DNA from: Candidatus Enterousia sp.
GTDB lineage: Bacteria > Pseudomonadota > Alphaproteobacteria > Rs-D84
Reading direction: 5' to 3'
Assembly: GCA_045614665.1 (NCBI GenBank)
Contig: JAZLDI010000002.1
Coordinates: 3,366 to 67,365, forward strand
DNA: 64,000 bases
The position numbers and the translations under genes were made by a program. Shown piece by piece: positions 1 to 64,000 of the stretch (its first letter is position 1; every line of letters starts with the position of its first letter). The notes under the pieces were generated by a model. It did not search any database and had not been told where the DNA came from. It was given only the letters and a program-made list of their open reading frames with translations.

Positions 1-2
1 TT

Positions 3-209
3 AGTTTTACTATTGATGATATGCATGTGTTGGATTTTGGTGTCATTGCGGGTGCGCACAATATTTGTGTGCGTGTTGGAAATATGTGTGCGTCCTGGAT
101 CCATCGTCTGTTGAACATAGATGGTTCGATTCGTGTGTCTGTTGGCCCATATAATACCAAAGATGATATTGATGCATTTATAGATGTCGTGCGGGGGTGT
201 GTGAAATGA
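3..209 (+). CDS. sufS: cysteine desulfurase (SufS-like), C-terminal fragment; gene starts upstream of the window
   Basis: Frame is open from the window edge to the stop at 207-209. The tail GSIRVSVGPYNTKDDIDAFIDVV resembles class-V aminotransferase/cysteine desulfurase C-termini. SufT-like and SufE genes follow directly. Confidence 0.55.
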   Translation, partial: SFTIDDMHVLDFGVIAGAHNICVRVGNMCASWIHRLLNIDGSIRVSVGPYNTKDDIDAFIDVVRGCVK

Positions 210-520
210 CGGTGTCCAGGGATGATATAATTAGTGCAATCAAGACGGTCTATGACCCGGAAATTCCGGTTAATGTTTGGGACCTGGGGTTAATATATAA
301 TATTGATATTGGTGTGGACGAGATTGTTATCACAATGACCTTTACCAGTCCGACATGCCCAATGATGGAAGAATTGATGCAACAATTGAAAGATGCGGTG
401 CAAAATGTGTCGGCTGGTGTACCGGTGCGTGTTGAATTGGTATGGGATCCACCGTGGGATTTGTCGAAAATGTCTGATGTGGCGCGACTGGAACTGGATT
501 TAACAGAGCAGGGGTGGTAA
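197..520 (+). CDS. DUF59/MIP18-family Fe-S cluster assembly protein (SufT-like)
   Basis: 107 aa. DPEIPVNVWDLGLIY and FTSPTCPM motifs are typical of DUF59 proteins. Overlaps the upstream stop by 13 nt. Confidence 0.7.
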   Translation: MCEMTVSRDDIISAIKTVYDPEIPVNVWDLGLIYNIDIGVDEIVITMTFTSPTCPMMEELMQQLKDAVQNVSAGVPVRVELVWDPPWDLSKMSDVARLELDLTEQGW

Positions 521-527
521 AAAAACT

Positions 528-890
528 ATGACGTATGCGGATATAAAAAATTTTTTGCAATCTATTTCAGATCCGGTCCAGAAATTAGAATTTGTTATGG
601 ATTTGGGGCGTTCTTTGGCGGTAGTGCCGGCGAATGCGTCGTGTGCCGAGATTGTGGGGTGTGCGTCACATGTCGAAATTTGTCGTGATGGGAACAGGTT
701 TTATGGGCGTGCCGATTCGGCATTGGTGCGTGGGATTGTTGCAATCTTAATCGCAATGGTTGATGAAAAAACACCCCAAGAAATAAAAGAAATTGATATT
801 TTGTCCGAATTTTCAAGTCTGGATATCAATCTGGGGGCGGGAAGATTGAACGGTTTGGAATCTATGGTTCGTTTTTTTCATAATTTATGA
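528..890 (+). CDS. sufE: cysteine desulfuration protein SufE
   Basis: 120 aa. Has the active-site context EIVGCASHVEI and the C-terminal GAGRLNGLESMV typical of the SufE/CsdE family. Confidence 0.75.
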   Translation: MTYADIKNFLQSISDPVQKLEFVMDLGRSLAVVPANASCAEIVGCASHVEICRDGNRFYGRADSALVRGIVAILIAMVDEKTPQEIKEIDILSEFSSLDINLGAGRLNGLESMVRFFHNL

Positions 891-918
891 TAAAATATGT
901 GGGAATTAAAACGGGGGA

Positions 919-1233
919 ATGGCAGCAATGAGCGAAGATGAAAAAATGTTTCATATTGGTATATGGGCGTTGTGTGGGGTGCTGTTCCTGACTATTGGAT
1001 TACAGGTTTGTTATCGTACGCAAAATCGTACACGAAATCATGTACGTGCTGAAATCGTGCGTACACAACAGGAAATTGCCGATTCCGCAACGCGATTCGA
1101 GGGATATAAAAGACCAGAGGTTTTAAGAAACCTGGTCGGCGGGGTGGTGCCAAATGCCACGGCGATTGGGTATCAAAAATCGATCACGATTGATGCGTTA
1201 CCAGACAGGGAAATAAAAAAGTCAGATGTTTAA
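919..1233 (+). CDS. small bitopic membrane protein, possibly FtsL-like
   Basis: 104 aa with a single TM helix (IGIWALCGVLFLTIGLQV) followed by a helical segment. Overlaps the class-B PBP gene by 8 nt, the position FtsL occupies in dcw clusters. No decisive motif. Confidence 0.35.
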   Translation: MAAMSEDEKMFHIGIWALCGVLFLTIGLQVCYRTQNRTRNHVRAEIVRTQQEIADSATRFEGYKRPEVLRNLVGGVVPNATAIGYQKSITIDALPDREIKKSDV

Positions 1234-2851
1234 TGTTGGCCAGGATATTTATAAACGTGGATTTTCCGGCATTCGTGGAGATGGGGCGGGGCGTGGTCGT
1301 ATGCATACGGTTTATCGATGGCTGTGTTTAGCGTTTGCTGTCTTTATAGGCTGGACATTATATTTGGGAATAAGTGGTACGGATAATACGCGGCGTGCGG
1401 TGGCGGATGGTGACTGGGCTGTGCATCGTGCAGATATTGTTGATAGAAATGGTGATATCCTGGCCAAGAATGTTATGTCGGGACATATTGTCTTGCGTAA
1501 TCGTGATGTGGTGGATAGAGATGCGGTCGCGAATATGATTCATCGTGCTATGCCATACGAGTATTCTTTAAATCAGTCACTGGAATTGGTAAATTCGTCG
1601 CGGCGGTTCGTATACTTGAAAAAATATGCCAGTGAATATCAACGTGATATGATAAAAAAGGCGCGTTTGCGTGGACTGGAAGTTGAACCGATCCAGGATA
1701 GAAAATATCCAAAGGGACGTATGTTTTCGCACGCGGTTGGATTTGTTGGTGGTGAAGGTCGCGGATTAGAGGGGGCTGAACGTGTATATGAAAAATATTT
1801 GACGGAAAATAAAGATGCGTTGCAGTTATCGTTGGATGCACGTGTCCAGGCCGTGTTTTATGATCAATTATCAATAGCAATGCAGACATACCGGGCAAAA
1901 TCTGCGATGGGGATGTTGATGAATTCGCGTACGGGTGAAATTGTGGCGATGGTGTCTCTGCCGGATTATGACCCAGAAAATATATCGTTGGATCCGGCGC
2001 GTAATCGTATGTTTATGCCGATGCGTGGCGTGTTTGAAATGGGGTCTATATTTAAAATATTTAATACGGCGCTGGCATTGGAAAATGGTATTAACAAAGA
2101 ATATTATGTAAAAGAACCGTTCCCGATTGAGGATAAATTTGGTCGTGTTGTTCACAGAATTCGCGATATTCGCAGCTTTAAACCACCACGTCCAAACCTT
2201 AATATTGAAGAAATTATGATGCATTCGTGCAACGTCGGCAGTGCCCAAATCGCAATGGATTTGCCAGACGGCGCACAACGAGAATTTTTTGAAAAGTTGC
2301 ATTTTAATCAGGCCTTGGATTTGGAATTTGGGCGTACCGAGCGTGGTCTGATGCCACAAAAATGGGGACCGGTTGAGCGCGCAACAATATCTTTTGGACA
2401 TGGAATCGCTGTTACACCAATGCATTTGATGTTGGGGGTTAATGCGGTGACAAATGGTGGAATTTACATATATCCAACATTACAGAAACGCGGATTGGGG
2501 GTTGTACGTGGTGAACGTGTTTTAGATGAAGAATTTTCGGCACAATTGCGCAAAATTATGTTACGGGTTAACGAAGAAACCAGTGGAAAAAAAGCGCGTA
2601 TTGCCGGGATTGAAATTGGTGGTAAAACAGCAACAGCTGAAAAGTATAGTAATGGCAAGGTTGATAATAAAAGAAATCTGACAGCGTATGTTGGTATTTT
2701 CCCGGCAAATGCTCCACAATATACAATTCTGGTAATTTTGGACGAGCCCCAGGCAACCAAGGATTCGTGGGGTTGGAAAACTGCGGCATGGAATGCGGTG
2801 CCAACAACAGGCAAAATTTTGGATTCTATACTGCCGTTGCTATTTGAATAA
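1226..2851 (+). CDS. ftsI: class B penicillin-binding protein, peptidoglycan D,D-transpeptidase (FtsI/PBP3-like)
   Basis: 541 aa with an N-terminal TM helix. Transpeptidase motifs are present: SIFK (SxxK), HSCN (SxN) and GKTAT (KTG-like). Confidence 0.8.
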   Translation: MFNVGQDIYKRGFSGIRGDGAGRGRMHTVYRWLCLAFAVFIGWTLYLGISGTDNTRRAVADGDWAVHRADIVDRNGDILAKNVMSGHIVLRNRDVVDRDAVANMIHRAMPYEYSLNQSLELVNSSRRFVYLKKYASEYQRDMIKKARLRGLEVEPIQDRKYPKGRMFSHAVGFVGGEGRGLEGAERVYEKYLTENKDALQLSLDARVQAVFYDQLSIAMQTYRAKSAMGMLMNSRTGEIVAMVSLPDYDPENISLDPARNRMFMPMRGVFEMGSIFKIFNTALALENGINKEYYVKEPFPIEDKFGRVVHRIRDIRSFKPPRPNLNIEEIMMHSCNVGSAQIAMDLPDGAQREFFEKLHFNQALDLEFGRTERGLMPQKWGPVERATISFGHGIAVTPMHLMLGVNAVTNGGIYIYPTLQKRGLGVVRGERVLDEEFSAQLRKIMLRVNEETSGKKARIAGIEIGGKTATAEKYSNGKVDNKRNLTAYVGIFPANAPQYTILVILDEPQATKDSWGWKTAAWNAVPTTGKILDSILPLLFE

Positions 2852-2894
2852 TTTTAGATTATAATAATTCTGATAATAAAAAAAAGAGTAGTGC

Positions 2895-4643
2895 GTGAAA
2901 AAGATAGTAGAGAAATCCATGCTGGGCCAGGCGTGGGTGTTGCCGACATATTCAGATGATGATTTCCCAGGCGCAGATGATTTAGTCTTAAAAATACTAA
3001 AAGCGCGTGGTATTGAAAATGTAGATAGTTTCTTGAACCCTAGTATCAAGGAATATATGCCCGATCCATCGGTTCTGTGTGATATGGATAATGCTGCACG
3101 TATAATCGCAGATGCGGTTGTGGCGGGTGAAAAAATTGCGATTTATGGAGACTATGACGTCGATGGTATTACATCAACGGCGGTGTTTGTAAAATATATG
3201 CGTCAAATTGGTGCGGATGTTATTTGGCACCTGCCCACGCGCGAGGGCGAAGGATACGGTTTAAATACCGTGGCTGTCCAAGAAATTGCGGATGCAGGCG
3301 CAAAATTATTAATCACCGTTGATTGTGGTATCAGTGGTAATGAAGATGTAGACTTTGCAAAGCAATGTGGTATGCAAGTTGTTGTGACCGATCATCATTC
3401 GCCAGATGCAATTTTGCCAAATGCAGATTCTGTTGTAAACCCAAAGCGCAATGATGATGTGTCAGGTCTGGATTACCTGGCCGGGGTTGGTGTGGCATTT
3501 TTAACCGTTGTGGCGGTTAATCGTGAATTAAAATCACGTGATTTACACACGGGAATAAAAGAAAAAATAGATTCACTGAATTTGATGAATTTTATGGATT
3601 TGGTGGCGTTGGGTACGATTTGTGACACTATGCCATTGGTTGGATTGAATCGCGCGTATGTTGCAACTGGATTAAAGGTTATGGGGTTGCGTCAGAATTT
3701 GGGCCTGCGTGTATTAATGGATGTTGCGGGTATAAAAAAGCCGTCTGTGTATGCGGCTGGGTTTGCGTTGGGACCGCGATTAAATGCAGCGGGACGATTG
3801 GATTCGGCGGCGCCGGCATTGGATTTATTATTAACAGATAATCCTTTGATTGCGCATTCGTTGGCAGAAAAACTGCATCAGATGAATCAAGATCGTATAG
3901 ATATTCAAAATGCAATTATGTTACGTGCAATTGATATGGCGGATAAATGCTGTGCCAAGGGGAATTGTAGTTTGTTCCTGTGTGGTGATAACTGGCACGG
4001 TGGGGTTATGGGAATTATTGCGGGTCGATTAAAGGATAAATATAATTTGCCATCTTGTGTTGCGACCAAGACGGATGGGGTTATAAATGGGTCTGGACGT
4101 TCAATACCGGGTGTTGATTTAGGTAAAATTATTCACGATGCATTGGCGGCGGGAATTGTTTCCGAAGGTGGCGGACACGCGGCTGCGGCGGGATTTTCAT
4201 TAAGTGCAGAAAACGAAGAAGCGTTTTGTGATTTCCTGGAAAATGCGGTGCGTGAACAGTTGCACGGCCAAATGCCAGAGCGAGAAGTTATTGTAGATGC
4301 AGAAATGGATGCAGGTGGCGCAACAATGAGATTGGTGAATAAATTAAATGCGCTGGAACCATTTGGTCAGGGAAATCCAGAGCCAACATTGGTGTTAAGT
4401 GGAGCGATGTTACGGCACACATCTACGATGGGTAATGGGGCACATTTGCGTGGAACAATCGCGACCAGCAGCGGGACAAATGTATCGTTTGTTGGATTTA
4501 ATTTGGTGGGAACACCGGTTGGGGATTTTTTACTGGATGATGGAAATATCAATGCTAAGATAAAGATGCTGGGTAAACTGAAAGAAAATGAATATAACGG
4601 ACGTGTGTCGGCACAATTCGTTTTGGAAGATATTGCGGTGTAA
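2895..4643 (+). CDS. recJ: single-stranded-DNA-specific exonuclease RecJ
   Basis: 582 aa with DHH-family motifs DYDVDGITS, TVDCG, TDHHSP and DHHA1 GGGHAAAAG. GTG start at 2895; the exact start is uncertain. Confidence 0.9.
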   Translation: MKKIVEKSMLGQAWVLPTYSDDDFPGADDLVLKILKARGIENVDSFLNPSIKEYMPDPSVLCDMDNAARIIADAVVAGEKIAIYGDYDVDGITSTAVFVKYMRQIGADVIWHLPTREGEGYGLNTVAVQEIADAGAKLLITVDCGISGNEDVDFAKQCGMQVVVTDHHSPDAILPNADSVVNPKRNDDVSGLDYLAGVGVAFLTVVAVNRELKSRDLHTGIKEKIDSLNLMNFMDLVALGTICDTMPLVGLNRAYVATGLKVMGLRQNLGLRVLMDVAGIKKPSVYAAGFALGPRLNAAGRLDSAAPALDLLLTDNPLIAHSLAEKLHQMNQDRIDIQNAIMLRAIDMADKCCAKGNCSLFLCGDNWHGGVMGIIAGRLKDKYNLPSCVATKTDGVINGSGRSIPGVDLGKIIHDALAAGIVSEGGGHAAAAGFSLSAENEEAFCDFLENAVREQLHGQMPEREVIVDAEMDAGGATMRLVNKLNALEPFGQGNPEPTLVLSGAMLRHTSTMGNGAHLRGTIATSSGTNVSFVGFNLVGTPVGDFLLDDGNINAKIKMLGKLKENEYNGRVSAQFVLEDIAV

Positions 4644-4646
4644 AAT

Positions 4647-5603
4647 ATGGAACAAAATGTAAAAACATTTATTGAAAAAATTAAAACTGCGAAAAATATT
4701 GCAATCATGGGACATAAAAATCCTGATGGTGATTCTTATTGCAGTGTGCTGGCTCTGGCGAAGTTAATCGAATTAAATTATGGGTTGCGTCCAACGTGCA
4801 TTTATGATGGAAATATTCCGGAATACCTGGATGAAATGCCAATGCGGTCGTGGATTAAATATTATGAACGTGTCGATTTGTCAGAGGTTTATGACCTGGT
4901 TATCCTGTTGGATTATGGTACACCAAAACATATTGGCGGTGCGCGTCCAATTGTGGACGGTGCACGTTTCATTGTTGAAATAGATCATCACCAAAATGAC
5001 GAGAAGTTAGGGACTTTGTGTATTGATGACGAGGAGGCCGCTGCCACGGGACAAATTCTGTTTGATATTATGAAGATGGCTGGTTGGCAATTTGATAAAG
5101 ACGTATTGGATTTATTAGCAGTTGCACTAATTACAGATACGGGTAATTTTAAATTTGTGCGTTCTGGTCGGGTTATGCAGATTATGGGTGATTTAATTGA
5201 TAATGGCGTTGTGTTGCGTCATTTGTTTGAAGCGTTGCGTAACAAGCCCCGCAAGGCCGTCGTAGTTGAGGCAGGCGCCGCGTCCCGCGCAGAATTTTTA
5301 TTCAAAGGAAAACTGGTCATTGCTACTATCCCGCACAAGGATTATAAATATCTGGACGGACGTGGTGAAACGGTGTTGAATCTGTTGGGATCTATCAAGG
5401 GGGTTGAATATATCGCCTTCTTGAAAGAGCAAAAGTCCGAGCAAACGGGGGTATCGTTGCGCAGTCGTGGCAAGCCAATCAATCATATTGCAGAAGCATT
5501 GGGTGGTGGTGGACATATGTGTGCCGCCGGCGCGGTTGTAAACGATTCGGTTGAAAATGTTCGTAATCGCGTTATCGAATTATTTCGGGGGGAAATTAAA
5601 TAA
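4647..5603 (+). CDS. nrnA: DHH/DHHA1 phosphoesterase (NrnA-like oligoribonuclease/pAp phosphatase)
   Basis: 318 aa with motifs GHKNPDGDSYCS, DHHQN and GGGGHMCAAG. Lies 3 nt downstream of recJ. Confidence 0.7.
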   Translation: MEQNVKTFIEKIKTAKNIAIMGHKNPDGDSYCSVLALAKLIELNYGLRPTCIYDGNIPEYLDEMPMRSWIKYYERVDLSEVYDLVILLDYGTPKHIGGARPIVDGARFIVEIDHHQNDEKLGTLCIDDEEAAATGQILFDIMKMAGWQFDKDVLDLLAVALITDTGNFKFVRSGRVMQIMGDLIDNGVVLRHLFEALRNKPRKAVVVEAGAASRAEFLFKGKLVIATIPHKDYKYLDGRGETVLNLLGSIKGVEYIAFLKEQKSEQTGVSLRSRGKPINHIAEALGGGGHMCAAGAVVNDSVENVRNRVIELFRGEIK

Positions 5604-6217
5604 TGTTTAAACAAATTTTTGTCTTGGTTTGTGTGTTTCTGTGCGGTGTGGCGAATGCCGCGGTTGATGCGTCTTTGGTGGTGCGCGCTGAAAAATATCT
5701 TAATTCTATTACGGGATTGGCTGGTGGATTTGTTCAGACCGCAAATGGACGCGATGAACGTGGGGATTTCGCAATGTTGCGTCCGGGTCGAGTCCGTTTG
5801 GATTATGCCAATATGCCGATACAATTAATTTCAGATGGTGATGATTTATATTTCTTTGATAAGTCACTGGACCAGATTACAACCGTGCCACTGACCAGTA
5901 CGCCCGCCGGAATATTGGTGCGTAAAAATATTGATTTGACTGGTGCAGATATTAACGTTGTTGAAACAACCGATGGTAAAAATACATTTGCGTTAAAAAT
6001 GAACCTAAAAGGACAAGAGGGGTTGGGGAATATGACGGTGGTATTTGATAAAAATCCGGTGCGTTTAAATTCTTGGTCCGTGGTTGATGCGACAGGTGCA
6101 AAAACAGATGTTGCGTTTAGCAATCTGAAAACAAAGACAAATTTTGGACGTGACTATTTTCAAATTCAAAGACACAAAACAATTAGCACCAGTGGTGGTG
6201 ATGATTTCTATGATTAA
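5603..6217 (+). CDS. lolA: outer-membrane lipoprotein carrier protein LolA-like
   Basis: 204 aa with a signal peptide ending ANA. The LolA-like pattern FVQT...GDFAMLRPGRVRLDY...LISDGDDLYFFD is present. The ATG overlaps the upstream stop (TAATG). Confidence 0.65.
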   Translation: MFKQIFVLVCVFLCGVANAAVDASLVVRAEKYLNSITGLAGGFVQTANGRDERGDFAMLRPGRVRLDYANMPIQLISDGDDLYFFDKSLDQITTVPLTSTPAGILVRKNIDLTGADINVVETTDGKNTFALKMNLKGQEGLGNMTVVFDKNPVRLNSWSVVDATGAKTDVAFSNLKTKTNFGRDYFQIQRHKTISTSGGDDFYD

Positions 6218-6222
6218 ATAAA

Positions 6223-6507
6223 ATGTTTGGGATAAGTGGGGCTGAATTTTTAGTGGTGCTGTTGGTGGCGGTGTTGGTGATACCGGCGCGCCATTGGCCG
6301 GATGTCGCAAAATTTTTGGCACGTGCGGTAAAGTTCATTCGCGGCGTTGTCTGGCGAATTACAGATGCATCTGAAAAAATCAAAGAGCAGATTGAACGAG
6401 AGGCCCCAATCGACGATTTAATAAAAACAACAACCGATGATATTTTATCTGAGATTTCAGAACCTATAAAAAAATTAAATAAAAAATCAGGGCGGGGTAA
6501 AAAATGA
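6223..6507 (+). CDS. tatB: twin-arginine translocase TatA/TatB-family subunit (TatB-like)
   Basis: 94 aa. The N-terminus MFGISGAEFLVVLLVAVLVIP is a TM helix followed by an amphipathic helix. 4-nt overlap with tatC. Confidence 0.6.
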   Translation: MFGISGAEFLVVLLVAVLVIPARHWPDVAKFLARAVKFIRGVVWRITDASEKIKEQIEREAPIDDLIKTTTDDILSEISEPIKKLNKKSGRGKK

Positions 6508-7211
6508 AAAATATGACCCTGATGCAACATTTTGCAGAAATGCGCCGCCGGATTTTATGGACTCTATTAATCTTTGTGATTGCGCTTTTTGTAGGTATTT
6601 ATTTCGCGCCCCAGATTCAAGATTTCCTTACCGCGCCGTTGTTGACGGTCTGGTCCGATGGGGCGATGTTGTATAGCGGTTTGTCCGATGGAATGATGAT
6701 TTGTTTTTCATTGGGATTTACGTTTGCTGTATTTATAACATTGCCAGTATTGTTGTGGCATGTATGGGCATATGTGGCGCCGGGCTTGCGGGATAAAGAA
6801 CGCAAGTTTGTTTGGCCGTTTCTAGTTTTATCGCCGATTTTGTTTGTTGTGGGGGCGGCGTTTGCTTTTTATGTGTTGTTCCCGGTCGTGTTTAAGTTTT
6901 TTATAGACTTGAATTTATCTGCGCCGGTGCCGGCAATGGTGATGCCGGCGGCACGTGATTATCTGGGGGTTGCGATTGGCTTGTTAAAAGTATTTGGAAT
7001 CGCATTTCAATTACCATTGATAATGGTATTGTTAAATCGTATAGGTGTGTTGGGGCGTGCGCGCGTTATACAGATGCGCCGGTATGCGATTGTTCTTATT
7101 GCGGTGGTTGCCGCGGTTTTAACGCCGCCCGATGTGGTCAGTCAGATTTTGTTGGCACTGCCATTGTGGTTATTGTTTGAAACCAGTATTTTATTTATGC
7201 GTCGTGACTGA
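6504..7211 (+). CDS. tatC: twin-arginine translocase subunit TatC
   Basis: 235 aa with six hydrophobic segments. The N-terminus LMQHFAEMRRRILW is typical of TatC. Confidence 0.9.
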   Translation: MKNMTLMQHFAEMRRRILWTLLIFVIALFVGIYFAPQIQDFLTAPLLTVWSDGAMLYSGLSDGMMICFSLGFTFAVFITLPVLLWHVWAYVAPGLRDKERKFVWPFLVLSPILFVVGAAFAFYVLFPVVFKFFIDLNLSAPVPAMVMPAARDYLGVAIGLLKVFGIAFQLPLIMVLLNRIGVLGRARVIQMRRYAIVLIAVVAAVLTPPDVVSQILLALPLWLLFETSILFMRRD

Positions 7212-7231
7212 TTTTATGATATAATGATTTT

Positions 7232-8560
7232 GTGAAAAAATTCAGTCTGATTTTATCTGTGTTAGTTTTACCCATGATGATCGGGTGTGATTTACAGCCG
7301 AAAATTTTAACCTTGCCAGATAGTGTTGGGGATTTTATTTCAGCGCGATATCCAGCATTGTTGGCGGATCCAAATACAGATCCTGAAATTTATGCATCGG
7401 CGGCAACAGACTATGGTATATATGCATCGCCAAATCTTTATGGAACAGATGTGTCGTCATCGGATGACTACGTTATGTATGCGTCGGTTGATGATTATAT
7501 CATTCCGCCCCAGGTGCAAGATGATGTAAAATCAGAACCAGCGGTGGTGGTCGCAGAATATGAATCGCCAATCGAATCAAAATCAGAATCTGGGACGGAT
7601 GACTATCTGCGTGTGCCAATGTATGGCGGGACATCGGATGTGGGTGCGTCTAAACCAAATGAAATAGTTGTTGCGCGTGGGGATACTATGTATTCGTTGG
7701 CGCGCAGGCATAATACAACCGTTGATGAATTGGCGTCTGTCAATAAACTAAGCGCGCCATATACATTATCTGTGGGGCAGAAATTAAATTTACCCGGCGC
7801 GGCGCGGTCGGCGGTAACGTCTGATGTGATTGCGGTGCCAGCGAAAAAGGCAGTTGGTGTTCAGACAACAACACGTGTTGCGCTGACGGATATTACGGTG
7901 GGGCCGGGTGATACGCTGTATTCGATTTCGCGTAAATATTCTGTGCCGGTAAATGATTTGGCGGTTATGAATAAATTAAAGGCGCCATTCACATTATCAA
8001 TTGGACAGAGGTTAAAGGTACCAAACCTTAAAACCGCAAATGTCAAGGTGGCGGAAAGCGCAAAGCCGGTTGCATCACAAAAGAATACAAATGACAAGGT
8101 TGCAACAGTCGCACCAGTAAAAAAAGAAGCAAAAAAGATTTCATCTGACCCGTCCAAGAAATTACCGGCGATTGCGGCACGATCTTCGTCCAAGTTTGCG
8201 TGGCCGGTTCGTGGCAAGATATTGTCGAATTATGGTGCAAAATCGAATGGACTGTTTAATGATGGTATAAATATTGGTGCCACGCGTGGTACCGCGGTCA
8301 AGGCGGCGGAAAATGGCGTTGTTGCATATGCTGGGAACGAAGTAAAGGGGATGGGAAACTTGATTATTATTCAACATGCATCTGGTTGGATGACGGTTTA
8401 TGCGCATATGGATTCTTTGGCGGTAAAACGTGGTACGCGTGTAAACGTTGGACAACAAATAGGTACAGTTGGTGCGTCTGGCAAGGTGGATGCACCACAG
8501 TTGCACTTTGAAATACGCAAGGGGACCAAGGCGTACAATCCATCGGCTTATTTAAAGTAA
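7232..8560 (+). CDS. LysM-domain M23 metallopeptidase lipoprotein (NlpD-like)
   Basis: GTG start and lipobox MMIGC. Two LysM repeats (VARGDTMYSLARRHNTTVDELASVNKL and VGPGDTLYSISRKYSVPVNDLAVMNKL). C-terminal M23 motifs IIIQHASGWMTVYAHM and PQLHFEIR. Confidence 0.85.
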   Translation: MKKFSLILSVLVLPMMIGCDLQPKILTLPDSVGDFISARYPALLADPNTDPEIYASAATDYGIYASPNLYGTDVSSSDDYVMYASVDDYIIPPQVQDDVKSEPAVVVAEYESPIESKSESGTDDYLRVPMYGGTSDVGASKPNEIVVARGDTMYSLARRHNTTVDELASVNKLSAPYTLSVGQKLNLPGAARSAVTSDVIAVPAKKAVGVQTTTRVALTDITVGPGDTLYSISRKYSVPVNDLAVMNKLKAPFTLSIGQRLKVPNLKTANVKVAESAKPVASQKNTNDKVATVAPVKKEAKKISSDPSKKLPAIAARSSSKFAWPVRGKILSNYGAKSNGLFNDGINIGATRGTAVKAAENGVVAYAGNEVKGMGNLIIIQHASGWMTVYAHMDSLAVKRGTRVNVGQQIGTVGASGKVDAPQLHFEIRKGTKAYNPSAYLK

Positions 8561-8590
8561 ATGTTGTGAATACTGTCAGATAAATTTATG

Positions 8591-8628
8591 TCCCCCGTTA
8601 TGATAAAGTCATAAAAGCGGGGGATTTT
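8591..8628 (+). terminator. rho-independent terminator of the M23 peptidase gene
   Basis: Hairpin TCCCCCG...CGGGGGA with an inner TATGA/TCATA stem, followed by TTTT. Confidence 0.6.
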
Positions 8629-8725
8629 GTGATGAAAAGAATTTTTGTTTGGGTGTTATTTATTTGTATGATTACGTCGGCGATAGGCTATTTGCTGCAT
8701 AAATATCAAATTCGGTTATAAAAAC

Positions 8726-8753
8726 TTGCATTTTGTGTAAAAATGTCTATAAT
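8726..8753 (+). promoter_or_regulatory. sigma70-type promoter for tRNA-Lys
   Basis: TTGCAT (8726-8731), 16-nt spacer, TATAAT (8748-8753). Lies 30 nt upstream of the tRNA 5' end. Confidence 0.6.
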
Positions 8754-8783
8754 TAGCCCCGTTCTGAAATAAAATTCAGTTTC

Positions 8784-8859
8784 GGATGCGTAGCTCAGTT
8801 GGTAGAGCAACTGACTCTTAATCAGTGGGTCCAGGGTTCGAGTCCCTGCGCGTCCACCA
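8784..8859 (+). tRNA. tRNA-Lys (anticodon CTT), CCA encoded
   Basis: 76-nt cloverleaf folded by hand. Acceptor GGATGCG/CGCGTCC, D-arm GCTC-AGTTGGTA-GAGC, anticodon arm ACTGA-CTCTTAA-TCAGT, T-arm CAGGG-TTCGAGT-CCCTG, discriminator A plus CCA. Confidence 0.9.
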
Positions 8860-8866
8860 GAAATAA

Positions 8867-8890
8867 ACGGTCACATGTGTGGCCGTTTTT
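8867..8890 (+). terminator. rho-independent terminator after tRNA-Lys
   Basis: ACGGTCACA/TGTGGCCGT hairpin with one G-T wobble, followed by TTTTT. Confidence 0.6.
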
Positions 8891-9017
8891 ATTTTGTTCT
8901 CTTTGATGCTTTCCCCAGGGATTCATACCTATGCAAATATTTATATTAGATTGATAGAATTAGGGTGTTGACATGAAACGAAAAACACAAAAAACAAAAT
9001 CTATAAAAGGAGAAAAA

Positions 9018-9629
9018 ATGAAAAAAATAGCTATCTCAACACTGGCGGTGTTATTGGCGTGCCCAGCGTTCGCTATGAATAACCCAAATCAGGGCAGCAG
9101 TTGGACAATGTGGGGTATGGACCCATATGTCGGTTTGCGTGGCGGTGCATCATATACAAATTTAAACTATCGCTATAACGGGCAAAAAGAATCTTTGACA
9201 GACACTGTGTTGCAAGGGCGTGCAGCGTTGGGTTTAGAAGTTTGTGATAAAATGCGTGCTGAAGTTGAATGGTCTATGTTCGGCAAATTGGAAGATATCG
9301 AAAACTTTGGCAGTGTCGGTGATGCAAAAGTCAAAGCAAAGATGCAGACATTGTTGATGAACGGTTATTGGGAATTTGGACCATATGAAGTTGTTCGCCC
9401 ATTCTTTGGTATGGGTGCCGGTGTCGCGTTCACAGATATCACACGCAGTGGTACAAATGTTCCACATCACGGCAATAGCAAGACGTCATTCTCGGCAATG
9501 GGAACAATGGGTGTAACGTTTGATATGAAGCGTTTCGCCGTTGATTTGGCTGCACGTTATAACTATGTAGATGTTAATTCAGGTCTGCATAATTTTGGTG
9601 GCGATGTTGGTATCCGCTTTATGTTCTAA
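9018..9629 (+). CDS. small outer-membrane beta-barrel protein (Omp25/OMP_b-brl-like)
   Basis: AGGAG sits 5 nt upstream of ATG 9018. Signal peptide ends AFA, beta-strand-like alternation follows, and the C-terminus is aromatic (GIRFMF). Shares RAEVE, NGYWEF and GMGAGVA blocks with the ORF at 53953-54678. Confidence 0.7.
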   Translation: MKKIAISTLAVLLACPAFAMNNPNQGSSWTMWGMDPYVGLRGGASYTNLNYRYNGQKESLTDTVLQGRAALGLEVCDKMRAEVEWSMFGKLEDIENFGSVGDAKVKAKMQTLLMNGYWEFGPYEVVRPFFGMGAGVAFTDITRSGTNVPHHGNSKTSFSAMGTMGVTFDMKRFAVDLAARYNYVDVNSGLHNFGGDVGIRFMF

Positions 9630-9652
9630 GTATGACATTTCGTTCATATGGG

Positions 9653-9680
9653 CGCCGGCAAATTTTGCCGGCGTTTTTTT
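9653..9680 (+). terminator. rho-independent terminator of the OMP gene
   Basis: CGCCGGC/GCCGGCG hairpin followed by a T7 run. Confidence 0.65.
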
Positions 9681-9700
9681 GTTAATGTGATATAAAAATA

Positions 9701-9716
9701 CCCCACATGTGTGGGG
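9701..9716 (-). terminator. hairpin terminator downstream of the Dps-like gene (possibly bidirectional)
   Basis: Perfect palindrome CCCCACATGTGTGGGG flanked by A/T runs on both sides. Lies 6 nt beyond the stop at 9722. Confidence 0.45.
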
Positions 9717-9721
9717 TGTTT

Positions 9722-10081
9722 TTATTTTGTTAATTTAGCCAGGGCCAATTTCCCCAGAAATGCCGATTCGATATCACCCAACAGTGACAGATCGCCTTCG
9801 TTTAAATCATCATCGTTTTGCAATTTTTCAAGATATTCAATAATTATGTTGCACATCTTTACCAAATCTTTGCTTATCAATTTTGAATTTAATAAGTCAG
9901 GTTTAAATATATTTTTTTTATTTAATGCCATAAAGTGCGATTCGGCGATGTTGTCTGTAAATGTATCCAGGTCTTCGGTCAGGCGATCGTATAATAAATG
10001 TTCTGAATACGAATCGGTTGACCAATGATTTATTTTACAGGCGTATTTAAACGCGATTAAATGTTGCATAAGTATGTACAT
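9722..10081 (-). CDS. small ferritin-like/Dps-like four-helix protein (hypothetical)
   Basis: 119 aa from ATG 10081 (GGGGA upstream). INHWSTDSYSEHLLYDRLTEDLDTFTDNIAE resembles the Dps HW...H...D...E ferroxidase ligand pattern with a shortened first spacing. Confidence 0.35.
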   Translation of the reverse strand: MYILMQHLIAFKYACKINHWSTDSYSEHLLYDRLTEDLDTFTDNIAESHFMALNKKNIFKPDLLNSKLISKDLVKMCNIIIEYLEKLQNDDDLNEGDLSLLGDIESAFLGKLALAKLTK

Positions 10082-10271
10082 ATTGTCCCCTTTTTTTTGT
10101 TTGTGTATGTGTGTATAAAATATCAATTTTTTATATCTAAAAATACAGGCGTCTGTTCCTACGCTATACGCATAAAATCCGCCGTTTTTTAGGTAATCAT
10201 ACCTGACGAAAAATAAGGCTTTTTATTATACAATATGTTGCGTAACCATAAGGAACAAAAGGAGACCTCTT

Positions 10272-10823
10272 ATGAAAAACGCAATGAAAAAAATGTTTAT
10301 GTTTGCATCTGTATTGGGTGCCGCGGTACTGTTAAGTGCTTGTGCGGGATGTCCAGAAAAGAAGGCGCATCATCATAGAAAGGCGGTATATGCACAGCCA
10401 GTTGAATTGATTGAAAGTGATACGGTTGTGGTATATCAGACATATGAAAATGCAGATGTTGATAAAGTTTATGCAAAAATGTACACGCGTAGCAGTCACG
10501 GTGGTACATCTTATATGGGGCATATCAAATTCCACGATACGGATAATGGCCTAAAAATGGTTGTTGATTTGAAAGATCTGCGTCCGGGTGTTCCGTATAC
10601 CATCAAGTTGGCTAAGTGTGGCGTATGTGAATATGAAGAAACGGGTTGTTGTAATAAAACGCCGATTAATGTTAAATTGCCAATGCTTGAAACAGGTATG
10701 AGCCGCAAATTAGACCAGACATTTATGATTCAGGGTATGAGTGCTGCACAATTAAATGGTGCAAAAATCTGGCTGGAACGTGATGGTGGTTATAAGGCCG
10801 GATGGGGTAAATTAGAAAAATAA
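10272..10823 (+). CDS. lipoprotein with degenerate Cu,Zn-superoxide-dismutase-like (SodC-like) fold
   Basis: AAGGAG RBS and lipobox LLSACAGC. GHIKFHDTDNGLKMVVDLKDLRPGVPYTIKLAKCGVC aligns by eye to the SodC block G.V.I.ETD.GL......LK.L.PGEHGFHIH..G.C, but the metal-binding His residues are replaced. Confidence 0.45.
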   Translation: MKNAMKKMFMFASVLGAAVLLSACAGCPEKKAHHHRKAVYAQPVELIESDTVVVYQTYENADVDKVYAKMYTRSSHGGTSYMGHIKFHDTDNGLKMVVDLKDLRPGVPYTIKLAKCGVCEYEETGCCNKTPINVKLPMLETGMSRKLDQTFMIQGMSAAQLNGAKIWLERDGGYKAGWGKLEK

Positions 10824-10846
10824 TACTTTTGGTGATGCATAAACAT

Positions 10847-10877
10847 AAATCCCGGGTTTTTCTCCGGGATTTATTTT
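10847..10877 (+). terminator. rho-independent terminator
   Basis: AAATCCCGG/CCGGGATTT hairpin followed by a T-rich run. Confidence 0.65.
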
Positions 10878-10886
10878 GTTTTTGCT

Positions 10887-12425
10887 TTGGGATTGATTTC
10901 TTATATGCTAGTGTTTGAAATCAGAGAAAAGATTTTGGACAACATAGCATACGATATTTATGGTACGGTTGTTAAAGACACTACTTATCTTATGGATAAA
11001 GATGTGGTGGTTCATTCGTATGCAGAATTTAATGTGCCGGATATTGTTTTGGTTGGATCGCGTGTTCTAGAAAATTCTGGTGATATATTTGTTTCTGGTC
11101 AGATTGAGCTTTGTGATAATTGTCGGCTTGAAATCTATAACCGTGGCGCTTTTAATGCGTCCTTTAAATTGGGAAATAACGCAAGTGTTGTTCAAGTTGT
11201 TTCTGATGATAAGGATTTGAGGGCAATAGATTTTAATGTTGATTACGATGTCCTGGTTGTTAATGCAGATGGTATAAATTTGTCAGATGTTATGCACCTG
11301 GGGGATGCGGCACACAAGATTTATTTGCGCGATTCGTTTGTTCTGTGGGATGTTGGGGATATCAATTCGTATAATATTAGTCTGGATGGGGATATTAGGT
11401 TGGGGCTTGATAATATCGAATCGGTTTTGAATGTGCCAATTTTGATGAATGTATCCCCGGATACTTATGTTCAGGTCGTGTCTGGCGGACTGGTAAACCC
11501 ATTGTTTGCGATGAAGACGTTTGTTGAAAAAGATAATACCTATGTCAGGTTTGTTCGGGAAACAGATTACACAAAATTCCTTGATTATAATCTTGGGGGA
11601 TTTATAAATTCGCTGCGTGGTAATGGTGAAGCAGATGAATTGGTTGTGGCATTGGATAATGCGTTATCAATGGATGATATAAATAAAATAATGGCGGATT
11701 CTGTGCGTATAGCGCCAATAAATATGACGAATGCGGTGATGGCGTTTAATATGTTAGATATGAATTATTTTAATTATGAAAACACATTTGATGCCACTTA
11801 TATGTTGTTCGAGGATACGGCGGTTTATGGTGCCGCGGTGCGTGGTGGTGTAAATGTTGGTCAAATGGATGCAGGGATTGGGATTTACGTTAATCTGTTA
11901 AATGCTACCGATTTGTTTGAAGAATATTCAGGCCTTATGATTGGTGCGAATTTAATGGGTAAATATGAAAATGATTTTGGGTTCTTGCGCGGGAAGGTTG
12001 GTGGAAATATGACGCGTTTTGATGTGTCGAATGTATTTGATGGGACCAAATCTGTTGATAATCCAGTGAGCTATTCGTTATATGGTGCGATTGATGCAGG
12101 ACATAATTTTAGACCGATAAGTAATTTATCCGTCGCGCCATATGTTGGAATTGGCACAAATCATATAGAAATATTGCGTGATGCGGAAACAGAGTATTTT
12201 GGGCGTATTGGTACGGATGTTAATTATATCTTTGAAATGTTGGGAATAAAATATGAGTATGGTGTGCGCTTTGGCTTGGGGACAAATGGGGATTTTATTG
12301 TTGGGGGTCGTGCGCGTTTTATGTCTGATATGGATATGATTGGTGGACACATTGGAATTGATTGCATAGATAATCAAAAAGGGCGGGGATATAAAATCGC
12401 CGCCGGTATAGATGTAAAATTTTAA
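10887..12425 (+). CDS. autotransporter-like outer-membrane beta-barrel domain protein without recognisable signal peptide (start uncertain; possibly a 5'-truncated remnant)
   Basis: The C-terminal ~250 aa show amphipathic beta-strand alternation and end in GYKIAAGIDVKF (terminal Phe). The N-terminal half has a beta-helix-like V/D/N-rich repeat character. No signal peptide follows TTG 10887 or ATG 10905. Confidence 0.4.
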   Translation: MGLISYMLVFEIREKILDNIAYDIYGTVVKDTTYLMDKDVVVHSYAEFNVPDIVLVGSRVLENSGDIFVSGQIELCDNCRLEIYNRGAFNASFKLGNNASVVQVVSDDKDLRAIDFNVDYDVLVVNADGINLSDVMHLGDAAHKIYLRDSFVLWDVGDINSYNISLDGDIRLGLDNIESVLNVPILMNVSPDTYVQVVSGGLVNPLFAMKTFVEKDNTYVRFVRETDYTKFLDYNLGGFINSLRGNGEADELVVALDNALSMDDINKIMADSVRIAPINMTNAVMAFNMLDMNYFNYENTFDATYMLFEDTAVYGAAVRGGVNVGQMDAGIGIYVNLLNATDLFEEYSGLMIGANLMGKYENDFGFLRGKVGGNMTRFDVSNVFDGTKSVDNPVSYSLYGAIDAGHNFRPISNLSVAPYVGIGTNHIEILRDAETEYFGRIGTDVNYIFEMLGIKYEYGVRFGLGTNGDFIVGGRARFMSDMDMIGGHIGIDCIDNQKGRGYKIAAGIDVKF

Positions 12426-12430
12426 TTTAT

Positions 12431-13738
12431 TTATTTGATAAATTTACCGCGCAAGGATGCCTTGTTCGCGGCGGTAATTTCAATGTTTGCCAGTGTTGGT
12501 GTGTCATCCCCTGTGTCTGGGCGGGCAACAATACATTGTTGCATATATGGTGTGCGATAGACTAAGTGGCAACCGGTTTTGTCGGTTCCTTCACACAGAC
12601 AGGACAGGGTTTTTCCCACGCAACTTTCGTTAAAGGCACGTTGTATTTCATTTAATGTCGTGTCCAGGATTGCCAGGCGCGCTGATTTAATATTTTCTGG
12701 GATTTGATCAGGCATAATTGCAGCAGCGGTATGGGGACGCGGTGAATATTTAAAGCAGTATGAATTGATATATCCAACACGTTTAGCAATATCGACCGTT
12801 TGTTCAAAATCCGAATCGGTTTCACCGGGAAATCCAACAATAAAATCAGACGAGATTTGAATGTCGTTACGCGCATTGCGTAATTTGTTTATTATGTCCA
12901 TATATTGTTCTAAATCATAAGGGCGGTTCATGCGACGCAGAACGTCTGGGGCGCCACTTTGGATTGGCATATTTAAAAACGGTAATAATTTTGGTTCTGT
13001 TGCGAACATAGAAATTAGATCGTCAGTCATTTCGGTTGGGTAACTGGATGTGAAACGTATGCGCATGATTTCTGGGATTTTTGCGGCCTCTTTGATTAAA
13101 TCAGACAGACGGTATGTGTGTCCGTTTTCGTCTGTGTATTTATATCCGTTTACGTTTTGCCCCAGGAAACAAATTTCCACCGCACCAGTTTTAGCCGCGT
13201 GAATTGTGTCGCGTACACAGTCTTCAAATTTGCGAGAAATTTCGCGGCCACGTGTGTATGGGACGATGCAGTATGTGCAACAATGATTGCAACCCTCTTG
13301 GATTGGAATATATGAAACCGTTGGCGATTTTACCATCTGGGGCAGGGAATCAAATTTTTCCAGGCCACCTAAATCAATATTCAATAATTTGGCATCTGGA
13401 TTATTCAGAATTTCTGGTAGCTTGTGATAACTTTGTGGTCCCAAAACAAAGTTTAAATCGGGTACACGACGAAAAGCATCTGCGCCCGATTCGCGCGCAA
13501 CGCACCCAACAATCCCCATCAAAGCAGATGTTTTTTTTGCACGTCTGATGCGTCCTAGGGCGGAATAGACCTTGTCTGTTGCCTTGGCGCGAACCGCACA
13601 TGTATTTAGGATGATTATGTCGGCATCTGAAACATCGTCTGTATGCATGAAACCGTGGTGTTCCAGCATTGTTGCAATGCGCCAGCCGTCATAAACATTC
13701 ATCTGACAGCCAAAAGTTTGAATAAAGAATTTTTTCAT
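12431..13738 (-). CDS. miaB: tRNA-2-methylthio-N6-dimethylallyladenosine synthase MiaB
   Basis: 435 aa. N-terminal FIQTFGCQMNVYD, radical-SAM motif CNHCCTYC and a C-terminal TRAM-like region. Confidence 0.9.
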   Translation of the reverse strand: MKKFFIQTFGCQMNVYDGWRIATMLEHHGFMHTDDVSDADIIILNTCAVRAKATDKVYSALGRIRRAKKTSALMGIVGCVARESGADAFRRVPDLNFVLGPQSYHKLPEILNNPDAKLLNIDLGGLEKFDSLPQMVKSPTVSYIPIQEGCNHCCTYCIVPYTRGREISRKFEDCVRDTIHAAKTGAVEICFLGQNVNGYKYTDENGHTYRLSDLIKEAAKIPEIMRIRFTSSYPTEMTDDLISMFATEPKLLPFLNMPIQSGAPDVLRRMNRPYDLEQYMDIINKLRNARNDIQISSDFIVGFPGETDSDFEQTVDIAKRVGYINSYCFKYSPRPHTAAAIMPDQIPENIKSARLAILDTTLNEIQRAFNESCVGKTLSCLCEGTDKTGCHLVYRTPYMQQCIVARPDTGDDTPTLANIEITAANKASLRGKFIK

Positions 13739-13743
13739 CGTTT

Positions 13744-13914
13744 TTATTTCTTTTTTGTGTGTTCGCTGCGAATTTTTCGTTTTTGCTGTGTGCGAATTGC
13801 TTCGACTTGTTTGTATGTGCGTTTAATGTTTGTTGGTGTTTCTGGTACCTCCACCGTGCCGTAGCGAACACCAGTGATAGAGTTGTCTTCAATAACTGTA
13901 ATTACTTTTGCCAT
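13744..13914 (-). CDS. hypothetical small basic protein (56 aa)
   Basis: Below the ORF-track cutoff; I translated it by hand as MAKVITVIEDNSITGVRYGTVEVPETPTNIKRTYKQVEAIRTQQKRKIRSEHTKKK. A strong AAGGAG sits 7 nt upstream. Packed between the 72-aa ORF and miaB with a 5-nt gap. Confidence 0.45.
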   Translation of the reverse strand: MAKVITVIEDNSITGVRYGTVEVPETPTNIKRTYKQVEAIRTQQKRKIRSEHTKKK

Positions 13915-13926
13915 TTTATACTCCTT

Positions 13927-14145
13927 TTATATTTTTTTGGTATGTGTGTGTTTGAATTGATGTTGGATTTGGCGATACTGTGCATTGCAATTGCGCCATG
14001 CGTTTTTTGCGGCGTATTCACGTTCGCGGGCGCGTACTTGGATACGTGCTTCATCTGTTTTCATTTCGTTTAAGATATGCAACATTGAATACACTTCAAC
14101 CTCGCTTTGTTTTATTAGTTTAAGAGCCAAGTCTTGTATGGTCAT
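13927..14145 (-). CDS. hypothetical small helical protein (72 aa)
   Basis: The ORF starts 9 nt after the gatB stop. Helical, charged sequence with a basic tail HTHTKKI. No recognisable motif and no clear SD. Confidence 0.3.
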   Translation of the reverse strand: MTIQDLALKLIKQSEVEVYSMLHILNEMKTDEARIQVRAREREYAAKNAWRNCNAQYRQIQHQFKHTHTKKI

Positions 14146-14154
14146 AGATATCTG

Positions 14155-15675
14155 TTATGCCAATTTCTTGCGCAGGATTTCATTTACAACACCTGGGTTG
14201 GCGGTGCCACCGGTTGCCTTCATGACATTGCCAACAAAGAATCCCAGCAATCCCACTTTACCAGATTTGTATTGTTCAACCTGGGCCGGATTTTTGGCGA
14301 TAACTTCGTCAACGATTGATTCAATCGCACCTGTGTCGGTCATTTGTTTCATACCGAATTTATCTGCAATTTCACGCGGAGAACCTTCTTCGCCATCCAA
14401 CATTTTGATAAATATTTCCTTGGCCTGTTTTCCGTTGATTGTATTTTCGCCCAACATATCAACCAGTTCGGCCAAATCAGATGGTGTGATTATACGCATT
14501 CCGTCCACAGTACCCGATTTTTCATTTTTTACATCCCAGTTTTCTGGGTGTGCAAATAATTCGCTTATCATCCAGTTGGCAAGCCCCTTGGCACGGGATG
14601 CTTTGCTATTTACAGCCGTATCGTACCATTTAGATATATCAGTTGTTTCAGTCAGACGCGCCGCATCATATTCAGAAAGCCCGAAATCATGCGTATAGCG
14701 CGTGCGTGTGGCCGATGGAAGTTCTGGCATCGTTGCGCGAATTCGTTCAATTGTTTCGTCGTCAATTTCAACTGGTAATAAATCTGGGTCTGGAAAATAA
14801 CGATAATCCAGTGCGTCTTCTTTACTGCGCATTACGGATGTTGTGCCGTCACCTTGATTATAGCGCATTGTGTCCTGGGTTACTGTGCCGTCGTTTTCGT
14901 AGGCCTCGATTTGACGACGTGCCTCGTATTCAATGGCAGATTTAATGAATTTAAATGAAACCATATTTTTTGTTTCGGTACGTGTGCGAAATTCGGTTGA
15001 GCCCACCGGACGGACAGATACATTTACGTCGGCACGCATAGAGCCTTCTTCCATATTTGCTTTGGATACACCCAGGGCGCGTGCAATTTCACGAATTTCA
15101 CGCAGGTAGCGTTCGGCCTCGTCCGGGGATGAGATATATGAATTGTTTTCCGGATTTTTTACGTCCAGGAATGTAACAATTTCAAGCAGGGCAACGCCCG
15201 TACGGTTATAGTCCGCAAAGGATTTTGATGGGTGAACATCGTGTTTTAATTTGCCGGCATCCTGTTCCAGATGGGCGCGTTCAATAAATATCTTCTTGGG
15301 TTTGCCGTCGTCACCCATAATTTCTACCCATCCGCGACCAACAACGGGCGCCTCGTCGGCGGGTTGTGAAATCTGATACCCCTGGGGCAGGTCAGGGTAA
15401 AAATACTGTTTGCGTGCAAAACGACTGTGACGTGAAATTTCAGCGTTTATCCCCAGTCCAAATTTGATGGCCTGTTCAACGCAATATTGGTTTAATACCG
15501 GCAGCATACCGGGCATTGCAACGTCAACCATTGAAACCTGGGTGTTTGGAGAAACGGTTGGGTTGTAGTCGGCGGATGCGCCACTAAATAATTTCGAATT
15601 GGACAGTACTTCGATATGTGTTTCAAGTCCGATTACCAGTTCCCAATCACACGTTTTGCCTTTTATTGTAAACAT
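14155..15675 (-). CDS. gatB: Asp-tRNA(Asn)/Glu-tRNA(Gln) amidotransferase subunit B
   Basis: 506 aa. N-terminal DWELVIGLETHIEV and PGMLPVLN motifs, plus a C-terminal YqeY-like tail. Confidence 0.92.
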   Translation of the reverse strand: MFTIKGKTCDWELVIGLETHIEVLSNSKLFSGASADYNPTVSPNTQVSMVDVAMPGMLPVLNQYCVEQAIKFGLGINAEISRHSRFARKQYFYPDLPQGYQISQPADEAPVVGRGWVEIMGDDGKPKKIFIERAHLEQDAGKLKHDVHPSKSFADYNRTGVALLEIVTFLDVKNPENNSYISSPDEAERYLREIREIARALGVSKANMEEGSMRADVNVSVRPVGSTEFRTRTETKNMVSFKFIKSAIEYEARRQIEAYENDGTVTQDTMRYNQGDGTTSVMRSKEDALDYRYFPDPDLLPVEIDDETIERIRATMPELPSATRTRYTHDFGLSEYDAARLTETTDISKWYDTAVNSKASRAKGLANWMISELFAHPENWDVKNEKSGTVDGMRIITPSDLAELVDMLGENTINGKQAKEIFIKMLDGEEGSPREIADKFGMKQMTDTGAIESIVDEVIAKNPAQVEQYKSGKVGLLGFFVGNVMKATGGTANPGVVNEILRKKLA

Positions 15676-15689
15676 TTTGTCTTTTTCCC

Positions 15690-15718
15690 TTGCTTTTTTG
15701 TTTTTAGTATCTTATTAT
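15690..15718 (+). promoter_or_regulatory. sigma70-type promoter for tRNA-Phe
   Basis: TTGCTT (15690-15695), 17-nt spacer, TATTAT (15713-15718). Lies 12 nt upstream of the tRNA. Confidence 0.5.
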
Positions 15719-15730
15719 TTGTCCCGCGTT

Positions 15731-15806
15731 GGCTAGGTAGCTCAGTTGGTAGAGCAAGGGACTGAAAATCCCTGTGTCGGCGGTTCGATTCCGTCCCTAG
15801 CCACCA
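15731..15806 (+). tRNA. tRNA-Phe (anticodon GAA), CCA encoded
   Basis: 76-nt cloverleaf. Acceptor GGCTAGG/CCTAGCC, anticodon arm AGGGA-CTGAAAA-TCCCT, T-arm GGCGG-TTCGATT-CCGTC. On the strand opposite the flanking gatA and gatB. Confidence 0.9.
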
Positions 15807-15831
15807 TTTTTATTACCACTTCTTTTAAAGC

Positions 15832-15854
15832 GGCCGTTTTTACGGTCATTTTTT
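15832..15854 (+). terminator. terminator hairpin after tRNA-Phe
   Basis: GGCCGT-TTTT-ACGGTC stem-loop followed by a T6 run. Overlaps the gatA stop on the other strand. Confidence 0.45.
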
Positions 15855-17319
15855 ATTTCCCCATAATTGTTGTTGGGCGGTTGTCAATGTTGGCCGCGGT
15901 TTCAATGTGTTTCGCCAATTGTAAAACACGCATATCGTCAAAGCGATTTCCTACAACCTGCATCCCCAATGGCAGACCATTTTGTGCCAGGCCGCATGGT
16001 ACACTGCATGCCGGGACACCGGCCAAATTCATCGCGACCGTGAATAAATCCAGTGCATAGAATTCTAATGGTGATAATCCAGCATCTAATGGCATTGCTG
16101 TGCCTGCGGATGATGGGCATACAATTAAATCACATTCTGTGAATGCTTTGTTAAAACTGTCCGATATCATGCGACGAACACGGGCGGCCTGCATAAAGTA
16201 TACATCATAAGATTGGCTGCTTAATACGGCGGTGCCGATAATCATACGACGTTTAACCTCGTCACCAAAGCCGGCGGCACGTGATTTTTTGAATGTATCA
16301 TAGATGTCACGCCCCTCGACCCGCAGGCCATAGCGCATACCATCATAACGAGCCAGGTTGGATGAGGCCTCGGCCGGAGCAATGATATAATATGCCGCCA
16401 ATGCATCCAGGATGTTTGGAATTGAAACCTCTACGATTTCGGCGCCCATTGATTTAAGGTCACCAATGCGTTTTTCAAATAATGTTTTCATATCATCTGA
16501 AATTTTAACGTCATTAAATTCTTTGATTATACCAACACGTAATTTTTTACCGTCGCCCAATACCGGTTCCAGTGGCGTGGTACAGGTAAATCCATTTGTA
16601 CTGCTGGTTGAATCCTTAGGATCATGACCCGCCATGGCGGACAGCATTAATGCGGCGTCGTCAACCGTGCGTGCGATTGGGCCCGGTGTGTCAAGGCTGG
16701 ACGCAAATGCGACACATCCCCAACGTGAACACAGACCGTATGTTGGCTTCATCCCAACCATACCTGTAATTGCCGCCGGGAAACGAATTGAACCACCCGT
16801 GTCGGTTCCGGTCGCTGCAATGGCAAGCCCACTAGCCACGGCCGATGTTGAGCCACCCGATGAACCACCAGCGGTTAAATGTTTTTCTATTTGCCATGGG
16901 TTGACAGGGGCGCCAAAGTATGACGTCTTGCTGAATGTGCCCATTGCGAATTCGTCCAGGTTGGCCTTGCCCAATAATACCGTGCCGGCATCAATGAATT
17001 TTTGTGAAACGGTCGATTCGTATTCGGGAATAAAATTTTCCAACATGCGTGATGCGGCGGTTGTGCGGATGCCGCGTGTGGCAAATAAATCTTTCATCGC
17101 GATTGGTGCGCCGTCCAATAATTTAGCGTCGCCCGCTGCCCGTCGTGCATCGGAAGCAGCTGCGTCCATCATCGCACGTTCTGGTGTTGTGGTGATATAG
17201 CAATTTAAATCCGCACCATATTTTTCAATACGATCCAGATACGCGCGTGTTAATTCAACCGCAGAAATGTCACCGTTGTTAAGTTTTTGTAAGCATTCAG
17301 TCAGTGTCAGGTTTATCAT
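15853..17319 (-). CDS. gatA: Asp-tRNA(Asn)/Glu-tRNA(Gln) amidotransferase subunit A
   Basis: 488 aa with the amidase signature GGSSGGS and surrounding conserved blocks. Confidence 0.92.
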   Translation of the reverse strand: MINLTLTECLQKLNNGDISAVELTRAYLDRIEKYGADLNCYITTTPERAMMDAAASDARRAAGDAKLLDGAPIAMKDLFATRGIRTTAASRMLENFIPEYESTVSQKFIDAGTVLLGKANLDEFAMGTFSKTSYFGAPVNPWQIEKHLTAGGSSGGSTSAVASGLAIAATGTDTGGSIRFPAAITGMVGMKPTYGLCSRWGCVAFASSLDTPGPIARTVDDAALMLSAMAGHDPKDSTSSTNGFTCTTPLEPVLGDGKKLRVGIIKEFNDVKISDDMKTLFEKRIGDLKSMGAEIVEVSIPNILDALAAYYIIAPAEASSNLARYDGMRYGLRVEGRDIYDTFKKSRAAGFGDEVKRRMIIGTAVLSSQSYDVYFMQAARVRRMISDSFNKAFTECDLIVCPSSAGTAMPLDAGLSPLEFYALDLFTVAMNLAGVPACSVPCGLAQNGLPLGMQVVGNRFDDMRVLQLAKHIETAANIDNRPTTIMGK

Positions 17320-17753
17320 TTTTGTTTTCCGTTTTGTTTACAATAATGTTGTGGATACAGTGCCGCGCCCAATGTGTTTTTTATAAATTCATCGGTGCAT
17401 TTTCCGGCGCGCAAATTGCGCGCGCAGTGTTTTAACTTTGATACATCGTCCATTTTTCGGATTGTTTTTTTGCATTGTGGATATACGTCGCAATAGAATA
17501 GGTTGCTTAAATCCAATGTAGAATAACGGGGACCAAAGCCAGGTATTTGACCAAATCGTACTTGGTCTGTGTGTTCTAAACTTAATGTTTTTATGCATGC
17601 ATTTGGTGTAACATTGTTTGTATTGAATGCATCCATTATGCTGTTGGCCACTTCAACCGATATTGCGCCCAGATTAACAATGGTGGTTGGTAATTGTTCA
17701 TACGGTTCGTATGCTACAAAATTCACGTATACAAGTTGATTGGGGACGGGCAT
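17316..17753 (-). CDS. hypothetical Cys-containing protein (145 aa) inserted between gatC and gatA
   Basis: Its stop overlaps the gatA start (ATGA). It starts 4 nt after the upstream ORF. No motif recognised; six Cys in the C-terminal half. Confidence 0.5.
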   Translation of the reverse strand: MPVPNQLVYVNFVAYEPYEQLPTTIVNLGAISVEVANSIMDAFNTNNVTPNACIKTLSLEHTDQVRFGQIPGFGPRYSTLDLSNLFYCDVYPQCKKTIRKMDDVSKLKHCARNLRAGKCTDEFIKNTLGAALYPQHYCKQNGKQK

Positions 17754-17757
17754 TGTT

Positions 17758-18036
17758 TTATCTTTGGTTACTAATGTATTCAGTTAAAAAATTTGTGTGG
17801 ATAACGTTAGTTAGCATTAAGCCGTTATTAACGATGATTTTTGATTTTATATCAACGGTGTCGCCAACGTTGTGTGCAAATCTGCGAGAAACAGGATTGA
17901 TCGCAGCAATTTTTAAGGGTGGTTCATCGTTTGTGTAATATGATTCCAACTGCATTGTTGCGATTGCAGAAGCGCATTTGTTCAGACGATCGTCTAGATA
18001 TGTTATCGCCAGTTGCTTGGATATTGTTCGTTGCAT
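17758..18036 (-). CDS. hypothetical protein (92 aa) inserted between gatC and gatA
   Basis: ATG 18036 is preceded by AAGGA and lies 10 nt after the gatC stop. The longer track ORF (to 18132) would overlap gatC. No motif recognised. Confidence 0.45.
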   Translation of the reverse strand: MQRTISKQLAITYLDDRLNKCASAIATMQLESYYTNDEPPLKIAAINPVSRRFAHNVGDTVDIKSKIIVNNGLMLTNVIHTNFLTEYISNQR

Positions 18037-18046
18037 AATCAATCCT

Positions 18047-18349
18047 TTAATCACCATCCATAACCTTTGGAACCGCAAAATATCCACGTGATGTGCCGGC
18101 GTTATCAGGCGTGTTTGCCAAGACCAAATCACGAATGTTACCGTCAGTTACAGTATCTGTTCGACGTGGTAATTTGTGTTCGGCCGGGTTTAACATCGGC
18201 TCAACACCGGTTGTGTCAATTTTTTGTAATTTATCCAACCATTCAACAACCGAATCGATATTCATTTCAGCCAATTTTTCATCAGATATTTCAATCTTTA
18301 TCAAATCTGCGAATTTTTGTAATTGTTGCTTGCTAAATGCCATTTTCAA
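18047..18349 (-). CDS. gatC: Asp-tRNA(Asn)/Glu-tRNA(Gln) amidotransferase subunit C
   Basis: 100 aa. The pattern KFADLIKIEISDEKLAEM...VEWLDKLQKIDT matches GatC. Confidence 0.85.
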   Translation of the reverse strand: MKMAFSKQQLQKFADLIKIEISDEKLAEMNIDSVVEWLDKLQKIDTTGVEPMLNPAEHKLPRRTDTVTDGNIRDLVLANTPDNAGTSRGYFAVPKVMDGD

Positions 18350-18380
18350 TCCTATATTTACAAAGTAAAGGAATTATACA

Positions 18381-18827
18381 ATGATTTTGCCAGATTTCAA
18401 GGCTTTTCCGCGTTCAGGGCGCATAGTTGGTATTGATTGGGGGGCGCGTCGCGTTGGTGTGGCGGTGTCGGATGATACACGTAACTTTGTTTTTTTGCGT
18501 CCCACGATAAATCTGGGGTTGGATGATGATGTGGCGGCGATTGTTGCACGGGTGACGGCTGATGAGCATGCGTGTGGAATTGTGGTTGGTTTGCCACTGT
18601 ATCCAGATGGTGCGGAAAGTGACACGACAAAAATGGTGCGTGATTTTATTGATGCTTTGTCACAAAAAACTGATTTGCCGATTGTGATGGTTGAAGAAAA
18701 CTTGACGTCCGTATCAGCTCAAGAATCAATGGGACGTGTGCGGGTGCGCGATATTAAAGAAAAATTAGATTCTGAGTCTGCACGAATAATTCTTGAAAAT
18801 GCAATTGCGTTAATAAACCGGGCTTAA
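18381..18827 (+). CDS. ruvX: YqgF/RuvX-family putative pre-16S rRNA nuclease / Holliday junction resolvase-like
   Basis: 148 aa with IVGIDWGARRVGVAVSD and VVGLPL motifs. Confidence 0.85.
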   Translation: MILPDFKAFPRSGRIVGIDWGARRVGVAVSDDTRNFVFLRPTINLGLDDDVAAIVARVTADEHACGIVVGLPLYPDGAESDTTKMVRDFIDALSQKTDLPIVMVEENLTSVSAQESMGRVRVRDIKEKLDSESARIILENAIALINRA

Positions 18828-18842
18828 AAATGCCCGGTTTTT
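18815..18842 (+). terminator. rho-independent terminator of ruvX
   Basis: AAACCGGGC/GCCCGGTTT hairpin spanning the stop codon, followed by TTT. Confidence 0.55.
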
Positions 18843-18860
18843 ATGCGTATAGATTAATTT

Positions 18861-19904
18861 TTAATCTTCGTTTTTGTCTGGAATTTTGCCGTCAGAGGAC
18901 AGCAATATCGCAATCCAACGTGTGGAATCAAATTGTGCGGCGACAATGTAAAGTCCAACCAGGATTGGTACACTGAAAAACATTCCCGCAATACCCCAAA
19001 TCATTCCCCAGAATACCAGGTTGATTAATATTGCCAATGTGGACAGATTTAAACTTTTACCCATTAATTTTGGTTCCATTATATTGCCGAACAGTATCTG
19101 TAATCCAATCAAGCCACCTGCGGTTAATAATGGTAATTCCCACCCGGGGGCCACCGTAAACGAATACAGTATTGGTAACGAGCACGCAATAATTGCACCG
19201 ATTGTTGGGATATAACTGGTTATAAATACGATAAAGGCCCAAACACCCGCAAATTCCAAGCCAATCATTTGTAGCCACAGATATGAAACAATGCCGGTGA
19301 TGCCGGAAATAACAGTTTTCATAAACAGATATTTTTTCATGTTGTTGTCAATGCTGTCGATGATATATTTCATTTTTTTTGCACGAGACTTGTTTGGAAT
19401 AAGGGCGGTGAACTTTTTGTTAAATGTACTTTGTTCAATAAACATAAATATCATATAAACAAATACCATTCCGATTGATGTTGCAAAGCCCGCCGCAGAC
19501 GAACCAATGTTTGCTGCCACCTTAGTGATGTTAGGAATCATGTTGGCATCAAACTTTAACCCAACAGAGCCCGATAAATAATTACCAAATGATATTAATT
19601 TATCTTGAATCGCGGGCAGGGCAGATACCAGCTCGCTGAACATTGGTTTAACCTGTGTTATGAACAGATAAACAATGCCACATATAGTCAATAACGAGGT
19701 TGCATAGGATATGCAATCGTATATTAGGTTGCGTATCTTGTCGTGACGTGTCTGTGATGTTTGTTGGGGAAATACGCGACGAAAATATTCATAAATGGCA
19801 TTAATTAGGTACCATAAAAATGCCGCAACCAAAATAGGAATGAATATTGAACGCCCAATCCAAAGCGTAAACAAGATTATTCCAAATACAATTATTCCAT
19901 TCAT
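18861..19904 (-). CDS. AI-2E family transporter (PerM/UPF0118)
   Basis: 347 aa polytopic membrane protein. The C-terminal block GNIMEPKLMGKSLNLSTLAILINLVFWGMIWGIAGMFFSVPI is typical of the family. Confidence 0.8.
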   Translation of the reverse strand: MNGIIVFGIILFTLWIGRSIFIPILVAAFLWYLINAIYEYFRRVFPQQTSQTRHDKIRNLIYDCISYATSLLTICGIVYLFITQVKPMFSELVSALPAIQDKLISFGNYLSGSVGLKFDANMIPNITKVAANIGSSAAGFATSIGMVFVYMIFMFIEQSTFNKKFTALIPNKSRAKKMKYIIDSIDNNMKKYLFMKTVISGITGIVSYLWLQMIGLEFAGVWAFIVFITSYIPTIGAIIACSLPILYSFTVAPGWELPLLTAGGLIGLQILFGNIMEPKLMGKSLNLSTLAILINLVFWGMIWGIAGMFFSVPILVGLYIVAAQFDSTRWIAILLSSDGKIPDKNED

Positions 19905-19918
19905 GTTTTGCCCTTAAT

Positions 19919-20767
19919 TTATAATATCCATATGGAGAATATCATGTATGCAATTATTGCTATGTTAATGATTATTGCGGTCGTTGCATATGTATTGCCG
20001 ATATTTTTTTCAAATTTTTTATCGCCCATTTGCATTATCCATATCGCAAACAGCAATAATACAGATAAGCTTAGTAACGTTGTTGCAAGGCCGTTAAATA
20101 TGCCTGTTCCAATAATCAATGCTGCGAATAAAAATCCTGCATTTGATGAACGAATAATTGTCCAATTGGTCAGGTTTGAAATCCATTTTGCGTTTGTTGT
20201 AACGATGGGTTTCTTGTTTGGTTTGGTTGGAATAAAATATCCTGGTACCCACAACATATCAAAGCCAAATGGGATGGAGCAAATAATTTTCCAAAGCGGT
20301 ATATTCATTGTACGTGCACGTAAGAAGCATGCCCAAATTCCCATAATTGTAACCCCCAGTATGTAAAGGGATAATAATACCAAGCACACCGCCAGCAAAA
20401 ATCCAATGACGATTCCTGTTGGATTTTGCATCAGGCTAAATAGCCACATCTGAAGTGGCATCAGGTTTAATGCCATAATCAATGATGATATAGCCGTTAT
20501 AGCCAAGAGTATCATTTTTGTATTAAAGATTGTTACGATGCCTGGGCGATCCATTTTGCGTGTTGGTATTTTGCGAATTGCCAATATCGCAGATATTATG
20601 GTCGTGACTATCATTGTGATGCCGATTATGCTTAATGTGGTTTCGGATTTTGGCATCAGCAATCCCGCCAATACAGATAATGTAACCGCAAATAAAAATG
20701 ATGTAAGCGCAAAAAATATAGGTGTGCTAACCAGCCATTGTTTAAGTGTTGTTTGTTGGTCGTTCAT
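19919..20767 (-). CDS. hypothetical polytopic membrane protein
   Basis: 282 aa with about eight hydrophobic segments. No motif recognised. Lies directly downstream of sufC. Confidence 0.5.
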   Translation of the reverse strand: MNDQQTTLKQWLVSTPIFFALTSFLFAVTLSVLAGLLMPKSETTLSIIGITMIVTTIISAILAIRKIPTRKMDRPGIVTIFNTKMILLAITAISSLIMALNLMPLQMWLFSLMQNPTGIVIGFLLAVCLVLLSLYILGVTIMGIWACFLRARTMNIPLWKIICSIPFGFDMLWVPGYFIPTKPNKKPIVTTNAKWISNLTNWTIIRSSNAGFLFAALIIGTGIFNGLATTLLSLSVLLLFAIWIMQMGDKKFEKNIGNTYATTAIIINIAIIAYMIFSIWIL

Positions 20768-20788
20768 TGTGTTTCTCCCTTTAGTCTT

Positions 20789-21466
20789 TTATTTTACCAC
20801 AATTTGTCCTGATGACAAAGTTGTTATATCGGTTGGGCCGATTTGATTTGTAAAATCTGACTGGTGTGATACGAATAAAAATGTGGTGTCGCGCATATTG
20901 TTGATTGTATTCGTAATCAGTTCTTTGGTTGTGGCGTCTGCACCGGAATCTGGTTCGTCCAGGATGGCCAGTTTGGGTTGTGTCATAATTAGTTGTAATA
21001 GCATCAGGCGTTTTCGTTCGCCGCCTGAAAAACCGACATTGATATATCTGTTCAGCCATTCTTTTGGAATATCTAGTTGTTCGCGAGCTGATTCCAATTG
21101 TTGTAAAAAATCGCCCATTGATAATTCATGGCCGGTATTAAAATGTGTATGTGCGGCACAAGAATGTTTTAAAAAACTTAATACGGTAAGCCCCGGTATT
21201 TCAGGAACGTTCTGGGCGCCTAAAAATATGCCCAGTAATGCACGTGTTGTTGCGTTCTCGTTTGTAATATTGCGACCGTTAAAAATTATAGTGCCAGAAT
21301 CGACGCTATACGCAGGGTTTCCGGCAATTGTTTGTGCCAGACTTGATTTGCCAGAACCGTTATGTCCCGCCAATAAATGACGCGCGCCGCGTGTAATGTT
21401 CAGATTGATGTCTGATAATAATTTTTTGTTATCCAATGATACATTTAGGTCCTTGATTTCTAGCAT
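20789..21466 (-). CDS. sufC: Fe-S cluster assembly ATPase SufC
   Basis: 225 aa. Walker A GHNGSGKSSL, signature FSGGERKR, Walker B LAILDEPDSG. Confidence 0.9.
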   Translation of the reverse strand: MLEIKDLNVSLDNKKLLSDINLNITRGARHLLAGHNGSGKSSLAQTIAGNPAYSVDSGTIIFNGRNITNENATTRALLGIFLGAQNVPEIPGLTVLSFLKHSCAAHTHFNTGHELSMGDFLQQLESAREQLDIPKEWLNRYINVGFSGGERKRLMLLQLIMTQPKLAILDEPDSGADATTKELITNTINNMRDTTFLFVSHQSDFTNQIGPTDITTLSSGQIVVK

Positions 21467-21468
21467 AT

Positions 21469-22797
21469 TTAGTCCTTTGATAATGCCATTTGAATTAATT
21501 GTTTTGATTCAACCAAAAATTCCATCGGCAGGCGTGATATTACCGGACTGGCCATTGCGCCAACAATCAAGGCGATTGCTGTGTCGCGTTCGATGCCCGC
21601 CATTTCAAGATATGTTAATTGTGTTGCGTCTATGGAACCAGTTGTGGCTTCGTGTGATTGGTTGTTGTTGGGTGCGCCGTGTATTATTCGCGGAATTGTA
21701 TTTGCGATTGCTGTGTCGCCAATTATGCGTGTGTCGCATTTTGATGCGTTTGTACATCCCGTGCCTGTAAATGATACAAGTGAACGAAATGTTTGCTGGG
21801 ATGCGTCGGTTGCCACCCCGTATGAAACAATGTTTGATTTAGTGTTGTTTCCGATATGGAGCATTTTTGTACCTGTATCGGCCAGTTGCCCCCCGCGGGT
21901 TATTGCGAGCGAATAAAAATCACTTACTGCATCATCGCCCGCCAGAATTGTCGATGGATATTTCCAAGTTATGGCAGAGCCAATTTCGACCTGGGTCCAG
22001 TATAGTTTGGCGCGTGCATCACATCGCCCGCGCTTGGTCACAAAGTTTAATATGCCACCAGTGTTTTTGCCGTCTTTGAAATCGCCCCCGAACCAGTTTT
22101 GAACGGTTGCGTATTTTATGGTTGCGTCATCATGGGCAATTATTTCGACAACCCCACTGTGTAGTTGGTGGTTTGGACGACGGGGGGCGCTGCAACCCTC
22201 CATATAGGTTAGTTTTGCGCCATGGTCTGCGATGATAAGTGTTCGTTCAAATTGTCCGATTTTAGCAGTTTCGATTCTAAAATAACTGGCTAAATCAATG
22301 GGGCAGGTGACGTTTGGAGGGATGTATACAAATGTGCCGTCTGAAAATACGGCTGCATTTAGGGCTGCAAAAAAATTATCGGTTGCTGGCACCACCGTGC
22401 CCAAGTATTTTTTTACCAGGTCAGGATATTGAATTACTGCGTCCGAAAACGGCAGAAATATTATCCCGTGTTTTTTTAGTTCATCCATATATGAGGTGTG
22501 CACAGAACGGCTGTCGATGACGGTGTCTGTTGCCATTCCCAACAGGGCGCGTTTTTCACTTTCTGGCAGGCCCATTTTTTCGTACACGTGTGCCAGGTCC
22601 GAATTATCAATAGGTTGAGGTTCGTTATAATAATTTAACGCATTATAATCAATCGGTGCATAATTAAATTCGGCCCAGTGTGGCTCAATCATTTTTTTCC
22701 ATGCATCAAACGCCGTCAGGCGCCATTGCAGCAACCACATGGGTTCATTGCGTTGCTTTGAAATTTCGCGAATAAGATTTTCAGAAAGTTTCGCCAA
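21469..22797 (-). CDS. sufB: Fe-S cluster assembly scaffold SufB
   Basis: 442 aa with conserved SufB/SufD beta-helix blocks (LTYMEGCSAP, HIGNNTKSNIVSYGV, HEATTGSID). Confidence 0.88.
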   Translation of the reverse strand: MAKLSENLIREISKQRNEPMWLLQWRLTAFDAWKKMIEPHWAEFNYAPIDYNALNYYNEPQPIDNSDLAHVYEKMGLPESEKRALLGMATDTVIDSRSVHTSYMDELKKHGIIFLPFSDAVIQYPDLVKKYLGTVVPATDNFFAALNAAVFSDGTFVYIPPNVTCPIDLASYFRIETAKIGQFERTLIIADHGAKLTYMEGCSAPRRPNHQLHSGVVEIIAHDDATIKYATVQNWFGGDFKDGKNTGGILNFVTKRGRCDARAKLYWTQVEIGSAITWKYPSTILAGDDAVSDFYSLAITRGGQLADTGTKMLHIGNNTKSNIVSYGVATDASQQTFRSLVSFTGTGCTNASKCDTRIIGDTAIANTIPRIIHGAPNNNQSHEATTGSIDATQLTYLEMAGIERDTAIALIVGAMASPVISRLPMEFLVESKQLIQMALSKD

Positions 22798-23340
22798 CTA
22801 TTCACCCTGGGTTGCCAGTTGCTTTGCCTGGGCAAAGAAAGTAAGAGATTTGCCAAGTAGTCCATCTGTGAAAGTTGCGGACAATATTCCGTCTGGTTCG
22901 GTTGCATTCAAGTGTGTCAAAAATGCATCCGAGCGTCGCATATAATTATCAACACTGCGTGCGATTTCAGAGTCAAGTTTTATTGCGCGACGTAATTTTT
23001 CCAATGCAAATGGGTTGCGTGCATATTCGTCCATGATTCCGCCCAATGCGCGCCATAGTGGGTGTTCGGATGTGTTGCGTGGCATAATATCAATTGCCGC
23101 CATAATAGGAATTAAATTTTGTAACAAGTCCTGGTAAATCATTTCGGCGTTTTCGGCAACCGCGTTGGTTGCAGATTTGTTTTTTAACACAGACTGAATT
23201 TTTACAATTAGGTTGTATTGGTGGCTTAGTGTTTTGTTAGCATCGTTGATACGAACGTTTATACGATATATAAAAAAAGTCATTGTAATACAGACGCAGA
23301 TGATTAGAATAAAAGCGCCTAAAATCAACCAGTTTTCCAT
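22798..23340 (-). CDS. hypothetical N-terminally anchored membrane protein heading the sufBC operon
   Basis: 180 aa with one N-terminal TM helix and a helical remainder. Its stop abuts the sufB start codon. No motif recognised. Confidence 0.45.
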   Translation of the reverse strand: MENWLILGAFILIICVCITMTFFIYRINVRINDANKTLSHQYNLIVKIQSVLKNKSATNAVAENAEMIYQDLLQNLIPIMAAIDIMPRNTSEHPLWRALGGIMDEYARNPFALEKLRRAIKLDSEIARSVDNYMRRSDAFLTHLNATEPDGILSATFTDGLLGKSLTFFAQAKQLATQGE

Positions 23341-23454
23341 TTCTTTTTCCTCTAATTTGTCTTTCGTTCGTATGTCAGTATAGCATCTTTTACCGATTCG
23401 TGCGATTTTATCTTTTGGGGATATTTTTTGTTTGATTTATGTGTGTTTTAGCCC

Positions 23455-23483
23455 TTGCACAGATTCGGTCAAATTGATATAAT
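23455..23483 (+). promoter_or_regulatory. sigma70-type promoter with GANTC after the -35 (TcpQ-like/secretin operon)
   Basis: TTGCAC (23455-23460), 17-nt spacer containing GATTC at 23462-23466, TATAAT (23478-23483). Confidence 0.6.
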
Positions 23484-23515
23484 ATTACTAAATTAAAAGA
23501 AGGAAGGTTTTAATT

Positions 23516-24457
23516 ATGTTCCGCAAAATTTTGTTTGCAGCAATGTGCGCAACGGCGGCTGGATATTGTTTCGCTGCTGAAAGTTTACCCCAGGTTGTTA
23601 CTTCTGAGGTCTTTTATAGCCAGGATAAAATTGTCGATGGCGGTGTAGAAGAGGTTACTGAATCTGTTCAAATTGATGAAACGGAAATGGTAACACAATA
23701 TGCAGACGTGCCGGCGTGGCCATTGGCGGGGTCTGATGCGGATGTAGAGGTTGCGTGTGATAGTCCGAAAAAGAATTCTGATAATATACGCATTGTGTCG
23801 CGTGTTGGGGCTGATTTGGTTGTCGAAAATAATTTTAATTTGGGGACGCGTGGTGAATTTATGGGGTGGTCCGGTGGTGCGAATATGTTGCATGGGATGC
23901 AGGTGCCGGTCGGATTTGATGATGAATGCGCCGATGGTACGGAAATGCCATTGCTGAGTCGTGAAATGTTAGAAGATGATGGTGGTACGGTTTTGTCTGT
24001 GTCGCGCAGTGGACGTAAAAATTGTGGTAAATATGCGGATGGTTATGCTGCTTTTGCAGAACGTGCTGGTATAAAGACAGTGGTAGATGAAAATGGCAAT
24101 GTGGTTTCTGAATCAGAGGCGACAGAAGCTGTTACAGAATCAGAAACGGAAATTTTGGTTGCGGAAACTGCTGATGCAGAGGCACCAAAAGTTATAAAGG
24201 ATCAGGTTCGTTCTTGGGTTGTTGCCAATGGTCAAACCTTGCGTGATGTTTTGCAGTCTTGGTGTGATAAAGAGGGGTGGGATTTAGTTTGGACTACGTC
24301 ACGTGAATATCCAATCCAGGCCAGTGCCGTGTTCAAAGGGCGCTTTGTTGATGTGGCATCTGCACTGGTACGTAATTTTGGTCGTGCAACGCCGGTTCCG
24401 TATGCAAAATTCTATAAGGGGAATCGCGTGTTGGTAATTTCAACGTCGGAACAATAA
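23516..24457 (+). CDS. TcpQ/PilL-like type IVb pilus accessory protein (secretin partner)
   Basis: 313 aa with a signal peptide and an acidic middle region. The C-terminal block WVVANGQTLRDVLQSWCDKEGWDLVWTTSREYPIQASAVFKGRFVDVASALVRNF matches my recollection of the TcpQ-domain pattern (W.v..G.tL...L..W....GW.lvW...dy.i.....f.G.f..A...l). Confidence 0.55.
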   Translation: MFRKILFAAMCATAAGYCFAAESLPQVVTSEVFYSQDKIVDGGVEEVTESVQIDETEMVTQYADVPAWPLAGSDADVEVACDSPKKNSDNIRIVSRVGADLVVENNFNLGTRGEFMGWSGGANMLHGMQVPVGFDDECADGTEMPLLSREMLEDDGGTVLSVSRSGRKNCGKYADGYAAFAERAGIKTVVDENGNVVSESEATEAVTESETEILVAETADAEAPKVIKDQVRSWVVANGQTLRDVLQSWCDKEGWDLVWTTSREYPIQASAVFKGRFVDVASALVRNFGRATPVPYAKFYKGNRVLVISTSEQ

Positions 24458-24491
24458 AAAATAAATGCATCTGCCAAGGGGGAGATTACAT

Positions 24492-26120
24492 ATGAAAAAA
24501 TCATTTAAATTATTGGCTGTCTGTGGATTGATATGCGCGGCATTGGCGGGGTGTGCAACCAAAGAATCGGCCAAGGTGGCGGCCGCCGTTGATACTGATT
24601 TTATTAACGCGTATGATGCGTTCGAAATGGCGAAAAATCCACGCGCCAAGGTGGCAACGGGTGATACTGTCTCTATGTCCGAAGGGGTGTGGCTAGGGGA
24701 TACGTCGACCGTATTAGAACATCGTAACAATTTGCCGGCGAAATTTGAGACGGATACAGGTGTTACTATATTATTAAATGAACCAGTGTCATTACAGGTT
24801 TTGGCAAATGATATTTATTCGGTAACAGGTATCCCGGTGCGTATTGATAGTCAGGTTAATTCTGAAAAATTGCGTAAAACCGTAAATGTTGCGTATACCG
24901 GTAAATTGTCAGGATTGTTGTCCCAGATTTCGACGGATTTAGATATCCTTTGGTACTATGATAATAATGCAATTGTGTTTTATGAAACAGAAACCAAGAC
25001 ATTTACATTATATGCGCTGGGAACGGATGTTTCGTACCAGACCGCTGTTACCACAGACGAAGGAAATCAAGTGTCGTTGGAATCAACCTTGAAAGAATGG
25101 GACGAGGTCGAAAGTACAATCGCATCCATCATTGGCAAGGCGGATAATGCGGACTTTACCGTGTCACGCAGTTTGGGCACGATCACAGTAACGGCACCGC
25201 CATCGATTTTAAACCGTATTGGTGAATATATTGAACGTCAGAACAAACGTTTGTCACAATTGGTTACAATTGATGTGAAAGTTTTACAGGTTACAATTTC
25301 GAATGATACGGCGTTTGGATTAAACTTGGCGGCGGCGATTAATTCAACGTCTGGATTGAATATTGTTGCGAATCCAAAAAATAACTTGGCATCGACCGAG
25401 GCCAGTTCTATGAATATTGCTGTGTTGTCGAATGCGGTGTCGGCATTGACCGGTGCAACTCATATGGAGGGTTCTTCCACGGTCGAGGGGGCATATACAA
25501 ATGATCAGATCATGAATGGTTCTTTGTCGGCAGCCGCAGGCAGTAATGCTTTGATTGAAGCTTTGGCAAAACAGGGCAAGGTTTCATTGGTAACAAACGT
25601 TGGTGTTACGACACGTTCAAACCGCGTTGCCCCGGTCAGTAACACACGTACAACCGGATATATCAAACGTTTTGAATCACGTAATTTCACAACTGTTGAA
25701 TCCAGTACTGTTGACCAGGACGACCTGGAAACTGGTTTCACAATGCAATTGTTGCCAAATGTCTTGGAAAATGGACGTATCTTGCTGTTGTTCCGTATGT
25801 CGGTTCGTGAATTGTTGCGTATGTCAACACAGACAATTGGCGAGGTTACCCTGCAATTGCCAGAGGTTGAAGAACGTAGTTTTATGCAGGAAGTAATCAT
25901 GGAATCGGGTCAGATGTTGGTTGTGTCCGGCTTTGAAAAACAAACAAGCGAAGATACACGTTATGGTTTAGGAGATCCTGACTTTATGGCGCTGTCGGGG
26001 TCGCGTGAAACAGCGTCTACACGTGAAGTGTTGGTTGTTATCCTGACACCACAGGTGCTGGTAAGTCCGCTGGATTCAGAAAGAACAATTCAGCAGCACT
26101 GGGGCGCACCACTAAATTAA
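24492..26120 (+). CDS. lipoprotein secretin of the type IVb pilus class (PilN/BfpB/TcpC-like)
   Basis: The AAGGGGGAG RBS favours ATG 24492. Lipobox LAGC. The C-terminal secretin-like blocks are GFTMQLLPNVLENGRILLLF, MLVVSGFEKQ and REVLVVILTPQVL. Confidence 0.7.
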   Translation: MKKSFKLLAVCGLICAALAGCATKESAKVAAAVDTDFINAYDAFEMAKNPRAKVATGDTVSMSEGVWLGDTSTVLEHRNNLPAKFETDTGVTILLNEPVSLQVLANDIYSVTGIPVRIDSQVNSEKLRKTVNVAYTGKLSGLLSQISTDLDILWYYDNNAIVFYETETKTFTLYALGTDVSYQTAVTTDEGNQVSLESTLKEWDEVESTIASIIGKADNADFTVSRSLGTITVTAPPSILNRIGEYIERQNKRLSQLVTIDVKVLQVTISNDTAFGLNLAAAINSTSGLNIVANPKNNLASTEASSMNIAVLSNAVSALTGATHMEGSSTVEGAYTNDQIMNGSLSAAAGSNALIEALAKQGKVSLVTNVGVTTRSNRVAPVSNTRTTGYIKRFESRNFTTVESSTVDQDDLETGFTMQLLPNVLENGRILLLFRMSVRELLRMSTQTIGEVTLQLPEVEERSFMQEVIMESGQMLVVSGFEKQTSEDTRYGLGDPDFMALSGSRETASTREVLVVILTPQVLVSPLDSERTIQQHWGAPLN

Positions 26121-26125
26121 ATATG

Positions 26126-26216
26126 ATAACTCATATAACAACAAAACCGATGGCTTGCGTAACTTTTGTACTATGCCATCGGTTTAGTTTTTGTTTAAAT
26201 TGTTCTATTTAATTTT
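26126..26216 (+). repeat. copy A of a conserved long-hairpin 3'-end element
   Basis: AAACCGATGGC-(TTGCGTAACTTTTGTACTAT)-GCCATCGGTTT followed by a T-rich tail. About 90 nt align with 45206-45300. Confidence 0.7.
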
Positions 26217-26271
26217 ATTCAGGTCAATTGCATGATAGCGTTTATGTTATAGATATTTGGTGTTATAACGA

Positions 26272-26294
26272 CAAAAAGTGCGCACGCGGCGCAC
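26272..26294 (-). terminator. rho-independent terminator of rpsT
   Basis: GTGCGC/GCGCAC hairpin followed, on the minus strand, by a T5 run. Confidence 0.55.
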
Positions 26295-26318
26295 AAATTT
26301 GTTTGCGTTCAACACGCA

Positions 26319-26579
26319 TTAAGCCATTGCAGCTACTTTCTTCGTCAAACGAGAAATTTTGCGGGCGGCACGTTTCTTTGGCATGATTTTGCCCGCAGAT
26401 TTCATAATCTTGCTTTCTGCATTACGAGCCGCAACGGTTGCAGCCGCTTTGTCGCCAGATTCAACCGCAACCAAAACCTTTTTCGCTGCTGTTTTTACCG
26501 CGCTGCGACGAGATGTGTTAATAGCATTTTTCTTGGCCGAAACCAAAATTCTTTTTTCAGATGACTTGTGATTTGCCAC
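26319..26579 (-). CDS. rpsT: 30S ribosomal protein S20
   Basis: 86 aa. The N-terminus MANHKSSEKRILVSAKKNAINTSRRS is typical of S20. Confidence 0.92.
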   Translation of the reverse strand: MANHKSSEKRILVSAKKNAINTSRRSAVKTAAKKVLVAVESGDKAAATVAARNAESKIMKSAGKIMPKKRAARKISRLTKKVAAMA

Positions 26580-26652
26580 GTTATTTTCCTTTTATTTTTG
26601 TAATGTTTTTGTTATTTTATAGAAAAGAAACATAAAATCAAGGAAAAATAAC

Positions 26653-27243
26653 ATGATATATTTTGTTTTTGCAATAATTATTGCCTATTTGCTGGGGTCT
26701 ATCCCAATGGGACTGTTGTTTACTAAAATGATGGGTAAAGGCGACCTGCGCAAGGTGGGCAGTGGTAATATTGGCGCAACAAACGTTATGCGTGTCGGGG
26801 GACTGCGTATGGCGGGGTTGGTTTGGATTCTGGATATGTTAAAGGCAATTGTTGCGGTATTTATTGGTTATTGGGTTGCTGATTTGGCATTTGGTGCCTG
26901 GTGTGGGTTCGCGGCAATTGTTGGACATTGTTATCCGGTGTGGCTGCATTTCCGTGGGGGCAAGGGGATTTCATCTTTATTTGGTGTGTTGCTGGCGGTC
27001 AGTCCTGTGTCTTTTGCTGTATGTGGAATTGAGTGGTTGTTGGTTGCACTGACGTCTGGGATTTCATCGCTGGGGGCGGTGATTGTGTTTTGTTTGATTC
27101 CTGTATTGGGTTTTGCAATTAGTTGCTCGGTTGGTTGGCCATTCCTGGCGATTGGGTTGCTTTGTATGTGGCGACATCGTGCGAATATTGGACGACTGAT
27201 TGGTGGGACAGAATCAAAAATAGAATGGAAGTGGAAAAAATAA
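26653..27243 (+). CDS. plsY: glycerol-3-phosphate acyltransferase PlsY
   Basis: 196 aa membrane protein with the GSGNIGATNVMR motif. Confidence 0.9.
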   Translation: MIYFVFAIIIAYLLGSIPMGLLFTKMMGKGDLRKVGSGNIGATNVMRVGGLRMAGLVWILDMLKAIVAVFIGYWVADLAFGAWCGFAAIVGHCYPVWLHFRGGKGISSLFGVLLAVSPVSFAVCGIEWLLVALTSGISSLGAVIVFCLIPVLGFAISCSVGWPFLAIGLLCMWRHRANIGRLIGGTESKIEWKWKK

Positions 27244-27248
27244 TTTTA

Positions 27249-27278
27249 ACGGTCACATTGTTGTGGCCGTTTGTTTTT
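27249..27278 (+). terminator. rho-independent terminator of plsY
   Basis: ACGGTCACA-TTGT-TGTGGCCGT hairpin followed by TTGTTTTT. Its arms are identical to the terminator at 8867-8890. Confidence 0.6.
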
Positions 27279-27339
27279 CATCTTTAATTTTAAGATGTTT
27301 TGTGGTATAATTATATTTGATATTACTAGGGAGAAAGGG

Positions 27340-28167
27340 ATGGTGAGAAGTCTGCTCGTTGTGTTTGCGATGTTGTCTGTTATGGGCCCGGCGTGGACCG
27401 CGGTGCCACCCGCAGGGCGTGGACGTGCATCGATGGCAAATCAGATGGGGGCGCGTGCGCTATCTAAGAACTATGTCAATAGTACGGTTACAACAAATAC
27501 TGTGCCCGCTGATGCAGTTGTGGGGGTTGAAGCTCCAACAGTTGTACCAGATGTTGTAAAGGAAAAAAATATGCGTGAACGTGAAAAGGCGGCCTGTATC
27601 CAAAATAATATTGGTGTAGGGGCAACTTTTGTTTGGGCATCAAGGTACAGTAACAGTGCAGATTATAATTCTATGATAGAGGATGTAGAGTTCCCAGAAA
27701 ACAACGTATGTTTTGTAAAGGTTGGATTGAAGTCAAAAGATTCTAGTATCAATGTTTCAGATATACCAACAAAATATTTTGTAATGGGTGAAAATATTAC
27801 CTGTGGTGAGTGGACAAATGAAGAAAAATTGAAAGATCGTATCTTGGAGGCCAAGAAAAAAGGTCGTACATGGGCAACGGTTGGTGGTGCTGTTGGCGGC
27901 GCAGGAATTGGCGTTGGTGCAATGGAATTGTTCGGTAACAAGTTAATTGGTGGCGCGGTAGAGGGACAAGCGGGTATAAAGGATAAGACAGAATTGCTGT
28001 GTTCCCAGTTGAAGGTTTTGCATCAGGAAAAGTCTTCTAAGTATAATGATATTCGTGATTCTTTGACTGAATTAAAGAAGTATTGTGATGATTCGTCCGC
28101 GTGGCCAGATGGGGGTGCGCCAAATGACTGCAAGGAATTTGATTATGATGCCTTGTTGAAATGTTAA
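27340..28167 (+). CDS. hypothetical exported Cys-containing protein with a glycine-zipper hydrophobic segment
   Basis: The AGGGAGAAAGGG RBS favours ATG 27340. Signal peptide LLVVFAMLSVMGPAWTA, a GGAVGGAGIGVGAM segment, and several Cys. No motif recognised. Confidence 0.5.
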   Translation: MVRSLLVVFAMLSVMGPAWTAVPPAGRGRASMANQMGARALSKNYVNSTVTTNTVPADAVVGVEAPTVVPDVVKEKNMREREKAACIQNNIGVGATFVWASRYSNSADYNSMIEDVEFPENNVCFVKVGLKSKDSSINVSDIPTKYFVMGENITCGEWTNEEKLKDRILEAKKKGRTWATVGGAVGGAGIGVGAMELFGNKLIGGAVEGQAGIKDKTELLCSQLKVLHQEKSSKYNDIRDSLTELKKYCDDSSAWPDGGAPNDCKEFDYDALLKC

Positions 28168-28169
28168 AA

Positions 28170-28197
28170 AAATCCCCGTAACGGGGATTTAATTTTT
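28170..28197 (+). terminator. rho-independent terminator
   Basis: AAATCCCCG-TAA-CGGGGATTT hairpin followed by a T-rich run. Confidence 0.65.
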
Positions 28198-28236
28198 GAC
28201 TTTTATCATTATATATAAATTCGCTATGATCATAAT

Positions 28237-29259
28237 ATGAAAGATTTATTTGAAAAATTGCTGATTTTGCGAACGCCGGGTATTGGACCTGCGCGATATA
28301 ATGATTTGATTGCGCGATTCGGTTCTGTGGAACAGGCGGCCGCCAGTTTAACGAAAGATGTGTCACATATTGATATGGTGCGTCGTGAAATGGAAAATGC
28401 CGCAAATCTGGGGATAGAATACATATGTGATGATGATGCGCGATATCCCGTGGGATTAAAAGCTGTTAAAAATCATTCGCCGGTAATTTCTGTGCGTGGC
28501 AATATTGATGCATTGACGCGTCCAGTTGTGTCGATGGTTGGAACGCGGCATGCAACGGCGGCGGGGATGAATTTTATGGCGGATATATCAACGGCGTTTG
28601 CCACGCATGGTTTTGTTGTGGCATCTGGTATGGCAATGGGGTGTGATACGGCGGCGCATCGTGGCGCATTACGTGCAGAGGCGGATTTGGTGACGATTGC
28701 GGTGTTGGCTGGCGGGGTAGACTATGTATGGCCACTTGAAAACGAATCGCTTTATTATCAAATCTTGGAACGTGGATGCGTAATAAGTGAAATGCCGGTT
28801 GGTTTCAAGCCGACGGCGCCAAATTTTGTTCAGCGTAATCGAATCGTTGCGGGGTTGGGAGACACATTGATTCTGGGTGAAGCCGATATGAAGTCTGGCT
28901 CTATGACGACGGCGCGATTCGCAATTGAATATGGACGGACGGTATATGCAATTCCATCACATCCGTCAGATCCGCGGGGTGCTGGGCCTAATTCTTTGAT
29001 TCGTGCGGGTGTGGCAACACTTTGTATGGGGGTGGGGGATTTTTTTGAAAAAGGAGATTGTTTGTCCCAAAAACAAAAAAATGAGAAAAATGTCGATTCG
29101 GAAAACAATCTTATTGATGCATTGGGAACAATTCCAGTGTCAGAATCTGTATTGGCAGAGGTTGTCAAAAAATCCATTTCGGAAATTAAAAGCGAGTTAG
29201 TTGTTTTAGAATTGCAAGGAATAGTGCGAAAAGTTGATGGTGGTTATGTTCGTGCGTGA
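28237..29259 (+). CDS. dprA: DNA processing protein DprA (Smf)
   Basis: 340 aa. N-terminal RTPGIGPARYNDLIARFGS, Rossmann-like core VSMVGTRHATAAG...GADMKSGSMTTARFAIEYGRTVYAIP, and a C-terminal winged-helix-like tail. Confidence 0.88.
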   Translation: MKDLFEKLLILRTPGIGPARYNDLIARFGSVEQAAASLTKDVSHIDMVRREMENAANLGIEYICDDDARYPVGLKAVKNHSPVISVRGNIDALTRPVVSMVGTRHATAAGMNFMADISTAFATHGFVVASGMAMGCDTAAHRGALRAEADLVTIAVLAGGVDYVWPLENESLYYQILERGCVISEMPVGFKPTAPNFVQRNRIVAGLGDTLILGEADMKSGSMTTARFAIEYGRTVYAIPSHPSDPRGAGPNSLIRAGVATLCMGVGDFFEKGDCLSQKQKNEKNVDSENNLIDALGTIPVSESVLAEVVKKSISEIKSELVVLELQGIVRKVDGGYVRA

Positions 29260-29267
29260 CGAGATTT

Positions 29268-29289
29268 GTGTATATACAGTGTATATACA
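29268..29289. repeat. tandem 11-mer x2, each containing the palindrome TGTATATACA
   Basis: GTGTATATACA GTGTATATACA read directly, 9 nt after the dprA stop. Confidence 0.8.
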
Positions 29290-29480
29290 AGGTGCAGAAA
29301 TCGGGCAAAAAAACGAATCGTTGTCAAAAAAATAAATGTTAAAAAAACGTTTTAAAGTGGTTGTAAATAGAAATTAATCTTATAAATTATTTGACGTATC
29401 CAAAACGATAGAAATATCACAAAAGGGTGCGGAACATTTCTTAATGATATAAAGAAAAGTTTTGTGCCAACAATATGAAT

Positions 29481-29514
29481 TGTACCTGGTTTTTGGAAGG
29501 AAGAACCTGGTACA
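29481..29514. repeat. 11-bp inverted repeat in the dnaA upstream region
   Basis: TGTACCTGGTT ... AACCTGGTACA (10 of 11 complementary) separated by 12 nt (TTTGGAAGGAAG). Confidence 0.75.
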
Positions 29515-29661
29515 GAAGCGAGAAGAGTGTAGAAGTTAGGGCAAGTATAAACACTAAATTTTTTCATTATCATGGAAAGATTTAGCGTTTATGTGCGGGT
29601 GTCTTTTGCAATCAAAACGCGGGATGCGGGGCAACAAAACGGGAAGGAAAGGAGAAAAAGA

Positions 29662-30948
29662 ATGCAGGCAATGGCGACAAATCAAATGGTAAACGTTGAT
29701 GTTATCAAGGGGGCAGTCGCCGAAAAAATTGATGCCGCTGGCTTTACTTCTTGGATTGCGCCGATTGCATTTGAAATTGAAAATAGCGTTTTGAATTGTG
29801 GCGTGCAGAATCAATTCTCTTTTAATTATATCAATGCGGCATATGGAAATGTTTTGCGTAATGTTGCGGAAAGTTTTGGTTTGGCTTTAAATGTTTATGT
29901 TGCGGGTACAAAACGCAGCGCATCTGTTGCGACGGTTGCTAATGACAATAATACACAATCTTTTGCGCCAAGTGTTGCGCCAGAGGCAAACAATGTCGTT
30001 GCATTCGATTCGTTTGTTGCAACGGACGACAATGTTTTTGTTCTGTCGGCGTGCAAGAAGATTGCAGCGGGCGCGGCATCTTTTTCCCCATTGTATATTC
30101 ACGGGGCGGCCGGATGTGGAAAATCTTTGTTGGCGGGATGTGTTAAAAATGCATCCACGGGTCGCGTTATTATGATGAATGGCGGTCAATTTGTATCAGA
30201 TTTTACACGCAGTTTGCACGATCGTACCGTTTTTGCGTTTAAAGATTATTGTCGTAATTGTGATACGTTTATCTTGGACGATGTGCAAAGTCTGGCCGGC
30301 AAAAAGGCAACAATGGATGAATTCTTGCAATTGGTTATGGATTTAAAAGCGGCGGGCAAGAATGTTGTTTTAACTGCGAATGCGGCGCCAAACAATTTGA
30401 CTGGTTTTGACCGTCGTGCACAGTCTTTGTTGGCATCTGGCTTGGTTGCGGATGTTGCGGCACCAAATGCACACGTTAAATCTGTTTTATTGCGCCGTGC
30501 GGGTGTTGCAGCGGATGTTGCAAATGAATTGGCGAATCGCATTGCAAATGATGGACACTTGGTTGCGGGTGTGGCGACAAAAATCAAAACTTATTCTGAA
30601 TTGATGGGTGCAAATGTTGATATGGATGTTGCATCACGTTTGTTGGCAGATACATTACAGCGTGCAAAAACACCATTGGCAATGGTAAAAAATATGTGTG
30701 AAAAATTAGGTGTCTCATACGAAGCGGTATGTGGTACCGGGCGTAGTCGTAATTTGGTCTTGGCACGCCAGACAATGATGGCGGTGTTAAAGGGTGCAAC
30801 GGGTCTGTCATTGGCAGAAATTGGTAATTATGTTGGTGGACGTGACCATGCGACGGTTTTGTATGCGGTACGTCAAATTGAAAAACAAAAGGCGAATGAT
30901 TTATTGTTAGCCGCCCAGATTCAACAGTTGATTAATGAATGCAGATAA
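29662..30948 (+). CDS. dnaA: chromosomal replication initiator protein DnaA
   Basis: ATG 29662 is preceded by GGAAAGGAG. Walker A GAAGCGKSLL, and a C-terminal DNA-binding domain RSRNLVLARQTMMAVLKGATGLSLAEIGNYVGGRDHATVLYAVRQIE. The track ORF start at 29572 adds a non-homologous extension. Confidence 0.9.
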   Translation: MQAMATNQMVNVDVIKGAVAEKIDAAGFTSWIAPIAFEIENSVLNCGVQNQFSFNYINAAYGNVLRNVAESFGLALNVYVAGTKRSASVATVANDNNTQSFAPSVAPEANNVVAFDSFVATDDNVFVLSACKKIAAGAASFSPLYIHGAAGCGKSLLAGCVKNASTGRVIMMNGGQFVSDFTRSLHDRTVFAFKDYCRNCDTFILDDVQSLAGKKATMDEFLQLVMDLKAAGKNVVLTANAAPNNLTGFDRRAQSLLASGLVADVAAPNAHVKSVLLRRAGVAADVANELANRIANDGHLVAGVATKIKTYSELMGANVDMDVASRLLADTLQRAKTPLAMVKNMCEKLGVSYEAVCGTGRSRNLVLARQTMMAVLKGATGLSLAEIGNYVGGRDHATVLYAVRQIEKQKANDLLLAAQIQQLINECR

Positions 30949-30951
30949 TAA

Positions 30952-30980
30952 AAAACCGCACCCGTTTGGGTGGTTTTTTA
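30952..30980 (+). terminator. rho-independent terminator of dnaA
   Basis: AAAACCGCACCC-GTTT-GGGTGGTTTTTT hairpin with one bulge. Confidence 0.55.
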
Positions 30981-31037
30981 TTTGGTTATATGTTGTTTTT
31001 ATGATAAAATACATTTGATATTATATGGGGGAATGTA

Positions 31038-32702
31038 ATGAAAAGGATTTTTTCATTAGCGATTTTGTTTTCTTTGGTATCTGTTTCGGTGTGGGCTGGT
31101 CATTGGGCTGATATGAGATCAAAGACTTGTGGTGGAGCTAACGAGTATTATCGACTGGATAATTCTGGTAGCTATTGTTTGGAATGTGATGATGATAGTG
31201 GGGATGCCCCGGCAAAGACACGTGTGTATTGGGCAGATTCAGGAAATGTTTATAGTAGAAAGTGTTTTATTAGTCCGAATCTCACCGGCGATGATCGTTG
31301 GATGGATCGAGAAAGTGTTTCACAATGTGCTGGTAAATGTAATGCACCAAAACAGAAAATTCCAGATACAGATAGTTTGTATATTTGTGGTAAAATAAAT
31401 TTAGCGATAAAGTCTTGGCATGATAGCGTTTTAGTTCAAGGCGGTTCACTTGATGATATAGATTGTTACTATATTGGATGTGGTCCTGATGAACCGTTGG
31501 GAACCAAAAAAGATCTAGATAAATGTAGTGCTGAAAATGATCCAAGTGCCACAAAGTGTGAGCAGGTTTGTGTGCTGGAATCGCCAAATTCGAAAAAGGC
31601 GGTTTGGAAGACTTATGTAAAAGAATGTAAAGATGGTATGACACCAGGTGGGTTCAACGAATATGGTTATACCAAGTGTGAAGGCGGTAATGGCAGTGTT
31701 AACCCTGGTGGCGGAAACCCCGGTGGTGGTTCGTCCAATGTGTCGGGATCGTGTGGAAACGAAATAAGAACGACAGATACCGCCGGACGTGGCGCATATA
31801 TTGTGCACTGGTACCGGGTCAAGGGTTGGAAGGGGACGTATCCAGGTAATGGAATGAATGACTTTAATTGTACCGTTTCGGGTAAGCATTTGGATGTCTA
31901 TGAAGAAAATGGTACATGGTATACAACAGGTAAATGTGTTTCTGAATCAAAGCGTCCGGGATGTACCCAGGCATATCCAGAGGGGCAGGCGCCAGGTTCA
32001 GGACAAAATGCTACAAGCCAAAAGAATTGTGAGGATTCGTATGGAACATGGGCAAATGGAGTGTGTGTATGTGATGCAAATAAAAATTTAATCAAAGACC
32101 CAAATGCTTTTTGCGTGTGTAAAGATGCGGATCATGTTCGGGTGCCCGCCAGTAAATCTTGCGAGATGACGTATACAGCAAAAGCAAAGTTGCTGTGTGA
32201 AGCAGCGGCTGTATCTGGAGCGGTTTGGAATGGTGTGGAATGTGCTTGTTCAGAGGTGAATAAGGAATGGAATGGCGCATCGTGTGTTGTGTCGGTGGCC
32301 TATGAGCAGTGCAAAAATATATTAGATGCTACGTGGAATACAGTAAAAAAACAATGCGTATGTAACGATGCGAACAAGATTGTTAATAAAGCAGGTACTA
32401 AGTGCGTGGAAACCCCACAAACTGTGGCGACAAGAAAAATTGGTGGTGCATTGGAGGATTTACGTGCTTTTGTTGCGGATTTGGAAGTCAGCAAGTGGAA
32501 AGATGCCGAAGGCAACTTTAATACCGCGCGTTTGGCATCGGATTTGACGGCTGGTGTTGTGTTGGGAACGGCCGGGGCATTGATTACCAGCAGTGTTGTA
32601 AAAAAGAATCAGGTAGAAAATGGTTTTGAAGATATAAGTTGCACAATTGGTGGTCAGACGGTTGCCGATTGGGGTGACGAGTTTACAGTTGGTGTCCATT
32701 AA
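31038..32702 (+). CDS. large Cys-rich exported protein with repeated W-x(3-5)-C-x-C modules and a C-terminal hydrophobic segment (hypothetical)
   Basis: 554 aa with a signal peptide ending VWA and more than 40 Cys. There is a G/N/P-rich linker (GGNGSVNPGGGNPGGGSS). Three repeats fit TWANGVCVCDANKN, VWNGVECACSEVNK and TWNTVKKQCVCNDANK. A hydrophobic stretch (LTAGVVLGTAGALITSSVV) lies near the C-terminus. Confidence 0.55.
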   Translation: MKRIFSLAILFSLVSVSVWAGHWADMRSKTCGGANEYYRLDNSGSYCLECDDDSGDAPAKTRVYWADSGNVYSRKCFISPNLTGDDRWMDRESVSQCAGKCNAPKQKIPDTDSLYICGKINLAIKSWHDSVLVQGGSLDDIDCYYIGCGPDEPLGTKKDLDKCSAENDPSATKCEQVCVLESPNSKKAVWKTYVKECKDGMTPGGFNEYGYTKCEGGNGSVNPGGGNPGGGSSNVSGSCGNEIRTTDTAGRGAYIVHWYRVKGWKGTYPGNGMNDFNCTVSGKHLDVYEENGTWYTTGKCVSESKRPGCTQAYPEGQAPGSGQNATSQKNCEDSYGTWANGVCVCDANKNLIKDPNAFCVCKDADHVRVPASKSCEMTYTAKAKLLCEAAAVSGAVWNGVECACSEVNKEWNGASCVVSVAYEQCKNILDATWNTVKKQCVCNDANKIVNKAGTKCVETPQTVATRKIGGALEDLRAFVADLEVSKWKDAEGNFNTARLASDLTAGVVLGTAGALITSSVVKKNQVENGFEDISCTIGGQTVADWGDEFTVGVH

Positions 32703-32704
32703 AG

Positions 32705-32729
32705 AAAATCCCGCGATACGCGGGATTTT
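32705..32729. terminator. bidirectional terminator hairpin between convergent genes
   Basis: AAAATCCCGCG-ATA-CGCGGGATTTT, with A and T runs on either side. Confidence 0.65.
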
Positions 32730-33184
32730 TATTTTTGATTTTGTTTGACGAATTGTTCAAATAATTGATCGCGAATGTTTATTTGTCTGTTCAGGTCACG
32801 ACGTGTTGCGTGATTGAAGTGCGACATATAATCGTTTGCGAATTTATCAAAAATATAAAGTCCATGCGGGAATAACAATGCAACCGGTTCGTTGGTTGAT
32901 TTGTCCAAGTATTCAATTATTGTACTTGAAATTTTTTCCCCCAGGATGTCTTGGAACATTGTATGCTTTGTTCCCATTTCACCAGCCAATGGATTTGGAA
33001 ATTCGGTTGCATGCATCCAGCCACCGTTGTTTTGTACCTGGGTCCCGTTTTTATAAATAATAGCCAATGGTGTCTTTTTGCACAGGCAAAATGCAGAATA
33101 TGGCATCAGGGATGAAAAAGCGACTGTATATGTGTTCTTTTTCTTGTTGCTTACATGATTTTCAGGTATTTGCTTTCTTGTCAT
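32729..33184 (-). CDS. hypothetical protein (151 aa)
   Basis: ATG 33184 is preceded by AAGGA. The longer track ORF (to 33247) lacks an RBS. No motif recognised. Confidence 0.4.
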   Translation of the reverse strand: MTRKQIPENHVSNKKKNTYTVAFSSLMPYSAFCLCKKTPLAIIYKNGTQVQNNGGWMHATEFPNPLAGEMGTKHTMFQDILGEKISSTIIEYLDKSTNEPVALLFPHGLYIFDKFANDYMSHFNHATRRDLNRQINIRDQLFEQFVKQNQK

Positions 33185-33291
33185 TGTTTGTTTCCTTGTA
33201 ATTATTTTGTCGTTTAAGATTGTAGTACAAAAAAAACACACAGTCAAGTATTATAATAAAAAAACACCGAAAAACCGGTGTTTTTTTGTTT

Positions 33292-35331
33292 TTATACGAA
33301 CAGGTCTTTGACAAATTGGGCGTGTTCGGTGATGAATTTAAATCTAAATTCAGGCTTTTTGCCCATCAATTCCGAAACAATTGTTCGTGTTTTTTCGGTG
33401 TCTTCGATGCCATCTTCGGTACGTGGCGGTAAATCCACACGGATAAGGCGACGTGTTTTTGGTGACATCGTCGTTTCCTTTAACTGGTTTGGCATCATTT
33501 CGCCCAACCCCTTGAATCGGGAAATTTCAATTTTCTTGTTTTTATATTTTGTTGCTTTTAAATTTTCCAATTCTTCGTCCGTATCAACGTAAATCGATTC
33601 GGTTCCACAGGTCAGTTTATATAACGGTGGACAGGACAGGTACAAGTGTCCCCCATAAATCAATTGTGGCATAAACTGATAGAAAAACGCCATCAGCAGG
33701 GATGCAATATGACTGCCGTCGACGTCGGCATCGGTCATAACAATGATTTTTTCATAGCGTAATTTGTCTTCGTTCCAATCCTTGGCGGTACCGGCACCGA
33801 TGATATCGATAAGCTCGTTTAATTCCTTGTTATTGCCAAAGCGTTCATCGGAATTTGATATGACATTTAAGACTTTACCACGCAGGGGCATAATAGCCTG
33901 GGTTGCGCGATCGCGTGCCTGCTTGGCGGTGCCTCCGGCCGATTCCCCCTCTACAATAAACAATTCTGTGCCGGCGATGCCGTGTTTTGAACAGTCTGCC
34001 AATTTTGCCGGCATACGAATACGTTTTGTTGGGGTTTTGCGGGCAACGTCTTTGACCGCCTTGGTTTTGATGCGGGCGTTGGCCAAATTGATTACAAATT
34101 CTAGTAATGCATTTGCCGTCTTTGGATCAGATGCCAAAAACATTTCCCACGGATCACGCAGTGCGTTTTCGGTATAACGTGCCACCTCTGGATTAGATAA
34201 TTTTTCCTTGGTCTGGCCCAGGAATTGTGGTGTCTTGTAAAATACAGAAACAATTGCGGCAACGGAATCAAATACGTCTTCGCCGATAATGGTTGCGGCG
34301 GCTTTGTTATTAACCTTTTCTCCGTATGCCTTTATTCCCTTGGTTATTGCGGATTTAAAACCGGTTTCGTGGGTGCCCCCATCAATTGTTGCAATCGTAT
34401 TACAGTATGACGAGAAAAATCCATCGTCGGATGCCGCACCATTTTCATCGGTTAAAAATGTCAATGCCCATTCAACACGCCCCGAATCGTCTGGAAAATC
34501 AACAGAGCCACTAAATATTTTTGGTAAAATACGTGGTTTTGAATCCGTTTTTTCTGCCAAGAAATCCGCAACACCATTAGGGTAAAAGAATGTTGTTGTG
34601 GTGGGGATTCCCATATCCTCGGTCAATAATTCGGGATTACATTGCCAGTCTATTTTGACGCCACGGGACAGGAAAGCCTTGGCCCGGGCCATACGATAAA
34701 TTTTTACCGGCTTGAACGTTGCAGACGCGCCAAAGATATCATCATCTATTGTAAAACGGATTTTTGTGCCGTGCTTGCTTGTTGGTTCGCCACGTGTCAT
34801 TGGTGATGTTGTAATCCCGCGGGAAAATGTTTGGTGCCAGTTGTATCCGTCGCGTGCGATATCAACCACCATTTCAGATGACAAAGCATTTACAACCGCA
34901 GAACCAACACCGTGCAGACCGCCACTGGTCTTGTAAACATTATTATTAAATTTTCCGCCCGAATGCAGAGTGGTTAAGATAACCTCTAATGCGGATTTGC
35001 CGGGGTATTTTGGGTGTTCGTCGACCGGAATCCCACGACCGTCGTCGGTGATTTCAATTGTCTTGGAATCAATTAAATTAACCGTGATTTTTTTTGCAAA
35101 GCCGGCGACTGCCTCGTCAATTGAGTTGTCCATTATTTCAATTGGCAGGTGATGCCACGCTTTTTCGTCTGTGCCGCCTATGTACATCCCAGGGCGCAGG
35201 CGTACGGGTTCCAGACCCTCCAATACTTGGATGTCTGATGCGTCATATGTATGTGTGTGTTTATCTGTCATAATGCCATTATTATTAGAACATTTTTGAA
35301 ATTTTGGCAAGCCCAAAGAATTTAAACTCAT
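33292..35331 (-). CDS. parE: DNA topoisomerase IV subunit B (ParE); alternative start at 35271
   Basis: About 660-679 aa, too short for a proteobacterial GyrB. N-terminal YDASDIQVLEGLEPVRLRPGMYIGGTDE is the ParE-type GGTDE form. TOPRIM motifs ELFIVEGESAGG, PLRGKVLNV and IMTDADVDGSHI are present. Confidence 0.8.
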   Translation of the reverse strand: MSLNSLGLPKFQKCSNNNGIMTDKHTHTYDASDIQVLEGLEPVRLRPGMYIGGTDEKAWHHLPIEIMDNSIDEAVAGFAKKITVNLIDSKTIEITDDGRGIPVDEHPKYPGKSALEVILTTLHSGGKFNNNVYKTSGGLHGVGSAVVNALSSEMVVDIARDGYNWHQTFSRGITTSPMTRGEPTSKHGTKIRFTIDDDIFGASATFKPVKIYRMARAKAFLSRGVKIDWQCNPELLTEDMGIPTTTTFFYPNGVADFLAEKTDSKPRILPKIFSGSVDFPDDSGRVEWALTFLTDENGAASDDGFFSSYCNTIATIDGGTHETGFKSAITKGIKAYGEKVNNKAAATIIGEDVFDSVAAIVSVFYKTPQFLGQTKEKLSNPEVARYTENALRDPWEMFLASDPKTANALLEFVINLANARIKTKAVKDVARKTPTKRIRMPAKLADCSKHGIAGTELFIVEGESAGGTAKQARDRATQAIMPLRGKVLNVISNSDERFGNNKELNELIDIIGAGTAKDWNEDKLRYEKIIVMTDADVDGSHIASLLMAFFYQFMPQLIYGGHLYLSCPPLYKLTCGTESIYVDTDEELENLKATKYKNKKIEISRFKGLGEMMPNQLKETTMSPKTRRLIRVDLPPRTEDGIEDTEKTRTIVSELMGKKPEFRFKFITEHAQFVKDLFV

Positions 35332-35344
35332 TTTATATTTGGGG

Positions 35345-35376
35345 CTTGATTTTTAAGTGGCTGGGGCTTATATAAT
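35345..35376 (+). promoter_or_regulatory. candidate heat-shock (sigma32-type) promoter of dnaJ, overlapping a sigma70-like -10
   Basis: CTTG (35345-35348), 18 nt, CTTATAT (35367-35373). This resembles the alphaproteobacterial RpoH consensus CTTG-N17/18-CYTATNT. TATAAT is at 35371-35376. Confidence 0.35.
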
Positions 35377-35403
35377 CTGTAACTAAAATAATAGGCGAAT
35401 AAT

Positions 35404-36525
35404 ATGAATAAAAATCCATACGAGGTCTTGGGTGTGGCGCGTGACGCATCGGAAAGCGACATTAAAAAGGCGTATCATAAACTGGTTATGAAATATCACC
35501 CAGACAGAAATCCTGATAACAAAGATGCAGAAGAAAAGTTTAAAGAAGTTAATAATGCGTTTGATATTTTGAAAGATCCGCAAAAGCGTGCGGCATATGA
35601 TCGTTTTGGTGATGCGGCATTCGCTGGTGGTAATGGGGCCGGGGCGGGCTTTGGCGGAAATCCATTTGGTGATGGGGCGTTCCATTTTAATATGGGTGGG
35701 GGCGCCGGTATGGAAGATATCCTGCGCGAGGCTATGCGTGGTTTCGGTTTTGGGGATTTTGGTGGTGGTGCGGGTGCGCGCGCATCCCAGCGTGCAGGGC
35801 GTGACCTGCTGGATGAGGTGGTAATTGATTTGCGCGATGCGTATTTTGGTACAACTCATACCGTAAAATTTTCAAGTAATGTAGAATGTGAAAAATGTCA
35901 CGGCAATGGTACCGCCGATGGCGCGGCGGCGCCCGTGTGCCCAACGTGTGGTGGATCAGGTGTTGTTCACGCGCGCCAGGGATTCTTTGCGGTTGAACGT
36001 CCGTGTCCAGACTGTAATGGTTTGGGACATAAAATTGATAAAAAGTGCAGTGCGTGTGATGGACTGGGGACGATTCACAAGCAACGTACACTGGATGTGA
36101 AAATCCCTGCCGGGGTAGAGGATGGAACGCGCTTGCGCCTGGCTGGCCAGGGTGAGGCGGGTGCCAATGGTGCGCCGGCTGGGGATTTTTATTTAGATGT
36201 TCGGGTGCGCCCCGATAAGCGTTTTGCGCGCCAGGGAAATGATTTGATCATGCGTGTTGATGTGCCGTTTACAACATTGGCCCTGGGGGGTGAAATAGAG
36301 GTCGAGACAATCGATGATAAAAAATTAGCGGTCAAGGTGCCCGCCGGGACACAGGTCGGAGAAAAGCTGCGTGTGCGTGGGCATGGTATGCCGACGCGCC
36401 GTGGCGGATTTGGTGACCTGTATATCGATGTGGCAATAAATATCCCAACGAAATTAACGGACAAGCAAAAGAAAATATTAAATGAATTTGCGGGAACTAA
36501 ATCTGATAAAAAAGGATGGTTTTAA
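35404..36525 (+). CDS. dnaJ: molecular chaperone DnaJ
   Basis: 373 aa. J-domain with HPD (KYHPDRN), a G/F-rich region, and four CxxCxGxG zinc motifs. Confidence 0.92.
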
Positions 36526-36773
36526 TGAAAAATAACAAAATAAAAGAGAAATGGAATTCATTGCCATGGTACACACGTGATGTTGCCTGGCGTCTTGCGG
36601 CTACGGTTGGGGCTTTGGTGCTTTTGATTGGTATGTCTGAGTGTGCACATAATAAAAAGAAAAATGCAGAGGCTAAATCAAATAAAGCGACACAAGTTTT
36701 GCAGGATGTGCCCGAAGATTATATCAAGTTTAGAGAAGAATATATTAAACAACAAAGTCAGAAACAACGATAA
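36525..36773 (+). CDS. hypothetical small membrane protein (82 aa)
   Basis: The ATG overlaps the dnaJ stop (TAATG) and has a GGATGG/AAAGGA upstream. One TM helix (LAATVGALVLLIGM) and a Lys/Gln-rich tail. Confidence 0.4.
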   Translation: MKNNKIKEKWNSLPWYTRDVAWRLAATVGALVLLIGMSECAHNKKKNAEAKSNKATQVLQDVPEDYIKFREEYIKQQSQKQR

Positions 36774-36775
36774 TA

Positions 36776-36799
36776 AAAACCGCCGGAACGGCGGTTTTT
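36776..36799. terminator. bidirectional terminator hairpin
   Basis: AAACCGCCG-GAA-CGGCGGTTT flanked by A and T runs, between convergent genes. Confidence 0.65.
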
Positions 36800-36815
36800 A
36801 TGCGTATAGCGTTTT

Positions 36816-37448
36816 TTATTTGATTTTTTTTAAATGGCCAATAAATGTATATGTGTACTGGGTTGCGGACCAAAGACTGGCCACCAATGCCAACCATAAA
36901 CAGATTACACCACCATACATCAGGCCGAAAAATGCATAGATTGCAAATTGTTCCATGCTTGGGATTAATACCAATTGCGGCATGCACAGCCCCAACAACA
37001 GGGCGCATGTTGCAACCATTTGTAATGTTGTCTTGATTTTGCCCATTGAAAAGCGTGCCTTTGGCACTGGCATTTCAATTTTCTGGGTGCCCAGGAATTC
37101 GCGCAGGCCACTGATGTACAATTCGCGTGAAATCATCAGGATGACCGGTACGATAATTGTCCAAGAAGGAAAGCCTGGGATAAATGCAGGCAGCAAGAAC
37201 ATCAATACAACTGATAATATAATTAGTGTATTTGCAACCAATAATTTATCGCCGATATGATCCATTACACCGCCCAGTTTGCTGGTGCAGTTGTATTTGC
37301 GGGCCAGGTATCCATCAAAGAAATCAGACAGTGATGCCAACACGTACAGAATAAATGTGGTCCAGTACCAGCCTAATAATAATGTCGGTATAATCGCAAA
37401 TGCCGATGCAATGCGAAATGCAGATAAAAAGTTCACGAATTTTTTCAT
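36816..37448 (-). CDS. pgsA: CDP-alcohol phosphatidyltransferase (PgsA-like CDP-diacylglycerol--glycerol-3-phosphate 3-phosphatidyltransferase)
   Basis: 210 aa membrane protein with the motif DFFDGYLARKYNCTSKLGGVMDHIGDKLL (D-x2-DG-x2-AR...G-x3-D-x3-D). Confidence 0.75.
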   Translation of the reverse strand: MKKFVNFLSAFRIASAFAIIPTLLLGWYWTTFILYVLASLSDFFDGYLARKYNCTSKLGGVMDHIGDKLLVANTLIILSVVLMFLLPAFIPGFPSWTIIVPVILMISRELYISGLREFLGTQKIEMPVPKARFSMGKIKTTLQMVATCALLLGLCMPQLVLIPSMEQFAIYAFFGLMYGGVICLWLALVASLWSATQYTYTFIGHLKKIK

Positions 37449-37488
37449 ATAGTTCTCCTTTTGATTAATTAATATATGAATAGGGTAA

Positions 37489-38916
37489 TTATATCACTTC
37501 TGAATGGAAATGGGCATATATTTTTTCTGCGGCGTTTTGTCCAAGCCCAGGTACGTGTTTCAGAGCTTTTAAATCTGCATCCATAATTGCGCGTACGGAA
37601 CCGAAGTGTTGTAATAGTGCCCGTTTGCGCGTGGGGCCGATGCCGTCGATTTCGTCCAGGACTGATGCGGTCATTTGCTTGGCACGTGTTGTGCGGTGGT
37701 ATGTTATGACGAAACGATGGGCCTCGTCCCGGACGGCGCGTAACATTAAAAACAGTGGACTGTCCTTGGGCAGGTCGTGGAATATAGTGCCATCTGGTAA
37801 AATAAAGTGTTCATCGCCGTCGCGTACAACGCCCTTGGTTACGCCAAAGACCGGAATCCCATTGGACGCATGTTTTGCAATGTTCCATTGTGCAGGGCCA
37901 CCGTCGACAATTATTAAATCTAATTTTGGACCACGTTCAACCGCGCGACGTACAAATTCAGACATCATTGCAATATCATTGCCGGCGCGGGATTTGTCTT
38001 GTAATTTAAAGTGTCGATAGCCAGATTTGTCAAACCCATCGTGTCCAAATGTTATCATTGCGCCGACCGACTGTTTGCCAAATAGGTGTGAGTTGTCAAA
38101 CACACCAATGCGTTCTAATTTTAGGTCAAGCCATTGTTCTAAATCTGATACATTTTTGTTCCAATCTAAAATTGCGCTATACGCATGGTTTTGGCTTTTT
38201 CCGCGATTTGATGTGTGGGTTAGTGCGATAATTTTGTCGCGAATTATTGCGGCGGATTCAAATTCGTTTGCATCAGAAAGTTGCTGCATCTGTGCGGTCA
38301 GATCGTTTATGATTGGACGACTGTCGCCGGTTAGGATTTTTCGCGATATACGCACGCTTTCTGCGTATTTTTGTTTGTCTGGAAAACAACATGGTGCGCT
38401 GCATCGCCCGATTTGGTACAACAGGCATGGGCGCGCACGGTTGCGCATAAATATGTCGGTACAGGTGCGCAGACCACACACTTTTTGAATTGTTTTTATT
38501 GTTTCATTTAGTGAGGACACCGAAGGATATGGACCGTATACGTCGCGGCGCTGGGATATTTTACCCCGGAATTTTAATAGGCGTGGAAAGTCCCCAGTAG
38601 TTAATGCCAACATTGGGTACATTTTTCCGTCAGTTAGCATTATGTTATATTTTGGTTTTAGTTTTTTTATTAATTCTTGTTCCAGTATCAGGGCATCTGA
38701 TTCCGTTGCAACTGTTTCCCATTCAACACGTGAGACCAGGGTGCGCATAACTTGTTTATGTAATTCCAATTTTGAAATGTCGACATATTGGTTCAGGCGG
38801 TTTGATAAATCGCGTGCCTTGCCCACGTAAAGCAGATTGTTTTCTGCGTCATACATTTTGTACACGCCGGGGGCGTGTGGGGCGTTTGCAATTAAATCAG
38901 AAAATTGAATATTCAT
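37489..38916 (-). CDS. uvrC: excinuclease ABC subunit C (UvrC), unusually short
   Basis: About 475 aa from ATG 38916. Contains GIY-YIG (PGVYKMYDAENNLLYVGKARDLSNRLNQY), a UVR-like helix (EFESAAIIRDKIIAL), an endonuclease domain (IGVFDNSHLFG) and a C-terminal (HhH)2 (GIGPTRKRALLQHFGS...VPGLGQNAAEKIY). Confidence 0.85.
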   Translation of the reverse strand: MNIQFSDLIANAPHAPGVYKMYDAENNLLYVGKARDLSNRLNQYVDISKLELHKQVMRTLVSRVEWETVATESDALILEQELIKKLKPKYNIMLTDGKMYPMLALTTGDFPRLLKFRGKISQRRDVYGPYPSVSSLNETIKTIQKVCGLRTCTDIFMRNRARPCLLYQIGRCSAPCCFPDKQKYAESVRISRKILTGDSRPIINDLTAQMQQLSDANEFESAAIIRDKIIALTHTSNRGKSQNHAYSAILDWNKNVSDLEQWLDLKLERIGVFDNSHLFGKQSVGAMITFGHDGFDKSGYRHFKLQDKSRAGNDIAMMSEFVRRAVERGPKLDLIIVDGGPAQWNIAKHASNGIPVFGVTKGVVRDGDEHFILPDGTIFHDLPKDSPLFLMLRAVRDEAHRFVITYHRTTRAKQMTASVLDEIDGIGPTRKRALLQHFGSVRAIMDADLKALKHVPGLGQNAAEKIYAHFHSEVI

Positions 38917-38933
38917 AATCTTTATGATAGAAT
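38905..38933 (+). promoter_or_regulatory. sigma70-type promoter of the pilin-like gene
   Basis: TTGAAT (38905-38910), 17-nt spacer, TAGAAT (38928-38933) with a TGn extension. Confidence 0.45.
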
Positions 38934-38967
38934 AATAAAAACTAAATAGCAAATGGAGGCAATACAT

Positions 38968-39432
38968 ATGAAACAAGAATCTGGACGTTCAATGATTGAG
39001 ATGTTGGGTGTGTTGGCAATTATGGGTGTTATTACCGTTGGGGCAATTGAAATGATTCAGCTGGCGATGAATACACAGAAGCGTAATACCGTTAATGAAG
39101 AAGTTTTGCAGATTGTAACCCAAGTGCGCAATATACACGGAGAATATGATGATTTTTCAAATATAAACAATTCTACAATCTTTAACGCAATTGGTATGTC
39201 TGATACAAATCCATATGGAGGTAAGTACGAGGTTGCCGTCGATCCGTCCAATCCACGTCAGTTTGTGGTAAGTATTACGGGGCTTAGTAAAAATGAGTGC
39301 GAAACCTTTATAACCAAGGCTTGGTCCGATTCGATTGGTTATAAAATGTCAGATGGTAAAAGCAGTGGCGCATCAGGTTCTTGCACAAATGGAAATGGCC
39401 GCAATACGGTTCAAATTACGTATGGTGAATAG
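38968..39432 (+). CDS. type IV pilin-like protein (prepilin-type N-terminal cleavage/methylation domain)
   Basis: GGAGG sits 8 nt upstream of ATG 38968. A short leader MKQESG is followed by RSMIEMLGVLAIMGVITVGAI (Gly -1, Glu +5, hydrophobic helix). Two C-terminal Cys could form the D-region disulfide. Confidence 0.6.
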   Translation: MKQESGRSMIEMLGVLAIMGVITVGAIEMIQLAMNTQKRNTVNEEVLQIVTQVRNIHGEYDDFSNINNSTIFNAIGMSDTNPYGGKYEVAVDPSNPRQFVVSITGLSKNECETFITKAWSDSIGYKMSDGKSSGASGSCTNGNGRNTVQITYGE

Positions 39433-39461
39433 TTTTTTTGTTTTATGATGCCGGGGGTATA

Positions 39462-40430
39462 ATGGCCGCAGAAGTTGTAACTATTTCCAAGACAGATGAT
39501 GGGACACGCCTGCAAAGGTGGTTTGTGCGTAATTATCCATCTATGCCGTTGCGCGAATTTTATAAACTGTGTCGTGGTGGGCAAATTCGTGTTAATTCCA
39601 AGCGTGTTCATGGACGTGAAATTTTAAATGCAGGTGATGCGATTCGTGTTCCGCCAACAATCGGTGGATTTGCAACACGTCTGCAGAAATCTTCGTCGGG
39701 GGATAAATTTTCACTGGCTGATTTAGAAGAATTGCGCCAGTGTATCATTCACAATGATGAAGATATTGTTGTGTTTAATAAGCCAGCGGGATTGGCGGTG
39801 CAGGGTGGCAGTGGTATCAGAAAATCAGTCGACAAAATGGCGGCAGCACTGTTTCCATATGATAAAATATCGTTGGTTCATAGACTGGATAAGGAAACTA
39901 GTGGTCTGTTGGTGGTTGCAAAAAATCAACGGGCGGCGCAGCATTTAAGTATGCAATTTCAAAACAAAGATGCACACAAGGAATATTTAGCGTTACTTAA
40001 TGGTGATGTAAAGCCAAGTCGCGGCGTAATTGATAATTATATGATAAAGGGTCAGGTTTTTGATACGCCCGAGCGTGTCAATTGTGGCGCCGGGCAACGA
40101 CCGCAACGCGCGGTTACAAATTACCAAGTGCTGGCCAGTGCAGGAAGTATTTCGTGGGTTTTGTTTTCACCAAAGACTGGGCGGACGCATCAGTTGCGTC
40201 TGCATAGTGCGTTAACACTTGGTGCGCCAATTGTTGGGGATGCATTATATGGTCGTGATTGCCTGGTTGATCCGGCTTTGGCGTCGATATTGGTAACAAA
40301 TAACTTGTTTTTGTTTGCATATAAATTAACATTTCAACATCCGACAACGGGGCGAATGATGACGTTGCGGGCGGCTGTGCCAGACTTTATGATGCCGGTG
40401 ATCAAATTGTTGGAATTAAAGATTCCATAA
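39462..40430 (+). CDS. RluA-family 23S rRNA pseudouridine synthase (RluC/RluD-like) with S4 domain
   Basis: Catalytic motif HRLDKETSGLLVVAKN, an N-terminal S4-like RLQRWF...GQIRVN, and GRTHQLRLH. An alternative TTG start is at 39438. Confidence 0.8.
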   Translation: MAAEVVTISKTDDGTRLQRWFVRNYPSMPLREFYKLCRGGQIRVNSKRVHGREILNAGDAIRVPPTIGGFATRLQKSSSGDKFSLADLEELRQCIIHNDEDIVVFNKPAGLAVQGGSGIRKSVDKMAAALFPYDKISLVHRLDKETSGLLVVAKNQRAAQHLSMQFQNKDAHKEYLALLNGDVKPSRGVIDNYMIKGQVFDTPERVNCGAGQRPQRAVTNYQVLASAGSISWVLFSPKTGRTHQLRLHSALTLGAPIVGDALYGRDCLVDPALASILVTNNLFLFAYKLTFQHPTTGRMMTLRAAVPDFMMPVIKLLELKIP

Positions 40431-40449
40431 AGGCTTATGATATATAACA

Positions 40450-42528
40450 ATGATTGCAAGACGCAGTATTCTTTTGCAGGTGTTTCGTGTGCTGGGGTTG
40501 TTCCTTGGGGGGCTGGCGGCTGCGGTTGTGATTGCGTTATCCCAGATAGATTTAGATTCACTGCGCGGGAATGTTGTGTCGGTCTTGCGTGATGCGACTG
40601 GATTGCCAATTGAAATTGATGGTGCGGTTGCGTGGAAATTTTCTTTGCGTCCCCAGGTAGAATTAAATAATGTTCATATAAAAAATTCAGATTGGGCAAA
40701 GCATACGGATGCATTTACCGCAAAAAAGATAGATGTGACATTAAATTTGGTGTCTTTGTTTCGTGATCGGCCAACAATTCAAAAGGTTGTTATTTATGAT
40801 GCGGTGACTTGTATCGAGAAGAATGCAGATGGAGATTATTCTATTTTACCACCTAAAAAGTCCTCTGCGCAGGATTCTTTGGCATCGGGTGCAAATGTTG
40901 TGCCGGCAAAGTATCCATTTCGTGAATTTGGCTTGGGTGGGGTTGAAATAAAAAAATTAACTGCGCACGTGTTTGATGAAACTTATAATGTTGACGAGGT
41001 TAGTTTGCGATATATGAAGCGTGCGGATGGACGTGAATACGCTGGATGGATAAAATCTGTTAATGACAAGGTCTTTCCATTCGTTGTTAATTTTGCAGAA
41101 TATAATGCGGAACGTAAAATATATCCGATGAAGGTAGCATTGTCTATGGGGGGCGATGCGTTGATTGCAAATGTTGCCTTGGAAGGGACCAGTAAAACAC
41201 CAATAGACTTTATTATCAAAGGACAAATTCAAGACGTTGACGAGTTTGGTAAATTATTTAATTTAAGTTTGGAAGGTTGGCCGGATGTTGTTGTTAATAT
41301 GGCGGGTGGATTTGACAGAAAAAAAATAACGTTGCGTAAATCATCAATTGCAATCAATGGTAAAAATATAGATTTGTCTGGGGATTATAATTGGGGCGGG
41401 GTGGTGCCAGTTGTAAATTTGAATATATCTGGTGGCGGTATTGAATTAACGGATTTATTTCCGGAGTTGTATGAGCGTAACTGGATAAAGCCAAAACGCA
41501 AATTAAATGTTTTTAAAGATATTCCCTTGTTCGGTCAATGGGTTGTTAATCGCAAAGTGAATTTAAAAATTGATATGGGGCGCCTGGGGGTGTATCGGGA
41601 TTTTTCAATTGATGATTTAAATCTAAGTTTGGTTGTTGCGGATAATGTTGGACGTATCGATTTAAATTCAAAAATAGCAGATGGTACATTGCGTCTTGGG
41701 GCGAATGTTGATATTGTGCCTGATGGTAATATGTATGTTACATTGGGTGGAATTGGGGAACGTATTTTTGTTGGTGATTTGTTAGACCAGTTAGATGCCC
41801 CAGATTTGATTTCAGAATTGCCAACAAACTTGGAATTGTATGTGCGAGCAAATGGAAAAAATCTGTCAGAAATAATGAATACTATTACTGGGCCAGTGAG
41901 GGTTTATTCGGTTGGTTCGGGCTATGCACATTCTGCACTGGTTGCATATATGTATGGAACCGATTTCTTGACCACATTGCGGCACAGTATTCAAGATATG
42001 TTTAATGAAGAAAAAAAATATGACCAAATAAAAATTAAATGTGCCGCCTTGAATGTAAAATTGCGTGATGGATATATTCAAACAGAACAAGGTGTCGCCG
42101 TCGAAACTAATGCGATTAACTTGCGCCTGGCGGGGAATTTGGATCTGGGTGAAGAAACATTAAAATTAGCACTGACCACGGTACCTGTGCGTGGGATTAA
42201 ATTGTCTTTGACGGGCAAGCTGGTAAATTCAATAGAAATATCTGGGAATTTGGCGGAACCTGATATTGCAATAAGTGGTGCCGCCGTTGCCGGAAAGGTT
42301 GCATCCGCCACGGGTATAGGTTTGTTGCTGGCCCCGTTTACTGGTGGAATTGGTCTGGTCGCGGGGGCGGGAGTTGGTTGGCTTGCGGGGGATTTACTTG
42401 AAAACTGGTTGGCGGATGGGACACCTTGTGAAACAGCGCTTAAACGGGGGGCGCCCGAATATCGTGAAGATGTAGATTGGCTAAATGCGCCAATGGCGGA
42501 TTTGGTTTTTGATGTTCTGCATCAGTAA
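40450..42528 (+). CDS. AsmA-family outer-membrane assembly/lipid transport protein
   Basis: 692 aa with an N-terminal TM anchor. An AsmA-like N-terminal pattern (IEIDGAVAWKFSLRPQVELNNVHIKN...IDVTLNLVSLF) is followed by a long beta-rich body. Confidence 0.6.
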   Translation: MIARRSILLQVFRVLGLFLGGLAAAVVIALSQIDLDSLRGNVVSVLRDATGLPIEIDGAVAWKFSLRPQVELNNVHIKNSDWAKHTDAFTAKKIDVTLNLVSLFRDRPTIQKVVIYDAVTCIEKNADGDYSILPPKKSSAQDSLASGANVVPAKYPFREFGLGGVEIKKLTAHVFDETYNVDEVSLRYMKRADGREYAGWIKSVNDKVFPFVVNFAEYNAERKIYPMKVALSMGGDALIANVALEGTSKTPIDFIIKGQIQDVDEFGKLFNLSLEGWPDVVVNMAGGFDRKKITLRKSSIAINGKNIDLSGDYNWGGVVPVVNLNISGGGIELTDLFPELYERNWIKPKRKLNVFKDIPLFGQWVVNRKVNLKIDMGRLGVYRDFSIDDLNLSLVVADNVGRIDLNSKIADGTLRLGANVDIVPDGNMYVTLGGIGERIFVGDLLDQLDAPDLISELPTNLELYVRANGKNLSEIMNTITGPVRVYSVGSGYAHSALVAYMYGTDFLTTLRHSIQDMFNEEKKYDQIKIKCAALNVKLRDGYIQTEQGVAVETNAINLRLAGNLDLGEETLKLALTTVPVRGIKLSLTGKLVNSIEISGNLAEPDIAISGAAVAGKVASATGIGLLLAPFTGGIGLVAGAGVGWLAGDLLENWLADGTPCETALKRGAPEYREDVDWLNAPMADLVFDVLHQ

Positions 42529-42551
42529 TGGGGAGGATGGTGCTTTTACCC

Positions 42552-42581
42552 TTGCACCGAATCGGGGTTTTTTGGTAAACT
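42552..42581 (+). promoter_or_regulatory. sigma70-type promoter with GANTC after the -35 (dnaN)
   Basis: TTGCAC (42552-42557), 18-nt spacer containing GAATC at 42559-42563, TAAACT (42576-42581). The block CCCTTGCACnGAwTCGG is shared with 23452-23469. Confidence 0.5.
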
Positions 42582-42627
42582 GAACTCAAAAGAGTGTGGG
42601 ATACACAGAAAATCTTAGGAGTATGTA

Positions 42628-43746
42628 ATGGAATTTTCAGTATTTCGTCAGGTTTTGATACGTGCGCTGGGGCATATGCAGTCCATCGTGGAAAAGCGTG
42701 CGACATTACCGATTTTGATGAATGTTAAATTAGAGGTTGCGGATGATTTGATTATGTCTGCGACAAATGTTGATTTGGAATTAGTAGAGCATGTAGCGGC
42801 CGATATCACGTTGGGTGGTAAAATTACTGTGCCGGTTCAGATGCTGTATGATATTGTTCGTAAATTGCCAGATGATGCAGAAATTAGCTTTAAACAATCG
42901 GGTGACCAGTTGATTGTTTCCAGTGGACGTGCAGTATTTCGTTTGCCAACGTTGCCGGCGGAAAATTTCCCGGCTATGGCGGGCAGTAATTTGACCACAA
43001 AATTCCAAATGACAACTGGTGATTTAGCGCACTTGATTAACCAAACGAAATTTGCGATTCCAACTGATGATGTTCGTTATCATTTGGGTGGTATTTATTT
43101 CCATATTTCTGATGACAGTGGCGAAAAGCGTTTGACTGCGGTTGCGACAGATGCCCAGCGTATGGCACTGTGTGCGATGGCGGCCCCAGCGGGCAGTGCG
43201 GAAATGCCATCTGTTATTCTGCCACGTCGTGTAATTGGCGAATTGTCCAAGTTGTTAGAGGATGCCAATGTTGATGATGTTATGGTTGAATTATCGGACA
43301 CCAAGGCACGCTTTACGGTTGGTGCCGCAACACTGACCAGCAAATTGGTTGATGCACAGTATCCAAACTATCGTGTTGTTATTCCAAAGGGTAATGACAA
43401 GATTGCAATCCTGGATAGAAAATCGTTTATTAATGCTGTTGATCTGGTTTCTGTCGCCAGTGTTGATAAAACTAAATCTGTACAGTTGACATTCAGTATG
43501 AATAAATTGGTTGTTAATGCGTCCAGTCCAGATGCTGGTACCGCAACCCAGGAATTAGATATTGAATATAATGGCGATGCGACATTTACCGTAATGTTTA
43601 ATGTTAAATTCTTGTTGGATGTTGCCGGACAAATTGAAGGCGAAAAGTTCCAGATGGAAATGCAGGATCCGTTGTCGCCGACAATATTCAAGTCGACAAA
43701 TGCAGACACGGATGCGTTGTATGTCCTGATGCCAATGAGAATGTAA
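42628..43746 (+). CDS. dnaN: DNA polymerase III beta sliding clamp
   Basis: 372 aa with the typical N-terminus and three-domain length, and the C-terminal PMRM motif. Confidence 0.9.
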   Translation: MEFSVFRQVLIRALGHMQSIVEKRATLPILMNVKLEVADDLIMSATNVDLELVEHVAADITLGGKITVPVQMLYDIVRKLPDDAEISFKQSGDQLIVSSGRAVFRLPTLPAENFPAMAGSNLTTKFQMTTGDLAHLINQTKFAIPTDDVRYHLGGIYFHISDDSGEKRLTAVATDAQRMALCAMAAPAGSAEMPSVILPRRVIGELSKLLEDANVDDVMVELSDTKARFTVGAATLTSKLVDAQYPNYRVVIPKGNDKIAILDRKSFINAVDLVSVASVDKTKSVQLTFSMNKLVVNASSPDAGTATQELDIEYNGDATFTVMFNVKFLLDVAGQIEGEKFQMEMQDPLSPTIFKSTNADTDALYVLMPMRM

Positions 43747-43763
43747 AAAATAAAATCTAATGG

Positions 43764-43918
43764 CATATCTAAAGCGGGTTAGCAATGGCTCATGTACGTT
43801 TGTGTACACTACGCCATTTCTAACCCGTTTATCTATACTATTATCTTTTATTTGCTTTTCCGATGCTGGGGGAAGTTGTTTTTTTTTGTTTTTATCTAAA
43901 TCATTCTAATTTATTTTT
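43764..43918 (+). repeat. copy C (composite) of the long-hairpin 3'-end element
   Basis: A three-tier hairpin GCGGGTTAG-CAATGGC-...TGTAC-GTTTGT-GTACA...-GCCATT-TCTAACCCG. It is followed by a degenerate CCGATGCTGGG piece and the exact 18-mer GTTTTTATCTAAATCATT shared with 45268-45285. Confidence 0.6.
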
Positions 43919-43960
43919 ATCAAGTGCAAGGGGGGTAATATCTATGTTTTTATCTGAAAA

Positions 43961-43988
43961 TTGCAATTGGGATTTTTTGTGATAGAAT
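43961..43988 (+). promoter_or_regulatory. sigma70-type promoter of ppa
   Basis: TTGCAA (43961-43966), 16-nt spacer, TAGAAT (43983-43988) with a TGn extension. Confidence 0.5.
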
Positions 43989-44014
43989 TCACCCAACGCA
44001 AAAAAGGATTTATT

Positions 44015-44557
44015 ATGACACTAGAAAAACTGTCGCCGGGTAAATTGCCACCGAAAAAGATGAACGCAATTATCGAAATCCCGGAAAACGGCCACGTAAA
44101 ATATGAAATTGACAAGGAAACAGGCCTGTTAAAGGTGGATCGTATTTTGCATGCGCCAATGGCCTATCCGGCGAACTATGGTTATTTCCCGGGGACATTA
44201 GGTGATGATGGGGATCCGCTGGACTGTGTGGTTGTTTGTAATGCGCCACTGCGTCCCGGTGTATTGATTGAGGTTCGACCAATCGGCGCATTGCTGATGG
44301 AGGATCAGGCCGGTGGCGACGAAAAAATTATTTGTGTGCCACGTGATAAAATTGATCCATATTACGAAAAAACAGAATTTATTGAACAGTTGCCAGAGAT
44401 ATTGCGTTCGAAAATAGAATATTTTTTCCAGCATTATAAAGACTTGCAATCTAATGCGTGGTCAAAAATTGTTGGTTGGGCGGATCGTGCAACGGCAGAT
44501 AAGCTGATTATGGAAAGTATTGATAGATACTGGGCACATAAGCGTAATGCACAATAA
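44015..44557 (+). CDS. ppa: inorganic pyrophosphatase
   Basis: 180 aa from ATG 44015; the track start 43961 coincides with the promoter -35. Motifs IIEIPENGHVKYEIDKETG and GDDGDPLD. Confidence 0.9.
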   Translation: MTLEKLSPGKLPPKKMNAIIEIPENGHVKYEIDKETGLLKVDRILHAPMAYPANYGYFPGTLGDDGDPLDCVVVCNAPLRPGVLIEVRPIGALLMEDQAGGDEKIICVPRDKIDPYYEKTEFIEQLPEILRSKIEYFFQHYKDLQSNAWSKIVGWADRATADKLIMESIDRYWAHKRNAQ

Positions 44558-44563
44558 AAAAAC

Positions 44564-44591
44564 TTGCGTTGTAGCGTGATATTTTTATAAT
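44564..44591 (+). promoter_or_regulatory. sigma70-type promoter of efp
   Basis: TTGCGT (44564-44569), 16-nt spacer, TATAAT (44586-44591). Confidence 0.5.
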
Positions 44592-44622
44592 CAAGTCAGA
44601 AATTTAACAAGGGGTATAAATT

Positions 44623-45192
44623 ATGGCATCTTATATTGCAAATGATATGCGTGTGGGTTGGGTTATTTCGCACAATGGTAAACGTTATTCGGTAACATCG
44701 ATTACCAAGGTTAAACCGGGCAAGGGTGGCGCGTTCGTTCAGGCGGACCTGCGTGATATTGATTCTGGGAACAAGGGTGGAGATCGCTGGCGTGCCGAAG
44801 ATAAGGTTGAAAAATTGATGGTTGAAGATTTTGACTGTCAGTATTTGTATTCGGATGGCACGGATGCGTTCTTTATGAATTTGTCTGATTATGAACAGTT
44901 CACAATGCCGGTTGATTCATTGGGTGATATGATGAAATTCTTGGCACCGGAAATGATGGTAAAGGCAAACTTTGTAGAGGGGCAACCAGTTTCTATTTCC
45001 CTGCCAAAGACGGTTATTGCAACGGTCGAAGAAACAGAACCTGCATTAAAGGGGCAAACCGTGTCGTCCAGTGGTGGCAAACCTGCGATCTTGGATAACG
45101 GTGTCCGTGTTCAGGTGCCATTATTTATTGAACAGGGCGAACGTATTGTTGTTAATACGGAAACTCTTGAGTATGTGGAAAGAGCCAAATAA
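44623..45192 (+). CDS. efp: translation elongation factor P
   Basis: 189 aa with KPGKGGAFVQ around the modified-loop position and the typical three-domain length. Confidence 0.9.
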   Translation: MASYIANDMRVGWVISHNGKRYSVTSITKVKPGKGGAFVQADLRDIDSGNKGGDRWRAEDKVEKLMVEDFDCQYLYSDGTDAFFMNLSDYEQFTMPVDSLGDMMKFLAPEMMVKANFVEGQPVSISLPKTVIATVEETEPALKGQTVSSSGGKPAILDNGVRVQVPLFIEQGERIVVNTETLEYVERAK

Positions 45193-45205
45193 AAAAATAA
45201 ATATA

Positions 45206-45300
45206 ATAATTCATCTAAAAACAAATCCGATGGCTTACGTAACTTCTGTACGCTTCGCCATCGGATTCGTTTTTATCTAAATCATTATCTTTAATTTTTT
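45206..45300 (+). repeat. copy B of the long-hairpin 3'-end element
   Basis: AATCCGATGGC-(TTACGTAACTTCTGTACGCTTC)-GCCATCGGATT followed by CGTTTTTATCTAAATCATT. Aligns with 26126-26216 and, in its tail, with 43888-43905. Confidence 0.7.
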
Positions 45301-45308
45301 ACCCGGTG

Positions 45309-46265
45309 CTAGGAGATGATGGGTAGCTTGTTATCGCTGCCCATTATATTTTTTATCTCATCAATGCAAATGGCGGTCATTTCTTTTACGCCGGCCCCCA
45401 GATATTCGCGCGGGTTAAAATTGGCTGGATTGGTTGCCAATGAGGAACGTACCGCCGCCGTCATCGCAATGCGCAAATCGCTGTCTACGTTGATTTTACA
45501 GATATTCATTTCCGTTGCGTGGCGTAATTGTTGCGTTGCAATACCGCGTGCATTTGGCATGTCGCCACCAAATTCATTGATTGTTTGTACCAGGTGTGCT
45601 GGGATTTGTGATGCGCCGTGCAAGACCAGTGGAAAATTGGGTAGTTTTTCGGCAACACTTTGCAAAATATCAAATCTTAATTCTTCGGTGTCAGATTTTC
45701 GTTTATAAGCGCCGTGACTGGTGCCGATTGCAATGGCCAGTGAATCAATTTTCGTTGCGTTTACAAATTTTACAACGTCGTCTGGGTTGGTATAGTTTGA
45801 TGTTGTTGATTGGGTGTTTTCGTCTTCTATGCCAGATAGTGTCCCCAATTCGGCTTCGACCGAGACACCATGTGCGTGGGCGTATTCGACCACAGATTTT
45901 GTAATTTCTATGTTTTGTTCAAATGGCATTTTGCTGGCGTCAATCATAACGGATGAAAAACCCATGTCGATTGCGCGAATGCATGCGTCGATCGAGCCAC
46001 CGTGATCCAAGTGCAGGGCGATTTGTTCGTCGGGGCTGATATTTGCGCCATGAATTAATCCCATCAGCATTTCGTCACCCATGTATTTTATGGCGGATTC
46101 GGATGCCGCCAGTATAACGGGGCTGCGTGTTTGGCGAACGGCCGATAAAATTGCATTTAGCGTTTCCATGTTGTAAAAGTTAAAGGCTGGTACTGCATAT
46201 TTGCGCGCAATTGCATTGGTGAACATTTGTTTAGTGTTTGCCAAGCCAAATTCAGTGTATTTCAT
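45309..46265 (-). CDS. fba: class II fructose-bisphosphate aldolase
   Basis: 318 aa with the motifs VPAFNFYNMETL, ALHLDHG and GTSHGAYK. Confidence 0.88.
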   Translation of the reverse strand: MKYTEFGLANTKQMFTNAIARKYAVPAFNFYNMETLNAILSAVRQTRSPVILAASESAIKYMGDEMLMGLIHGANISPDEQIALHLDHGGSIDACIRAIDMGFSSVMIDASKMPFEQNIEITKSVVEYAHAHGVSVEAELGTLSGIEDENTQSTTSNYTNPDDVVKFVNATKIDSLAIAIGTSHGAYKRKSDTEELRFDILQSVAEKLPNFPLVLHGASQIPAHLVQTINEFGGDMPNARGIATQQLRHATEMNICKINVDSDLRIAMTAAVRSSLATNPANFNPREYLGAGVKEMTAICIDEIKNIMGSDNKLPIIS

Positions 46266-46394
46266 ATTTAAATCCTTTTGTGAATATTATATCACAAATG
46301 TCGCAAAAACTTGACTTTTTTGTATCTTTTGCAACAATGAAATTAAATCGGGGGCGCGGGCAGAGTGCAAACAAAATAATAAGGGGTGTTTTGG

Positions 46395-46721
46395 ATGAAA
46401 AAAATCTTGATGTCTGTTTTTGCGTTGGTTGTGTTGTCGGGGTGTGCGGGATACTATGATTATTACAAAAGTGGTGTTCGTTATACCCAGAATGGCGAAG
46501 ATTGTGTATTTTATTCTGTGGAACGCGGTCGCTATTTTAATGATGAAATTCGTTCACTGGATGCGGATAAAAAGGTTGTGTACAAGAATACAAAATGTGA
46601 AACATTGTATGGTCGTGATATGATGGGCCAGATGCCACGTCATGATCGCAAGATTGTTGTGCCGACCCCAAAGAAAAGTTGCGGTTGTAAAAAAGCTTGC
46701 AAGTATGTAAAGGTCAATTAA
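46395..46721 (+). CDS. hypothetical small lipoprotein
   Basis: ATG 46395 has AAGGGG upstream. Lipobox VLSGC and a Cys-rich basic tail. No motif recognised. Confidence 0.5.
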   Translation: MKKILMSVFALVVLSGCAGYYDYYKSGVRYTQNGEDCVFYSVERGRYFNDEIRSLDADKKVVYKNTKCETLYGRDMMGQMPRHDRKIVVPTPKKSCGCKKACKYVKVN

Positions 46722-46724
46722 AAG

Positions 46725-46748
46725 AATCCCCGTTTGGGGATTTTTTTA
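46725..46748 (+). terminator. rho-independent terminator
   Basis: AATCCCC-GTTT-GGGGATT hairpin followed by a T run. Confidence 0.65.
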
Positions 46749-46808
46749 ATATTATTTGAAATAATATGATTTTTGTGATAAAATATGAAAAAGAATAAGG
46801 AGATTTAT

Positions 46809-47180
46809 ATGAAAAAGCAAATGAAAATGATTGGTTTTGCGGCGTTGAGTGCACTGTTCGTGGTTGCAAACGCGTCTGCTGCAACGGGACAGTTGACCAA
46901 GAATGTTGATTTGTGTGCACTGATTAAAGAGTTTCAAGGGATATTTAAATTGTTGCGTACACTGGCGTTTGTTGGTGCGGGTTTCTTGATTGCAGGTTGG
47001 GCGTGGGGATATATCTCTGGCGGTAAAGAAATCAAAGCTATGGATGAAGTAAAGAACAAGGGGGTAAGTATGCTGATTGGCTTTATCTTGTTGTTCGGTA
47101 TTGGTACGTTTTTGCAGGTGTTAAGTAGTACGACTGGTGCGGATATTATGGGATGTAATGAAATATTTACAAATTGGTAA
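46809..47180 (+). CDS. VirB2/TrbC-like pilin-architecture protein (hypothetical)
   Basis: AAGGAG sits 6 nt upstream of ATG 46809. 123 aa: a signal peptide ending ASA, then two hydrophobic helices (LAFVGAGFLIAGWAWGYI and VSMLIGFILLFGIGTFLQVL). The call rests on architecture only. Confidence 0.35.
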   Translation: MKKQMKMIGFAALSALFVVANASAATGQLTKNVDLCALIKEFQGIFKLLRTLAFVGAGFLIAGWAWGYISGGKEIKAMDEVKNKGVSMLIGFILLFGIGTFLQVLSSTTGADIMGCNEIFTNW

Positions 47181-47196
47181 GGCAAAGTATTGAAAT

Positions 47197-47228
47197 AAAA
47201 ACCCCGGCATCGCCCGGGATTTTTATTT
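47197..47228. terminator. bidirectional terminator hairpin between convergent genes
   Basis: A-run, CCCGG-CATCGC-CCGGG, T-run. Confidence 0.5.
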
Positions 47229-48140
47229 TGATTGTATGTTTTGTGTAGTGTATGTTTTTATGAATTGTTGTTCTAATTTTTTATATTCAGATTCAACGGA
47301 TTTGATCGATGTTTTGTGAATATCTTTTTCCGGTGGAAACTTGTATTCCGAAATCATCTTGTTTCGTGCAATGCGTAATTCATTATGTACTATCATTGAA
47401 AATGAACGGAAATCACGTGTATGCGCGTAATCAAATTTTTTTATTGCGGTGTCGATTGCGTGGCGACGTGCGTGTAATGATATCGCGCCCATATTGTCGG
47501 CGATTGGTGAGTTATGTGTCAGTCCATATGCTTCACGAATAAAAGTGGTGTTGTATTCACCAAAAAATGTGCGGGCGGCTTCGTATTGAAATAACGCAAT
47601 GTTGGCGTCCAGTTTTTTTAATATACTGCCTAGTGTGCGTTCGGTTTCGCTTAACTTTTTACGCTGATAAATACGTGCAAATCGATACGAAGTTTCATAG
47701 ATTGTTTTAAAGTCCGTGTTTGGCATCATAAAGTATGTGCGTGTAAAAATAAGGCTGGGGGTATCACGGAAAAGACAATAACAGGCGTATCGACTTAATT
47801 TTATGTCTGCTCCATTTTTTGTGATGGTGTTGTAAGGTGGGTGTGGGCTGTTTATTGTATATTTGTGGCTATAAGTAATGGCGTGTGATTTGAAAAAATC
47901 ATATGGGGCGATTTTGTTTGCATGGGCCGGTGTGGTATCAAATTTTTGATATACGTGTTCGTGCATATTTTCAGGATCGAACATGGGATGTGAAAATAGG
48001 TTGTAAAGGTCGGTGTAATACCAATAGTCTGCGTTGTTTGTGTCGGTGTCGAACAGGGTGGCGCATTCGGCCATATTGTGGCGTGTTGCACAAAGAGTTT
48101 TAAAAATTAATTCTTTGCTGGGTTGTGCCATAGTGTCCAC
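47223..48140 (-). CDS. DinD-like protein (DNA-damage-inducible protein D family)
   Basis: 305 aa. DIKLSRYACYCLF matches the E. coli DinD block DIVLSRYACYLVV as I recall it. Further resemblance is DNMGAISLHA versus DHMGSTELAA, and a C-terminal PPEKDIHKTSIKSVE versus PEELPTPQVSIKQLE. Confidence 0.5.
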   Translation of the reverse strand: MDTMAQPSKELIFKTLCATRHNMAECATLFDTDTNNADYWYYTDLYNLFSHPMFDPENMHEHVYQKFDTTPAHANKIAPYDFFKSHAITYSHKYTINSPHPPYNTITKNGADIKLSRYACYCLFRDTPSLIFTRTYFMMPNTDFKTIYETSYRFARIYQRKKLSETERTLGSILKKLDANIALFQYEAARTFFGEYNTTFIREAYGLTHNSPIADNMGAISLHARRHAIDTAIKKFDYAHTRDFRSFSMIVHNELRIARNKMISEYKFPPEKDIHKTSIKSVESEYKKLEQQFIKTYTTQNIQSK

Positions 48141-48146
48141 CGTGGT

Positions 48147-48371
48147 TTATTTCTTTTCATCCAGGTTTGCCAATGAGAATAGTACCGATGATATTAATGA
48201 TTGGTATGGAACATGCTGGGCATCGGCCAGTTCTTTAATTTTATCCAAAATAGGGCGCGGTATGCGCATGTTGATAACACAGTCGGATTTATTAAATGCC
48301 TTGTATGCGGCATATTCCCGCAACAGGGATTCAATATTCATTATAAACAATTGCTGCATAACATTTGGCAT
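48147..48371 (-). CDS. BrnA-like ribbon-helix-helix antitoxin-family protein
   Basis: 74 aa from ATG 48371, with AGGAG 7 nt upstream. INMRIPRPILDKIKELADAQHVPYQSLISSVL matches the BrnA/CopG-type pattern (itiRl....l..lK..A...G.pYQtLI..vL). Ends 6 nt before the DinD-like start. Confidence 0.55.
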   Translation of the reverse strand: MPNVMQQLFIMNIESLLREYAAYKAFNKSDCVINMRIPRPILDKIKELADAQHVPYQSLISSVLFSLANLDEKK

Positions 48372-48416
48372 ATGCAATCTCCTATACTTATTACAATACC
48401 GCCGTACTTACAAGGA

Positions 48417-48444
48417 ACTATACCATTGTAAATACAATTGTCAA
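48417..48444 (-). promoter_or_regulatory. sigma70-type promoter with overlapping palindromic operator
   Basis: On the minus strand: TTGACA (48444-48439), 16-nt spacer, TATAGT (48422-48417). The spacer and -35 carry ATTGTA-AA-TACAAT (48425-48438) and the 8-bp palindrome ACAATTGT (48434-48441). Confidence 0.6.
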
Positions 48445-48576
48445 TACAAATATATTGGCGGATATGTAGGCGCTTGTATATAGTGTTGTGATGGCGGTTG
48501 TGTTGTGTGTATTTGCGTTTGATTTTTGTTTTTTGTGCATATAAAATTGGCGTATATATTTGGAAAGGATTTGAGC

Positions 48577-49896
48577 GTGTTAAAGAAAATTTTGACTTTA
48601 TTTTTTATTTGTGTCTTTCATATCGTGCCGGCATGGGCTGAATTAAAGGTTGATATTATTGCAGGTGGTATAAAGCCGACATCTGTCGCCGTTCAGAAAT
48701 TTGAATTGTCGGGTGATGTTAATGCCAAAGATGCGGCAATGATGCGCGATGTCGTGGAAAATGATTTAAAGCGTACGGGCTTGTTTCGCATTGTTAATCG
48801 TGATGCGTTCCCAGAATATGTAAAGATGGGAAAAATGCCAAACTTTAAATCTTGGGCGGCAATTAAAACCCAGGTCTTGGTCCAGGCCAAATTGTTCAAG
48901 GAGCCAGATGATATGTATCGTTTGGAATTCTATGTTTGGGATGTTGATGGCACCGAACAGATAGAGGCACAATCATTGGTTGCGTCGCGCAAGTCTGCAC
49001 GTCGTTTGGCGCATATTATGGCGGATGCTATTTATGAGCGTCTGACGGGTGAAATTGGATATTTCGATACTCAGATTGTGTTTATTGCAGAGACTGGGCC
49101 CGTTCATAATCGTGAAAAGCGTATGGCAATAATGGACCAGGATGGGTTCGGGTTGCGTTATTTGTCGGGCAAGGAAGACTATGTTATGTCGCCACATTTC
49201 TCGCCAAATATGCAATCTATTGTATTTTTGTCTTACTATGAAGATGACCCAATGGTTTGGATGTTGAATCTGGATACGGGTGAACAAAGACGTCTGGGGC
49301 AATTTGACGGTATGACGTATGCACCGCGCTTTTCCCCGGATGGAACGCGGGTGGCATTATCGTTGGTAAAGAATGGGATTTCCCATATATATGAATATGA
49401 TATAGAGGCAAAAAAACTGCGCCAATTGACTTTTGGAAATTCATTGAATACTAGTCCATCTTATTCACCAGATGGCAAAAAGTTGGCGTTTAATTCCGAT
49501 CGGTCGGGGCGGCAACAAATTCACGTCTTGGATTTAGAGACCGGCGAGGAAAATCGTATCACGTACGGGGCGGGGCGGTATGCAACGCCGGCGTGGTCGC
49601 CAGACGGACAATTTATCGCGTTCACCAAGATTGCAGACGATACGTTTTATGTTGGTATAATGAATCCGCGTGGTCGTAACGAGAAAATTTTAGCAGGTGG
49701 CTGGTTTATGGAGGCGCCATCCTGGGCGCCGGGATCACGGCGTTTAGTTTATTATGAAACGGAAAAGGCAATCGATGGCATAGAGCGTATCAGTCATATT
49801 CGTAGTGTGGATATTACAGGCCAGAATATATATGATATTGAATTACCCGAAGGGATTAATGGGGTTGAACCAACCTGGTCACCAAAATTACCATAA
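48577..49896 (+). CDS. tolB: Tol-Pal system beta-propeller protein TolB
   Basis: GTG 48577 is preceded by GGAAAGGA. Signal peptide ends AWA. Repeated propeller blades have the (S/A)P(x)(F/W)SPDG pattern. Confidence 0.88.
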   Translation: MLKKILTLFFICVFHIVPAWAELKVDIIAGGIKPTSVAVQKFELSGDVNAKDAAMMRDVVENDLKRTGLFRIVNRDAFPEYVKMGKMPNFKSWAAIKTQVLVQAKLFKEPDDMYRLEFYVWDVDGTEQIEAQSLVASRKSARRLAHIMADAIYERLTGEIGYFDTQIVFIAETGPVHNREKRMAIMDQDGFGLRYLSGKEDYVMSPHFSPNMQSIVFLSYYEDDPMVWMLNLDTGEQRRLGQFDGMTYAPRFSPDGTRVALSLVKNGISHIYEYDIEAKKLRQLTFGNSLNTSPSYSPDGKKLAFNSDRSGRQQIHVLDLETGEENRITYGAGRYATPAWSPDGQFIAFTKIADDTFYVGIMNPRGRNEKILAGGWFMEAPSWAPGSRRLVYYETEKAIDGIERISHIRSVDITGQNIYDIELPEGINGVEPTWSPKLP

Positions 49897-49901
49897 GCAA
49901 T

Positions 49902-50312
49902 ATGAAAAAAATATTGTTAGTGATTCTTGGGTGTTTTATAGCGGTGTCCGCGGAGGCCGTGCCGGCGCGGGTTGATTATATATTTGATGGTGATACTTTT
50001 TCTGCCCAGGTTGCTTTAAGTCCAGATGTTGCTGTGACGGTTCGTGTGCGTCTGATTAACATAGATACGCCAGAGATGAATGGCAAATGTCCGTATGAAA
50101 AGCAAATGGCAAATCGGGCGCGTAATGTTTTATCGGCGTTGTTGCCGCGTGGTACGGTGGTTGAACTGGATAATATCAAAGATGATAAATATCTAGGGCG
50201 GATAAATGCGAATGTTTTCTTGCCGGATGGTCGTGATGTGGGGTTGATTTTGATAGATTCTGGATTGGGACGACCGTATAAGGGCGGTAAACGTCAATCT
50301 TGGTGTAAATAA
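49902..50312 (+). CDS. thermonuclease-family (SNase-like) secreted nuclease
   Basis: 136 aa with a signal peptide and the motifs DGDTF and VRLINIDTPEM. Confidence 0.7.
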   Translation: MKKILLVILGCFIAVSAEAVPARVDYIFDGDTFSAQVALSPDVAVTVRVRLINIDTPEMNGKCPYEKQMANRARNVLSALLPRGTVVELDNIKDDKYLGRINANVFLPDGRDVGLILIDSGLGRPYKGGKRQSWCK

Positions 50313-50358
50313 AAATCCAATTGGACCATATTTTTTTACAATAACCCTGGCAATACAT

Positions 50359-50955
50359 TTATAAATCGTATTCAAGAGCAGAATGGATATGAGGATTAGT
50401 GTTCTTTGCTTTTGTTATAACATCTGTGCGTGCGTGATTAAAGGTTTGAATTTTGTCTGGGATTATTTGTATGTTTTTAGGATCAAAGATAACATGTTCA
50501 ACGTGTCCGTCTGTGCTGTTGAAGATTATGCCGTCGTATCCGGCGTTTTGAAAAGCTTTGCTGATTTCGATTGCTAGTATTCTGCGGTCATATTTGTTGC
50601 CCATTATTTTATCGTGGTTTGCCTCTCCTTGGGCTATATATTGTTCGATTTGTTGGGCAATTTTTTGTTGTTCTGGGGTATATTGTTTTGAATCGTCGGG
50701 GAATGATGATATATCCAGTGGGTTTTGCACGTTTACCTTTACTGCTATACGAACCAGGTTTGGGTCATTCCAATAACAGTTCTTGGATTGTGTAAAGAAT
50801 ATTCCGTCAAATTGGTTTGTGTACTCAGTGGTTGCTTTTTTTACCTCTGAAGCAGGCTTGAAACCATCGCGCAGAATTTGTTCTGCGTTTTCTTTGGTTG
50901 TATAGTGGTAAAGTGTATATTGTATTTTGCTGGCAGGAAATATTGCTTTTGCCAT
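50359..50955 (-). CDS. putative ADP-ribosyltransferase-fold protein (polyvalent-protein ART-like), hypothetical
   Basis: 198 aa. LYHYTTKENAEQILRDGF (His), DGIFFTQS, and the C-terminal GYDGIIFNSTDGHVEHVIFDPKNIQII resemble the H-Y/T-E arrangement of ART domains found in phage/plasmid polyvalent proteins. Recognised by eye only. Confidence 0.35.
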   Translation of the reverse strand: MAKAIFPASKIQYTLYHYTTKENAEQILRDGFKPASEVKKATTEYTNQFDGIFFTQSKNCYWNDPNLVRIAVKVNVQNPLDISSFPDDSKQYTPEQQKIAQQIEQYIAQGEANHDKIMGNKYDRRILAIEISKAFQNAGYDGIIFNSTDGHVEHVIFDPKNIQIIPDKIQTFNHARTDVITKAKNTNPHIHSALEYDL

Positions 50956-50967
50956 ATTTTTTCCTTT

Positions 50968-51675
50968 TTATGCGCTGTGGCGATTTATTGCCTCTGATAT
51001 TTCATCCAGTGATGCATTTGATGGCAATAATGGTTCAAAATACACGTTTGCTGTGCCTGGGTTCATTCGGCCGTGTTTTGGCCAATATAATCCCGCGTCT
51101 GTGCCAACCGGCAAGATTGGTAACTTTAACTTATATGCCAACAGTAATAATCCGCGTTTTAATGGAATCTTTTCGCCGGGTTTGGCACGTGTGCCCTCTG
51201 GGAATATGACCAGGGTATATCCATCCAGTACGCGCTTTTCAACATCTGATGCCAATTTTGCCATATTTGTTTTGCCGCGGGCGCGATTTACCCCCAACAT
51301 TCCGCAACGCCAGAATGCCCAACCATAAATGGGTATCCACAGCAATTGACGTTTCATAATAAAGAAAGAGTTTGGAAATACACGTGATATGGCCGCAATT
51401 TCCAATATAGACATATGTTTAGCGGCAACAATCGATTTTCCATCCAGGCGTTCATTGCCGTTTGGCATTTGTGGAATGTCTGCATCTTCTGACTTTGGAT
51501 AGTGTACCTGGTACTTGATACCGCATATCAACCGCGCCAGGACCAACACGCCCGCCGCATCAGTAAATACAAAAAGACGACTTAATTTTTTGGATGGCAA
51601 TGCAATTAACAGCAGTGGCATCCACAACGCAAAATAAATTGGTAATGCGATTTTAAATAATATTGTGCGTATCAT
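50968..51675 (-). CDS. plsC: 1-acyl-sn-glycerol-3-phosphate acyltransferase
   Basis: 235 aa with an N-terminal TM helix, the acyltransferase blocks AAKHMSILE (HX4D/E variant) and VIFPEGTRA. Confidence 0.75.
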   Translation of the reverse strand: MIRTILFKIALPIYFALWMPLLLIALPSKKLSRLFVFTDAAGVLVLARLICGIKYQVHYPKSEDADIPQMPNGNERLDGKSIVAAKHMSILEIAAISRVFPNSFFIMKRQLLWIPIYGWAFWRCGMLGVNRARGKTNMAKLASDVEKRVLDGYTLVIFPEGTRAKPGEKIPLKRGLLLLAYKLKLPILPVGTDAGLYWPKHGRMNPGTANVYFEPLLPSNASLDEISEAINRHSA

Positions 51676-51694
51676 TTTCTTCCTTTTTCTTTAT

Positions 51695-52207
51695 CTAACT
51701 TTCCTTTATCCCGAAAAGCGTCACGATGTATTTTATATATTCTGTGGTCCATCTTTCAAGTCTTTTTGCAGCGGGCATTCCGGTCAGCATTGCCGGGCAC
51801 GCGATAATTTTGGTGTTGGGTAATTCGTGTTTTATCAGGTATTTAGCGCGATTCATATGTTCTTCGGTGGTGATGATTACGATGCGATCCAGGCCTGCGT
51901 TTGAGACGATCTTCTTAATCGCGTGTGCGTTTTGATATGTTGATTTCGATTCGGATTCAATTTGGGCCTGTCGATCCAGATTACCAACCGCTGGTGCGCC
52001 CGCACCGATTATGTAAAGGTCTGTGTCTGGGTATTTTTGCATTTGACGAATGGCAAATGGTATGCGGCGTTCATCACCGGTCAAGACAAAAATACTGTCA
52101 TCGGGCAGTATTGTTTCGCATCCGCTTGGTGCCGATACTTTGAATATCATTCCCCCCAGGACAAATAATGCCAAAAATAAAAAAGATGGTGTTAAAAATC
52201 GCATCAT
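51695..52207 (-). CDS. DUF218 (YdcF/ElyC-like) domain protein
   Basis: 170 aa from ATG 52207, which overlaps the ftsX stop (ATGA). Motifs IFVLTGDERRIP, IESESKSTYQNA and IVIITTEEHMNRA. Confidence 0.55.
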   Translation of the reverse strand: MMRFLTPSFLFLALFVLGGMIFKVSAPSGCETILPDDSIFVLTGDERRIPFAIRQMQKYPDTDLYIIGAGAPAVGNLDRQAQIESESKSTYQNAHAIKKIVSNAGLDRIVIITTEEHMNRAKYLIKHELPNTKIIACPAMLTGMPAAKRLERWTTEYIKYIVTLFGIKES

Positions 52208-53043
52208 TCGGCTTTTAGTATATTTAATGTTGTGTGACGGGTAACAAATATCGCAAATACTACAATTAATATTGGTAATGCCACCAGTGTCCACCATCCA
52301 AAACCAGACAGCCCCAGCATAGCCATCAATCCCACGCGTGCAGAACGCGCCGCCCATAATACAAGCATCAATACGGGAACTGCGCCCGCGAATCCACATA
52401 CGGCGGCCAGGCTTGTGATTTTTGCAACAATAAATTGCATCTGGCGGGCAACAAATGCGTCAGATGCGCCAATTTGGGTCAATATTTCCAATTCGCGTCG
52501 GTGCAGCATCGCTGTATTGCGGGCAATATATGATATGGATACACCGATTGCCCCCAGCGTCAGGGCCAGTACCAATACCGATATGCCAATCATTTTCCAG
52601 CCGGCCGATGTTGAATTTTTTAATGCCGATGCGTGGGTTAAAAATCGTGCATTTTTATCAATTGTCTTTTGAACGGAAACCATATCTTCGGCCGATTTAA
52701 ATTCTATTTCCCACATTGTCGGCAGATAGTTTTTAAGTGCTGTCCCCCCATTTGATATCCAAGGGCGCATTAAATTTGTCATTTCGTCATCGCTGATACG
52801 GCGGACAGATTTAGTTTTGTCGCGATTGTCTTCGATGATTTTTGCGGTTGTGTCAATGTTTTTAGGGTTTGTTACCTGAACGGTGGCGGTGTTATCCCAT
52901 TGCGCGTTCCAACGGATAACGCCCGTTCCAATAGAAATTGCAATCCCCAGTGCCAATACCGACAAAAACGTTAATAACCCCATAATCGTTGTCATAAACA
53001 CAGATTGTTCGCGTACCAGTGAAAATACAGTTGGTTTTTTCAT
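52204..53043 (-). CDS. ftsX: cell-division ABC transporter permease FtsX-like
   Basis: 279 aa with the topology TM1, large periplasmic loop, three C-terminal TMs. Lies directly downstream of ftsE. Confidence 0.65.
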   Translation of the reverse strand: MKKPTVFSLVREQSVFMTTIMGLLTFLSVLALGIAISIGTGVIRWNAQWDNTATVQVTNPKNIDTTAKIIEDNRDKTKSVRRISDDEMTNLMRPWISNGGTALKNYLPTMWEIEFKSAEDMVSVQKTIDKNARFLTHASALKNSTSAGWKMIGISVLVLALTLGAIGVSISYIARNTAMLHRRELEILTQIGASDAFVARQMQFIVAKITSLAAVCGFAGAVPVLMLVLWAARSARVGLMAMLGLSGFGWWTLVALPILIVVFAIFVTRHTTLNILKAE

Positions 53044-53046
53044 GTC

Positions 53047-53826
53047 TTATGCGTTTCCAATGTCGTCAAATTGTTTTGATAATTCATTAAAATAGTTCTG
53101 GGGCTTGGGACCTTTCCAGATCTTCTTCGTTTCGGTTTGTGTGGTCTTTTGTCCAACAAAAGATACGCGATGATTTTCAACGCTAATTACCGGAAATTTA
53201 TACGTTTCCATCAATTTTTTGCTGTGCGTGGCCAGGATAATCGTTGTTCCGAATGTTTTGTTCATTTTTATAAACAGTTCCATCAGGCGGGATGCGTTTT
53301 CATCATCCAGATTTCCTGTTGGTTCGTCCGCCAATAATATAGATGGCTGAACAATAATGGCGCGGGCAACGGATACACGTTGTTGTTGACCGCCGGACAA
53401 GGATTTTGGATTTGCGTCCGCATATTTGCCCAGGCCCACCCAATCCAGAACCTTGGCCACAAGGGGGGTTATTTTGTTTTCAGGTACACCACGCACCCGC
53501 AGGGGCAGGGCCACATTGTCAAAAACCGTCAGATGGGACAGCAAAGAATATTCCTGGAATACAATAGCCATTTTTTGACGGATCTTAGTGATCTCGTCAC
53601 GGGTCATATCGCTTGTTGTCTTGCCAAACAGTTTTACAATGCCACGATGTGGTTTGTGTAATTGGTATATCAATCGTAACAGTGTTGTTTTACCCGCGCC
53701 AGATGCGCCCGACAAAAAATAAAACGAACCGCCCCCGATATTAAATGATACGTCGGTTAGAATATCCGGCGTTCCGTCGTATTTCGCGGCAACATTTGCA
53801 AATGATATAGCGGTATTGTCTTCCAT
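53047..53826 (-). CDS. ftsE: cell-division ABC transporter ATP-binding protein FtsE (with ~35-aa C-terminal extension)
   Basis: Walker A GASGAGKTTL, signature LSGGQQQR, Walker B ILLADEPTGNLD. Confidence 0.85.
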   Translation of the reverse strand: MEDNTAISFANVAAKYDGTPDILTDVSFNIGGGSFYFLSGASGAGKTTLLRLIYQLHKPHRGIVKLFGKTTSDMTRDEITKIRQKMAIVFQEYSLLSHLTVFDNVALPLRVRGVPENKITPLVAKVLDWVGLGKYADANPKSLSGGQQQRVSVARAIIVQPSILLADEPTGNLDDENASRLMELFIKMNKTFGTTIILATHSKKLMETYKFPVISVENHRVSFVGQKTTQTETKKIWKGPKPQNYFNELSKQFDDIGNA

Positions 53827-53898
53827 ACAAAACAGATTAGTAAATTTTTTTTATACCGTCAAATGAAATAAAAATTGTGGGACGGATATTTTTTGTGT

Positions 53899-53927
53899 TT
53901 GGAAAAGGGGGCGATTTTTGATATACT
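53899..53927 (+). promoter_or_regulatory. sigma70-type promoter of the OMP gene
   Basis: TTGGAA (53899-53904), 17-nt spacer, TATACT (53922-53927). Confidence 0.45.
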
Positions 53928-53952
53928 ACTAGGAAAAAAGGGAGTATGTTTT

Positions 53953-54678
53953 ATGAAAAAATTAGCATCATTTTGTTTGGCTTCGATTATGGCGATGTCT
54001 GCGGCGTCTGCGGAATCAGATGTTGTTGTTCAGCGTTCGCCGGTTGGACGTCGTGTTATGGTTCGTGAATATCAGCCGTATTCGGTTGAAACGGCCAAGG
54101 GTTGGTATATGGGTGGTCGTTTGGCGTTAAATATGCTGAATTGGACAAATGAATACAGCACAAATGATGCAAATCCAGTGTCAGATAATGATAGCGACGA
54201 GTATTCGTTTGAGGCGTTGTTTGGGGGGTCTGTGTTTGCGGGAACTGATTTTCAGTTATCTAATGAGTGGTTTCGTGCCGAGGTTGAGGCCGGTTTGATG
54301 GGGCAATTTACAGATAAAGACCAGGGCATTGAATTTAAAATGACGGTTCCATATGTAATCGCTAATGGTTATTACGATTTTATAAATGGCTTGTATGTTG
54401 GTGCGGGGCTTGGGCTGGCGTTGCCAAAGACGGAACTGGATTGGGCGGCATTGGTTGGTGGTGAGCGTTCAGAACGTGCAGTTTCTCCAATGATGGCGTT
54501 GATGTTTGGATGGTCTTATGATTTGGATGCGCGTATAACATTGGATTTACGTTATCGTTTGTCCGGATTCTGGGGACCGGAACATACACGCAGTTTTGCC
54601 GATGGTATCGAATTTACCACAGATGTAGGATTTGTGCTGGAAAATTCATTGTCAATGGGGTTGCGTTACAGATTCTAA
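53953..54678 (+). CDS. small outer-membrane beta-barrel protein (Omp25/OMP_b-brl-like)
   Basis: AAAGGGAG RBS before ATG 53953. Signal peptide ends ASA and the C-terminus is GLRYRF. Paralogue of 9018-9629 (shared RAEVE, NGYYDF, GAGLGLA and DLRYR blocks). Confidence 0.7.
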   Translation: MKKLASFCLASIMAMSAASAESDVVVQRSPVGRRVMVREYQPYSVETAKGWYMGGRLALNMLNWTNEYSTNDANPVSDNDSDEYSFEALFGGSVFAGTDFQLSNEWFRAEVEAGLMGQFTDKDQGIEFKMTVPYVIANGYYDFINGLYVGAGLGLALPKTELDWAALVGGERSERAVSPMMALMFGWSYDLDARITLDLRYRLSGFWGPEHTRSFADGIEFTTDVGFVLENSLSMGLRYRF

Positions 54679-54709
54679 GAAAAAATTAGGAATTTGTAAA
54701 AAATGGGTA

Positions 54710-54739
54710 TTGACCCCGATTCGCAAAATATGGTATTAT
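54710..54739 (+). promoter_or_regulatory. sigma70-type promoter with GANTC after the -35 (fibre gene 1)
   Basis: TTGACC (54710-54715), 18-nt spacer containing GATTC at 54718-54722 (CCGATTCGC), TATTAT (54734-54739). Confidence 0.55.
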
Positions 54740-54785
54740 AAATACCGATAAGAGAGTGGTATCGCAAGTATCAGTGAGAGAAGAT

Positions 54786-56501
54786 ATGAAGACCGAAACA
54801 AAAATTTCAAGTATAGCATTAGTATGCGCGTTGTGCGCGGTTGTGGCAACGCCGGCAATGTCTGCGGCGGCGGTGCGTAGCCTGGGTGGTGCGGGCACGT
54901 TCAGCAGTGCGTCCAGTGCGGCGTCGTCCAAGACGTCGGGTGCAACGTCGACACGTGCGGGTTCTTTGCGTGTGTTGCCATCAACGACCAAGGCGACGAC
55001 GTCCACGACCACCACAACGTCAAAGCCGACATCGTCGGGTGCTGCGACAACGACGCGTGTGTCGGCAACGCCGCGTTTATCGATTGGTAAGTATTTGCCA
55101 CATCGTGTTGTTGCGTCAACCGGCGGGTCTTCGGCGGGCGATGCCGGCAATGGTTCAACCGGGGGTGTTGATTTTGTAGATAAAAAAGAATGGGATGAGG
55201 TTTATGCAAAACTGCCAACGCGTGTCGATAACTTAGAAACGGGTGTTGTTGTTCTTGAGGAAAAAGTTACAGATTTGGAAAAGACGATTGGTGATGCGGA
55301 TGTGATTGAGTTGCAAACGATTGTTAATAATCTGCAAACAAACGTTAATACGATTGTGGAACAATTGCCGGCGGATGATGCGCCGGTTGCAAGCCAGGAA
55401 TCTGTAACTCAGATTAATACCACGGTAACGAATATCAATAACACGATCGAGCAGTTACAGGAACAAATTACCAAGATTGAGGGCGGGGATAGCTCTGTTT
55501 CGATTTTGGAACTGGAACAAAGTGTCAAAACTTTGCAGGATGATGTTAGTACGTTAAAATTGGACGTATTGAATGTTCAGGGTGAATTTGCCAAGTATGT
55601 ATTGGATACAGAGCTGGAAGAAGCCTTGAAGACTGTTGATGATGAGGCGTTAATTGCGGCGTTGCGCTCAGAATATGAAGCAAAGGTTGCAGAGCTGGAA
55701 AAAGATATCACAACATTGACATCTAATTTTACAAATTATTACACAAAGTCAGAAGTTGATAAGGCGATTGCAGATGCGGCGTTTGATCCGTCTACGATTG
55801 ATTTGACCGATTATGCCAAAACGGCGGATTTGGAAAAGTTTGCGTTGACGTCGGATTTAGAGGCTGCCCAAATGACTTTGTCGGCATTGATTGATACCAA
55901 GATTGCAACGGGCGATTTTGCGGCGGCAAAAGATTTAGAGGCTTTGGATACCGAATTGTCGGCAATTGTTGCGGCGGGTGTTGTGGATAGCGCGACTTTG
56001 GCATCGGTTAAGTTGGAACTGTCGAACTTGATTAAAGCAAATTCGGATCAGGATGTTATAACGGCGGCTGCTTTGGATCAGTTAGAAAAAGCTTTGGATA
56101 GCGAATATTATACATCGGCCCAGGTTGATGCGCTGTTGGCGCAAAAGGTAGATGTGTCATCGTTGGATGCATTGGAATTGCAGAAGACGGATACTGGTGC
56201 GTATAAACCGTTGGGTGCCCTGGCGTATGAAGATGAAATAGCCGCAGAACAAATTACCAGTATTAACGCGACATCTATTCAGGGTAAGATTACCACTGAA
56301 CAGATTGACAGCTTGGATGCCAGCAAGATTACCGGGACAATTGAATCTGATCAATTGGCGGACGGGGCGGTTACCGCGGACAAGATTACAACCGGTGACG
56401 CAACGTTAGAAGAAGGTAATCTGGCGATGCTGGTATCTGATGGAAAGGGTGGCGTGACCTGGCAATCGGTTGGTGTTGCCACCGGCACAGATGGAAATTA
56501 A
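54786..56501 (+). CDS. fibre-family protein 1: exported Ser/Thr-rich linker plus long coiled-coil/tail-fibre-like repeats (hypothetical)
   Basis: Signal peptide ends AMSA. It is followed by an S/T/A-rich low-complexity block and then Leu/Asp/Thr/Ala heptad-like sequence. C-terminal blocks SKITGTIESDQLADGAVTADKITTGDAT, and the tip NLAMLVSDGKGGVTWQSVGV. Confidence 0.6.
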   Translation: MKTETKISSIALVCALCAVVATPAMSAAAVRSLGGAGTFSSASSAASSKTSGATSTRAGSLRVLPSTTKATTSTTTTTSKPTSSGAATTTRVSATPRLSIGKYLPHRVVASTGGSSAGDAGNGSTGGVDFVDKKEWDEVYAKLPTRVDNLETGVVVLEEKVTDLEKTIGDADVIELQTIVNNLQTNVNTIVEQLPADDAPVASQESVTQINTTVTNINNTIEQLQEQITKIEGGDSSVSILELEQSVKTLQDDVSTLKLDVLNVQGEFAKYVLDTELEEALKTVDDEALIAALRSEYEAKVAELEKDITTLTSNFTNYYTKSEVDKAIADAAFDPSTIDLTDYAKTADLEKFALTSDLEAAQMTLSALIDTKIATGDFAAAKDLEALDTELSAIVAAGVVDSATLASVKLELSNLIKANSDQDVITAAALDQLEKALDSEYYTSAQVDALLAQKVDVSSLDALELQKTDTGAYKPLGALAYEDEIAAEQITSINATSIQGKITTEQIDSLDASKITGTIESDQLADGAVTADKITTGDATLEEGNLAMLVSDGKGGVTWQSVGVATGTDGN

Positions 56502-56574
56502 AAGAGAGAATTGAAAAACAAAAGGCACGGTTGAAAAACCGCATAACAAAAACAAAAAAAGAAAGGAAAGAAAA

Positions 56575-57702
56575 ATGAAAGTAAAAAATATTATGTTCGC
56601 AGGATTTGCCTCTGCAATCTTGTCAGGCGTATGCGGTGCCGCCAGTGCCGCAGATTATAACCTGGTTACCGAGGGTTATGTTACAGAAAAATTAGCCGGC
56701 AAGGCAGATACGGGTGCATCTTATACCAAGGGTGAAACCGATACTTTGTTAGGTGGCAAGGTTTCAGCAGACACATATGCCGCATATATTGAAACACAGG
56801 AAGGTGTTGATAAAGCACAGGATGCTAAGATCCAGGCAAATACAGCTGCTATTGATGGCTTGAGTGGTGTTGATGGTACGGGTTTTGCAACAATGCAACA
56901 GGATATTGCAACTTTAAAAACAGCTGTTAATGACGAAAATGGTGCTGTTGCACAGAAAATCGCAACCGCGATTGCCGAAGAAGAATTGCGCGCAGATGGT
57001 GCATATGCTCCAGTAAGTTTGACACAAACTGTTACTGATTTGTCTGGTCTGGTTGCAACTAAGGCAGATGCAAGTGCATTAGCTGGCAAACAGGATACGA
57101 TCGATGATTTGGCAGATATCCGTTCTGGTGCTGCATTGGGTGAAACAGCGGTTCAGCCAGGGGCTTTGGAAACAACGTTGGGTTCTTATGTAACAACAAC
57201 TGCTTTGGAACAGGCTGGCTATGCAACAACGGAAGAAATGAACACTGCATTGCAGGGTAAACAGGCCACAATTGAAAACCTGGCAACGATTGAAGCAAAT
57301 GCTGCCAAGGGTGCCACAGCGGTTCAGCCAGAAACATTGACACAGACATTGGATTCTTATGCAACAACGGAAGCAATGAATACAGCTTTGCAGGGTAAGC
57401 AGGCCACAATTGAAAACCTGGATACGATTATTGCGGGTGCGGAGGCTGGTGCCACAGCGGTTCAGCCGGGTGCTAATATTTCCGTATTGGTAAATGATTC
57501 TGAGTTCCAGACTGCTGAAAATGTAAACACATTGATTGGCCAGGCACAAATTGCAGAATCCCAGGTTACAGGTCTGACAAATGCATTGGCAGGTAAGTTG
57601 GATGTTATGGAAAATGCGGGTACATATCTGGTAAAACGTGATGGTGAAGGTAATATCAGCTATGTGTCGGTTGAAATTGTTGGTGAAACCGAAGCAGAAT
57701 AA
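56575..57702 (+). CDS. fibre-family protein 2 (hypothetical exported tail-fibre-like protein)
   Basis: Signal peptide ends AASA. The mature N-terminus is ADYNLVTEGYVTEKLAGKAD. Contains three ~46-aa repeats (ALQGKQATIENL...ATAVQP). The tip is GTYLVKRDGEGNISYVSVEIVG. Confidence 0.6.
   Translation: MKVKNIMFAGFASAILSGVCGAASAADYNLVTEGYVTEKLAGKADTGASYTKGETDTLLGGKVSADTYAAYIETQEGVDKAQDAKIQANTAAIDGLSGVDGTGFATMQQDIATLKTAVNDENGAVAQKIATAIAEEELRADGAYAPVSLTQTVTDLSGLVATKADASALAGKQDTIDDLADIRSGAALGETAVQPGALETTLGSYVTTTALEQAGYATTEEMNTALQGKQATIENLATIEANAAKGATAVQPETLTQTLDSYATTEAMNTALQGKQATIENLDTIIAGAEAGATAVQPGANISVLVNDSEFQTAENVNTLIGQAQIAESQVTGLTNALAGKLDVMENAGTYLVKRDGEGNISYVSVEIVGETEAE
57223..57480 (+). repeat. 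tandem in-frame duplication (138-bp period) inside fibre gene 2, with a third diverged copy upstream (about 57070-57222)
   Basis: GCAACAACGGAAGAAATGAACACTGCATTGCAGGGTAAACAGGCCACAATTGAAAACCTGG... recurs at 57223 and 57361 with few differences over the first ~100 bp. Confidence 0.8.
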
Positions 57703-57781
57703 TCTAAAACAAAACGCTTTGAATTGATGCCAAAGCCGTCATAAGCCCAGGCATAAAAAACGAAAGAAAAGGAAAGAAAAA

Positions 57782-58873
57782 ATGACAGTAAAAAATATTA
57801 TGTTCTCGGGTGTTATGGCGGCTATCTTGATGGCGGGTGCCAATGCGCACGCGGCGGTTGAAATCGCCAGTCGTGGTTATGTTGATACCGAAGTTGCAAA
57901 AAAAGCAGATGCGACCGAATTTTCAACGTTAAAGGGCGTTGTTGAAAACGCAGACACCGGTTTGGCAACAAAAGCCAGCAAGACTGAATTGCAGACCGCA
58001 CAGTCAGATTTGCAAGATGCAATTAATTTGAAAGCAAACGCTGCAGATGTTTATACCAAGGATGATGTTTACACAAAGACTGAATCAGATGGTCGCTTTG
58101 ACGCCATTAATGCCGCGCAGAATGCATTGACTGCGGCGCAAAGCTATACAGACGCTCAGCTGAAAACTTTGACAGACAGTTTGGGTGGAACCGGTGAAGA
58201 TGGTGAAAGCACTGGTTTGACTGGTATTGTTGCGGGACATACGGTTCAGATAGGTGCTTTGGAAACCAAGGTTGGTGAAAAAAATGTTGCTACACAGATT
58301 AGCGAGGCTTTGTCGACTTATGCAAAAACCGCAGATGTAGAATCCAAGGATGCTGCAACATTAGAAGCTGCCAAGGGTTATACGGATGAAAAAGTTGGTG
58401 CTTTGACGGGTGAAAATGGTGCAATTACTACATTGGCGGCAAGGGTAACCGCAAATGAAGGTGCCATCGCCACAAATACAGAGGAAATTGCCAAAAAAGC
58501 AGATAAAACAACCGTTGAAGGGATTCAATCAACAATTAATAGCCTGGGCGATACATATGCAACGGATGAAGAAGTTGAGGGTATTCAAACAACTTTACAG
58601 AACAATATCGATACCAAGGTTGCAACAGAAACATATAATGCCAAGGTTGCAGAATTGAGCAGTGCGATCACAACAGAAAAAGAACGTGCCGAGGGTGTAG
58701 AAGGTGGTTTGAATACTCGCTTGACAACGGCTGAAGGAACTATTTCAACCCTGTCAAATGATTTGGCGACCAAGATTACAAAGCCAGCGGCTTGTCAAAC
58801 AGGCAACTGTGTATTGGCGATGATGAATGGTGGTAATCCGGAATGGATTATTCTGACATTGCCAACGGAATAA
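57782..58873 (+). CDS. fibre-family protein 3 (hypothetical exported tail-fibre-like protein)
   Basis: The leader and first codons are near-identical to gene 2 (MTVKNIMFSG versus MKVKNIMFAG). The mature N-terminus is AVEIASRGYVDTEVAKKAD. Contains ADVYTKDDVYTKTESDGRF, and a tip with two Cys (ACQTGNCVLAMMNGGNPEWIILTLPTE). Confidence 0.6.
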   Translation: MTVKNIMFSGVMAAILMAGANAHAAVEIASRGYVDTEVAKKADATEFSTLKGVVENADTGLATKASKTELQTAQSDLQDAINLKANAADVYTKDDVYTKTESDGRFDAINAAQNALTAAQSYTDAQLKTLTDSLGGTGEDGESTGLTGIVAGHTVQIGALETKVGEKNVATQISEALSTYAKTADVESKDAATLEAAKGYTDEKVGALTGENGAITTLAARVTANEGAIATNTEEIAKKADKTTVEGIQSTINSLGDTYATDEEVEGIQTTLQNNIDTKVATETYNAKVAELSSAITTEKERAEGVEGGLNTRLTTAEGTISTLSNDLATKITKPAACQTGNCVLAMMNGGNPEWIILTLPTE

Positions 58874-58885
58874 TAAAAAAATGAT

Positions 58886-58909
58886 GTAAAGGGCAAAAAT
58901 GCCCTTTAC
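58886..58909 (+). terminator. terminator-like hairpin after fibre gene 3
   Basis: GTAAAGGGC-AAAAAT-GCCCTTTAC perfect 9-bp stem. No clear T-run follows. Confidence 0.4.
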
Positions 58910-58934
58910 ACGATTCGTGTAAAAATGATAAAAT
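58906..58934 (+). promoter_or_regulatory. sigma70-type promoter with GANTC after the -35 (fibre gene 4)
   Basis: TTACAC (58906-58911), 17-nt spacer starting with GATTC (58912-58916), TAAAAT (58929-58934) with a TGn extension. Confidence 0.45.
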
Positions 58935-58962
58935 AGATTTATAGGAAGGAAAGGATTACCAA

Positions 58963-60378
58963 ATGAAAAAATTAACAGCTGGGATTTTCACAGTATTAAT
59001 CGGTCTGTGTGCCGCAAATTCTGCGGACGCAAGTGTTGCATCAACTGGTTGGGTCGAAGAACAAGTTAGCGCTTTGGCAACAACGGTTGAAACAAATAAA
59101 ACAACGGCGGCAAATGCAACCAAGGCGGTTTCGGATGCGTTGACAGAATATAAAACGTCTAATGATGCGGTGGTTGCGTTAAAGGCGGCCAATGCTGACT
59201 TACAGGCGTTGCAGGCAAAAGTTGGTACCCTGCCAGAAGGTAGCGCAGACGTTGTTGCATACATCAATAAAAAGACAGAAGGTATTGCAACTGATGCGGC
59301 TTTGGGTGAATTACAGACACAGGTTAGTGGCAATACAACTGCAATTTCAACATTGAATGGTTCCGGTGAAGGCTCGGTTGCGAAATCTATTTCCGATGCT
59401 TTGGCTAGCTATACAAATACAACAGATATGACCGCTGCGATCAAAGTAGTTTCTGATGCGTTGGATACTCATGAAGCGACCGCTGCATCGACATATGCAA
59501 CAATTGATAGTCTGAATACTGCAAATCAGGCGATTGCAGGGTTAGAAACCAGCAAGGAAGCAGTTGTGAATAAGTTGACATCGGATAATGCAACGCAAAT
59601 AGATGATTCTAATAAAGATACGTTCTATCCCACAATTGGTCGTGTAACTGCTGAGATTGATAAGACTGTTACACAAGTGAATAATGATATTACGGCGTTA
59701 ACTGCTGGGTTAGGGACTAAGGCGGACAAAGCAACGGTAGAAGCATTGACAACAACTGTTGGTAATAATGCAGCAACGGCATCGCAGGCCACCGCGGCGG
59801 TTGCAAAAGATTTGTCTGATTATCAGGCGGCTAATAATGCGGCTGTAAAGGCAAATACGGATGCGATTGCGGAAATTAATGATGCCGAAGATGGTATTTT
59901 GGCTCAGGCAAAAGCATATGCCAAGGACCAGGCGGATGCTGCGTCGACCAGTGCGTCTGGCGTTGCGACTGATTTAGCGGGCTTTAAGACAACTGTAAGT
60001 CAGACCTATGCGACACAAGAAGCCTTGGGTGCGACAAATACGAATGTTACGAATTTGACAGGTCGTGTTGGTACGAATGAAACGAATATTGCCGCTAATT
60101 CTACGAATATTACAAAGAATGCAGAAAATATCTTGGCAAATGCAAAAGATATTGAGGCGCATACAACAGCAATTGCGGCGGCCCAGGCCCAGGCGGACAA
60201 AGGTGTTGCGGATGCAGCGGCGGCTCAGTCAACGGCAAATCAGGCAAAGGCAACCGCTGATGCGGCGATTCCAAAACCACAGGGTGAATGTCAGGATGCA
60301 GATAACAAATGTGTGTTGACATATAATAACTCAACTTATACATGGGAAGTTATTGAACGTTCCGCTGAGGGTAAATAA
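58963..60378 (+). CDS. fibre-family protein 4 (hypothetical exported tail-fibre-like protein)
   Basis: Signal peptide ends ADA. The mature N-terminus is SVASTGWVEEQV. Shares the module DSNKDTFYPTIGRVTAEIDKTV. The tip has two Cys (GECQDADNKCVLTYNNSTYTWEVIERS). Confidence 0.6.
   Translation: MKKLTAGIFTVLIGLCAANSADASVASTGWVEEQVSALATTVETNKTTAANATKAVSDALTEYKTSNDAVVALKAANADLQALQAKVGTLPEGSADVVAYINKKTEGIATDAALGELQTQVSGNTTAISTLNGSGEGSVAKSISDALASYTNTTDMTAAIKVVSDALDTHEATAASTYATIDSLNTANQAIAGLETSKEAVVNKLTSDNATQIDDSNKDTFYPTIGRVTAEIDKTVTQVNNDITALTAGLGTKADKATVEALTTTVGNNAATASQATAAVAKDLSDYQAANNAAVKANTDAIAEINDAEDGILAQAKAYAKDQADAASTSASGVATDLAGFKTTVSQTYATQEALGATNTNVTNLTGRVGTNETNIAANSTNITKNAENILANAKDIEAHTTAIAAAQAQADKGVADAAAAQSTANQAKATADAAIPKPQGECQDADNKCVLTYNNSTYTWEVIERSAEGK
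59605..59700 (+). repeat. shared DNA module (copy in fibre gene 4) matching 61075-61170 and 62596-62652
   Basis: GATTCTAATAAAGATACGTTCTATCCCACAATTGGTCGTGTAACTGCTGAGATTGATAAGACTGTTACA... has 2 differences from the gene-5 copy in the first 81 bp, by my reading. Confidence 0.8.
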
Positions 60379-60388
60379 TAAAAATTAA

Positions 60389-60419
60389 TATCGGGACGAT
60401 GTGATTTGTCGTCCCGATA
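60389..60419 (+). terminator. rho-independent terminator after fibre gene 4
   Basis: TATCGGGACGA/TCGTCCCGATA perfect 11-bp stem with a T-rich tail downstream. Confidence 0.6.
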
Positions 60420-60459
60420 AATTCGGTTTTTAATAGTAAAAAGAAAAAGGAAGGAAAAG

Positions 60460-61725
60460 ATGAAAAAAATATTGACAGTGTCGTTGGTTGCAATGATGGC
60501 TGTATCGGCGGCGCGTGCGGATATTGCGTCCACCGCATATGTTCAGGGTGCGGTCGGTGCAGAAACAACGCTGCGTGAAAATGCGGATACCGCGATTAAA
60601 AATTCTATTGGTACGGTAAGTTCGACTAATATGGGGACGACGGCATCAACTGTTGTTACGGCTATTAAAGAACATTCGGATGCGATTAGTGATATTAACG
60701 ACGAATTGGATACAATGGCGACCAGTGAAACTGTTCAGGGTATCGAGACTGCTTTGTCGACGTTGCAGGGTACGGTTTCAACAAATGAAACAGATATTGA
60801 GAAAAAAGTTTCAGATTTGACGACTGTTGTTAACGGTAAACAGGCGACATTGGACACTAATCAGTTGGCGGCTGTAAATTCTGGTGTGACAACTTCTACT
60901 GTGTCTCAAGTTGCTACCAATAAAAGTGATATTGCAGGAATTAAATCATCTGCCTATGCGACATCTGGTATCACATCGTCCAAGGTATCTACATATGATG
61001 GATATGCGGCACAGATTAATGCCAAGGAAGCATCTGCGAATAAGTTGAAAACAGGTGATACGACGACCATAAATGATTCTAATAAAGATACGTTATATCC
61101 CACAATTGGTCGTGTAACTGCTGAGATTGATAAGACTGTTACAGAAGTGAATAATGATGTTTCGGCCTTGTCGGGTGGATTGGCTGCATTGCAGAAGACG
61201 GTTTCTGATAATGAAACTGATATTGAAGCAAAAGTCGCGACTAAGGTAACGGCCAATGCTGCGATTACTGGTGCGACCAAAGCGAAGATTACATATGATT
61301 CTAAGGGTTTGGTAACCGGTGGTGCGGATTTGGCTGCATCTGATATTCCAACATTGGCGACGTCTAAGATTTCTGGATTGGATACCGCTCTGGCTGCTAA
61401 GGAAGTGACATCAAATAAAGTTACGACATTAAGCAGTACTTCGACAAATACACAGTATCCAAGTGCAAAGGTTGTTTATGATGAATTAGCCAAGAAGCAA
61501 GCGACATTATCAACGGCGCAATTAAGTGCGGCGAATTCCGGTATTACATCGGCCAAAGTATCTACGTATGATACAGCCGCAACAAACGCTTCTGCGGCAA
61601 AGGGTGTTACTGATTTGATTAGTGCGGGTACAACCGGTTCGGATGGTACATATGTTTTGACGGCAACGGTTTCTAATAACACAGTGACTGGTTATAAATG
61701 GGAACTGATTGATCGTGCGTATTAA
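60460..61725 (+). CDS. fibre-family protein 5 (hypothetical exported tail-fibre-like protein)
   Basis: Signal peptide ends ARA. The mature N-terminus is DIASTAYVQGAV. Modules ASANKLKTGDTTTINDSNKDTLYPTIGRVTAEID and KVTANAAITGATKAKITYDSKGLVTGGADLAASDIPTLATSKISGL. The tip is GTYVLTATVSNNTVTGYKWELIDRAY. Confidence 0.6.
   Translation: MKKILTVSLVAMMAVSAARADIASTAYVQGAVGAETTLRENADTAIKNSIGTVSSTNMGTTASTVVTAIKEHSDAISDINDELDTMATSETVQGIETALSTLQGTVSTNETDIEKKVSDLTTVVNGKQATLDTNQLAAVNSGVTTSTVSQVATNKSDIAGIKSSAYATSGITSSKVSTYDGYAAQINAKEASANKLKTGDTTTINDSNKDTLYPTIGRVTAEIDKTVTEVNNDVSALSGGLAALQKTVSDNETDIEAKVATKVTANAAITGATKAKITYDSKGLVTGGADLAASDIPTLATSKISGLDTALAAKEVTSNKVTTLSSTSTNTQYPSAKVVYDELAKKQATLSTAQLSAANSGITSAKVSTYDTAATNASAAKGVTDLISAGTTGSDGTYVLTATVSNNTVTGYKWELIDRAY
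61021..61131 (+). repeat. module B in fibre gene 5 (pairs with 62542-62652 in gene 6)
   Basis: 111 bp with about 7 differences by my count. Confidence 0.8.
61234..61500 (+). repeat. module A in fibre gene 5 (pairs with 62194-62460 in gene 6)
   Basis: 267 bp. There is a single difference in the first 205 bp and about ten overall, by my reading. Confidence 0.85.
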
Positions 61726-61736
61726 TCGAAAAAATA

Positions 61737-61774
61737 ATCCCTGGGTGGGTGGTGTAAAGCCACCCATCCGGGAT
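61737..61774 (+). terminator. terminator hairpin after fibre gene 5
   Basis: ATCCCTGGGTGGGTGG...CCACCCATCCGGGAT imperfect long stem with TTGTTTTT downstream. Confidence 0.5.
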
Positions 61775-61790
61775 AGTGTATTGTTTTTGG

Positions 61791-61827
61791 ACTTATTATA
61801 AAAATTGCAGTAATTTTTATAATAAGT
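61791..61827. repeat. perfect 16-bp inverted repeat upstream of the fibre gene 6 promoter
   Basis: ACTTATTATAAAAATT-GCAGT-AATTTTTATAATAAGT. Confidence 0.85.
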
Positions 61828-61841
61828 GTCGAAAAATGTCC

Positions 61842-61871
61842 TTGTGTTGAATCTTGCTTTTTAGATATAAT
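61842..61871 (+). promoter_or_regulatory. sigma70-type promoter with GANTC after the -35 (fibre gene 6)
   Basis: TTGTGT (61842-61847), 18-nt spacer containing GAATC at 61849-61853, TATAAT (61866-61871). Confidence 0.5.
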
Positions 61872-61917
61872 GCAAAGACAAGAAGAGAGTGGAATTAAAA
61901 TCGGGTGGGGATTTTAG

Positions 61918-63015
61918 ATGTTAAAGCAAAAGTTTGTTTTCGCTGTTTCTTTGGTTGCAATGGTAATGGTTGGTATTGGTACGGCACGCGCGGATATTGC
62001 GTCCACCGTTTATGTTCAGCAGGGGGTTAATTCTGCTAAGACTGCGGCCAATGCAGCGCAGACATCGGCAAATAATGCGAATACGGCGGCGGTTAATGCG
62101 CAAGATTCTGCAGATGCCGCCCAGGAGGCGGCAGATGCGGCCCAGGCATCCGCAGATGCGGCGGCGGCATCGGCCAAGACCGCAAATGATGCAGTCGCGA
62201 CTAAGGTAACGGCCAATGCTGCGATTACTGGTGCGACCAAAGCGAAGATTACATATGATTCTAAGGGTTTGGTAACCGGTGGTGCGGATTTGGCTGCATC
62301 TGATATTCCAACATTGGCGACGTCCAAGATTTCTGGATTGGATACCGCTCTGGCTGCTAAGGAAGTGACATCAAATAAAGTTACGACATTAAGCAGTAGT
62401 TCGACAGATACACAATATCCAAGTGCGAAAGTGGTTTATACTGAATTGGCCAAGAAGCAAAATACTTTGACAATTGATTCTTCGTTAAGTTCAAGCAGTA
62501 CAAATCCGGTTCAGAACAAGGTTATAAATACCGCGCTGGCTGCTAAGGAAGCGTCTGCGAATAAGTTGAAAACAGGTGATACGACGACCATAGGTGATTC
62601 TAATAAAGATACGTTATATCCCACGATTGGTCGTGTAACAGCAGAGATTGATTCTGCTCTTGCTGAAGTGGATAATGATATTGCTGCATTGAATGGTGGC
62701 TTGACGTCGTTGCAGACAACTGTTTCGGGTAAACAAGCAACATTAACGACGTCGAATGTTACGACATCTGGCAATGGTAATGTTGTGACGGCTGTGACGG
62801 CGGCTAATGGTGTGGTTACGGTTACCAAGGGGACATCTTTGGGTTCCTTGGCAACAAAAAGTGCGGTAGCGAGCGGTGATATTACCGATGGAACGATTGC
62901 AACCGCAGATATTGCGAATGCTGCGGTGACGGCCGCGAAGACAAGTGGGGTTATTGGTTATATCCCATCGGGCAGTGCGACGTCTACGACATATGCAACC
63001 ATTTGGGTTCAATAA
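61918..63015 (+). CDS. fibre-family protein 6 (hypothetical exported tail-fibre-like protein)
   Basis: Signal peptide ends ARA. The mature N-terminus is DIASTVYVQQGV, followed by an Ala/Gln/Asp-rich coiled coil. Modules A and B are shared with gene 5 but in the reverse order. C-terminal DGTIATADIANAAVTAAKTSG and the tip TTYATIWVQ. Confidence 0.6.
   Translation: MLKQKFVFAVSLVAMVMVGIGTARADIASTVYVQQGVNSAKTAANAAQTSANNANTAAVNAQDSADAAQEAADAAQASADAAAASAKTANDAVATKVTANAAITGATKAKITYDSKGLVTGGADLAASDIPTLATSKISGLDTALAAKEVTSNKVTTLSSSSTDTQYPSAKVVYTELAKKQNTLTIDSSLSSSSTNPVQNKVINTALAAKEASANKLKTGDTTTIGDSNKDTLYPTIGRVTAEIDSALAEVDNDIAALNGGLTSLQTTVSGKQATLTTSNVTTSGNGNVVTAVTAANGVVTVTKGTSLGSLATKSAVASGDITDGTIATADIANAAVTAAKTSGVIGYIPSGSATSTTYATIWVQ
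62194..62460 (+). repeat. module A in fibre gene 6 (pairs with 61234-61500)
   Basis: Direct sequence comparison, offset 960 bp. Confidence 0.85.
62542..62652 (+). repeat. module B in fibre gene 6 (pairs with 61021-61131)
   Basis: Direct sequence comparison, offset 1521 bp. Confidence 0.8.
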
Positions 63016-63017
63016 AG

Positions 63018-63043
63018 AAATCCCGGCATTTGTCGGGATTTTT
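63018..63043 (+). terminator. rho-independent terminator after fibre gene 6
   Basis: AAATCCCGG...TCGGGATTT hairpin followed by TTT. Confidence 0.6.
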
Positions 63044-63120
63044 ATTATTATATATATGATGTGTTCCCAAGGCGGCTGAATTTTGTATATGATCGGCGGC
63101 ATGGTATAAGATTTTAAAAG

Positions 63121-63148
63121 TTGACATTGTGTAATATTTGTCTATAAT
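63121..63148 (+). promoter_or_regulatory. sigma70-type promoter of the methyltransferase-like gene
   Basis: TTGACA (63121-63126), 16-nt spacer, TATAAT (63143-63148). Confidence 0.55.
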
Positions 63149-63155
63149 TCATGGT

Positions 63156-63968
63156 ATGAAATATGATATTGCACAGGCGCGTTCTTGTTATGATTTGCAT
63201 ACTGGTGATTATGGGGCGGCAAATTTTGCCCAATTTTCGCCGGCCTATGCACAGACCAATGAAGATATTCGTGAAATTTTTTGGGTACTGCAACCAAAGC
63301 CAGGGATGCGGGTTCTGACCGTTGCGGGCAGTGGGGACCAGGCCCTGCATTATGCAATGGCGGGTGCGTCACATATTGATACGTTTGATATTACATTTAA
63401 TGCCAAGATGATGATGGATATCAAAACGTCCGCGATTCAAAAACTGAACAGGGCGGATTATATCAATCTTATCAATTCTACATCGCGTACGCGTAATATT
63501 GCAGATGTGTCTGAATTTCAGCAAATAATAGATTATATGCCGTCCGATACGCGTGATTATATTCGGCAAATGCGTGGTGCACGATTGGTGCGTGGTGGGT
63601 CTTATTTTGAAATGCTTTATAATGATGAATACGCCCGGTTGCGGAAAATAATCAAGGGGCCGTTCAATTTTATATGGACAGATTTGTCGGATTTATCACG
63701 ACATTTGAAAATGGAATATGACCAGATTTATTTATCTAATATTTTGCAATATCGTGCGTGTCCAGAATATGTGACGCCATTGGTATTGGATTTAGCGCGC
63801 TTCTTGAAACCGGGTGGCGTAATGGTGGTGAATGTTGCGCCGTTCTTTGTCGGTGAGGATTTAGAGGTTGCAATGCATCTGAAACAACAAGCGACGGCCC
63901 AGGATGTTGGTACGATCAAGATGATTCATGATCATTTTTTTGATATGTGTGTGTTGCAAAAAAGATAG
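63156..63968 (+). CDS. SAM-dependent methyltransferase-fold protein (DUF3419/BtaA-like), hypothetical
   Basis: VLTVAGSGDQALHYAMAGASHIDTFDITFNAKMMMDIK and YDQIYLSNILQY resemble DUF3419 blocks as I recall them. The track start 63138 lies inside the promoter, so ATG 63156 is the first usable start. Confidence 0.4.
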   Translation: MKYDIAQARSCYDLHTGDYGAANFAQFSPAYAQTNEDIREIFWVLQPKPGMRVLTVAGSGDQALHYAMAGASHIDTFDITFNAKMMMDIKTSAIQKLNRADYINLINSTSRTRNIADVSEFQQIIDYMPSDTRDYIRQMRGARLVRGGSYFEMLYNDEYARLRKIIKGPFNFIWTDLSDLSRHLKMEYDQIYLSNILQYRACPEYVTPLVLDLARFLKPGGVMVVNVAPFFVGEDLEVAMHLKQQATAQDVGTIKMIHDHFFDMCVLQKR

Positions 63969-64000
63969 GGTATAAATCTATTTTTATCTTTTCATTATTT

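Follow-up and report, generated by a model that had tools for sequence, protein, structure and literature searches.

Promoters ahead of dnaN, a pilus secretin operon and a cluster of fibre genes in Candidatus Enterousia share a GANTC pentamer between the -35 and -10 hexamers. Comparison across related species confirms this pentamer as a real, conserved regulatory box in a defined promoter subset and supports strong, position-specific selection on it. The window, meaning the whole stretch of DNA that was analyzed, comprises 64,000 nucleotides from Candidatus Enterousia (order Rs-D84), in agreement with the alphaproteobacterial host presumed in an earlier note. That note had listed five promoters with GANTC directly after the -35 hexamer, and all five were found where it had placed them, with the G of GANTC 16–17 nt 5′ of the -10 hexamer in each. 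A sixth composite, on the minus strand and divergent from the tcpQ promoter, had been overlooked. The six promoters of the window with GANTC between -35 and -10, together with a possible further member, are listed below.

23455..23483, plus strand: P_tcpQ; -35 TTGCAC (23455-23460), A, GATTC (23462-23466), GG, extended -10 TGATATAAT (hexamer 23478-23483)
23377..23405, minus strand: divergent promoter; TCGCAC (23405-23400), GAATC (23399-23395), 12 nt, TATACT (23382-23377)
42552..42581, plus strand: P_dnaN; -35 TTGCAC, C, GAATC (42559-42563), GG, 2 variable nt, TTTTTTG, extended -10 TGGTAAACT (hexamer 42576-42581)
54710..54739, plus strand: P_fib1; -35 TTGACC, CC, GATTC (54718-54722), GC, extended -10 TGGTATTAT (hexamer 54734-54739); drives fibre genes 1-3
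58906..58934, plus strand: P_fib4; TTACAC (or TTTACA from 58905), GATTC (58912-58916), GT, extended -10 TGATAAAAT (hexamer 58929-58934); drives fibre genes 4-5
61842..61871, plus strand: P_fib6; TTGTGT, T, GAATC (61849-61853), TT, -10 TATAAT (61866-61871)
127..155, plus strand: possible further member; CGATTCG (127-133) at the -35 position, 17 nt 5′ of TATAAT (150-155)

The six promoters are of sigma-70 type, with -35-like and -10-like hexamers 17–18 nt apart, in the correct orientation and 20–45 nt 5′ of a start codon. Five of them have a TG-extended -10 or match TATAAT at 5–6 of 6 positions. P_tcpQ serves the tcpQ-like and secretin genes (Pfam TcpQ, Secretin), and the divergent promoter leads into a membrane protein gene (22798-23340, minus strand), behind which sufB, sufC (Pfam SUFBD, ABC_tran) and an unannotated ORF (19919-20767) lie on the same strand. 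dnaN was identified by Pfam DNA_pol3_beta. The fibre cluster consists of six genes for secreted coiled-coil “fibre” proteins in three transcription units; since fibre genes 2, 3 and 5 are without a promoter of their own, the box is present in every promoter of the cluster. P_fib4 sits within a 19-bp perfect palindrome, TTTACACGA-T-TCGTGTAAA. P_fib6 is the weakest member, and its flanks (TGAATCT/AGATTCA) do not fit CGATTCG. The candidate at 127..155 precedes Fe-S assembly (DUF59-type) and sufE genes and belongs to another offset class, the G being 22 nt from the -10. Good promoters lacking the box had also been described, and those of tRNA-Lys, tRNA-Phe and efp were indeed without it. We propose a visible regulon of dnaN, the tcpQ-secretin pilus operon, the divergent membrane protein gene with the suf genes, and the three fibre transcription units.

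GANTC is not globally enriched in the window (166 sites versus 159 ± 11 in shuffles), nor is it enriched in the intergenic DNA, which holds 13 sites in 5.0 kb. A good -10 lies 16 or 17 nt downstream of 6 of the 13 truly intergenic sites against 0.75 expected (Poisson P = 1.3e-4), and the earlier view that the shared offset is unlikely to arise by chance was borne out. In a blind scan of 7,680 combinations of gapped pentamer and distance, GANTC at 16–17 nt ranked sixth, beside signals derived from the -35. The window data alone would fail a blind Bonferroni correction, and it is cross-species conservation that decides. The longer CGANTCG is enriched in intergenic DNA, which makes up 7.9% of the sequence but contains 7 of 30 sites (P = 0.007). 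The intergenic GANTC at 45264 and 46724 and the recurrent AATCGGGAATC...GATTCCCGATT were rejected as terminator stems, and the sites at 9765, 9939, 10011 and 26458 were removed from the intergenic set as lying within a DUF5856 gene and rpsT. Rarity of GAGTC and GACTC was considered as a hint of a restriction system and is explained by composition (5 and 2 observed versus 6.4 and 3.9 expected, respectively).

Across related species, the dnaN box GAATC is kept in 79 of 79. The dnaN segment CTTGCACCGAATCGG is invariant apart from occasional A>G or A>C substitutions within the -35, and the upstream flanks are fully diverged. Since the two positions directly after the box vary freely, selection acts on the box specifically. 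About 70 metagenomic relatives retain the tcpQ box and its divergent counterpart, with TcpQ identity of only 55–74%. Within the tcpQ promoter, “CTTGCACAGATTCGGtCAAaTTGtTATAAT” is near-invariant in the 56 distinct sequences scored, and “CgcACGAATCG” of the divergent promoter is kept in the 58 scored; the DNA between these two promoters differs in length and sequence among relatives. For the first fibre gene, “TTGACCCCGATTCGC...TGATAAACT” occurs 3′ of the OMP gene in 9 of 10 species. Two fibre-1 orthologues (L068 and L038) have a -35-to-box gap 1 nt shorter and still hold the box 16 nt from the -10, as expected of a factor anchored near the -10 and sigma domain 2. The central base is constant among orthologues, GAATC in all 79 dnaN promoters and GATTC in the tcpQ promoters.

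Both the -35 and -10 elements are conserved across species. The efp promoter of the same species, used as a control, keeps its -35 and -10 while its spacer drifts; mean identity of the 9 nt after the -35 is 0.56 in efp versus about 0.99 in dnaN and tcpQ. No further composite was found in the remainder of the dnaN or tcpQ neighbourhoods, nor in 93 kb of other Enterousia-like DNA (five regions) serving as a control. Synteny around the downstream DUF3419 gene, on the fibre-4/fibre-6 side, is not conserved in other species, and those loci supplied the 93 kb of control DNA.

The same composite had also been reported on the minus strand at 29314-29327, in front of dnaA. The string is present, but it is not a minus-strand promoter because no -10 lies at the right distance. 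It falls within the following block.

29267..29400, no strand assigned: conserved block upstream of dnaA; two GTATATAC repeats, AAAAAAAC-GAATC-GTTGTCA (GANTC 29315-29319), DnaA-box-like GTATCCAAA

On neither strand does this block form a -35/box/-10 composite. Its GAATC and flanks are invariant in 18 of 18 sequences having the region (the window, L021 and 16 metagenomic loci), and the N-terminal DnaA stretch by which the gene was located in the 16 metagenomic loci is only 38–58% identical.

The most likely mechanism, and one we would credit about as readily as doubt, is that the GANTC box is read by a CcrM/GcrA module arranged as at Caulobacter ctrA P1. The box, usually CGATTCG, would be a cis-regulatory site read by a trans-acting factor at a fixed distance from a sigma-70-type -10. 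A CcrM-type enzyme would methylate the adenines of GANTC, and a GcrA-like sigma-70 cofactor, on RNA polymerase, would recognize YGAKTCG in methylated form, located in the half of the spacer nearer the -35, and stimulate initiation. How active a promoter is would then follow from the abundance of the reader and perhaps also from methylation state behind the replication fork. We infer this coupling to replication or methylation, which the earlier note had also suggested, as well as methylation itself, the identity of the reader and the transcription start sites.

CGATTCG is found on one strand in four of the six promoter sites (dnaN, fibre 1, fibre 4 and divergent) and at the dnaA-upstream site, and these sites match the extended motif YGAKTCG/K; the Caulobacter GcrA consensus is TGATTCG or YGAKTCG (PMC4647560, PMC9976885). 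The tcpQ box AGATTCG agrees with YGAKTCG at 6 of 7 positions. The fibre-6 box AGATTCA does not fit, and this heptamer is the lowest-ranked for GcrA in Caulobacter (PMC4647560). With the -10 set at -12 to -7, the 5′ G is predicted at about -28/-29 and the box center at -26/-27. The GANTC of Caulobacter ctrA P1 was reported at -28/-29 from the mapped start (PMC4287350). GcrA boxes are centered at -20 ± 1, at -30 ± 2 (PMC9976885), or at +5 to +30; the predicted center falls between the two main classes, at the margin of the -30 ± 2 one. Because CGATTCG fits the GcrA consensus and its position equals that in ctrA P1, a CcrM/GcrA reading of the box is plausible but unproven.

Among the Caulobacter promoters cited as precedents, ctrA P1 has GANTC at the matching position. 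The direct GcrA regulon of Caulobacter leaves out dnaA and, except for dnaE, the replisome, and dnaN is no GcrA target (PMC4647560), so dnaN as a target would be rewiring rather than precedent. In ctrA P1, as here, GANTC directly follows the -35 of a sigma-70-type promoter, and both Caulobacter and Enterousia are alphaproteobacteria. However, methylation, GcrA dependence and the start were demonstrated in Caulobacter and are predictions in Enterousia, and the target in Caulobacter is a response regulator instead of dnaN, a pilus secretin and surface fibres. The wider Caulobacter GcrA regulon (e.g., PcsM at -20 and PmipZ at +4/+12; cryo-EM 7YE1, 7YE2) likewise uses a YGAKTCG that CGATTCG matches, placed in the -35/-10 spacer, usually once per promoter and only in a subset of sigma-70 promoters (PMC4647560, PMC9976885). 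It differs in that its main class is centered at -20, with the G about 10 nt before the -10 instead of 16–17 nt, in its downstream boxes (+5 to +30), none of which was seen here, and in that each Enterousia promoter shows the same central base in all its orthologues. In Gammaproteobacteria, Dam (GATC)-sensitive promoters illustrate how a short palindromic methylation site in or near the core promoter could couple transcription to replication fork passage. The motif, enzyme family and readers are different and no sigma cofactor is involved, making this an analogy only.

Against the CcrM/GcrA reading, the central base of the box is fixed among orthologues, though recognition of GANTC alone would let it vary. 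With its reduced genome (under 1 Mb) and a lifestyle that probably depends on a partner (PMC12306168), Enterousia resembles the alphaproteobacteria known to have lost the module, which is missing from Rickettsiales and obligate symbionts (PMC3885167, PMC3973325). In favor of the reading, the pair has been described as conserved across nearly all Alphaproteobacteria (bioRxiv 10.64898/2026.05.29.728657). Also against it, the GANTC statistics are unlike those of CcrM-bearing orders, dnaN is outside the Caulobacter GcrA targets, and the fibre-6 heptamer ranks lowest. Measured over 1.4 Mb of Enterousia-like loci, the observed/expected ratio of GANTC is 0.64 overall (0.63 coding, 0.73 intergenic) and its intergenic/coding ratio is 1.15; GANTC is mid-ranked among 16 pentamers of the same structure. 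CcrM-bearing orders show GANTC depletion of at least 2-fold and an intergenic excess above 1.5-fold (PMC3973325), and Enterousia-like loci do not carry this genome signature.

The genes of the module were searched for directly. By tblastn, no ccrM (N6_N4_Mtase) match was found in the window, 160 related loci (about 2.1 Mb, two neighbourhoods) and L168-L170, and scanning every stop-to-stop ORF in the window and L001-L164 with a CcrM-family HMM returned nothing. The GcrA DNA-binding domain, with the query checked against PDB 7YE1 and 5YIU, gave no GcrA (PF07750) match by tblastn in the window, L001-L080, L085-L164 and L168-L170. A regex search for both genes, covering only the window and L001-L080, was negative. 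L168-L170 amount to 59 of the 93 kb of extra regions; L171 and L172 were checked by Pfam gene lists only, which named neither family. As the Enterousia-like sequence searched corresponds to only about 6% of a roughly 0.9 Mb genome, the missing matches are not evidence of absence.

Database searches with CcrM gave no match assignable to Enterousia. With the Caulobacter protein, only Caulobacterales were among the matches listed, and a search of 50%-identity representatives recovered divergent full-length CcrM-like proteins, of which those traced were not from Enterousia. P0142 was rejected for a contig of 29.5% GC, P0152 as adjoining a chemotaxis receptor gene, and P0168 as belonging to a HinfI restriction system, where it is the methylase. 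When P0142 itself served as the seed of a further search, the contigs reached had GC contents of 28% and 51% and again were not assignable to Enterousia; on both, ccrM adjoins rnhB.

It is possible, if on the unlikely side, that an ordinary activator or repressor, methylation-independent and unrelated to GcrA, uses the box as its operator, recognizing (C)CGA(A/T)TCG(G) sequence-specifically and overlapping the spacer in its upstream half. The likeness of the box to GANTC would then be accidental or left over from an ancestral CcrM/GcrA system. Conservation reaches flanks beyond GANTC (CCGAATCGG in dnaN, CGATTCG elsewhere), the central base that CcrM ignores is also fixed, and a place between -35 and -10 is a classic repressor position. 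An operator also accords with the lack of a CcrM or GcrA match and of a CcrM-type GANTC bias in the searched sequence, and with the frequent loss of the module in reduced-genome alphaproteobacteria (PMC3885167). However, a quasi-palindrome of 7–9 bp is short for a dimeric helix-turn-helix protein, by inspection no consistent extended palindrome is common to the six sites (only fibre 4 has one), and Pfam scans revealed no candidate regulator gene near any site. The consensus sequences of sigma-32, CtrA, DnaA, LexA and FNR were compared, and none fits. An operator would also leave the best GcrA heptamer at the ctrA P1 position as a striking coincidence in an alphaproteobacterium (PMC4647560, PMC4287350).

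Somewhat improbable, and advanced here tentatively, is that Enterousia lost CcrM and GcrA like Rickettsiales yet keeps the ultra-conserved CGATTCG box, with its fixed spacing to the -10, in a small regulon that joins the replication clamp to the pilus secretin and the surface fibres. An undescribed factor would then read the box in this host-associated bacterium of very few regulators; it could be a sigma-70 cofactor of a new type, or could descend from the ancestral system and have become independent of methylation.

We consider it quite unlikely that the box belongs to the core promoter itself and tunes promoter strength with no dedicated trans factor, whether sensed by sigma or RNA polymerase or acting through DNA shape. 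The alphaproteobacterial -35 consensus does run past the hexamer (TTGACGS in Caulobacter), and the efp promoter also keeps 2 nt after its -35 hexamer (CTTGCGTT), so some selection beside the -35 exists without GANTC. But 9–10 nt are conserved after the -35 in the boxed promoters, far beyond efp, and the good tRNA-Lys, tRNA-Phe and efp promoters do without the box. Moreover, it is the spacing to the -10 that the box preserves rather than that to the -35, and ahead of dnaA the heptamer is conserved with no -35/-10 frame around it.

Chance, or common descent of duplicated promoters, is scarcely credible: three sites lie in one paralogous cluster and share an upstream AAAAATG stretch through which duplication could relate them, and the window P of about 1e-4 holds for an a priori motif that ranked only 6 of 7,680 blind, but the fibre proteins are only 19–24% identical, so that neutral promoter similarity would have decayed, and the boxes are invariant across dozens of species with adjacent bases saturated with changes, at loci that the TcpQ divergence marks as related rather than as near-identical strains.

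Herein, the GANTC box is probably a further case of a known kind of promoter site. Rs-D84/Enterousia bacteria are widespread in animal guts and uncultured, with genomes under 1 Mb and almost no described regulation. If CcrM and GcrA are present, the box would belong to a compact, differently wired version of the alphaproteobacterial epigenetic cell-cycle module, acting on a replisome gene and surface organelles; without them, it would mark a reader not yet described. The motif (CGATTCG, G 16–17 nt before the -10) is usable now to list the regulon in hundreds of metagenome-assembled genomes. With one box common to dnaN, the pilus secretin operon and every promoter of the fibre cluster, it offers a testable handle on how replication in a minimal cell is coordinated with the apparatus for attachment or partner contact.

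The source of the window is an uncultured alphaproteobacterium in the candidate genus Enterousia. Its DnaN was 100% identical to that in Candidatus Enterousia metagenome-assembled genomes, and 78 additional animal-gut species representatives shared 92-99% identity with it. GTDB places Enterousia in order Rs-D84. Its genomes, of ~0.75-1.0 Mb, lack most biosynthetic pathways and point to a partner-dependent lifestyle (PMC12306168). Apart from the rpsT candidate, gene order was taken from Pfam scans of the window:

9722-10126, minus strand, DUF5856 gene
19919-20767, minus strand, unannotated ORF after sufB and sufC
22798-23340, minus strand, hypothetical membrane protein gene, with sufB, sufC and the unannotated ORF beyond it on the same strand
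from 23516, plus strand, TcpQ-like protein gene, divergent from the membrane-protein gene
from 24465, plus strand, secretin gene, after the TcpQ-like gene
26319-26579, minus strand, rpsT candidate, a Lys/Ala-rich 86-aa ORF read by eye as ribosomal protein S20
28237, dprA
29572, dnaA
42628, dnaN
53875, outer-membrane beta-barrel gene, with six tandem genes for secreted proteins next

The genes gyrB, dnaA and dnaN all lie inside the window. GC skew was above 0 in all 4-kb bins (0.04-0.29), and cumulative skew climbed over positions 1-64000 with no turn. Despite the presence of these three genes, the replication origin and the terminus are therefore probably both outside the window.

Five promoters had been reported to carry a GANTC pentamer (the box) just 3' of the -35 hexamer. 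All five composites were located, upstream of the TcpQ-like gene (23455-23483), dnaN (42552-42581) and fibre genes 1, 4 and 6 (54710-54739, 58906-58934 and 61842-61871), at the quoted positions and with the G 16 or 17 nt ahead of the start of a good -10. A sixth composite, TCGCAC-GAATC-GG-N10-TATACT, was found on the minus strand (23405-23377). It lies 60 nt away from the tcpQ promoter and is oriented the opposite way, towards the membrane-protein gene and, past it, the suf genes. The minus-strand string at 29314, described in the earlier note as the same composite, is present, but it is not a promoter of the boxed type because neither strand offers a -10 at a usable distance.

Box heptamers, each read on one strand
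CGATTCG: dnaN, divergent promoter, fibre 1, fibre 4, dnaA-upstream site
AGATTCG: tcpQ
AGATTCA: fibre 6

The box occurs in either orientation relative to transcription. The fibre-4 box lies inside a 19-bp perfect palindrome and is the sole site of this kind; comparison of the sites in the window revealed no longer palindrome common to all boxes.

The fibre cluster comprises six tandem paralogues (54786-63015) with pairwise identities of 19-24%. Their products are secreted, show only weak, coiled-coil-like matches and, past the signal peptide, have the N-terminal motif A-x-IAS-x-GYV in common. No match was obtained for them among curated families and solved structures, and "fibre" is a plausible but putative label. 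Ahead of fibre genes 2, 3 and 5 there is nothing but a short A-rich spacer with a ribosome-binding site, or a terminator, so the cluster forms three transcription units. All three of its predicted promoters carry the box. Three small genes were noted at 38953-39432 (+), 46785-47180 (+) and 50359-50955 (-). One has an N-terminus resembling type IV pilin (MIEMLGVLAIMGVITVGAI), another a weak TrbC/VirB2 pilin match, and another scores below threshold for the ART-PolyVal ADP-ribosyltransferase domain (28.1 bits vs a cut-off of 31.2). Considered with TcpQ and the secretin, these genes suggest an apparatus for pilus formation or contact.

GANTC is globally unremarkable in the window (166 sites vs 158.9 +/- 11 in dinucleotide-preserving shuffles). 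The 13 intergenic sites in 5.0 kb, a count that treats the rpsT candidate and the DUF5856 gene as coding, are close to the uniform-density expectation. Six of these 13 had a good -10 at 16/17 nt vs 0.75 expected (Poisson P = 1.3e-4), and every other distance between 5 and 35 nt held two sites at most. Intergenic DNA, which makes up 7.9% of the sequence, held 7 of the 30 CGANTCG sites, an enrichment with P = 0.007. In a blind scan of 256 gapped pentamers at 30 distance pairs (7,680 tests), GANTC at 16-17 nt ranked sixth; the signals above it were the extended -10 TG and pentamers from the -35 region (CTTGC, CCTTG). The case from the window alone is thus persuasive only with GANTC as an a priori motif, a reasonable choice in an alphaproteobacterium. 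For such a motif, the view that five hits at one offset are unlikely by chance was upheld.

Upstream of dnaN, CTTGCACCGAATCGG was fixed in 79 species except for an occasional A>G or A>C substitution within the -35, followed by two freely variable bases and then an invariant TTTTTTG and the -10. The DNA immediately 5' of this block could not be aligned across species. Querying metagenomes with the TcpQ-like protein gave 80 loci at 55-74% protein identity and one identical locus. Both the tcpQ promoter CTTGCACAGATTCGGtCAAaTTGtTATAAT and the opposite-strand ATCGCACGAATCG...TTATACT were retained in the ~70 loci with sufficient upstream sequence, and the stretch separating them varied in length and sequence. 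In 9 of the 10 species with this junction captured, the outer-membrane protein gene was followed by the fibre-1 promoter (TTGACCCCGATTCGC...TGATAAACT); in two species the -35-to-box gap was 1 nt shorter and the 16-nt box-to--10 distance was kept. The single orthologous promoter found with the box lost is that of L056, a dnaN-neighbourhood locus (~20981-21116), which reads TTGAAT-N-...CATCAT with no GANTC after the outer-membrane protein gene. The composite was not found at other genes of the dnaN or tcpQ neighbourhoods or in 93 kb of other Enterousia-like regions, marking it as a feature of a specific small promoter set. The box is real, specific and strongly selected.

The dnaN 5' leader (42590-42612; loci L001-L080 of relatives) also holds AAAGAGTGTAGGA...ACAC, a GTGT...ACAC mini-hairpin or palindrome conserved in 79 species, for which Rfam returned no family match. 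Similar AAGAGAGTGG strings occupy the equivalent place in the fibre-1 (~54748) and fibre-6 (~61885) leaders; the leaders of tcpQ and fibre 4 have none. Upstream of dnaA, AAAAAC-GAATC-GTTGTCA was invariant in the window and in 17 of 17 related loci holding that region. Its GAATC sits within a ~140-nt conserved block, along with a pair of GTATATAC repeats and GTATCCAAA, which resembles a DnaA box. The two copies of this palindrome, GTATATAC(A) (GTATATACAGTGTATATACA), are 11 nt apart (29267-29290) and ~110 nt upstream of GTATCCAAA, and the pair was kept in every species examined (the window, the dnaN-neighbourhood locus L021 and 16 of the tcpQ-neighbourhood loci L085-L164). The pair may resemble an NrdR-type operator. 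Several dnaN-neighbourhood loci (L001, L003, L004, L006 and others, ~17.6-20.1 kb) contain a ~55-nt conserved hairpin, AAATCGGGAATC...GATTCCCGATTT, with T-runs flanking both strands and one GANTC per arm. This hairpin probably acts as a terminator in both directions; its GANTC sites form part of the structure and are not associated with promoters.

Caulobacter GcrA, a sigma-70 cofactor acting as a monomer, binds sigma domain 2 and activates promoters with methylated GANTC in a TGATTCG / YGAKTCG context; its boxes cluster in the spacer, at -20 +/- 1 and -30 +/- 2, or at +5 to +30 (PMC4647560, PMC9976885). For ctrA P1, the GANTC is reported to lie at -28/-29 relative to the mapped start (PMC4287350). 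If the -10 is taken to span -12 to -7, box starts in Enterousia are predicted at -28/-29, as in ctrA P1, and most boxes have the heptamer preferred by Caulobacter GcrA. The constant box-to--10 distance fits a reader tethered near the -10. Position and heptamer together are the strongest support for the CcrM/GcrA idea, beyond what the earlier note saw. The direct Caulobacter GcrA regulon includes dnaE and leaves out dnaA and the rest of the replisome (PMC4647560); boxed dnaN would be a new target.

The CcrM/GcrA module is missing from Rickettsiales and some obligate symbionts (PMC3973325, PMC3885167). Searches for ccrM and gcrA covered two neighbourhoods and five small regions, ~6% of a genome. 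Caulobacter CcrM and the DNA-binding domain of GcrA (sequences verified against PDB 6PBD, 7YE1 and 5YIU), used as tblastn queries, gave no match in the window, the 160 related loci or three of the five extra regions. A CcrM-family HMM had no match in the window or the 160 loci, and Pfam gene lists of the remaining two regions contained neither family. In large-database searches, which could not be restricted to this lineage, the CcrM-like candidates that were traced belonged to other organisms. In L165 (ERZ25071362 contig_1, 991 kb, 28% GC) and in L166/L167 (JAGRKE010000002.1, 51% GC, labelled Alphaproteobacteria), a ccrM-like gene immediately follows rnhB, in the latter also near mutY, dciA and efp; the Enterousia efp neighbourhood (dnaN-ppa-efp) has no ccrM. 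In CcrM-bearing orders, GANTC is depleted at least 2-fold with an intergenic excess of more than 1.5-fold (PMC3973325). Across 1.4 Mb of Enterousia-like loci, observed/expected was 0.64 overall, 0.63 coding and 0.73 intergenic, and this genome-wide signature was absent. CTNAG was strongly depleted (observed/expected 0.12; L001-L080, 1.4 Mb), with the lowest ratio among the 16 pentamers of GANTC-type structure; a comparable bias is reported for other Alphaproteobacteria (PMC3973325).

The CcrM/GcrA reading of the earlier note thus agreed with heptamer and ctrA P1 position, but neither gene nor GANTC bias accompanied it in the DNA searched. A methylation-independent operator bound by another, non-GcrA protein is possible, though we regard it as less likely. 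The central base of the box never flipped within any orthologous promoter, and adjacent neutral positions were saturated with changes; with the conserved flanks, this indicates a reader recognising more than GANTC. An intrinsic promoter element working with no trans factor is improbable. The efp control promoter of the same species set conserved its -35 (CTTGCGTT) and -10 (TATAAT), and mean identity over the 9 nt 3' of the -35 was 0.56 vs ~0.99 in dnaN and tcpQ. Chance or duplication, against which cross-species conservation is decisive, is scarcely credible.

We consider it evenly balanced whether a ctrA-P1-type CcrM/GcrA box controls dnaN, the pilus secretin operon, the divergent operon and all surface-fibre transcription units. 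In such a scheme, a GcrA-type sigma-70 cofactor would read the methylated box from a position near the -10 at dnaN, tcpQ-secretin, the divergent operon and the three fibre units. That these promoters are coupled to replication is offered as a hypothesis, not as a result.

Follow-up and report, generated by a model that had tools for sequence, protein, structure and literature searches.

Six consecutive genes in the chromosome of an uncultured gut alphaproteobacterium with a tiny genome (Candidatus Enterousia group) encode putative exported rod proteins, in which both ends are conserved while the shaft is the exchanged part, reshuffled between genes and strains. We propose, with middling confidence, that these proteins form an undescribed lineage-specific family of fibritin-like, hypervariable envelope fibres, which would be analogous, not homologous, to the MAT (mosaic adhesive trimer) fibres of Bdellovibrio bacteriovorus. 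They are the best candidates for the contact or coat fibres of this bacterium. About 8 kb of a genome smaller than 1 Mb is devoted to such exported rod proteins, and nobody has described the family. Members of the order Rs-D84, to which the host belongs, have genomes of less than 1 Mb and no flagella, and a partner-dependent lifestyle has been proposed for them (PMC12306168); the host studied here is probably partner-dependent as well.

The array comprises six ORFs, all on one strand, whose positions had been given exactly by the first-pass annotation. It lies in the 64-kb window (the whole stretch of DNA analyzed, 64,000 nucleotides) together with the following features:

53950..54678, + strand: gene of a small outer-membrane beta-barrel protein (OMP), directly upstream of the array (Pfam OMP_b-brl, E=1.5e-8)
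54710..54739, + strand: promoter-like site TTGACC-18-TATTAT with a TG extension, upstream of g1 (consensus scan alone, no evidence of function)
54786..56501, + strand: g1, lead gene, 571 aa; ORF with signal peptide, N-domain, helical segments and C-terminal hairpin
56575..57702, + strand: g2, MKVKNI-type, 375 aa; ORF with hairpin GTYLVKRDGEGNISYVSVEIV at the C-terminus
57782..58873, + strand: g3, MKVKNI-type, 363 aa; N-motif IASRGYV, C-terminal Cys loop and hairpin ACQTGNCVLAMMNGGNPEWIIL
58963..60378, + strand: g4, MKKLTAGI-type, 471 aa; N-motif VASTGWV, hairpin CVLTYNNSTYTWEVIER
60460..61725, + strand: g5, MKKILTVS-type, 421 aa; N-motif DIASTAYV at nt 60520-60543
61918..63015, + strand: g6, last gene, 365 aa; N-motif DIASTVYV, Ala-rich helix
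63016..63043, + strand: terminator-like hairpin 3' of g6 (consensus scan)
56526-56543, 57716-57736, 58884-58911 and 60389-60419: similar stems in the gaps g1-g2, g2-g3, g3-g4 and g4-g5 (consensus scan)

The terminator-like hairpins are weak evidence, their number (12 found versus 9.3 expected from shuffling) not being above expectation. The neighbours of the array are envelope and division genes (ftsEX, tolB, the OMP gene, an AsmA-like gene and lolA), and the window is otherwise housekeeping chromosome. No phage structural, integrase or lysis genes were found in the whole 64 kb, in line with the earlier remark that no phage structural or assembly genes lie nearby, and the base composition of the array shows no anomaly.

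Comparison of about 20 genomes of Candidatus Enterousia and related gut MAGs revealed that the gene order is kept: ftsEX, the small OMP gene, a g1-type gene, one to four MKVKNI-type genes, an MKKLTAGI-type gene, an MKKILTVS-type gene and a last gene of the IWVE type. The six genes are positional orthologues in a constant order across the clade and not a fluid repertoire. The OMP gene, whose presence immediately upstream had been noted earlier, adjoins the g1-type gene in all of these approximately 20 genomes, its product being 39-71% identical; this adjacency could be mere synteny inside one narrow lineage.

At the N-terminus of all six products, a hydrophobic signal sequence and, after it, a small-x-small site were recognized by eye (putative cleavage at SAA↓A or AAA↓V in g1, ASA↓AD in g2, AHA↓AV in g3, ADA↓SV in g4 and ARA↓DI in g5 and g6). 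In g2-g6 the short motif [IV]AS..[YW]V (LVTEGYV in g2, with the mature N-terminus ADYNLVTEGYV) starts 1-6 residues past the predicted cleavage site and occurs nowhere else in the proteins. This motif is nearly invariant. Cysteines are confined to the signal peptides and the last 30 residues, and the composition is Ala/Thr-rich (A 13-21%, T 12-17%). The signal peptides, the short motif in five of the products, the Cys-free stretch between signal peptide and tip and the Ala/Thr-rich composition had been pointed out by the first-pass annotation and were found again here. The sequence had also been described as heptad-like: the hydrophobic 3.5-residue periodicity is weak (z = 0.2-3.0), while long helical segments are indeed predicted by AlphaFold.

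The lead gene differs from the rest in its N-terminal part. Its product, which starts with ATG at 54786 as in the g1 orthologues, is devoid of the IAS..YV motif; it has instead a conserved Ser/Thr-rich N-domain (residues ~28-131, nt 54867-55178) that is predicted to be disordered (AlphaFold) and keeps the invariant pattern VR.LGG.GT..SASSAA…R.G..RV…PRLS.G.YL. The N-terminus is the same in all 280 g1 homologues, and a search of 1.84 billion representative proteins gave 221 matches to the N-domain, always at residue 1. No significant BLAST similarity was revealed between g1 and the other five proteins; what they have in common is confined to the architecture and the C-terminal hairpin motif. The genes had been called a tandem family; this is true of g4-g5-g6, which are demonstrably related to each other in sequence, and likewise of g2-g3 (28% identity over the full length of g2), and does not extend to g1.

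Alignment of the C-termini of g1-g5 with those of about 60 homologues revealed a single motif of ~30 residues, (I)P.P..[C….C or DG.Y]VL[TA]-turn-(Y).W[EVQ].[IV]. Only g6 has a distinct C-terminus (…IPSGSATSTTYATIWVQ, ending in …ATIWVQ) without the hairpin motif; the IWV[EQ] ending of the last array gene is kept in 12 genomes. The proteins had been thought to end in different tips, which, apart from g6, was not confirmed. In the AlphaFold model of g5 (765 homologues) helices at residues 25-52, 60-87, 90-130, 133-163, 216-274 and 334-388 are followed by a C-terminal hairpin at residues 397-417 (nt 61648-61710), with a pLDDT of ~84 in the hairpin region. The g1 model has the same plan, with helical segments at 133-462 and a terminal hairpin at 545-563 (nt 56418-56474). 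Both models are monomers of low confidence (pLDDT 66 and 57) and gave no structural match in the PDB or BFVD.

None of the families in Pfam, NCBIfam, PHROG or the PDB claims the six proteins; PHROG returned only weak and unrelated matches, to scaffold and minor-head families. In agreement with the earlier reading, no barrel, outer-membrane anchor, dedicated secretion signal or pilin domain was found with Pfam and NCBIfam, and inspection revealed no lipobox ([LVI][ASTVI][GAS]C).

The array proteins evolve much faster than their neighbours. In strain L033, whose DNA is ~95-96% identical, the flanking proteins have identity levels of 98-100%, g3 of 58%, g4 of 93% and the OMP of 71%; the OMP differences are patchy and lie after residue 57. 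The OMP is itself hypervariable. The ratio of nonsynonymous to synonymous codon differences is 35/21 in g4 and 14/9 in g5, versus 4/18 in ftsE, 0/16 in the acyltransferase gene and 6/14 in another flanking gene. Positional orthologues have 60-81% identity in the signal peptide and only 22-25% in the rod; lengths range from 232 to 841 aa, with a two- to three-fold spread within a type (from 232-642 to 296-841 aa).

The following features of the shafts were revealed. (i) Replacement of a cassette: in g3 the first 66 and the last 77 residues are unchanged in L033, while the middle (~35% identical; central cassette at approximately nt 57976-58552) is replaced. (ii) Exchange between genes: g5 and g6 have in common a 281-nt block of 94% identity (nt 62193-62473 in g6), a 192-nt block is common to g4 (nt 59550-59741), g5 and g6 (nt 62541-62732), both blocks in g6 being copied from g5, and the g3 rod has 49% identity with that of the position-4 gene in another genome. 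(iii) Internal repetition: g2 contains ~46/57-residue repeats (nt 57129-57197/57300-57368 and 57220-57329/57358-57467).

The first-pass annotation had interpreted the locus as fibres with a conserved base and exchangeable receptor-binding tips and had suggested a comparison of strains for tip replacement. This interpretation was half right: the proteins do look exported, elongated, fibre-like and unrelated to a prophage, whereas the exchangeable tips did not survive, both ends being conserved and the L033 replacement sparing the end of g3. Since the ~30-residue hairpins are too small and too uniform, the "tips" are not a receptor-binding repertoire. Exposure of the C-terminal end fared better. 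The Cys-Cys loop of g4 (residues 437-450, nt 60271-60312, with the hairpin directly after it) is a substitution hot spot, in which 7 of 14 residues differ versus 28 of 457 elsewhere (Fisher p=1.6e-5), and in more distant comparisons the hairpin at a given position is of the Cys-loop type in some orthologues and of the DG type in others; therefore, this end is probably exposed.

Sequence blocks resembling phage fibres had been reported for the array. All the quoted blocks are present, and the sharing with phage fibre genes is shown for g5 and g6 only; g3 has weak matches, and no such link was found for g1, g2 and g4. The g5/g6 block AITGATKAKITYDSKGLVTGGADLAASDIP.L..SKISGL (residues 253-316 of g5, nt 61216-61407) is 67-88% identical over 33-64 residues to a protein, P0016, encoded at a phage tail-fibre position two genes downstream of a tape-measure gene, with integrase and amidase genes upstream in the same contig. 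Other proteins that share the block contain BppL_N, Mtd_N, PTR or Phage_head_fibr domains, and two such phage proteins have an element, VATTAFVQDAI, that the N-motif IASTAYVQGAV resembles. The proteins matched by the block have no signal peptides. No match was obtained with tblastn in 50,697 deposited phage genomes, and Phage_fiber_2, PTR, Mtd_N, BppL_N and similar fibre domains were not detected by Pfam in the six proteins at E<=1.

The distribution of the ends along the array allows another, unlikely explanation, namely that the gene order mirrors the order of the products in a single long, segmented, Sec-exported appendage, in which they are joined end to end as gp34-37 are in the long tail fibre of T4. 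The g1 N-domain would then be the anchor, the free N-terminal IAS..YV of each following protein would cap the hairpin before it, and the distal cap would be g6 (…IWVQ). Indeed, every gene of the first type encodes a dedicated N-domain and a hairpin and lacks the N-motif; N-motif and hairpin occur together in the middle genes, and genes of the last type invariably have the N-motif without a hairpin. Both this pattern and the gene order are constant throughout the clade. A genome of less than 1 Mb keeps all six positions, and the N-motif, within 0-6 residues of the predicted cleavage site, would be a free N-terminus. However, vertical inheritance of six paralogues explains the pattern equally, the number of MKVKNI-type genes varies from one to four, and the exposed-looking hypervariable Cys loop of g4 is easier to reconcile with a free tip than with a buried joint. 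The more detailed version, in which the paralogues are consecutive segments and not alternatives, with trimers of hairpins capped by the next N-motif and the g1 N-domain anchored to the co-encoded OMP, seems to us quite unlikely. If this is true, an epibiont or parasite with a reduced genome would reach its partner by a cellular counterpart of the phage long tail fibre, with hypervariable shafts and a length of hundreds of nanometres.

It is similarly improbable that the proteins are structural rods retained in the periplasm, where they might replace Lpp-type proteins as envelope spacers or as tethers linking peptidoglycan to the outer membrane or the OMP. A Sec signal with no recognizable outer-membrane route or anchor and the envelope and division genes nearby are consistent with this possibility, and the Ala-rich helical rods recall alanine-zipper lipoproteins; one homologue has a weak Alanine_zipper match. 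The array proteins differ from Lpp and such lipoproteins in having no lipobox Cys at the cleavage site, though, and the two- to three-fold variation in orthologue length is unsuited to a spacer of fixed length. Cassette replacement, nonsynonymous excess and the hypervariable loop are typical of exposed proteins, and the phage-shared block of g5 and g6 would have no obvious periplasmic role.

Release of soluble or vesicle-borne products, serving as antibody or phage decoys or as matrix fibres, would agree with the anchor not found in Pfam/NCBIfam searches and with hypervariability under immune or phage exposure. The route might be the secretin that, with a TcpQ-domain protein, is encoded in the window 30 kb upstream of the array; a type-IV-pilin-like gene is also present there. 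We regard release as very unlikely: the conserved N-terminal end and the pairing with the OMP and the g1 N-domain suggest docking, and the secretin, located beside DprA and the pilin-like gene, looks like part of a competence pilus. Finally, a degraded prophage, tailocin or gene-transfer-agent fibre module, which the block common to proteins at a phage tail-fibre position and the weak PHROG matches might recall, is extremely improbable and largely refuted by the signal peptides on all six products, the fixed site beside ftsEX across the clade and the lack of phage genes in the window, besides the negative search of phage genomes and the unremarkable base composition.

Under the favoured interpretation as envelope fibres, the proteins would be exported by Sec and cleaved, after which a very short conserved N-terminal cap (in g1, the conserved ~100-residue Ser/Thr-rich N-domain) would start the rod. 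The rod would consist of helical, coiled-coil-type segments broken by non-helical blocks, one of them the phage-shared block in g5 and g6. The C-terminal beta-hairpin of ~30 residues may nucleate and register the folding of an oligomer, probably a trimer, as the foldon does in T4 fibritin. The conserved N-terminal end would be the cell-proximal docking end, with the small OMP encoded next to the array and/or the N-domain of g1 as candidate partners, and the rod and the small C-terminal loop would be exposed. Three processes keep the rod diverse: paralogues recombine, allelic cassettes are replaced from strain to strain, and amino-acid-changing substitutions are in excess. The most likely role is that of a fibrous surface coat or of adhesion fibres contacting a partner or host under immune or phage pressure. 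The setting of this proposed role is a genome of less than 1 Mb without biosynthesis of amino acids, nucleotides or lipids.

The likeness to chimeric fibres of Bdellovibrio, suggested earlier, is apt as an analogy. In MAT fibres (Caulton et al., 2024, PMC10769870), a signal peptide precedes a beta-rich N-terminal domain of ~130 aa that is invariant, and the C-terminal tip domains, among them S74 protease/chaperone and TNF-like ones, are large and diversified; their genes, 21 per genome, are scattered, and their surface route and anchoring partner are likewise unknown (PMC10769870). Both systems are chromosomal multigene families of cell-dependent bacteria, with signal peptides, long mosaic fibres and phage-fibre-like elements (here in g5 and g6). 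The array differs in that (i) its conserved N-terminal element is ~8 residues (g2-g6) or a disordered Ser/Thr-rich region (g1), and in place of a beta-rich domain the g5 model has a helix from residue 25; (ii) its C-terminus is a uniform ~30-residue hairpin, with the diversity in the shaft and no match to Peptidase_S74 or another tip domain; and (iii) it is one ordered set of positional orthologues. No sequence relationship to MATs was found.

The array proteins may resemble T4 fibritin (wac), a segmented helical rod whose chain terminates in a beta-hairpin of ~27-30 residues; this layout is predicted here from monomer models of modest confidence and with weak heptad periodicity. By eye, the hairpins (compare GTYLVKRDGEGNISYVSVEIV of g2 and, among homologues, GDYVLAVSNGQKGWFEVV) resemble the T4 foldon. 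The profile of the array C-termini scored -1.8 bits against the foldon (hmmsearch) and retrieved no foldon-bearing or similar chain from the PDB. The array proteins differ from fibritin in having signal peptides and, many of them, a disulfide-type Cys loop. Phage tail-fibre and receptor-binding proteins with shuffled blocks (BppL_N, Mtd_N, PTR or Phage_head_fibr N-termini) are linked to the array by the g5/g6 block; the six proteins, in contrast, have signal peptides and neither a virion-attachment N-domain nor a Pfam phage-fibre domain at threshold, and they are encoded in a fixed chromosomal locus free of phage genes or a structural module. Trimeric autotransporter adhesins of the YadA family are also exported, repetitive, coiled-coil-containing fibres of Gram-negative bacteria with mosaic evolution. 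The array proteins differ in ending in a two-strand hairpin and in having no head or neck domains and no C-terminal membrane-anchor barrel (no Pfam or NCBIfam match to a YadA-like anchor).

It should be added that the signal peptides are conserved to an unusual degree, which counts against the favoured interpretation. The Cys in the signal peptide of g4 is replaced by Val in its orthologues.

All six open reading frames of the array (g1-g6, numbered in gene order, 54786-63015) were recovered at exactly the positions assigned by the first-pass annotation. At the N-terminus of each product a signal-like segment, first basic and then hydrophobic, terminates in a small-x-small site. In g2-g6 the motif [IV]AS..[YW]V (LVTEGYV in g2), hereafter the N-motif, follows 1-6 residues past this site and does not recur internally. 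The proteins are Ala/Thr-rich, and their Cys residues are confined to the signal peptides or to the last 30 residues. Scans of the six proteins against Pfam, NCBIfam and PHROGs gave no family at threshold and only sub-threshold coiled-coil noise, while g5, g6 and the C-terminal profile, used as queries against PDB sequences, gave no usable match. Lipoprotein and pilin identities were ruled out on inspection of the N-termini; likewise, trimeric autotransporters, Lpp-type lipoproteins and pilins were excluded, their defining elements being absent.

AlphaFold2 monomer models of g5 and g1 consist of long helices, non-helical stretches between them and a beta-hairpin at the end (g5: mean pLDDT 66, hairpin 397-417 at pLDDT ~84; g1: mean pLDDT 57, hairpin 545-563 at pLDDT ~70-74). 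A Foldseek search with the g5 model, uninformative because this model is a low-confidence monomer, returned 0 matches in PDB and only noise in BFVD (E>0.6). The long helical segments agree with an earlier description of the rods as heptad-like, but this description is only partly supported, since the hydrophobic 3.5-residue periodicity is weakly above that of shuffles (z = 0.2-3.0).

By BLAST, g4, g5 and g6 are mutually related, g2 and g3 show a weak relationship (28% along the full length), and none of the other five is significantly similar to g1. A 93-residue block (95% identity) and a 65-residue block (77%) are common to g5 and g6, in swapped order. At the DNA level g5 and g6 share a 281-nt repeat (94% identity), and all three of g4, g5 and g6 have one of 192 nt. 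An invertible-DNA or phase-variation switch was rejected, as inverted repeats are short and imperfect only and no recombinase lies nearby. Stem-loops occupy all gaps of the array except g5-g6, and one follows g6 (56526-56543, 57716-57736, 58884-58911, 60389-60419 and 63016-63043). Possible roles are in termination, attenuation or mRNA stabilisation; their overall count is not above shuffle expectation.

The window is ordinary chromosome, with genes for PBP, recJ, lolA, tatC, gatAB, suf, dnaA and gyrB and further housekeeping genes (dnaJ, uvrC, dnaN, tolB, ftsEX), and the initial impression that phage genes are lacking near the array holds for the whole window. One gene arrangement is common to ~20 related genomes:

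Gene order of the array locus in ~20 related genomes
Start, minus strand: acyltransferase, DUF218, ftsX and ftsE genes
Next, plus strand: small OMP_b-brl gene (OMP; 53950-54678 in the window)
After the OMP: g1-type gene, invariant N-terminus VR.LGG.GT..SASSAA…R.G..RV…PRLS.G.YL
After the g1 type: one to four "MKVKNI…" genes, the g2/g3 type
After the MKVKNI genes: one "MKKLTAGI…" gene, the g4 type
After the g4 type: one "MKKILTVS…" gene, the g5 type
After the g5 type: one gene ending IWV[EQ], the g6 type
End, after the g6 type (genes beyond 64000 read from relatives): VTT-domain, rbfA and lepA genes

Because the same arrangement recurs in ~20 genomes, the six genes are positional orthologues kept across the clade in fixed order, and not a fluid repertoire of fibres. 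The synteny of OMP and array is known within one narrow lineage.

A scan in which every GTDB species was represented by a single genome yielded 29 loci, all but one from Candidatus Enterousia or from gut Alphaproteobacteria MAGs (sheep, goat, yak, deer, buffalo, human). A match in "Litoreibacter" (L031) was a false positive without a family ORF. Homologues numbered 765 for g5 (E<=1e-3), 280 for g1 and 152 for g3; nearly all are metagenomic, and the named ones are always "Alphaproteobacteria bacterium". The N-domain of g1 had 221 matches in 1.84 billion representative proteins, always at residue 1.

The first-pass annotation had described different C-terminal tips, tentatively regarded as exchangeable and receptor-binding. 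This was contradicted by an alignment of the C-terminal 70 residues from the array proteins, from the six of a syntenic locus and from ~50 homologues: the C-termini of g1-g5 are variants of one motif and do not form a set of different receptor-binding domains. The motif starts with (I)P.P and a C-x5-6-C loop or DG-type turn; a hydrophobic first strand (YVLT / CVLT / AMLV) then leads through a turn rich in Gly, Asn and Asp to a second strand centred on a nearly invariant Trp (Y.WE.I.R / TWQSV). Among the six, g6 alone has another ending, …IPSGSATSTTYATIWVQ, and this type is kept in the last gene of related arrays. When g4 was compared with its orthologue in L033, the locus of a much closer strain (95-96.5% DNA identity to the window), 7/14 residues differed in the Cys-Cys loop before the hairpin versus 28/457 elsewhere (p=1.6e-5). 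In more distant relatives the type of hairpin, Cys-loop or DG, changes from one positional orthologue to another. Both observations suggest that the C-terminal end is probably exposed.

The g5 and g1 models, a segmented helical rod with a C-terminal hairpin, recall T4 fibritin, a segmented coiled coil with a foldon, and by eye the array hairpins are similar to the T4 foldon. The homology prompted by this likeness was rejected: the C-terminal profile scored -1.8 bits against the foldon sequence and found no foldon-tagged chain in PDB. The comparison is therefore an analogy and not a family assignment.

Comparison of the positional orthologues revealed that: (i) signal peptides are their best-conserved part (mean identity 0.60-0.81); (ii) identity falls to 0.31-0.34 in the last 30 residues and to 0.22-0.25 in the rods; (iii) lengths range over 232-642 aa (g5 type), 271-560 aa (g4 type) and 296-841 aa (g1 type). 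The signal peptides carry a "signature" specific to each array position (54786-63015 and loci L002-L030 of related genomes), and their unusually strong conservation possibly reflects a recombination anchor, a translation/targeting constraint or an uncleaved membrane anchor. Against L002, whose flanks are 86-88% identical in DNA, the N- and C-termini agree by position, unlike the rods; for the stretch 84-319 of g3 the nearest L002 sequence is the rod encoded by the gene at position 4 (49%; DNA 88% over 295 nt). The comparison with the closer strain gave the following values:

Protein identity between the window and L033
Flanking proteins: 98-100%
g1: 95%
g2: 98%
g3: 58%
g4: 92.6%
g5: 96.7%
g6 (part): 98%
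OMP: 71%

The g3 proteins of the two strains agree fully over their first 66 and their last 77 residues; the ~230 in between are replaced. The OMP is itself hypervariable, its differences falling in patches after residue 57 that are presumably surface loops. Nonsynonymous/synonymous codon differences were 35/21 in g4 and 14/9 in g5, versus 4/18 in ftsE, 6/14 in ftsX and 0/16 in the acyltransferase gene. The array is the fastest-evolving stretch in its surroundings.

Rs-D84 (Candidatus Enterousia), an order of widespread and so far uncultured gut bacteria, has genomes under 1 Mb that are devoid of amino-acid, nucleotide and lipid biosynthesis, respiration and flagella, and a partner-dependent lifestyle has been proposed for it on account of its small genomes without most biosynthesis (PMC12306168). 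With confidence and doubt about evenly balanced, we propose that the array encodes rods of a lineage-specific family not described before, Sec-exported and probably oligomeric, which would form the fibrous coat or the adhesion fibres of such a bacterium. After putative signal-peptide cleavage, each rod would consist of a short N-terminal cap, a mosaic shaft and a C-terminal hairpin that may register folding; g1 would carry a conserved but predicted-disordered Ser/Thr-rich domain in place of the cap. The conserved N-end would dock near the cell, with the co-encoded, co-varying OMP and/or g1 as putative anchor, and the shaft and C-terminal loop would be exposed at the surface, their diversity being upheld by recombination and selection.

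An end-to-end chain of the products, assembled in gene order, would fit the fact that across the clade the first gene lacks the N-motif and the last the hairpin, yet we consider such a chain unlikely. Periplasmic structural rods appear equally unlikely; they sit poorly with the variable lengths and with the pattern of variation. That the products are released as decoy or matrix proteins seems more doubtful still.

The presence of internal blocks resembling phage fibres was confirmed for g5 and g6, while g3 gave only a few weak matches without a signal peptide. About half of the best g5 matches lack a signal peptide. These start like phage fibre proteins (MAKKVLTDLNLNQNELQNAVIQNLASAP…GQ.YYNT) and have only the block AITGATKAKITYDSKGLVTGGADLAASDIP.L..SKISGL in common, at 67-88% identity. 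Among matches seeded with g1, g3 and g5, this high-identity block is common to phage-type proteins and g5 and g6 only. One such protein, P0016, is encoded two genes downstream of a 2004-residue tape-measure protein, and the contig also bears integrase and amidase genes upstream; in others, BppL_N, Mtd_N, PTR or Phage_head_fibr domains are present. Two phage-type proteins contain …TQVATTAFVQDAI…, which resembles the N-terminal IASTAYVQGAV of the array family and offers a lead to a possible phage link of the N-motif. A tblastn search of 50,697 deposited phage genomes with the g5 block gave no match, so the evidence for a phage link comes from metagenomic contigs. It is highly improbable that the array is a remnant of a prophage or tailocin, since its products have signal peptides, the locus is fixed and the window has no phage genes.

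Returning to exported rods, their closest analogue is the family of mosaic adhesive trimer fibres (MATs) of Bdellovibrio, which likewise combine a signal peptide with a mosaic fibre of phage-like blocks in a bacterium living off other cells (PMC10769870). The suggested likeness to the chimeric fibres of predatory bacteria stands to this extent. However, two defining elements of MATs, a beta-rich N-domain of ~130 residues and large, diversified tips, were looked for and are absent from the array, no homology was found between MATs and the array proteins, and the array differs in design, both ends being conserved and the shaft hypervariable. The array would be a second independent case, after MATs, of bacterial exported fibres including phage tail-fibre-like blocks. 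It raises anew the question of how Sec-exported fibres traverse and attach to the outer membrane, which the anchoring and export route of MATs also pose (PMC10769870).

Since the locus takes up roughly 1% of an under-1-Mb genome, is retained in every related genome examined and evolves faster than its neighbours, it is a prime candidate for a contact or coat structure of Rs-D84. It also provides a handle for partner finding, strain typing and antibody enrichment.

Several further genes of the window deserve mention. A TcpQ-domain protein adjoins a secretin, the sole folded-protein channel seen in the window, and a DprA gene is also present (23516-26120, 28237-29259, 38953-39432); the same set includes a short reading frame whose N-terminus resembles that of type IV prepilins (…G|RSMIEMLGVLAIMGV…). 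Taken as a group, these genes have the look of a competence or type IV pilus-like machine within an under-1-Mb genome. The 512-residue product of 10887-12425 has no Pfam match and ends in …GYKIAAGIDVKF, the terminal Phe being OMP-like; it could represent a new outer-membrane protein or an autotransporter-like one. Large Cys-rich secreted proteins without a family are encoded at 31038-32702, with a hydrophobic stretch at the C-terminal end, and at 14472-16475 of L002, and relatives have a comparable Cys-rich protein of 667 residues encoded after DUF3419, downstream of the array. A weak sub-threshold match to ART-PolyVal, an ADP-ribosyltransferase domain of polyvalent phage/plasmid proteins, was obtained for 50359-50955 (minus strand), which lies between tolB and the acyltransferase gene. 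Finally, a second small OMP_b-brl gene lies at 8973-9629, and thus this small-barrel family is multi-copy in a reduced genome.
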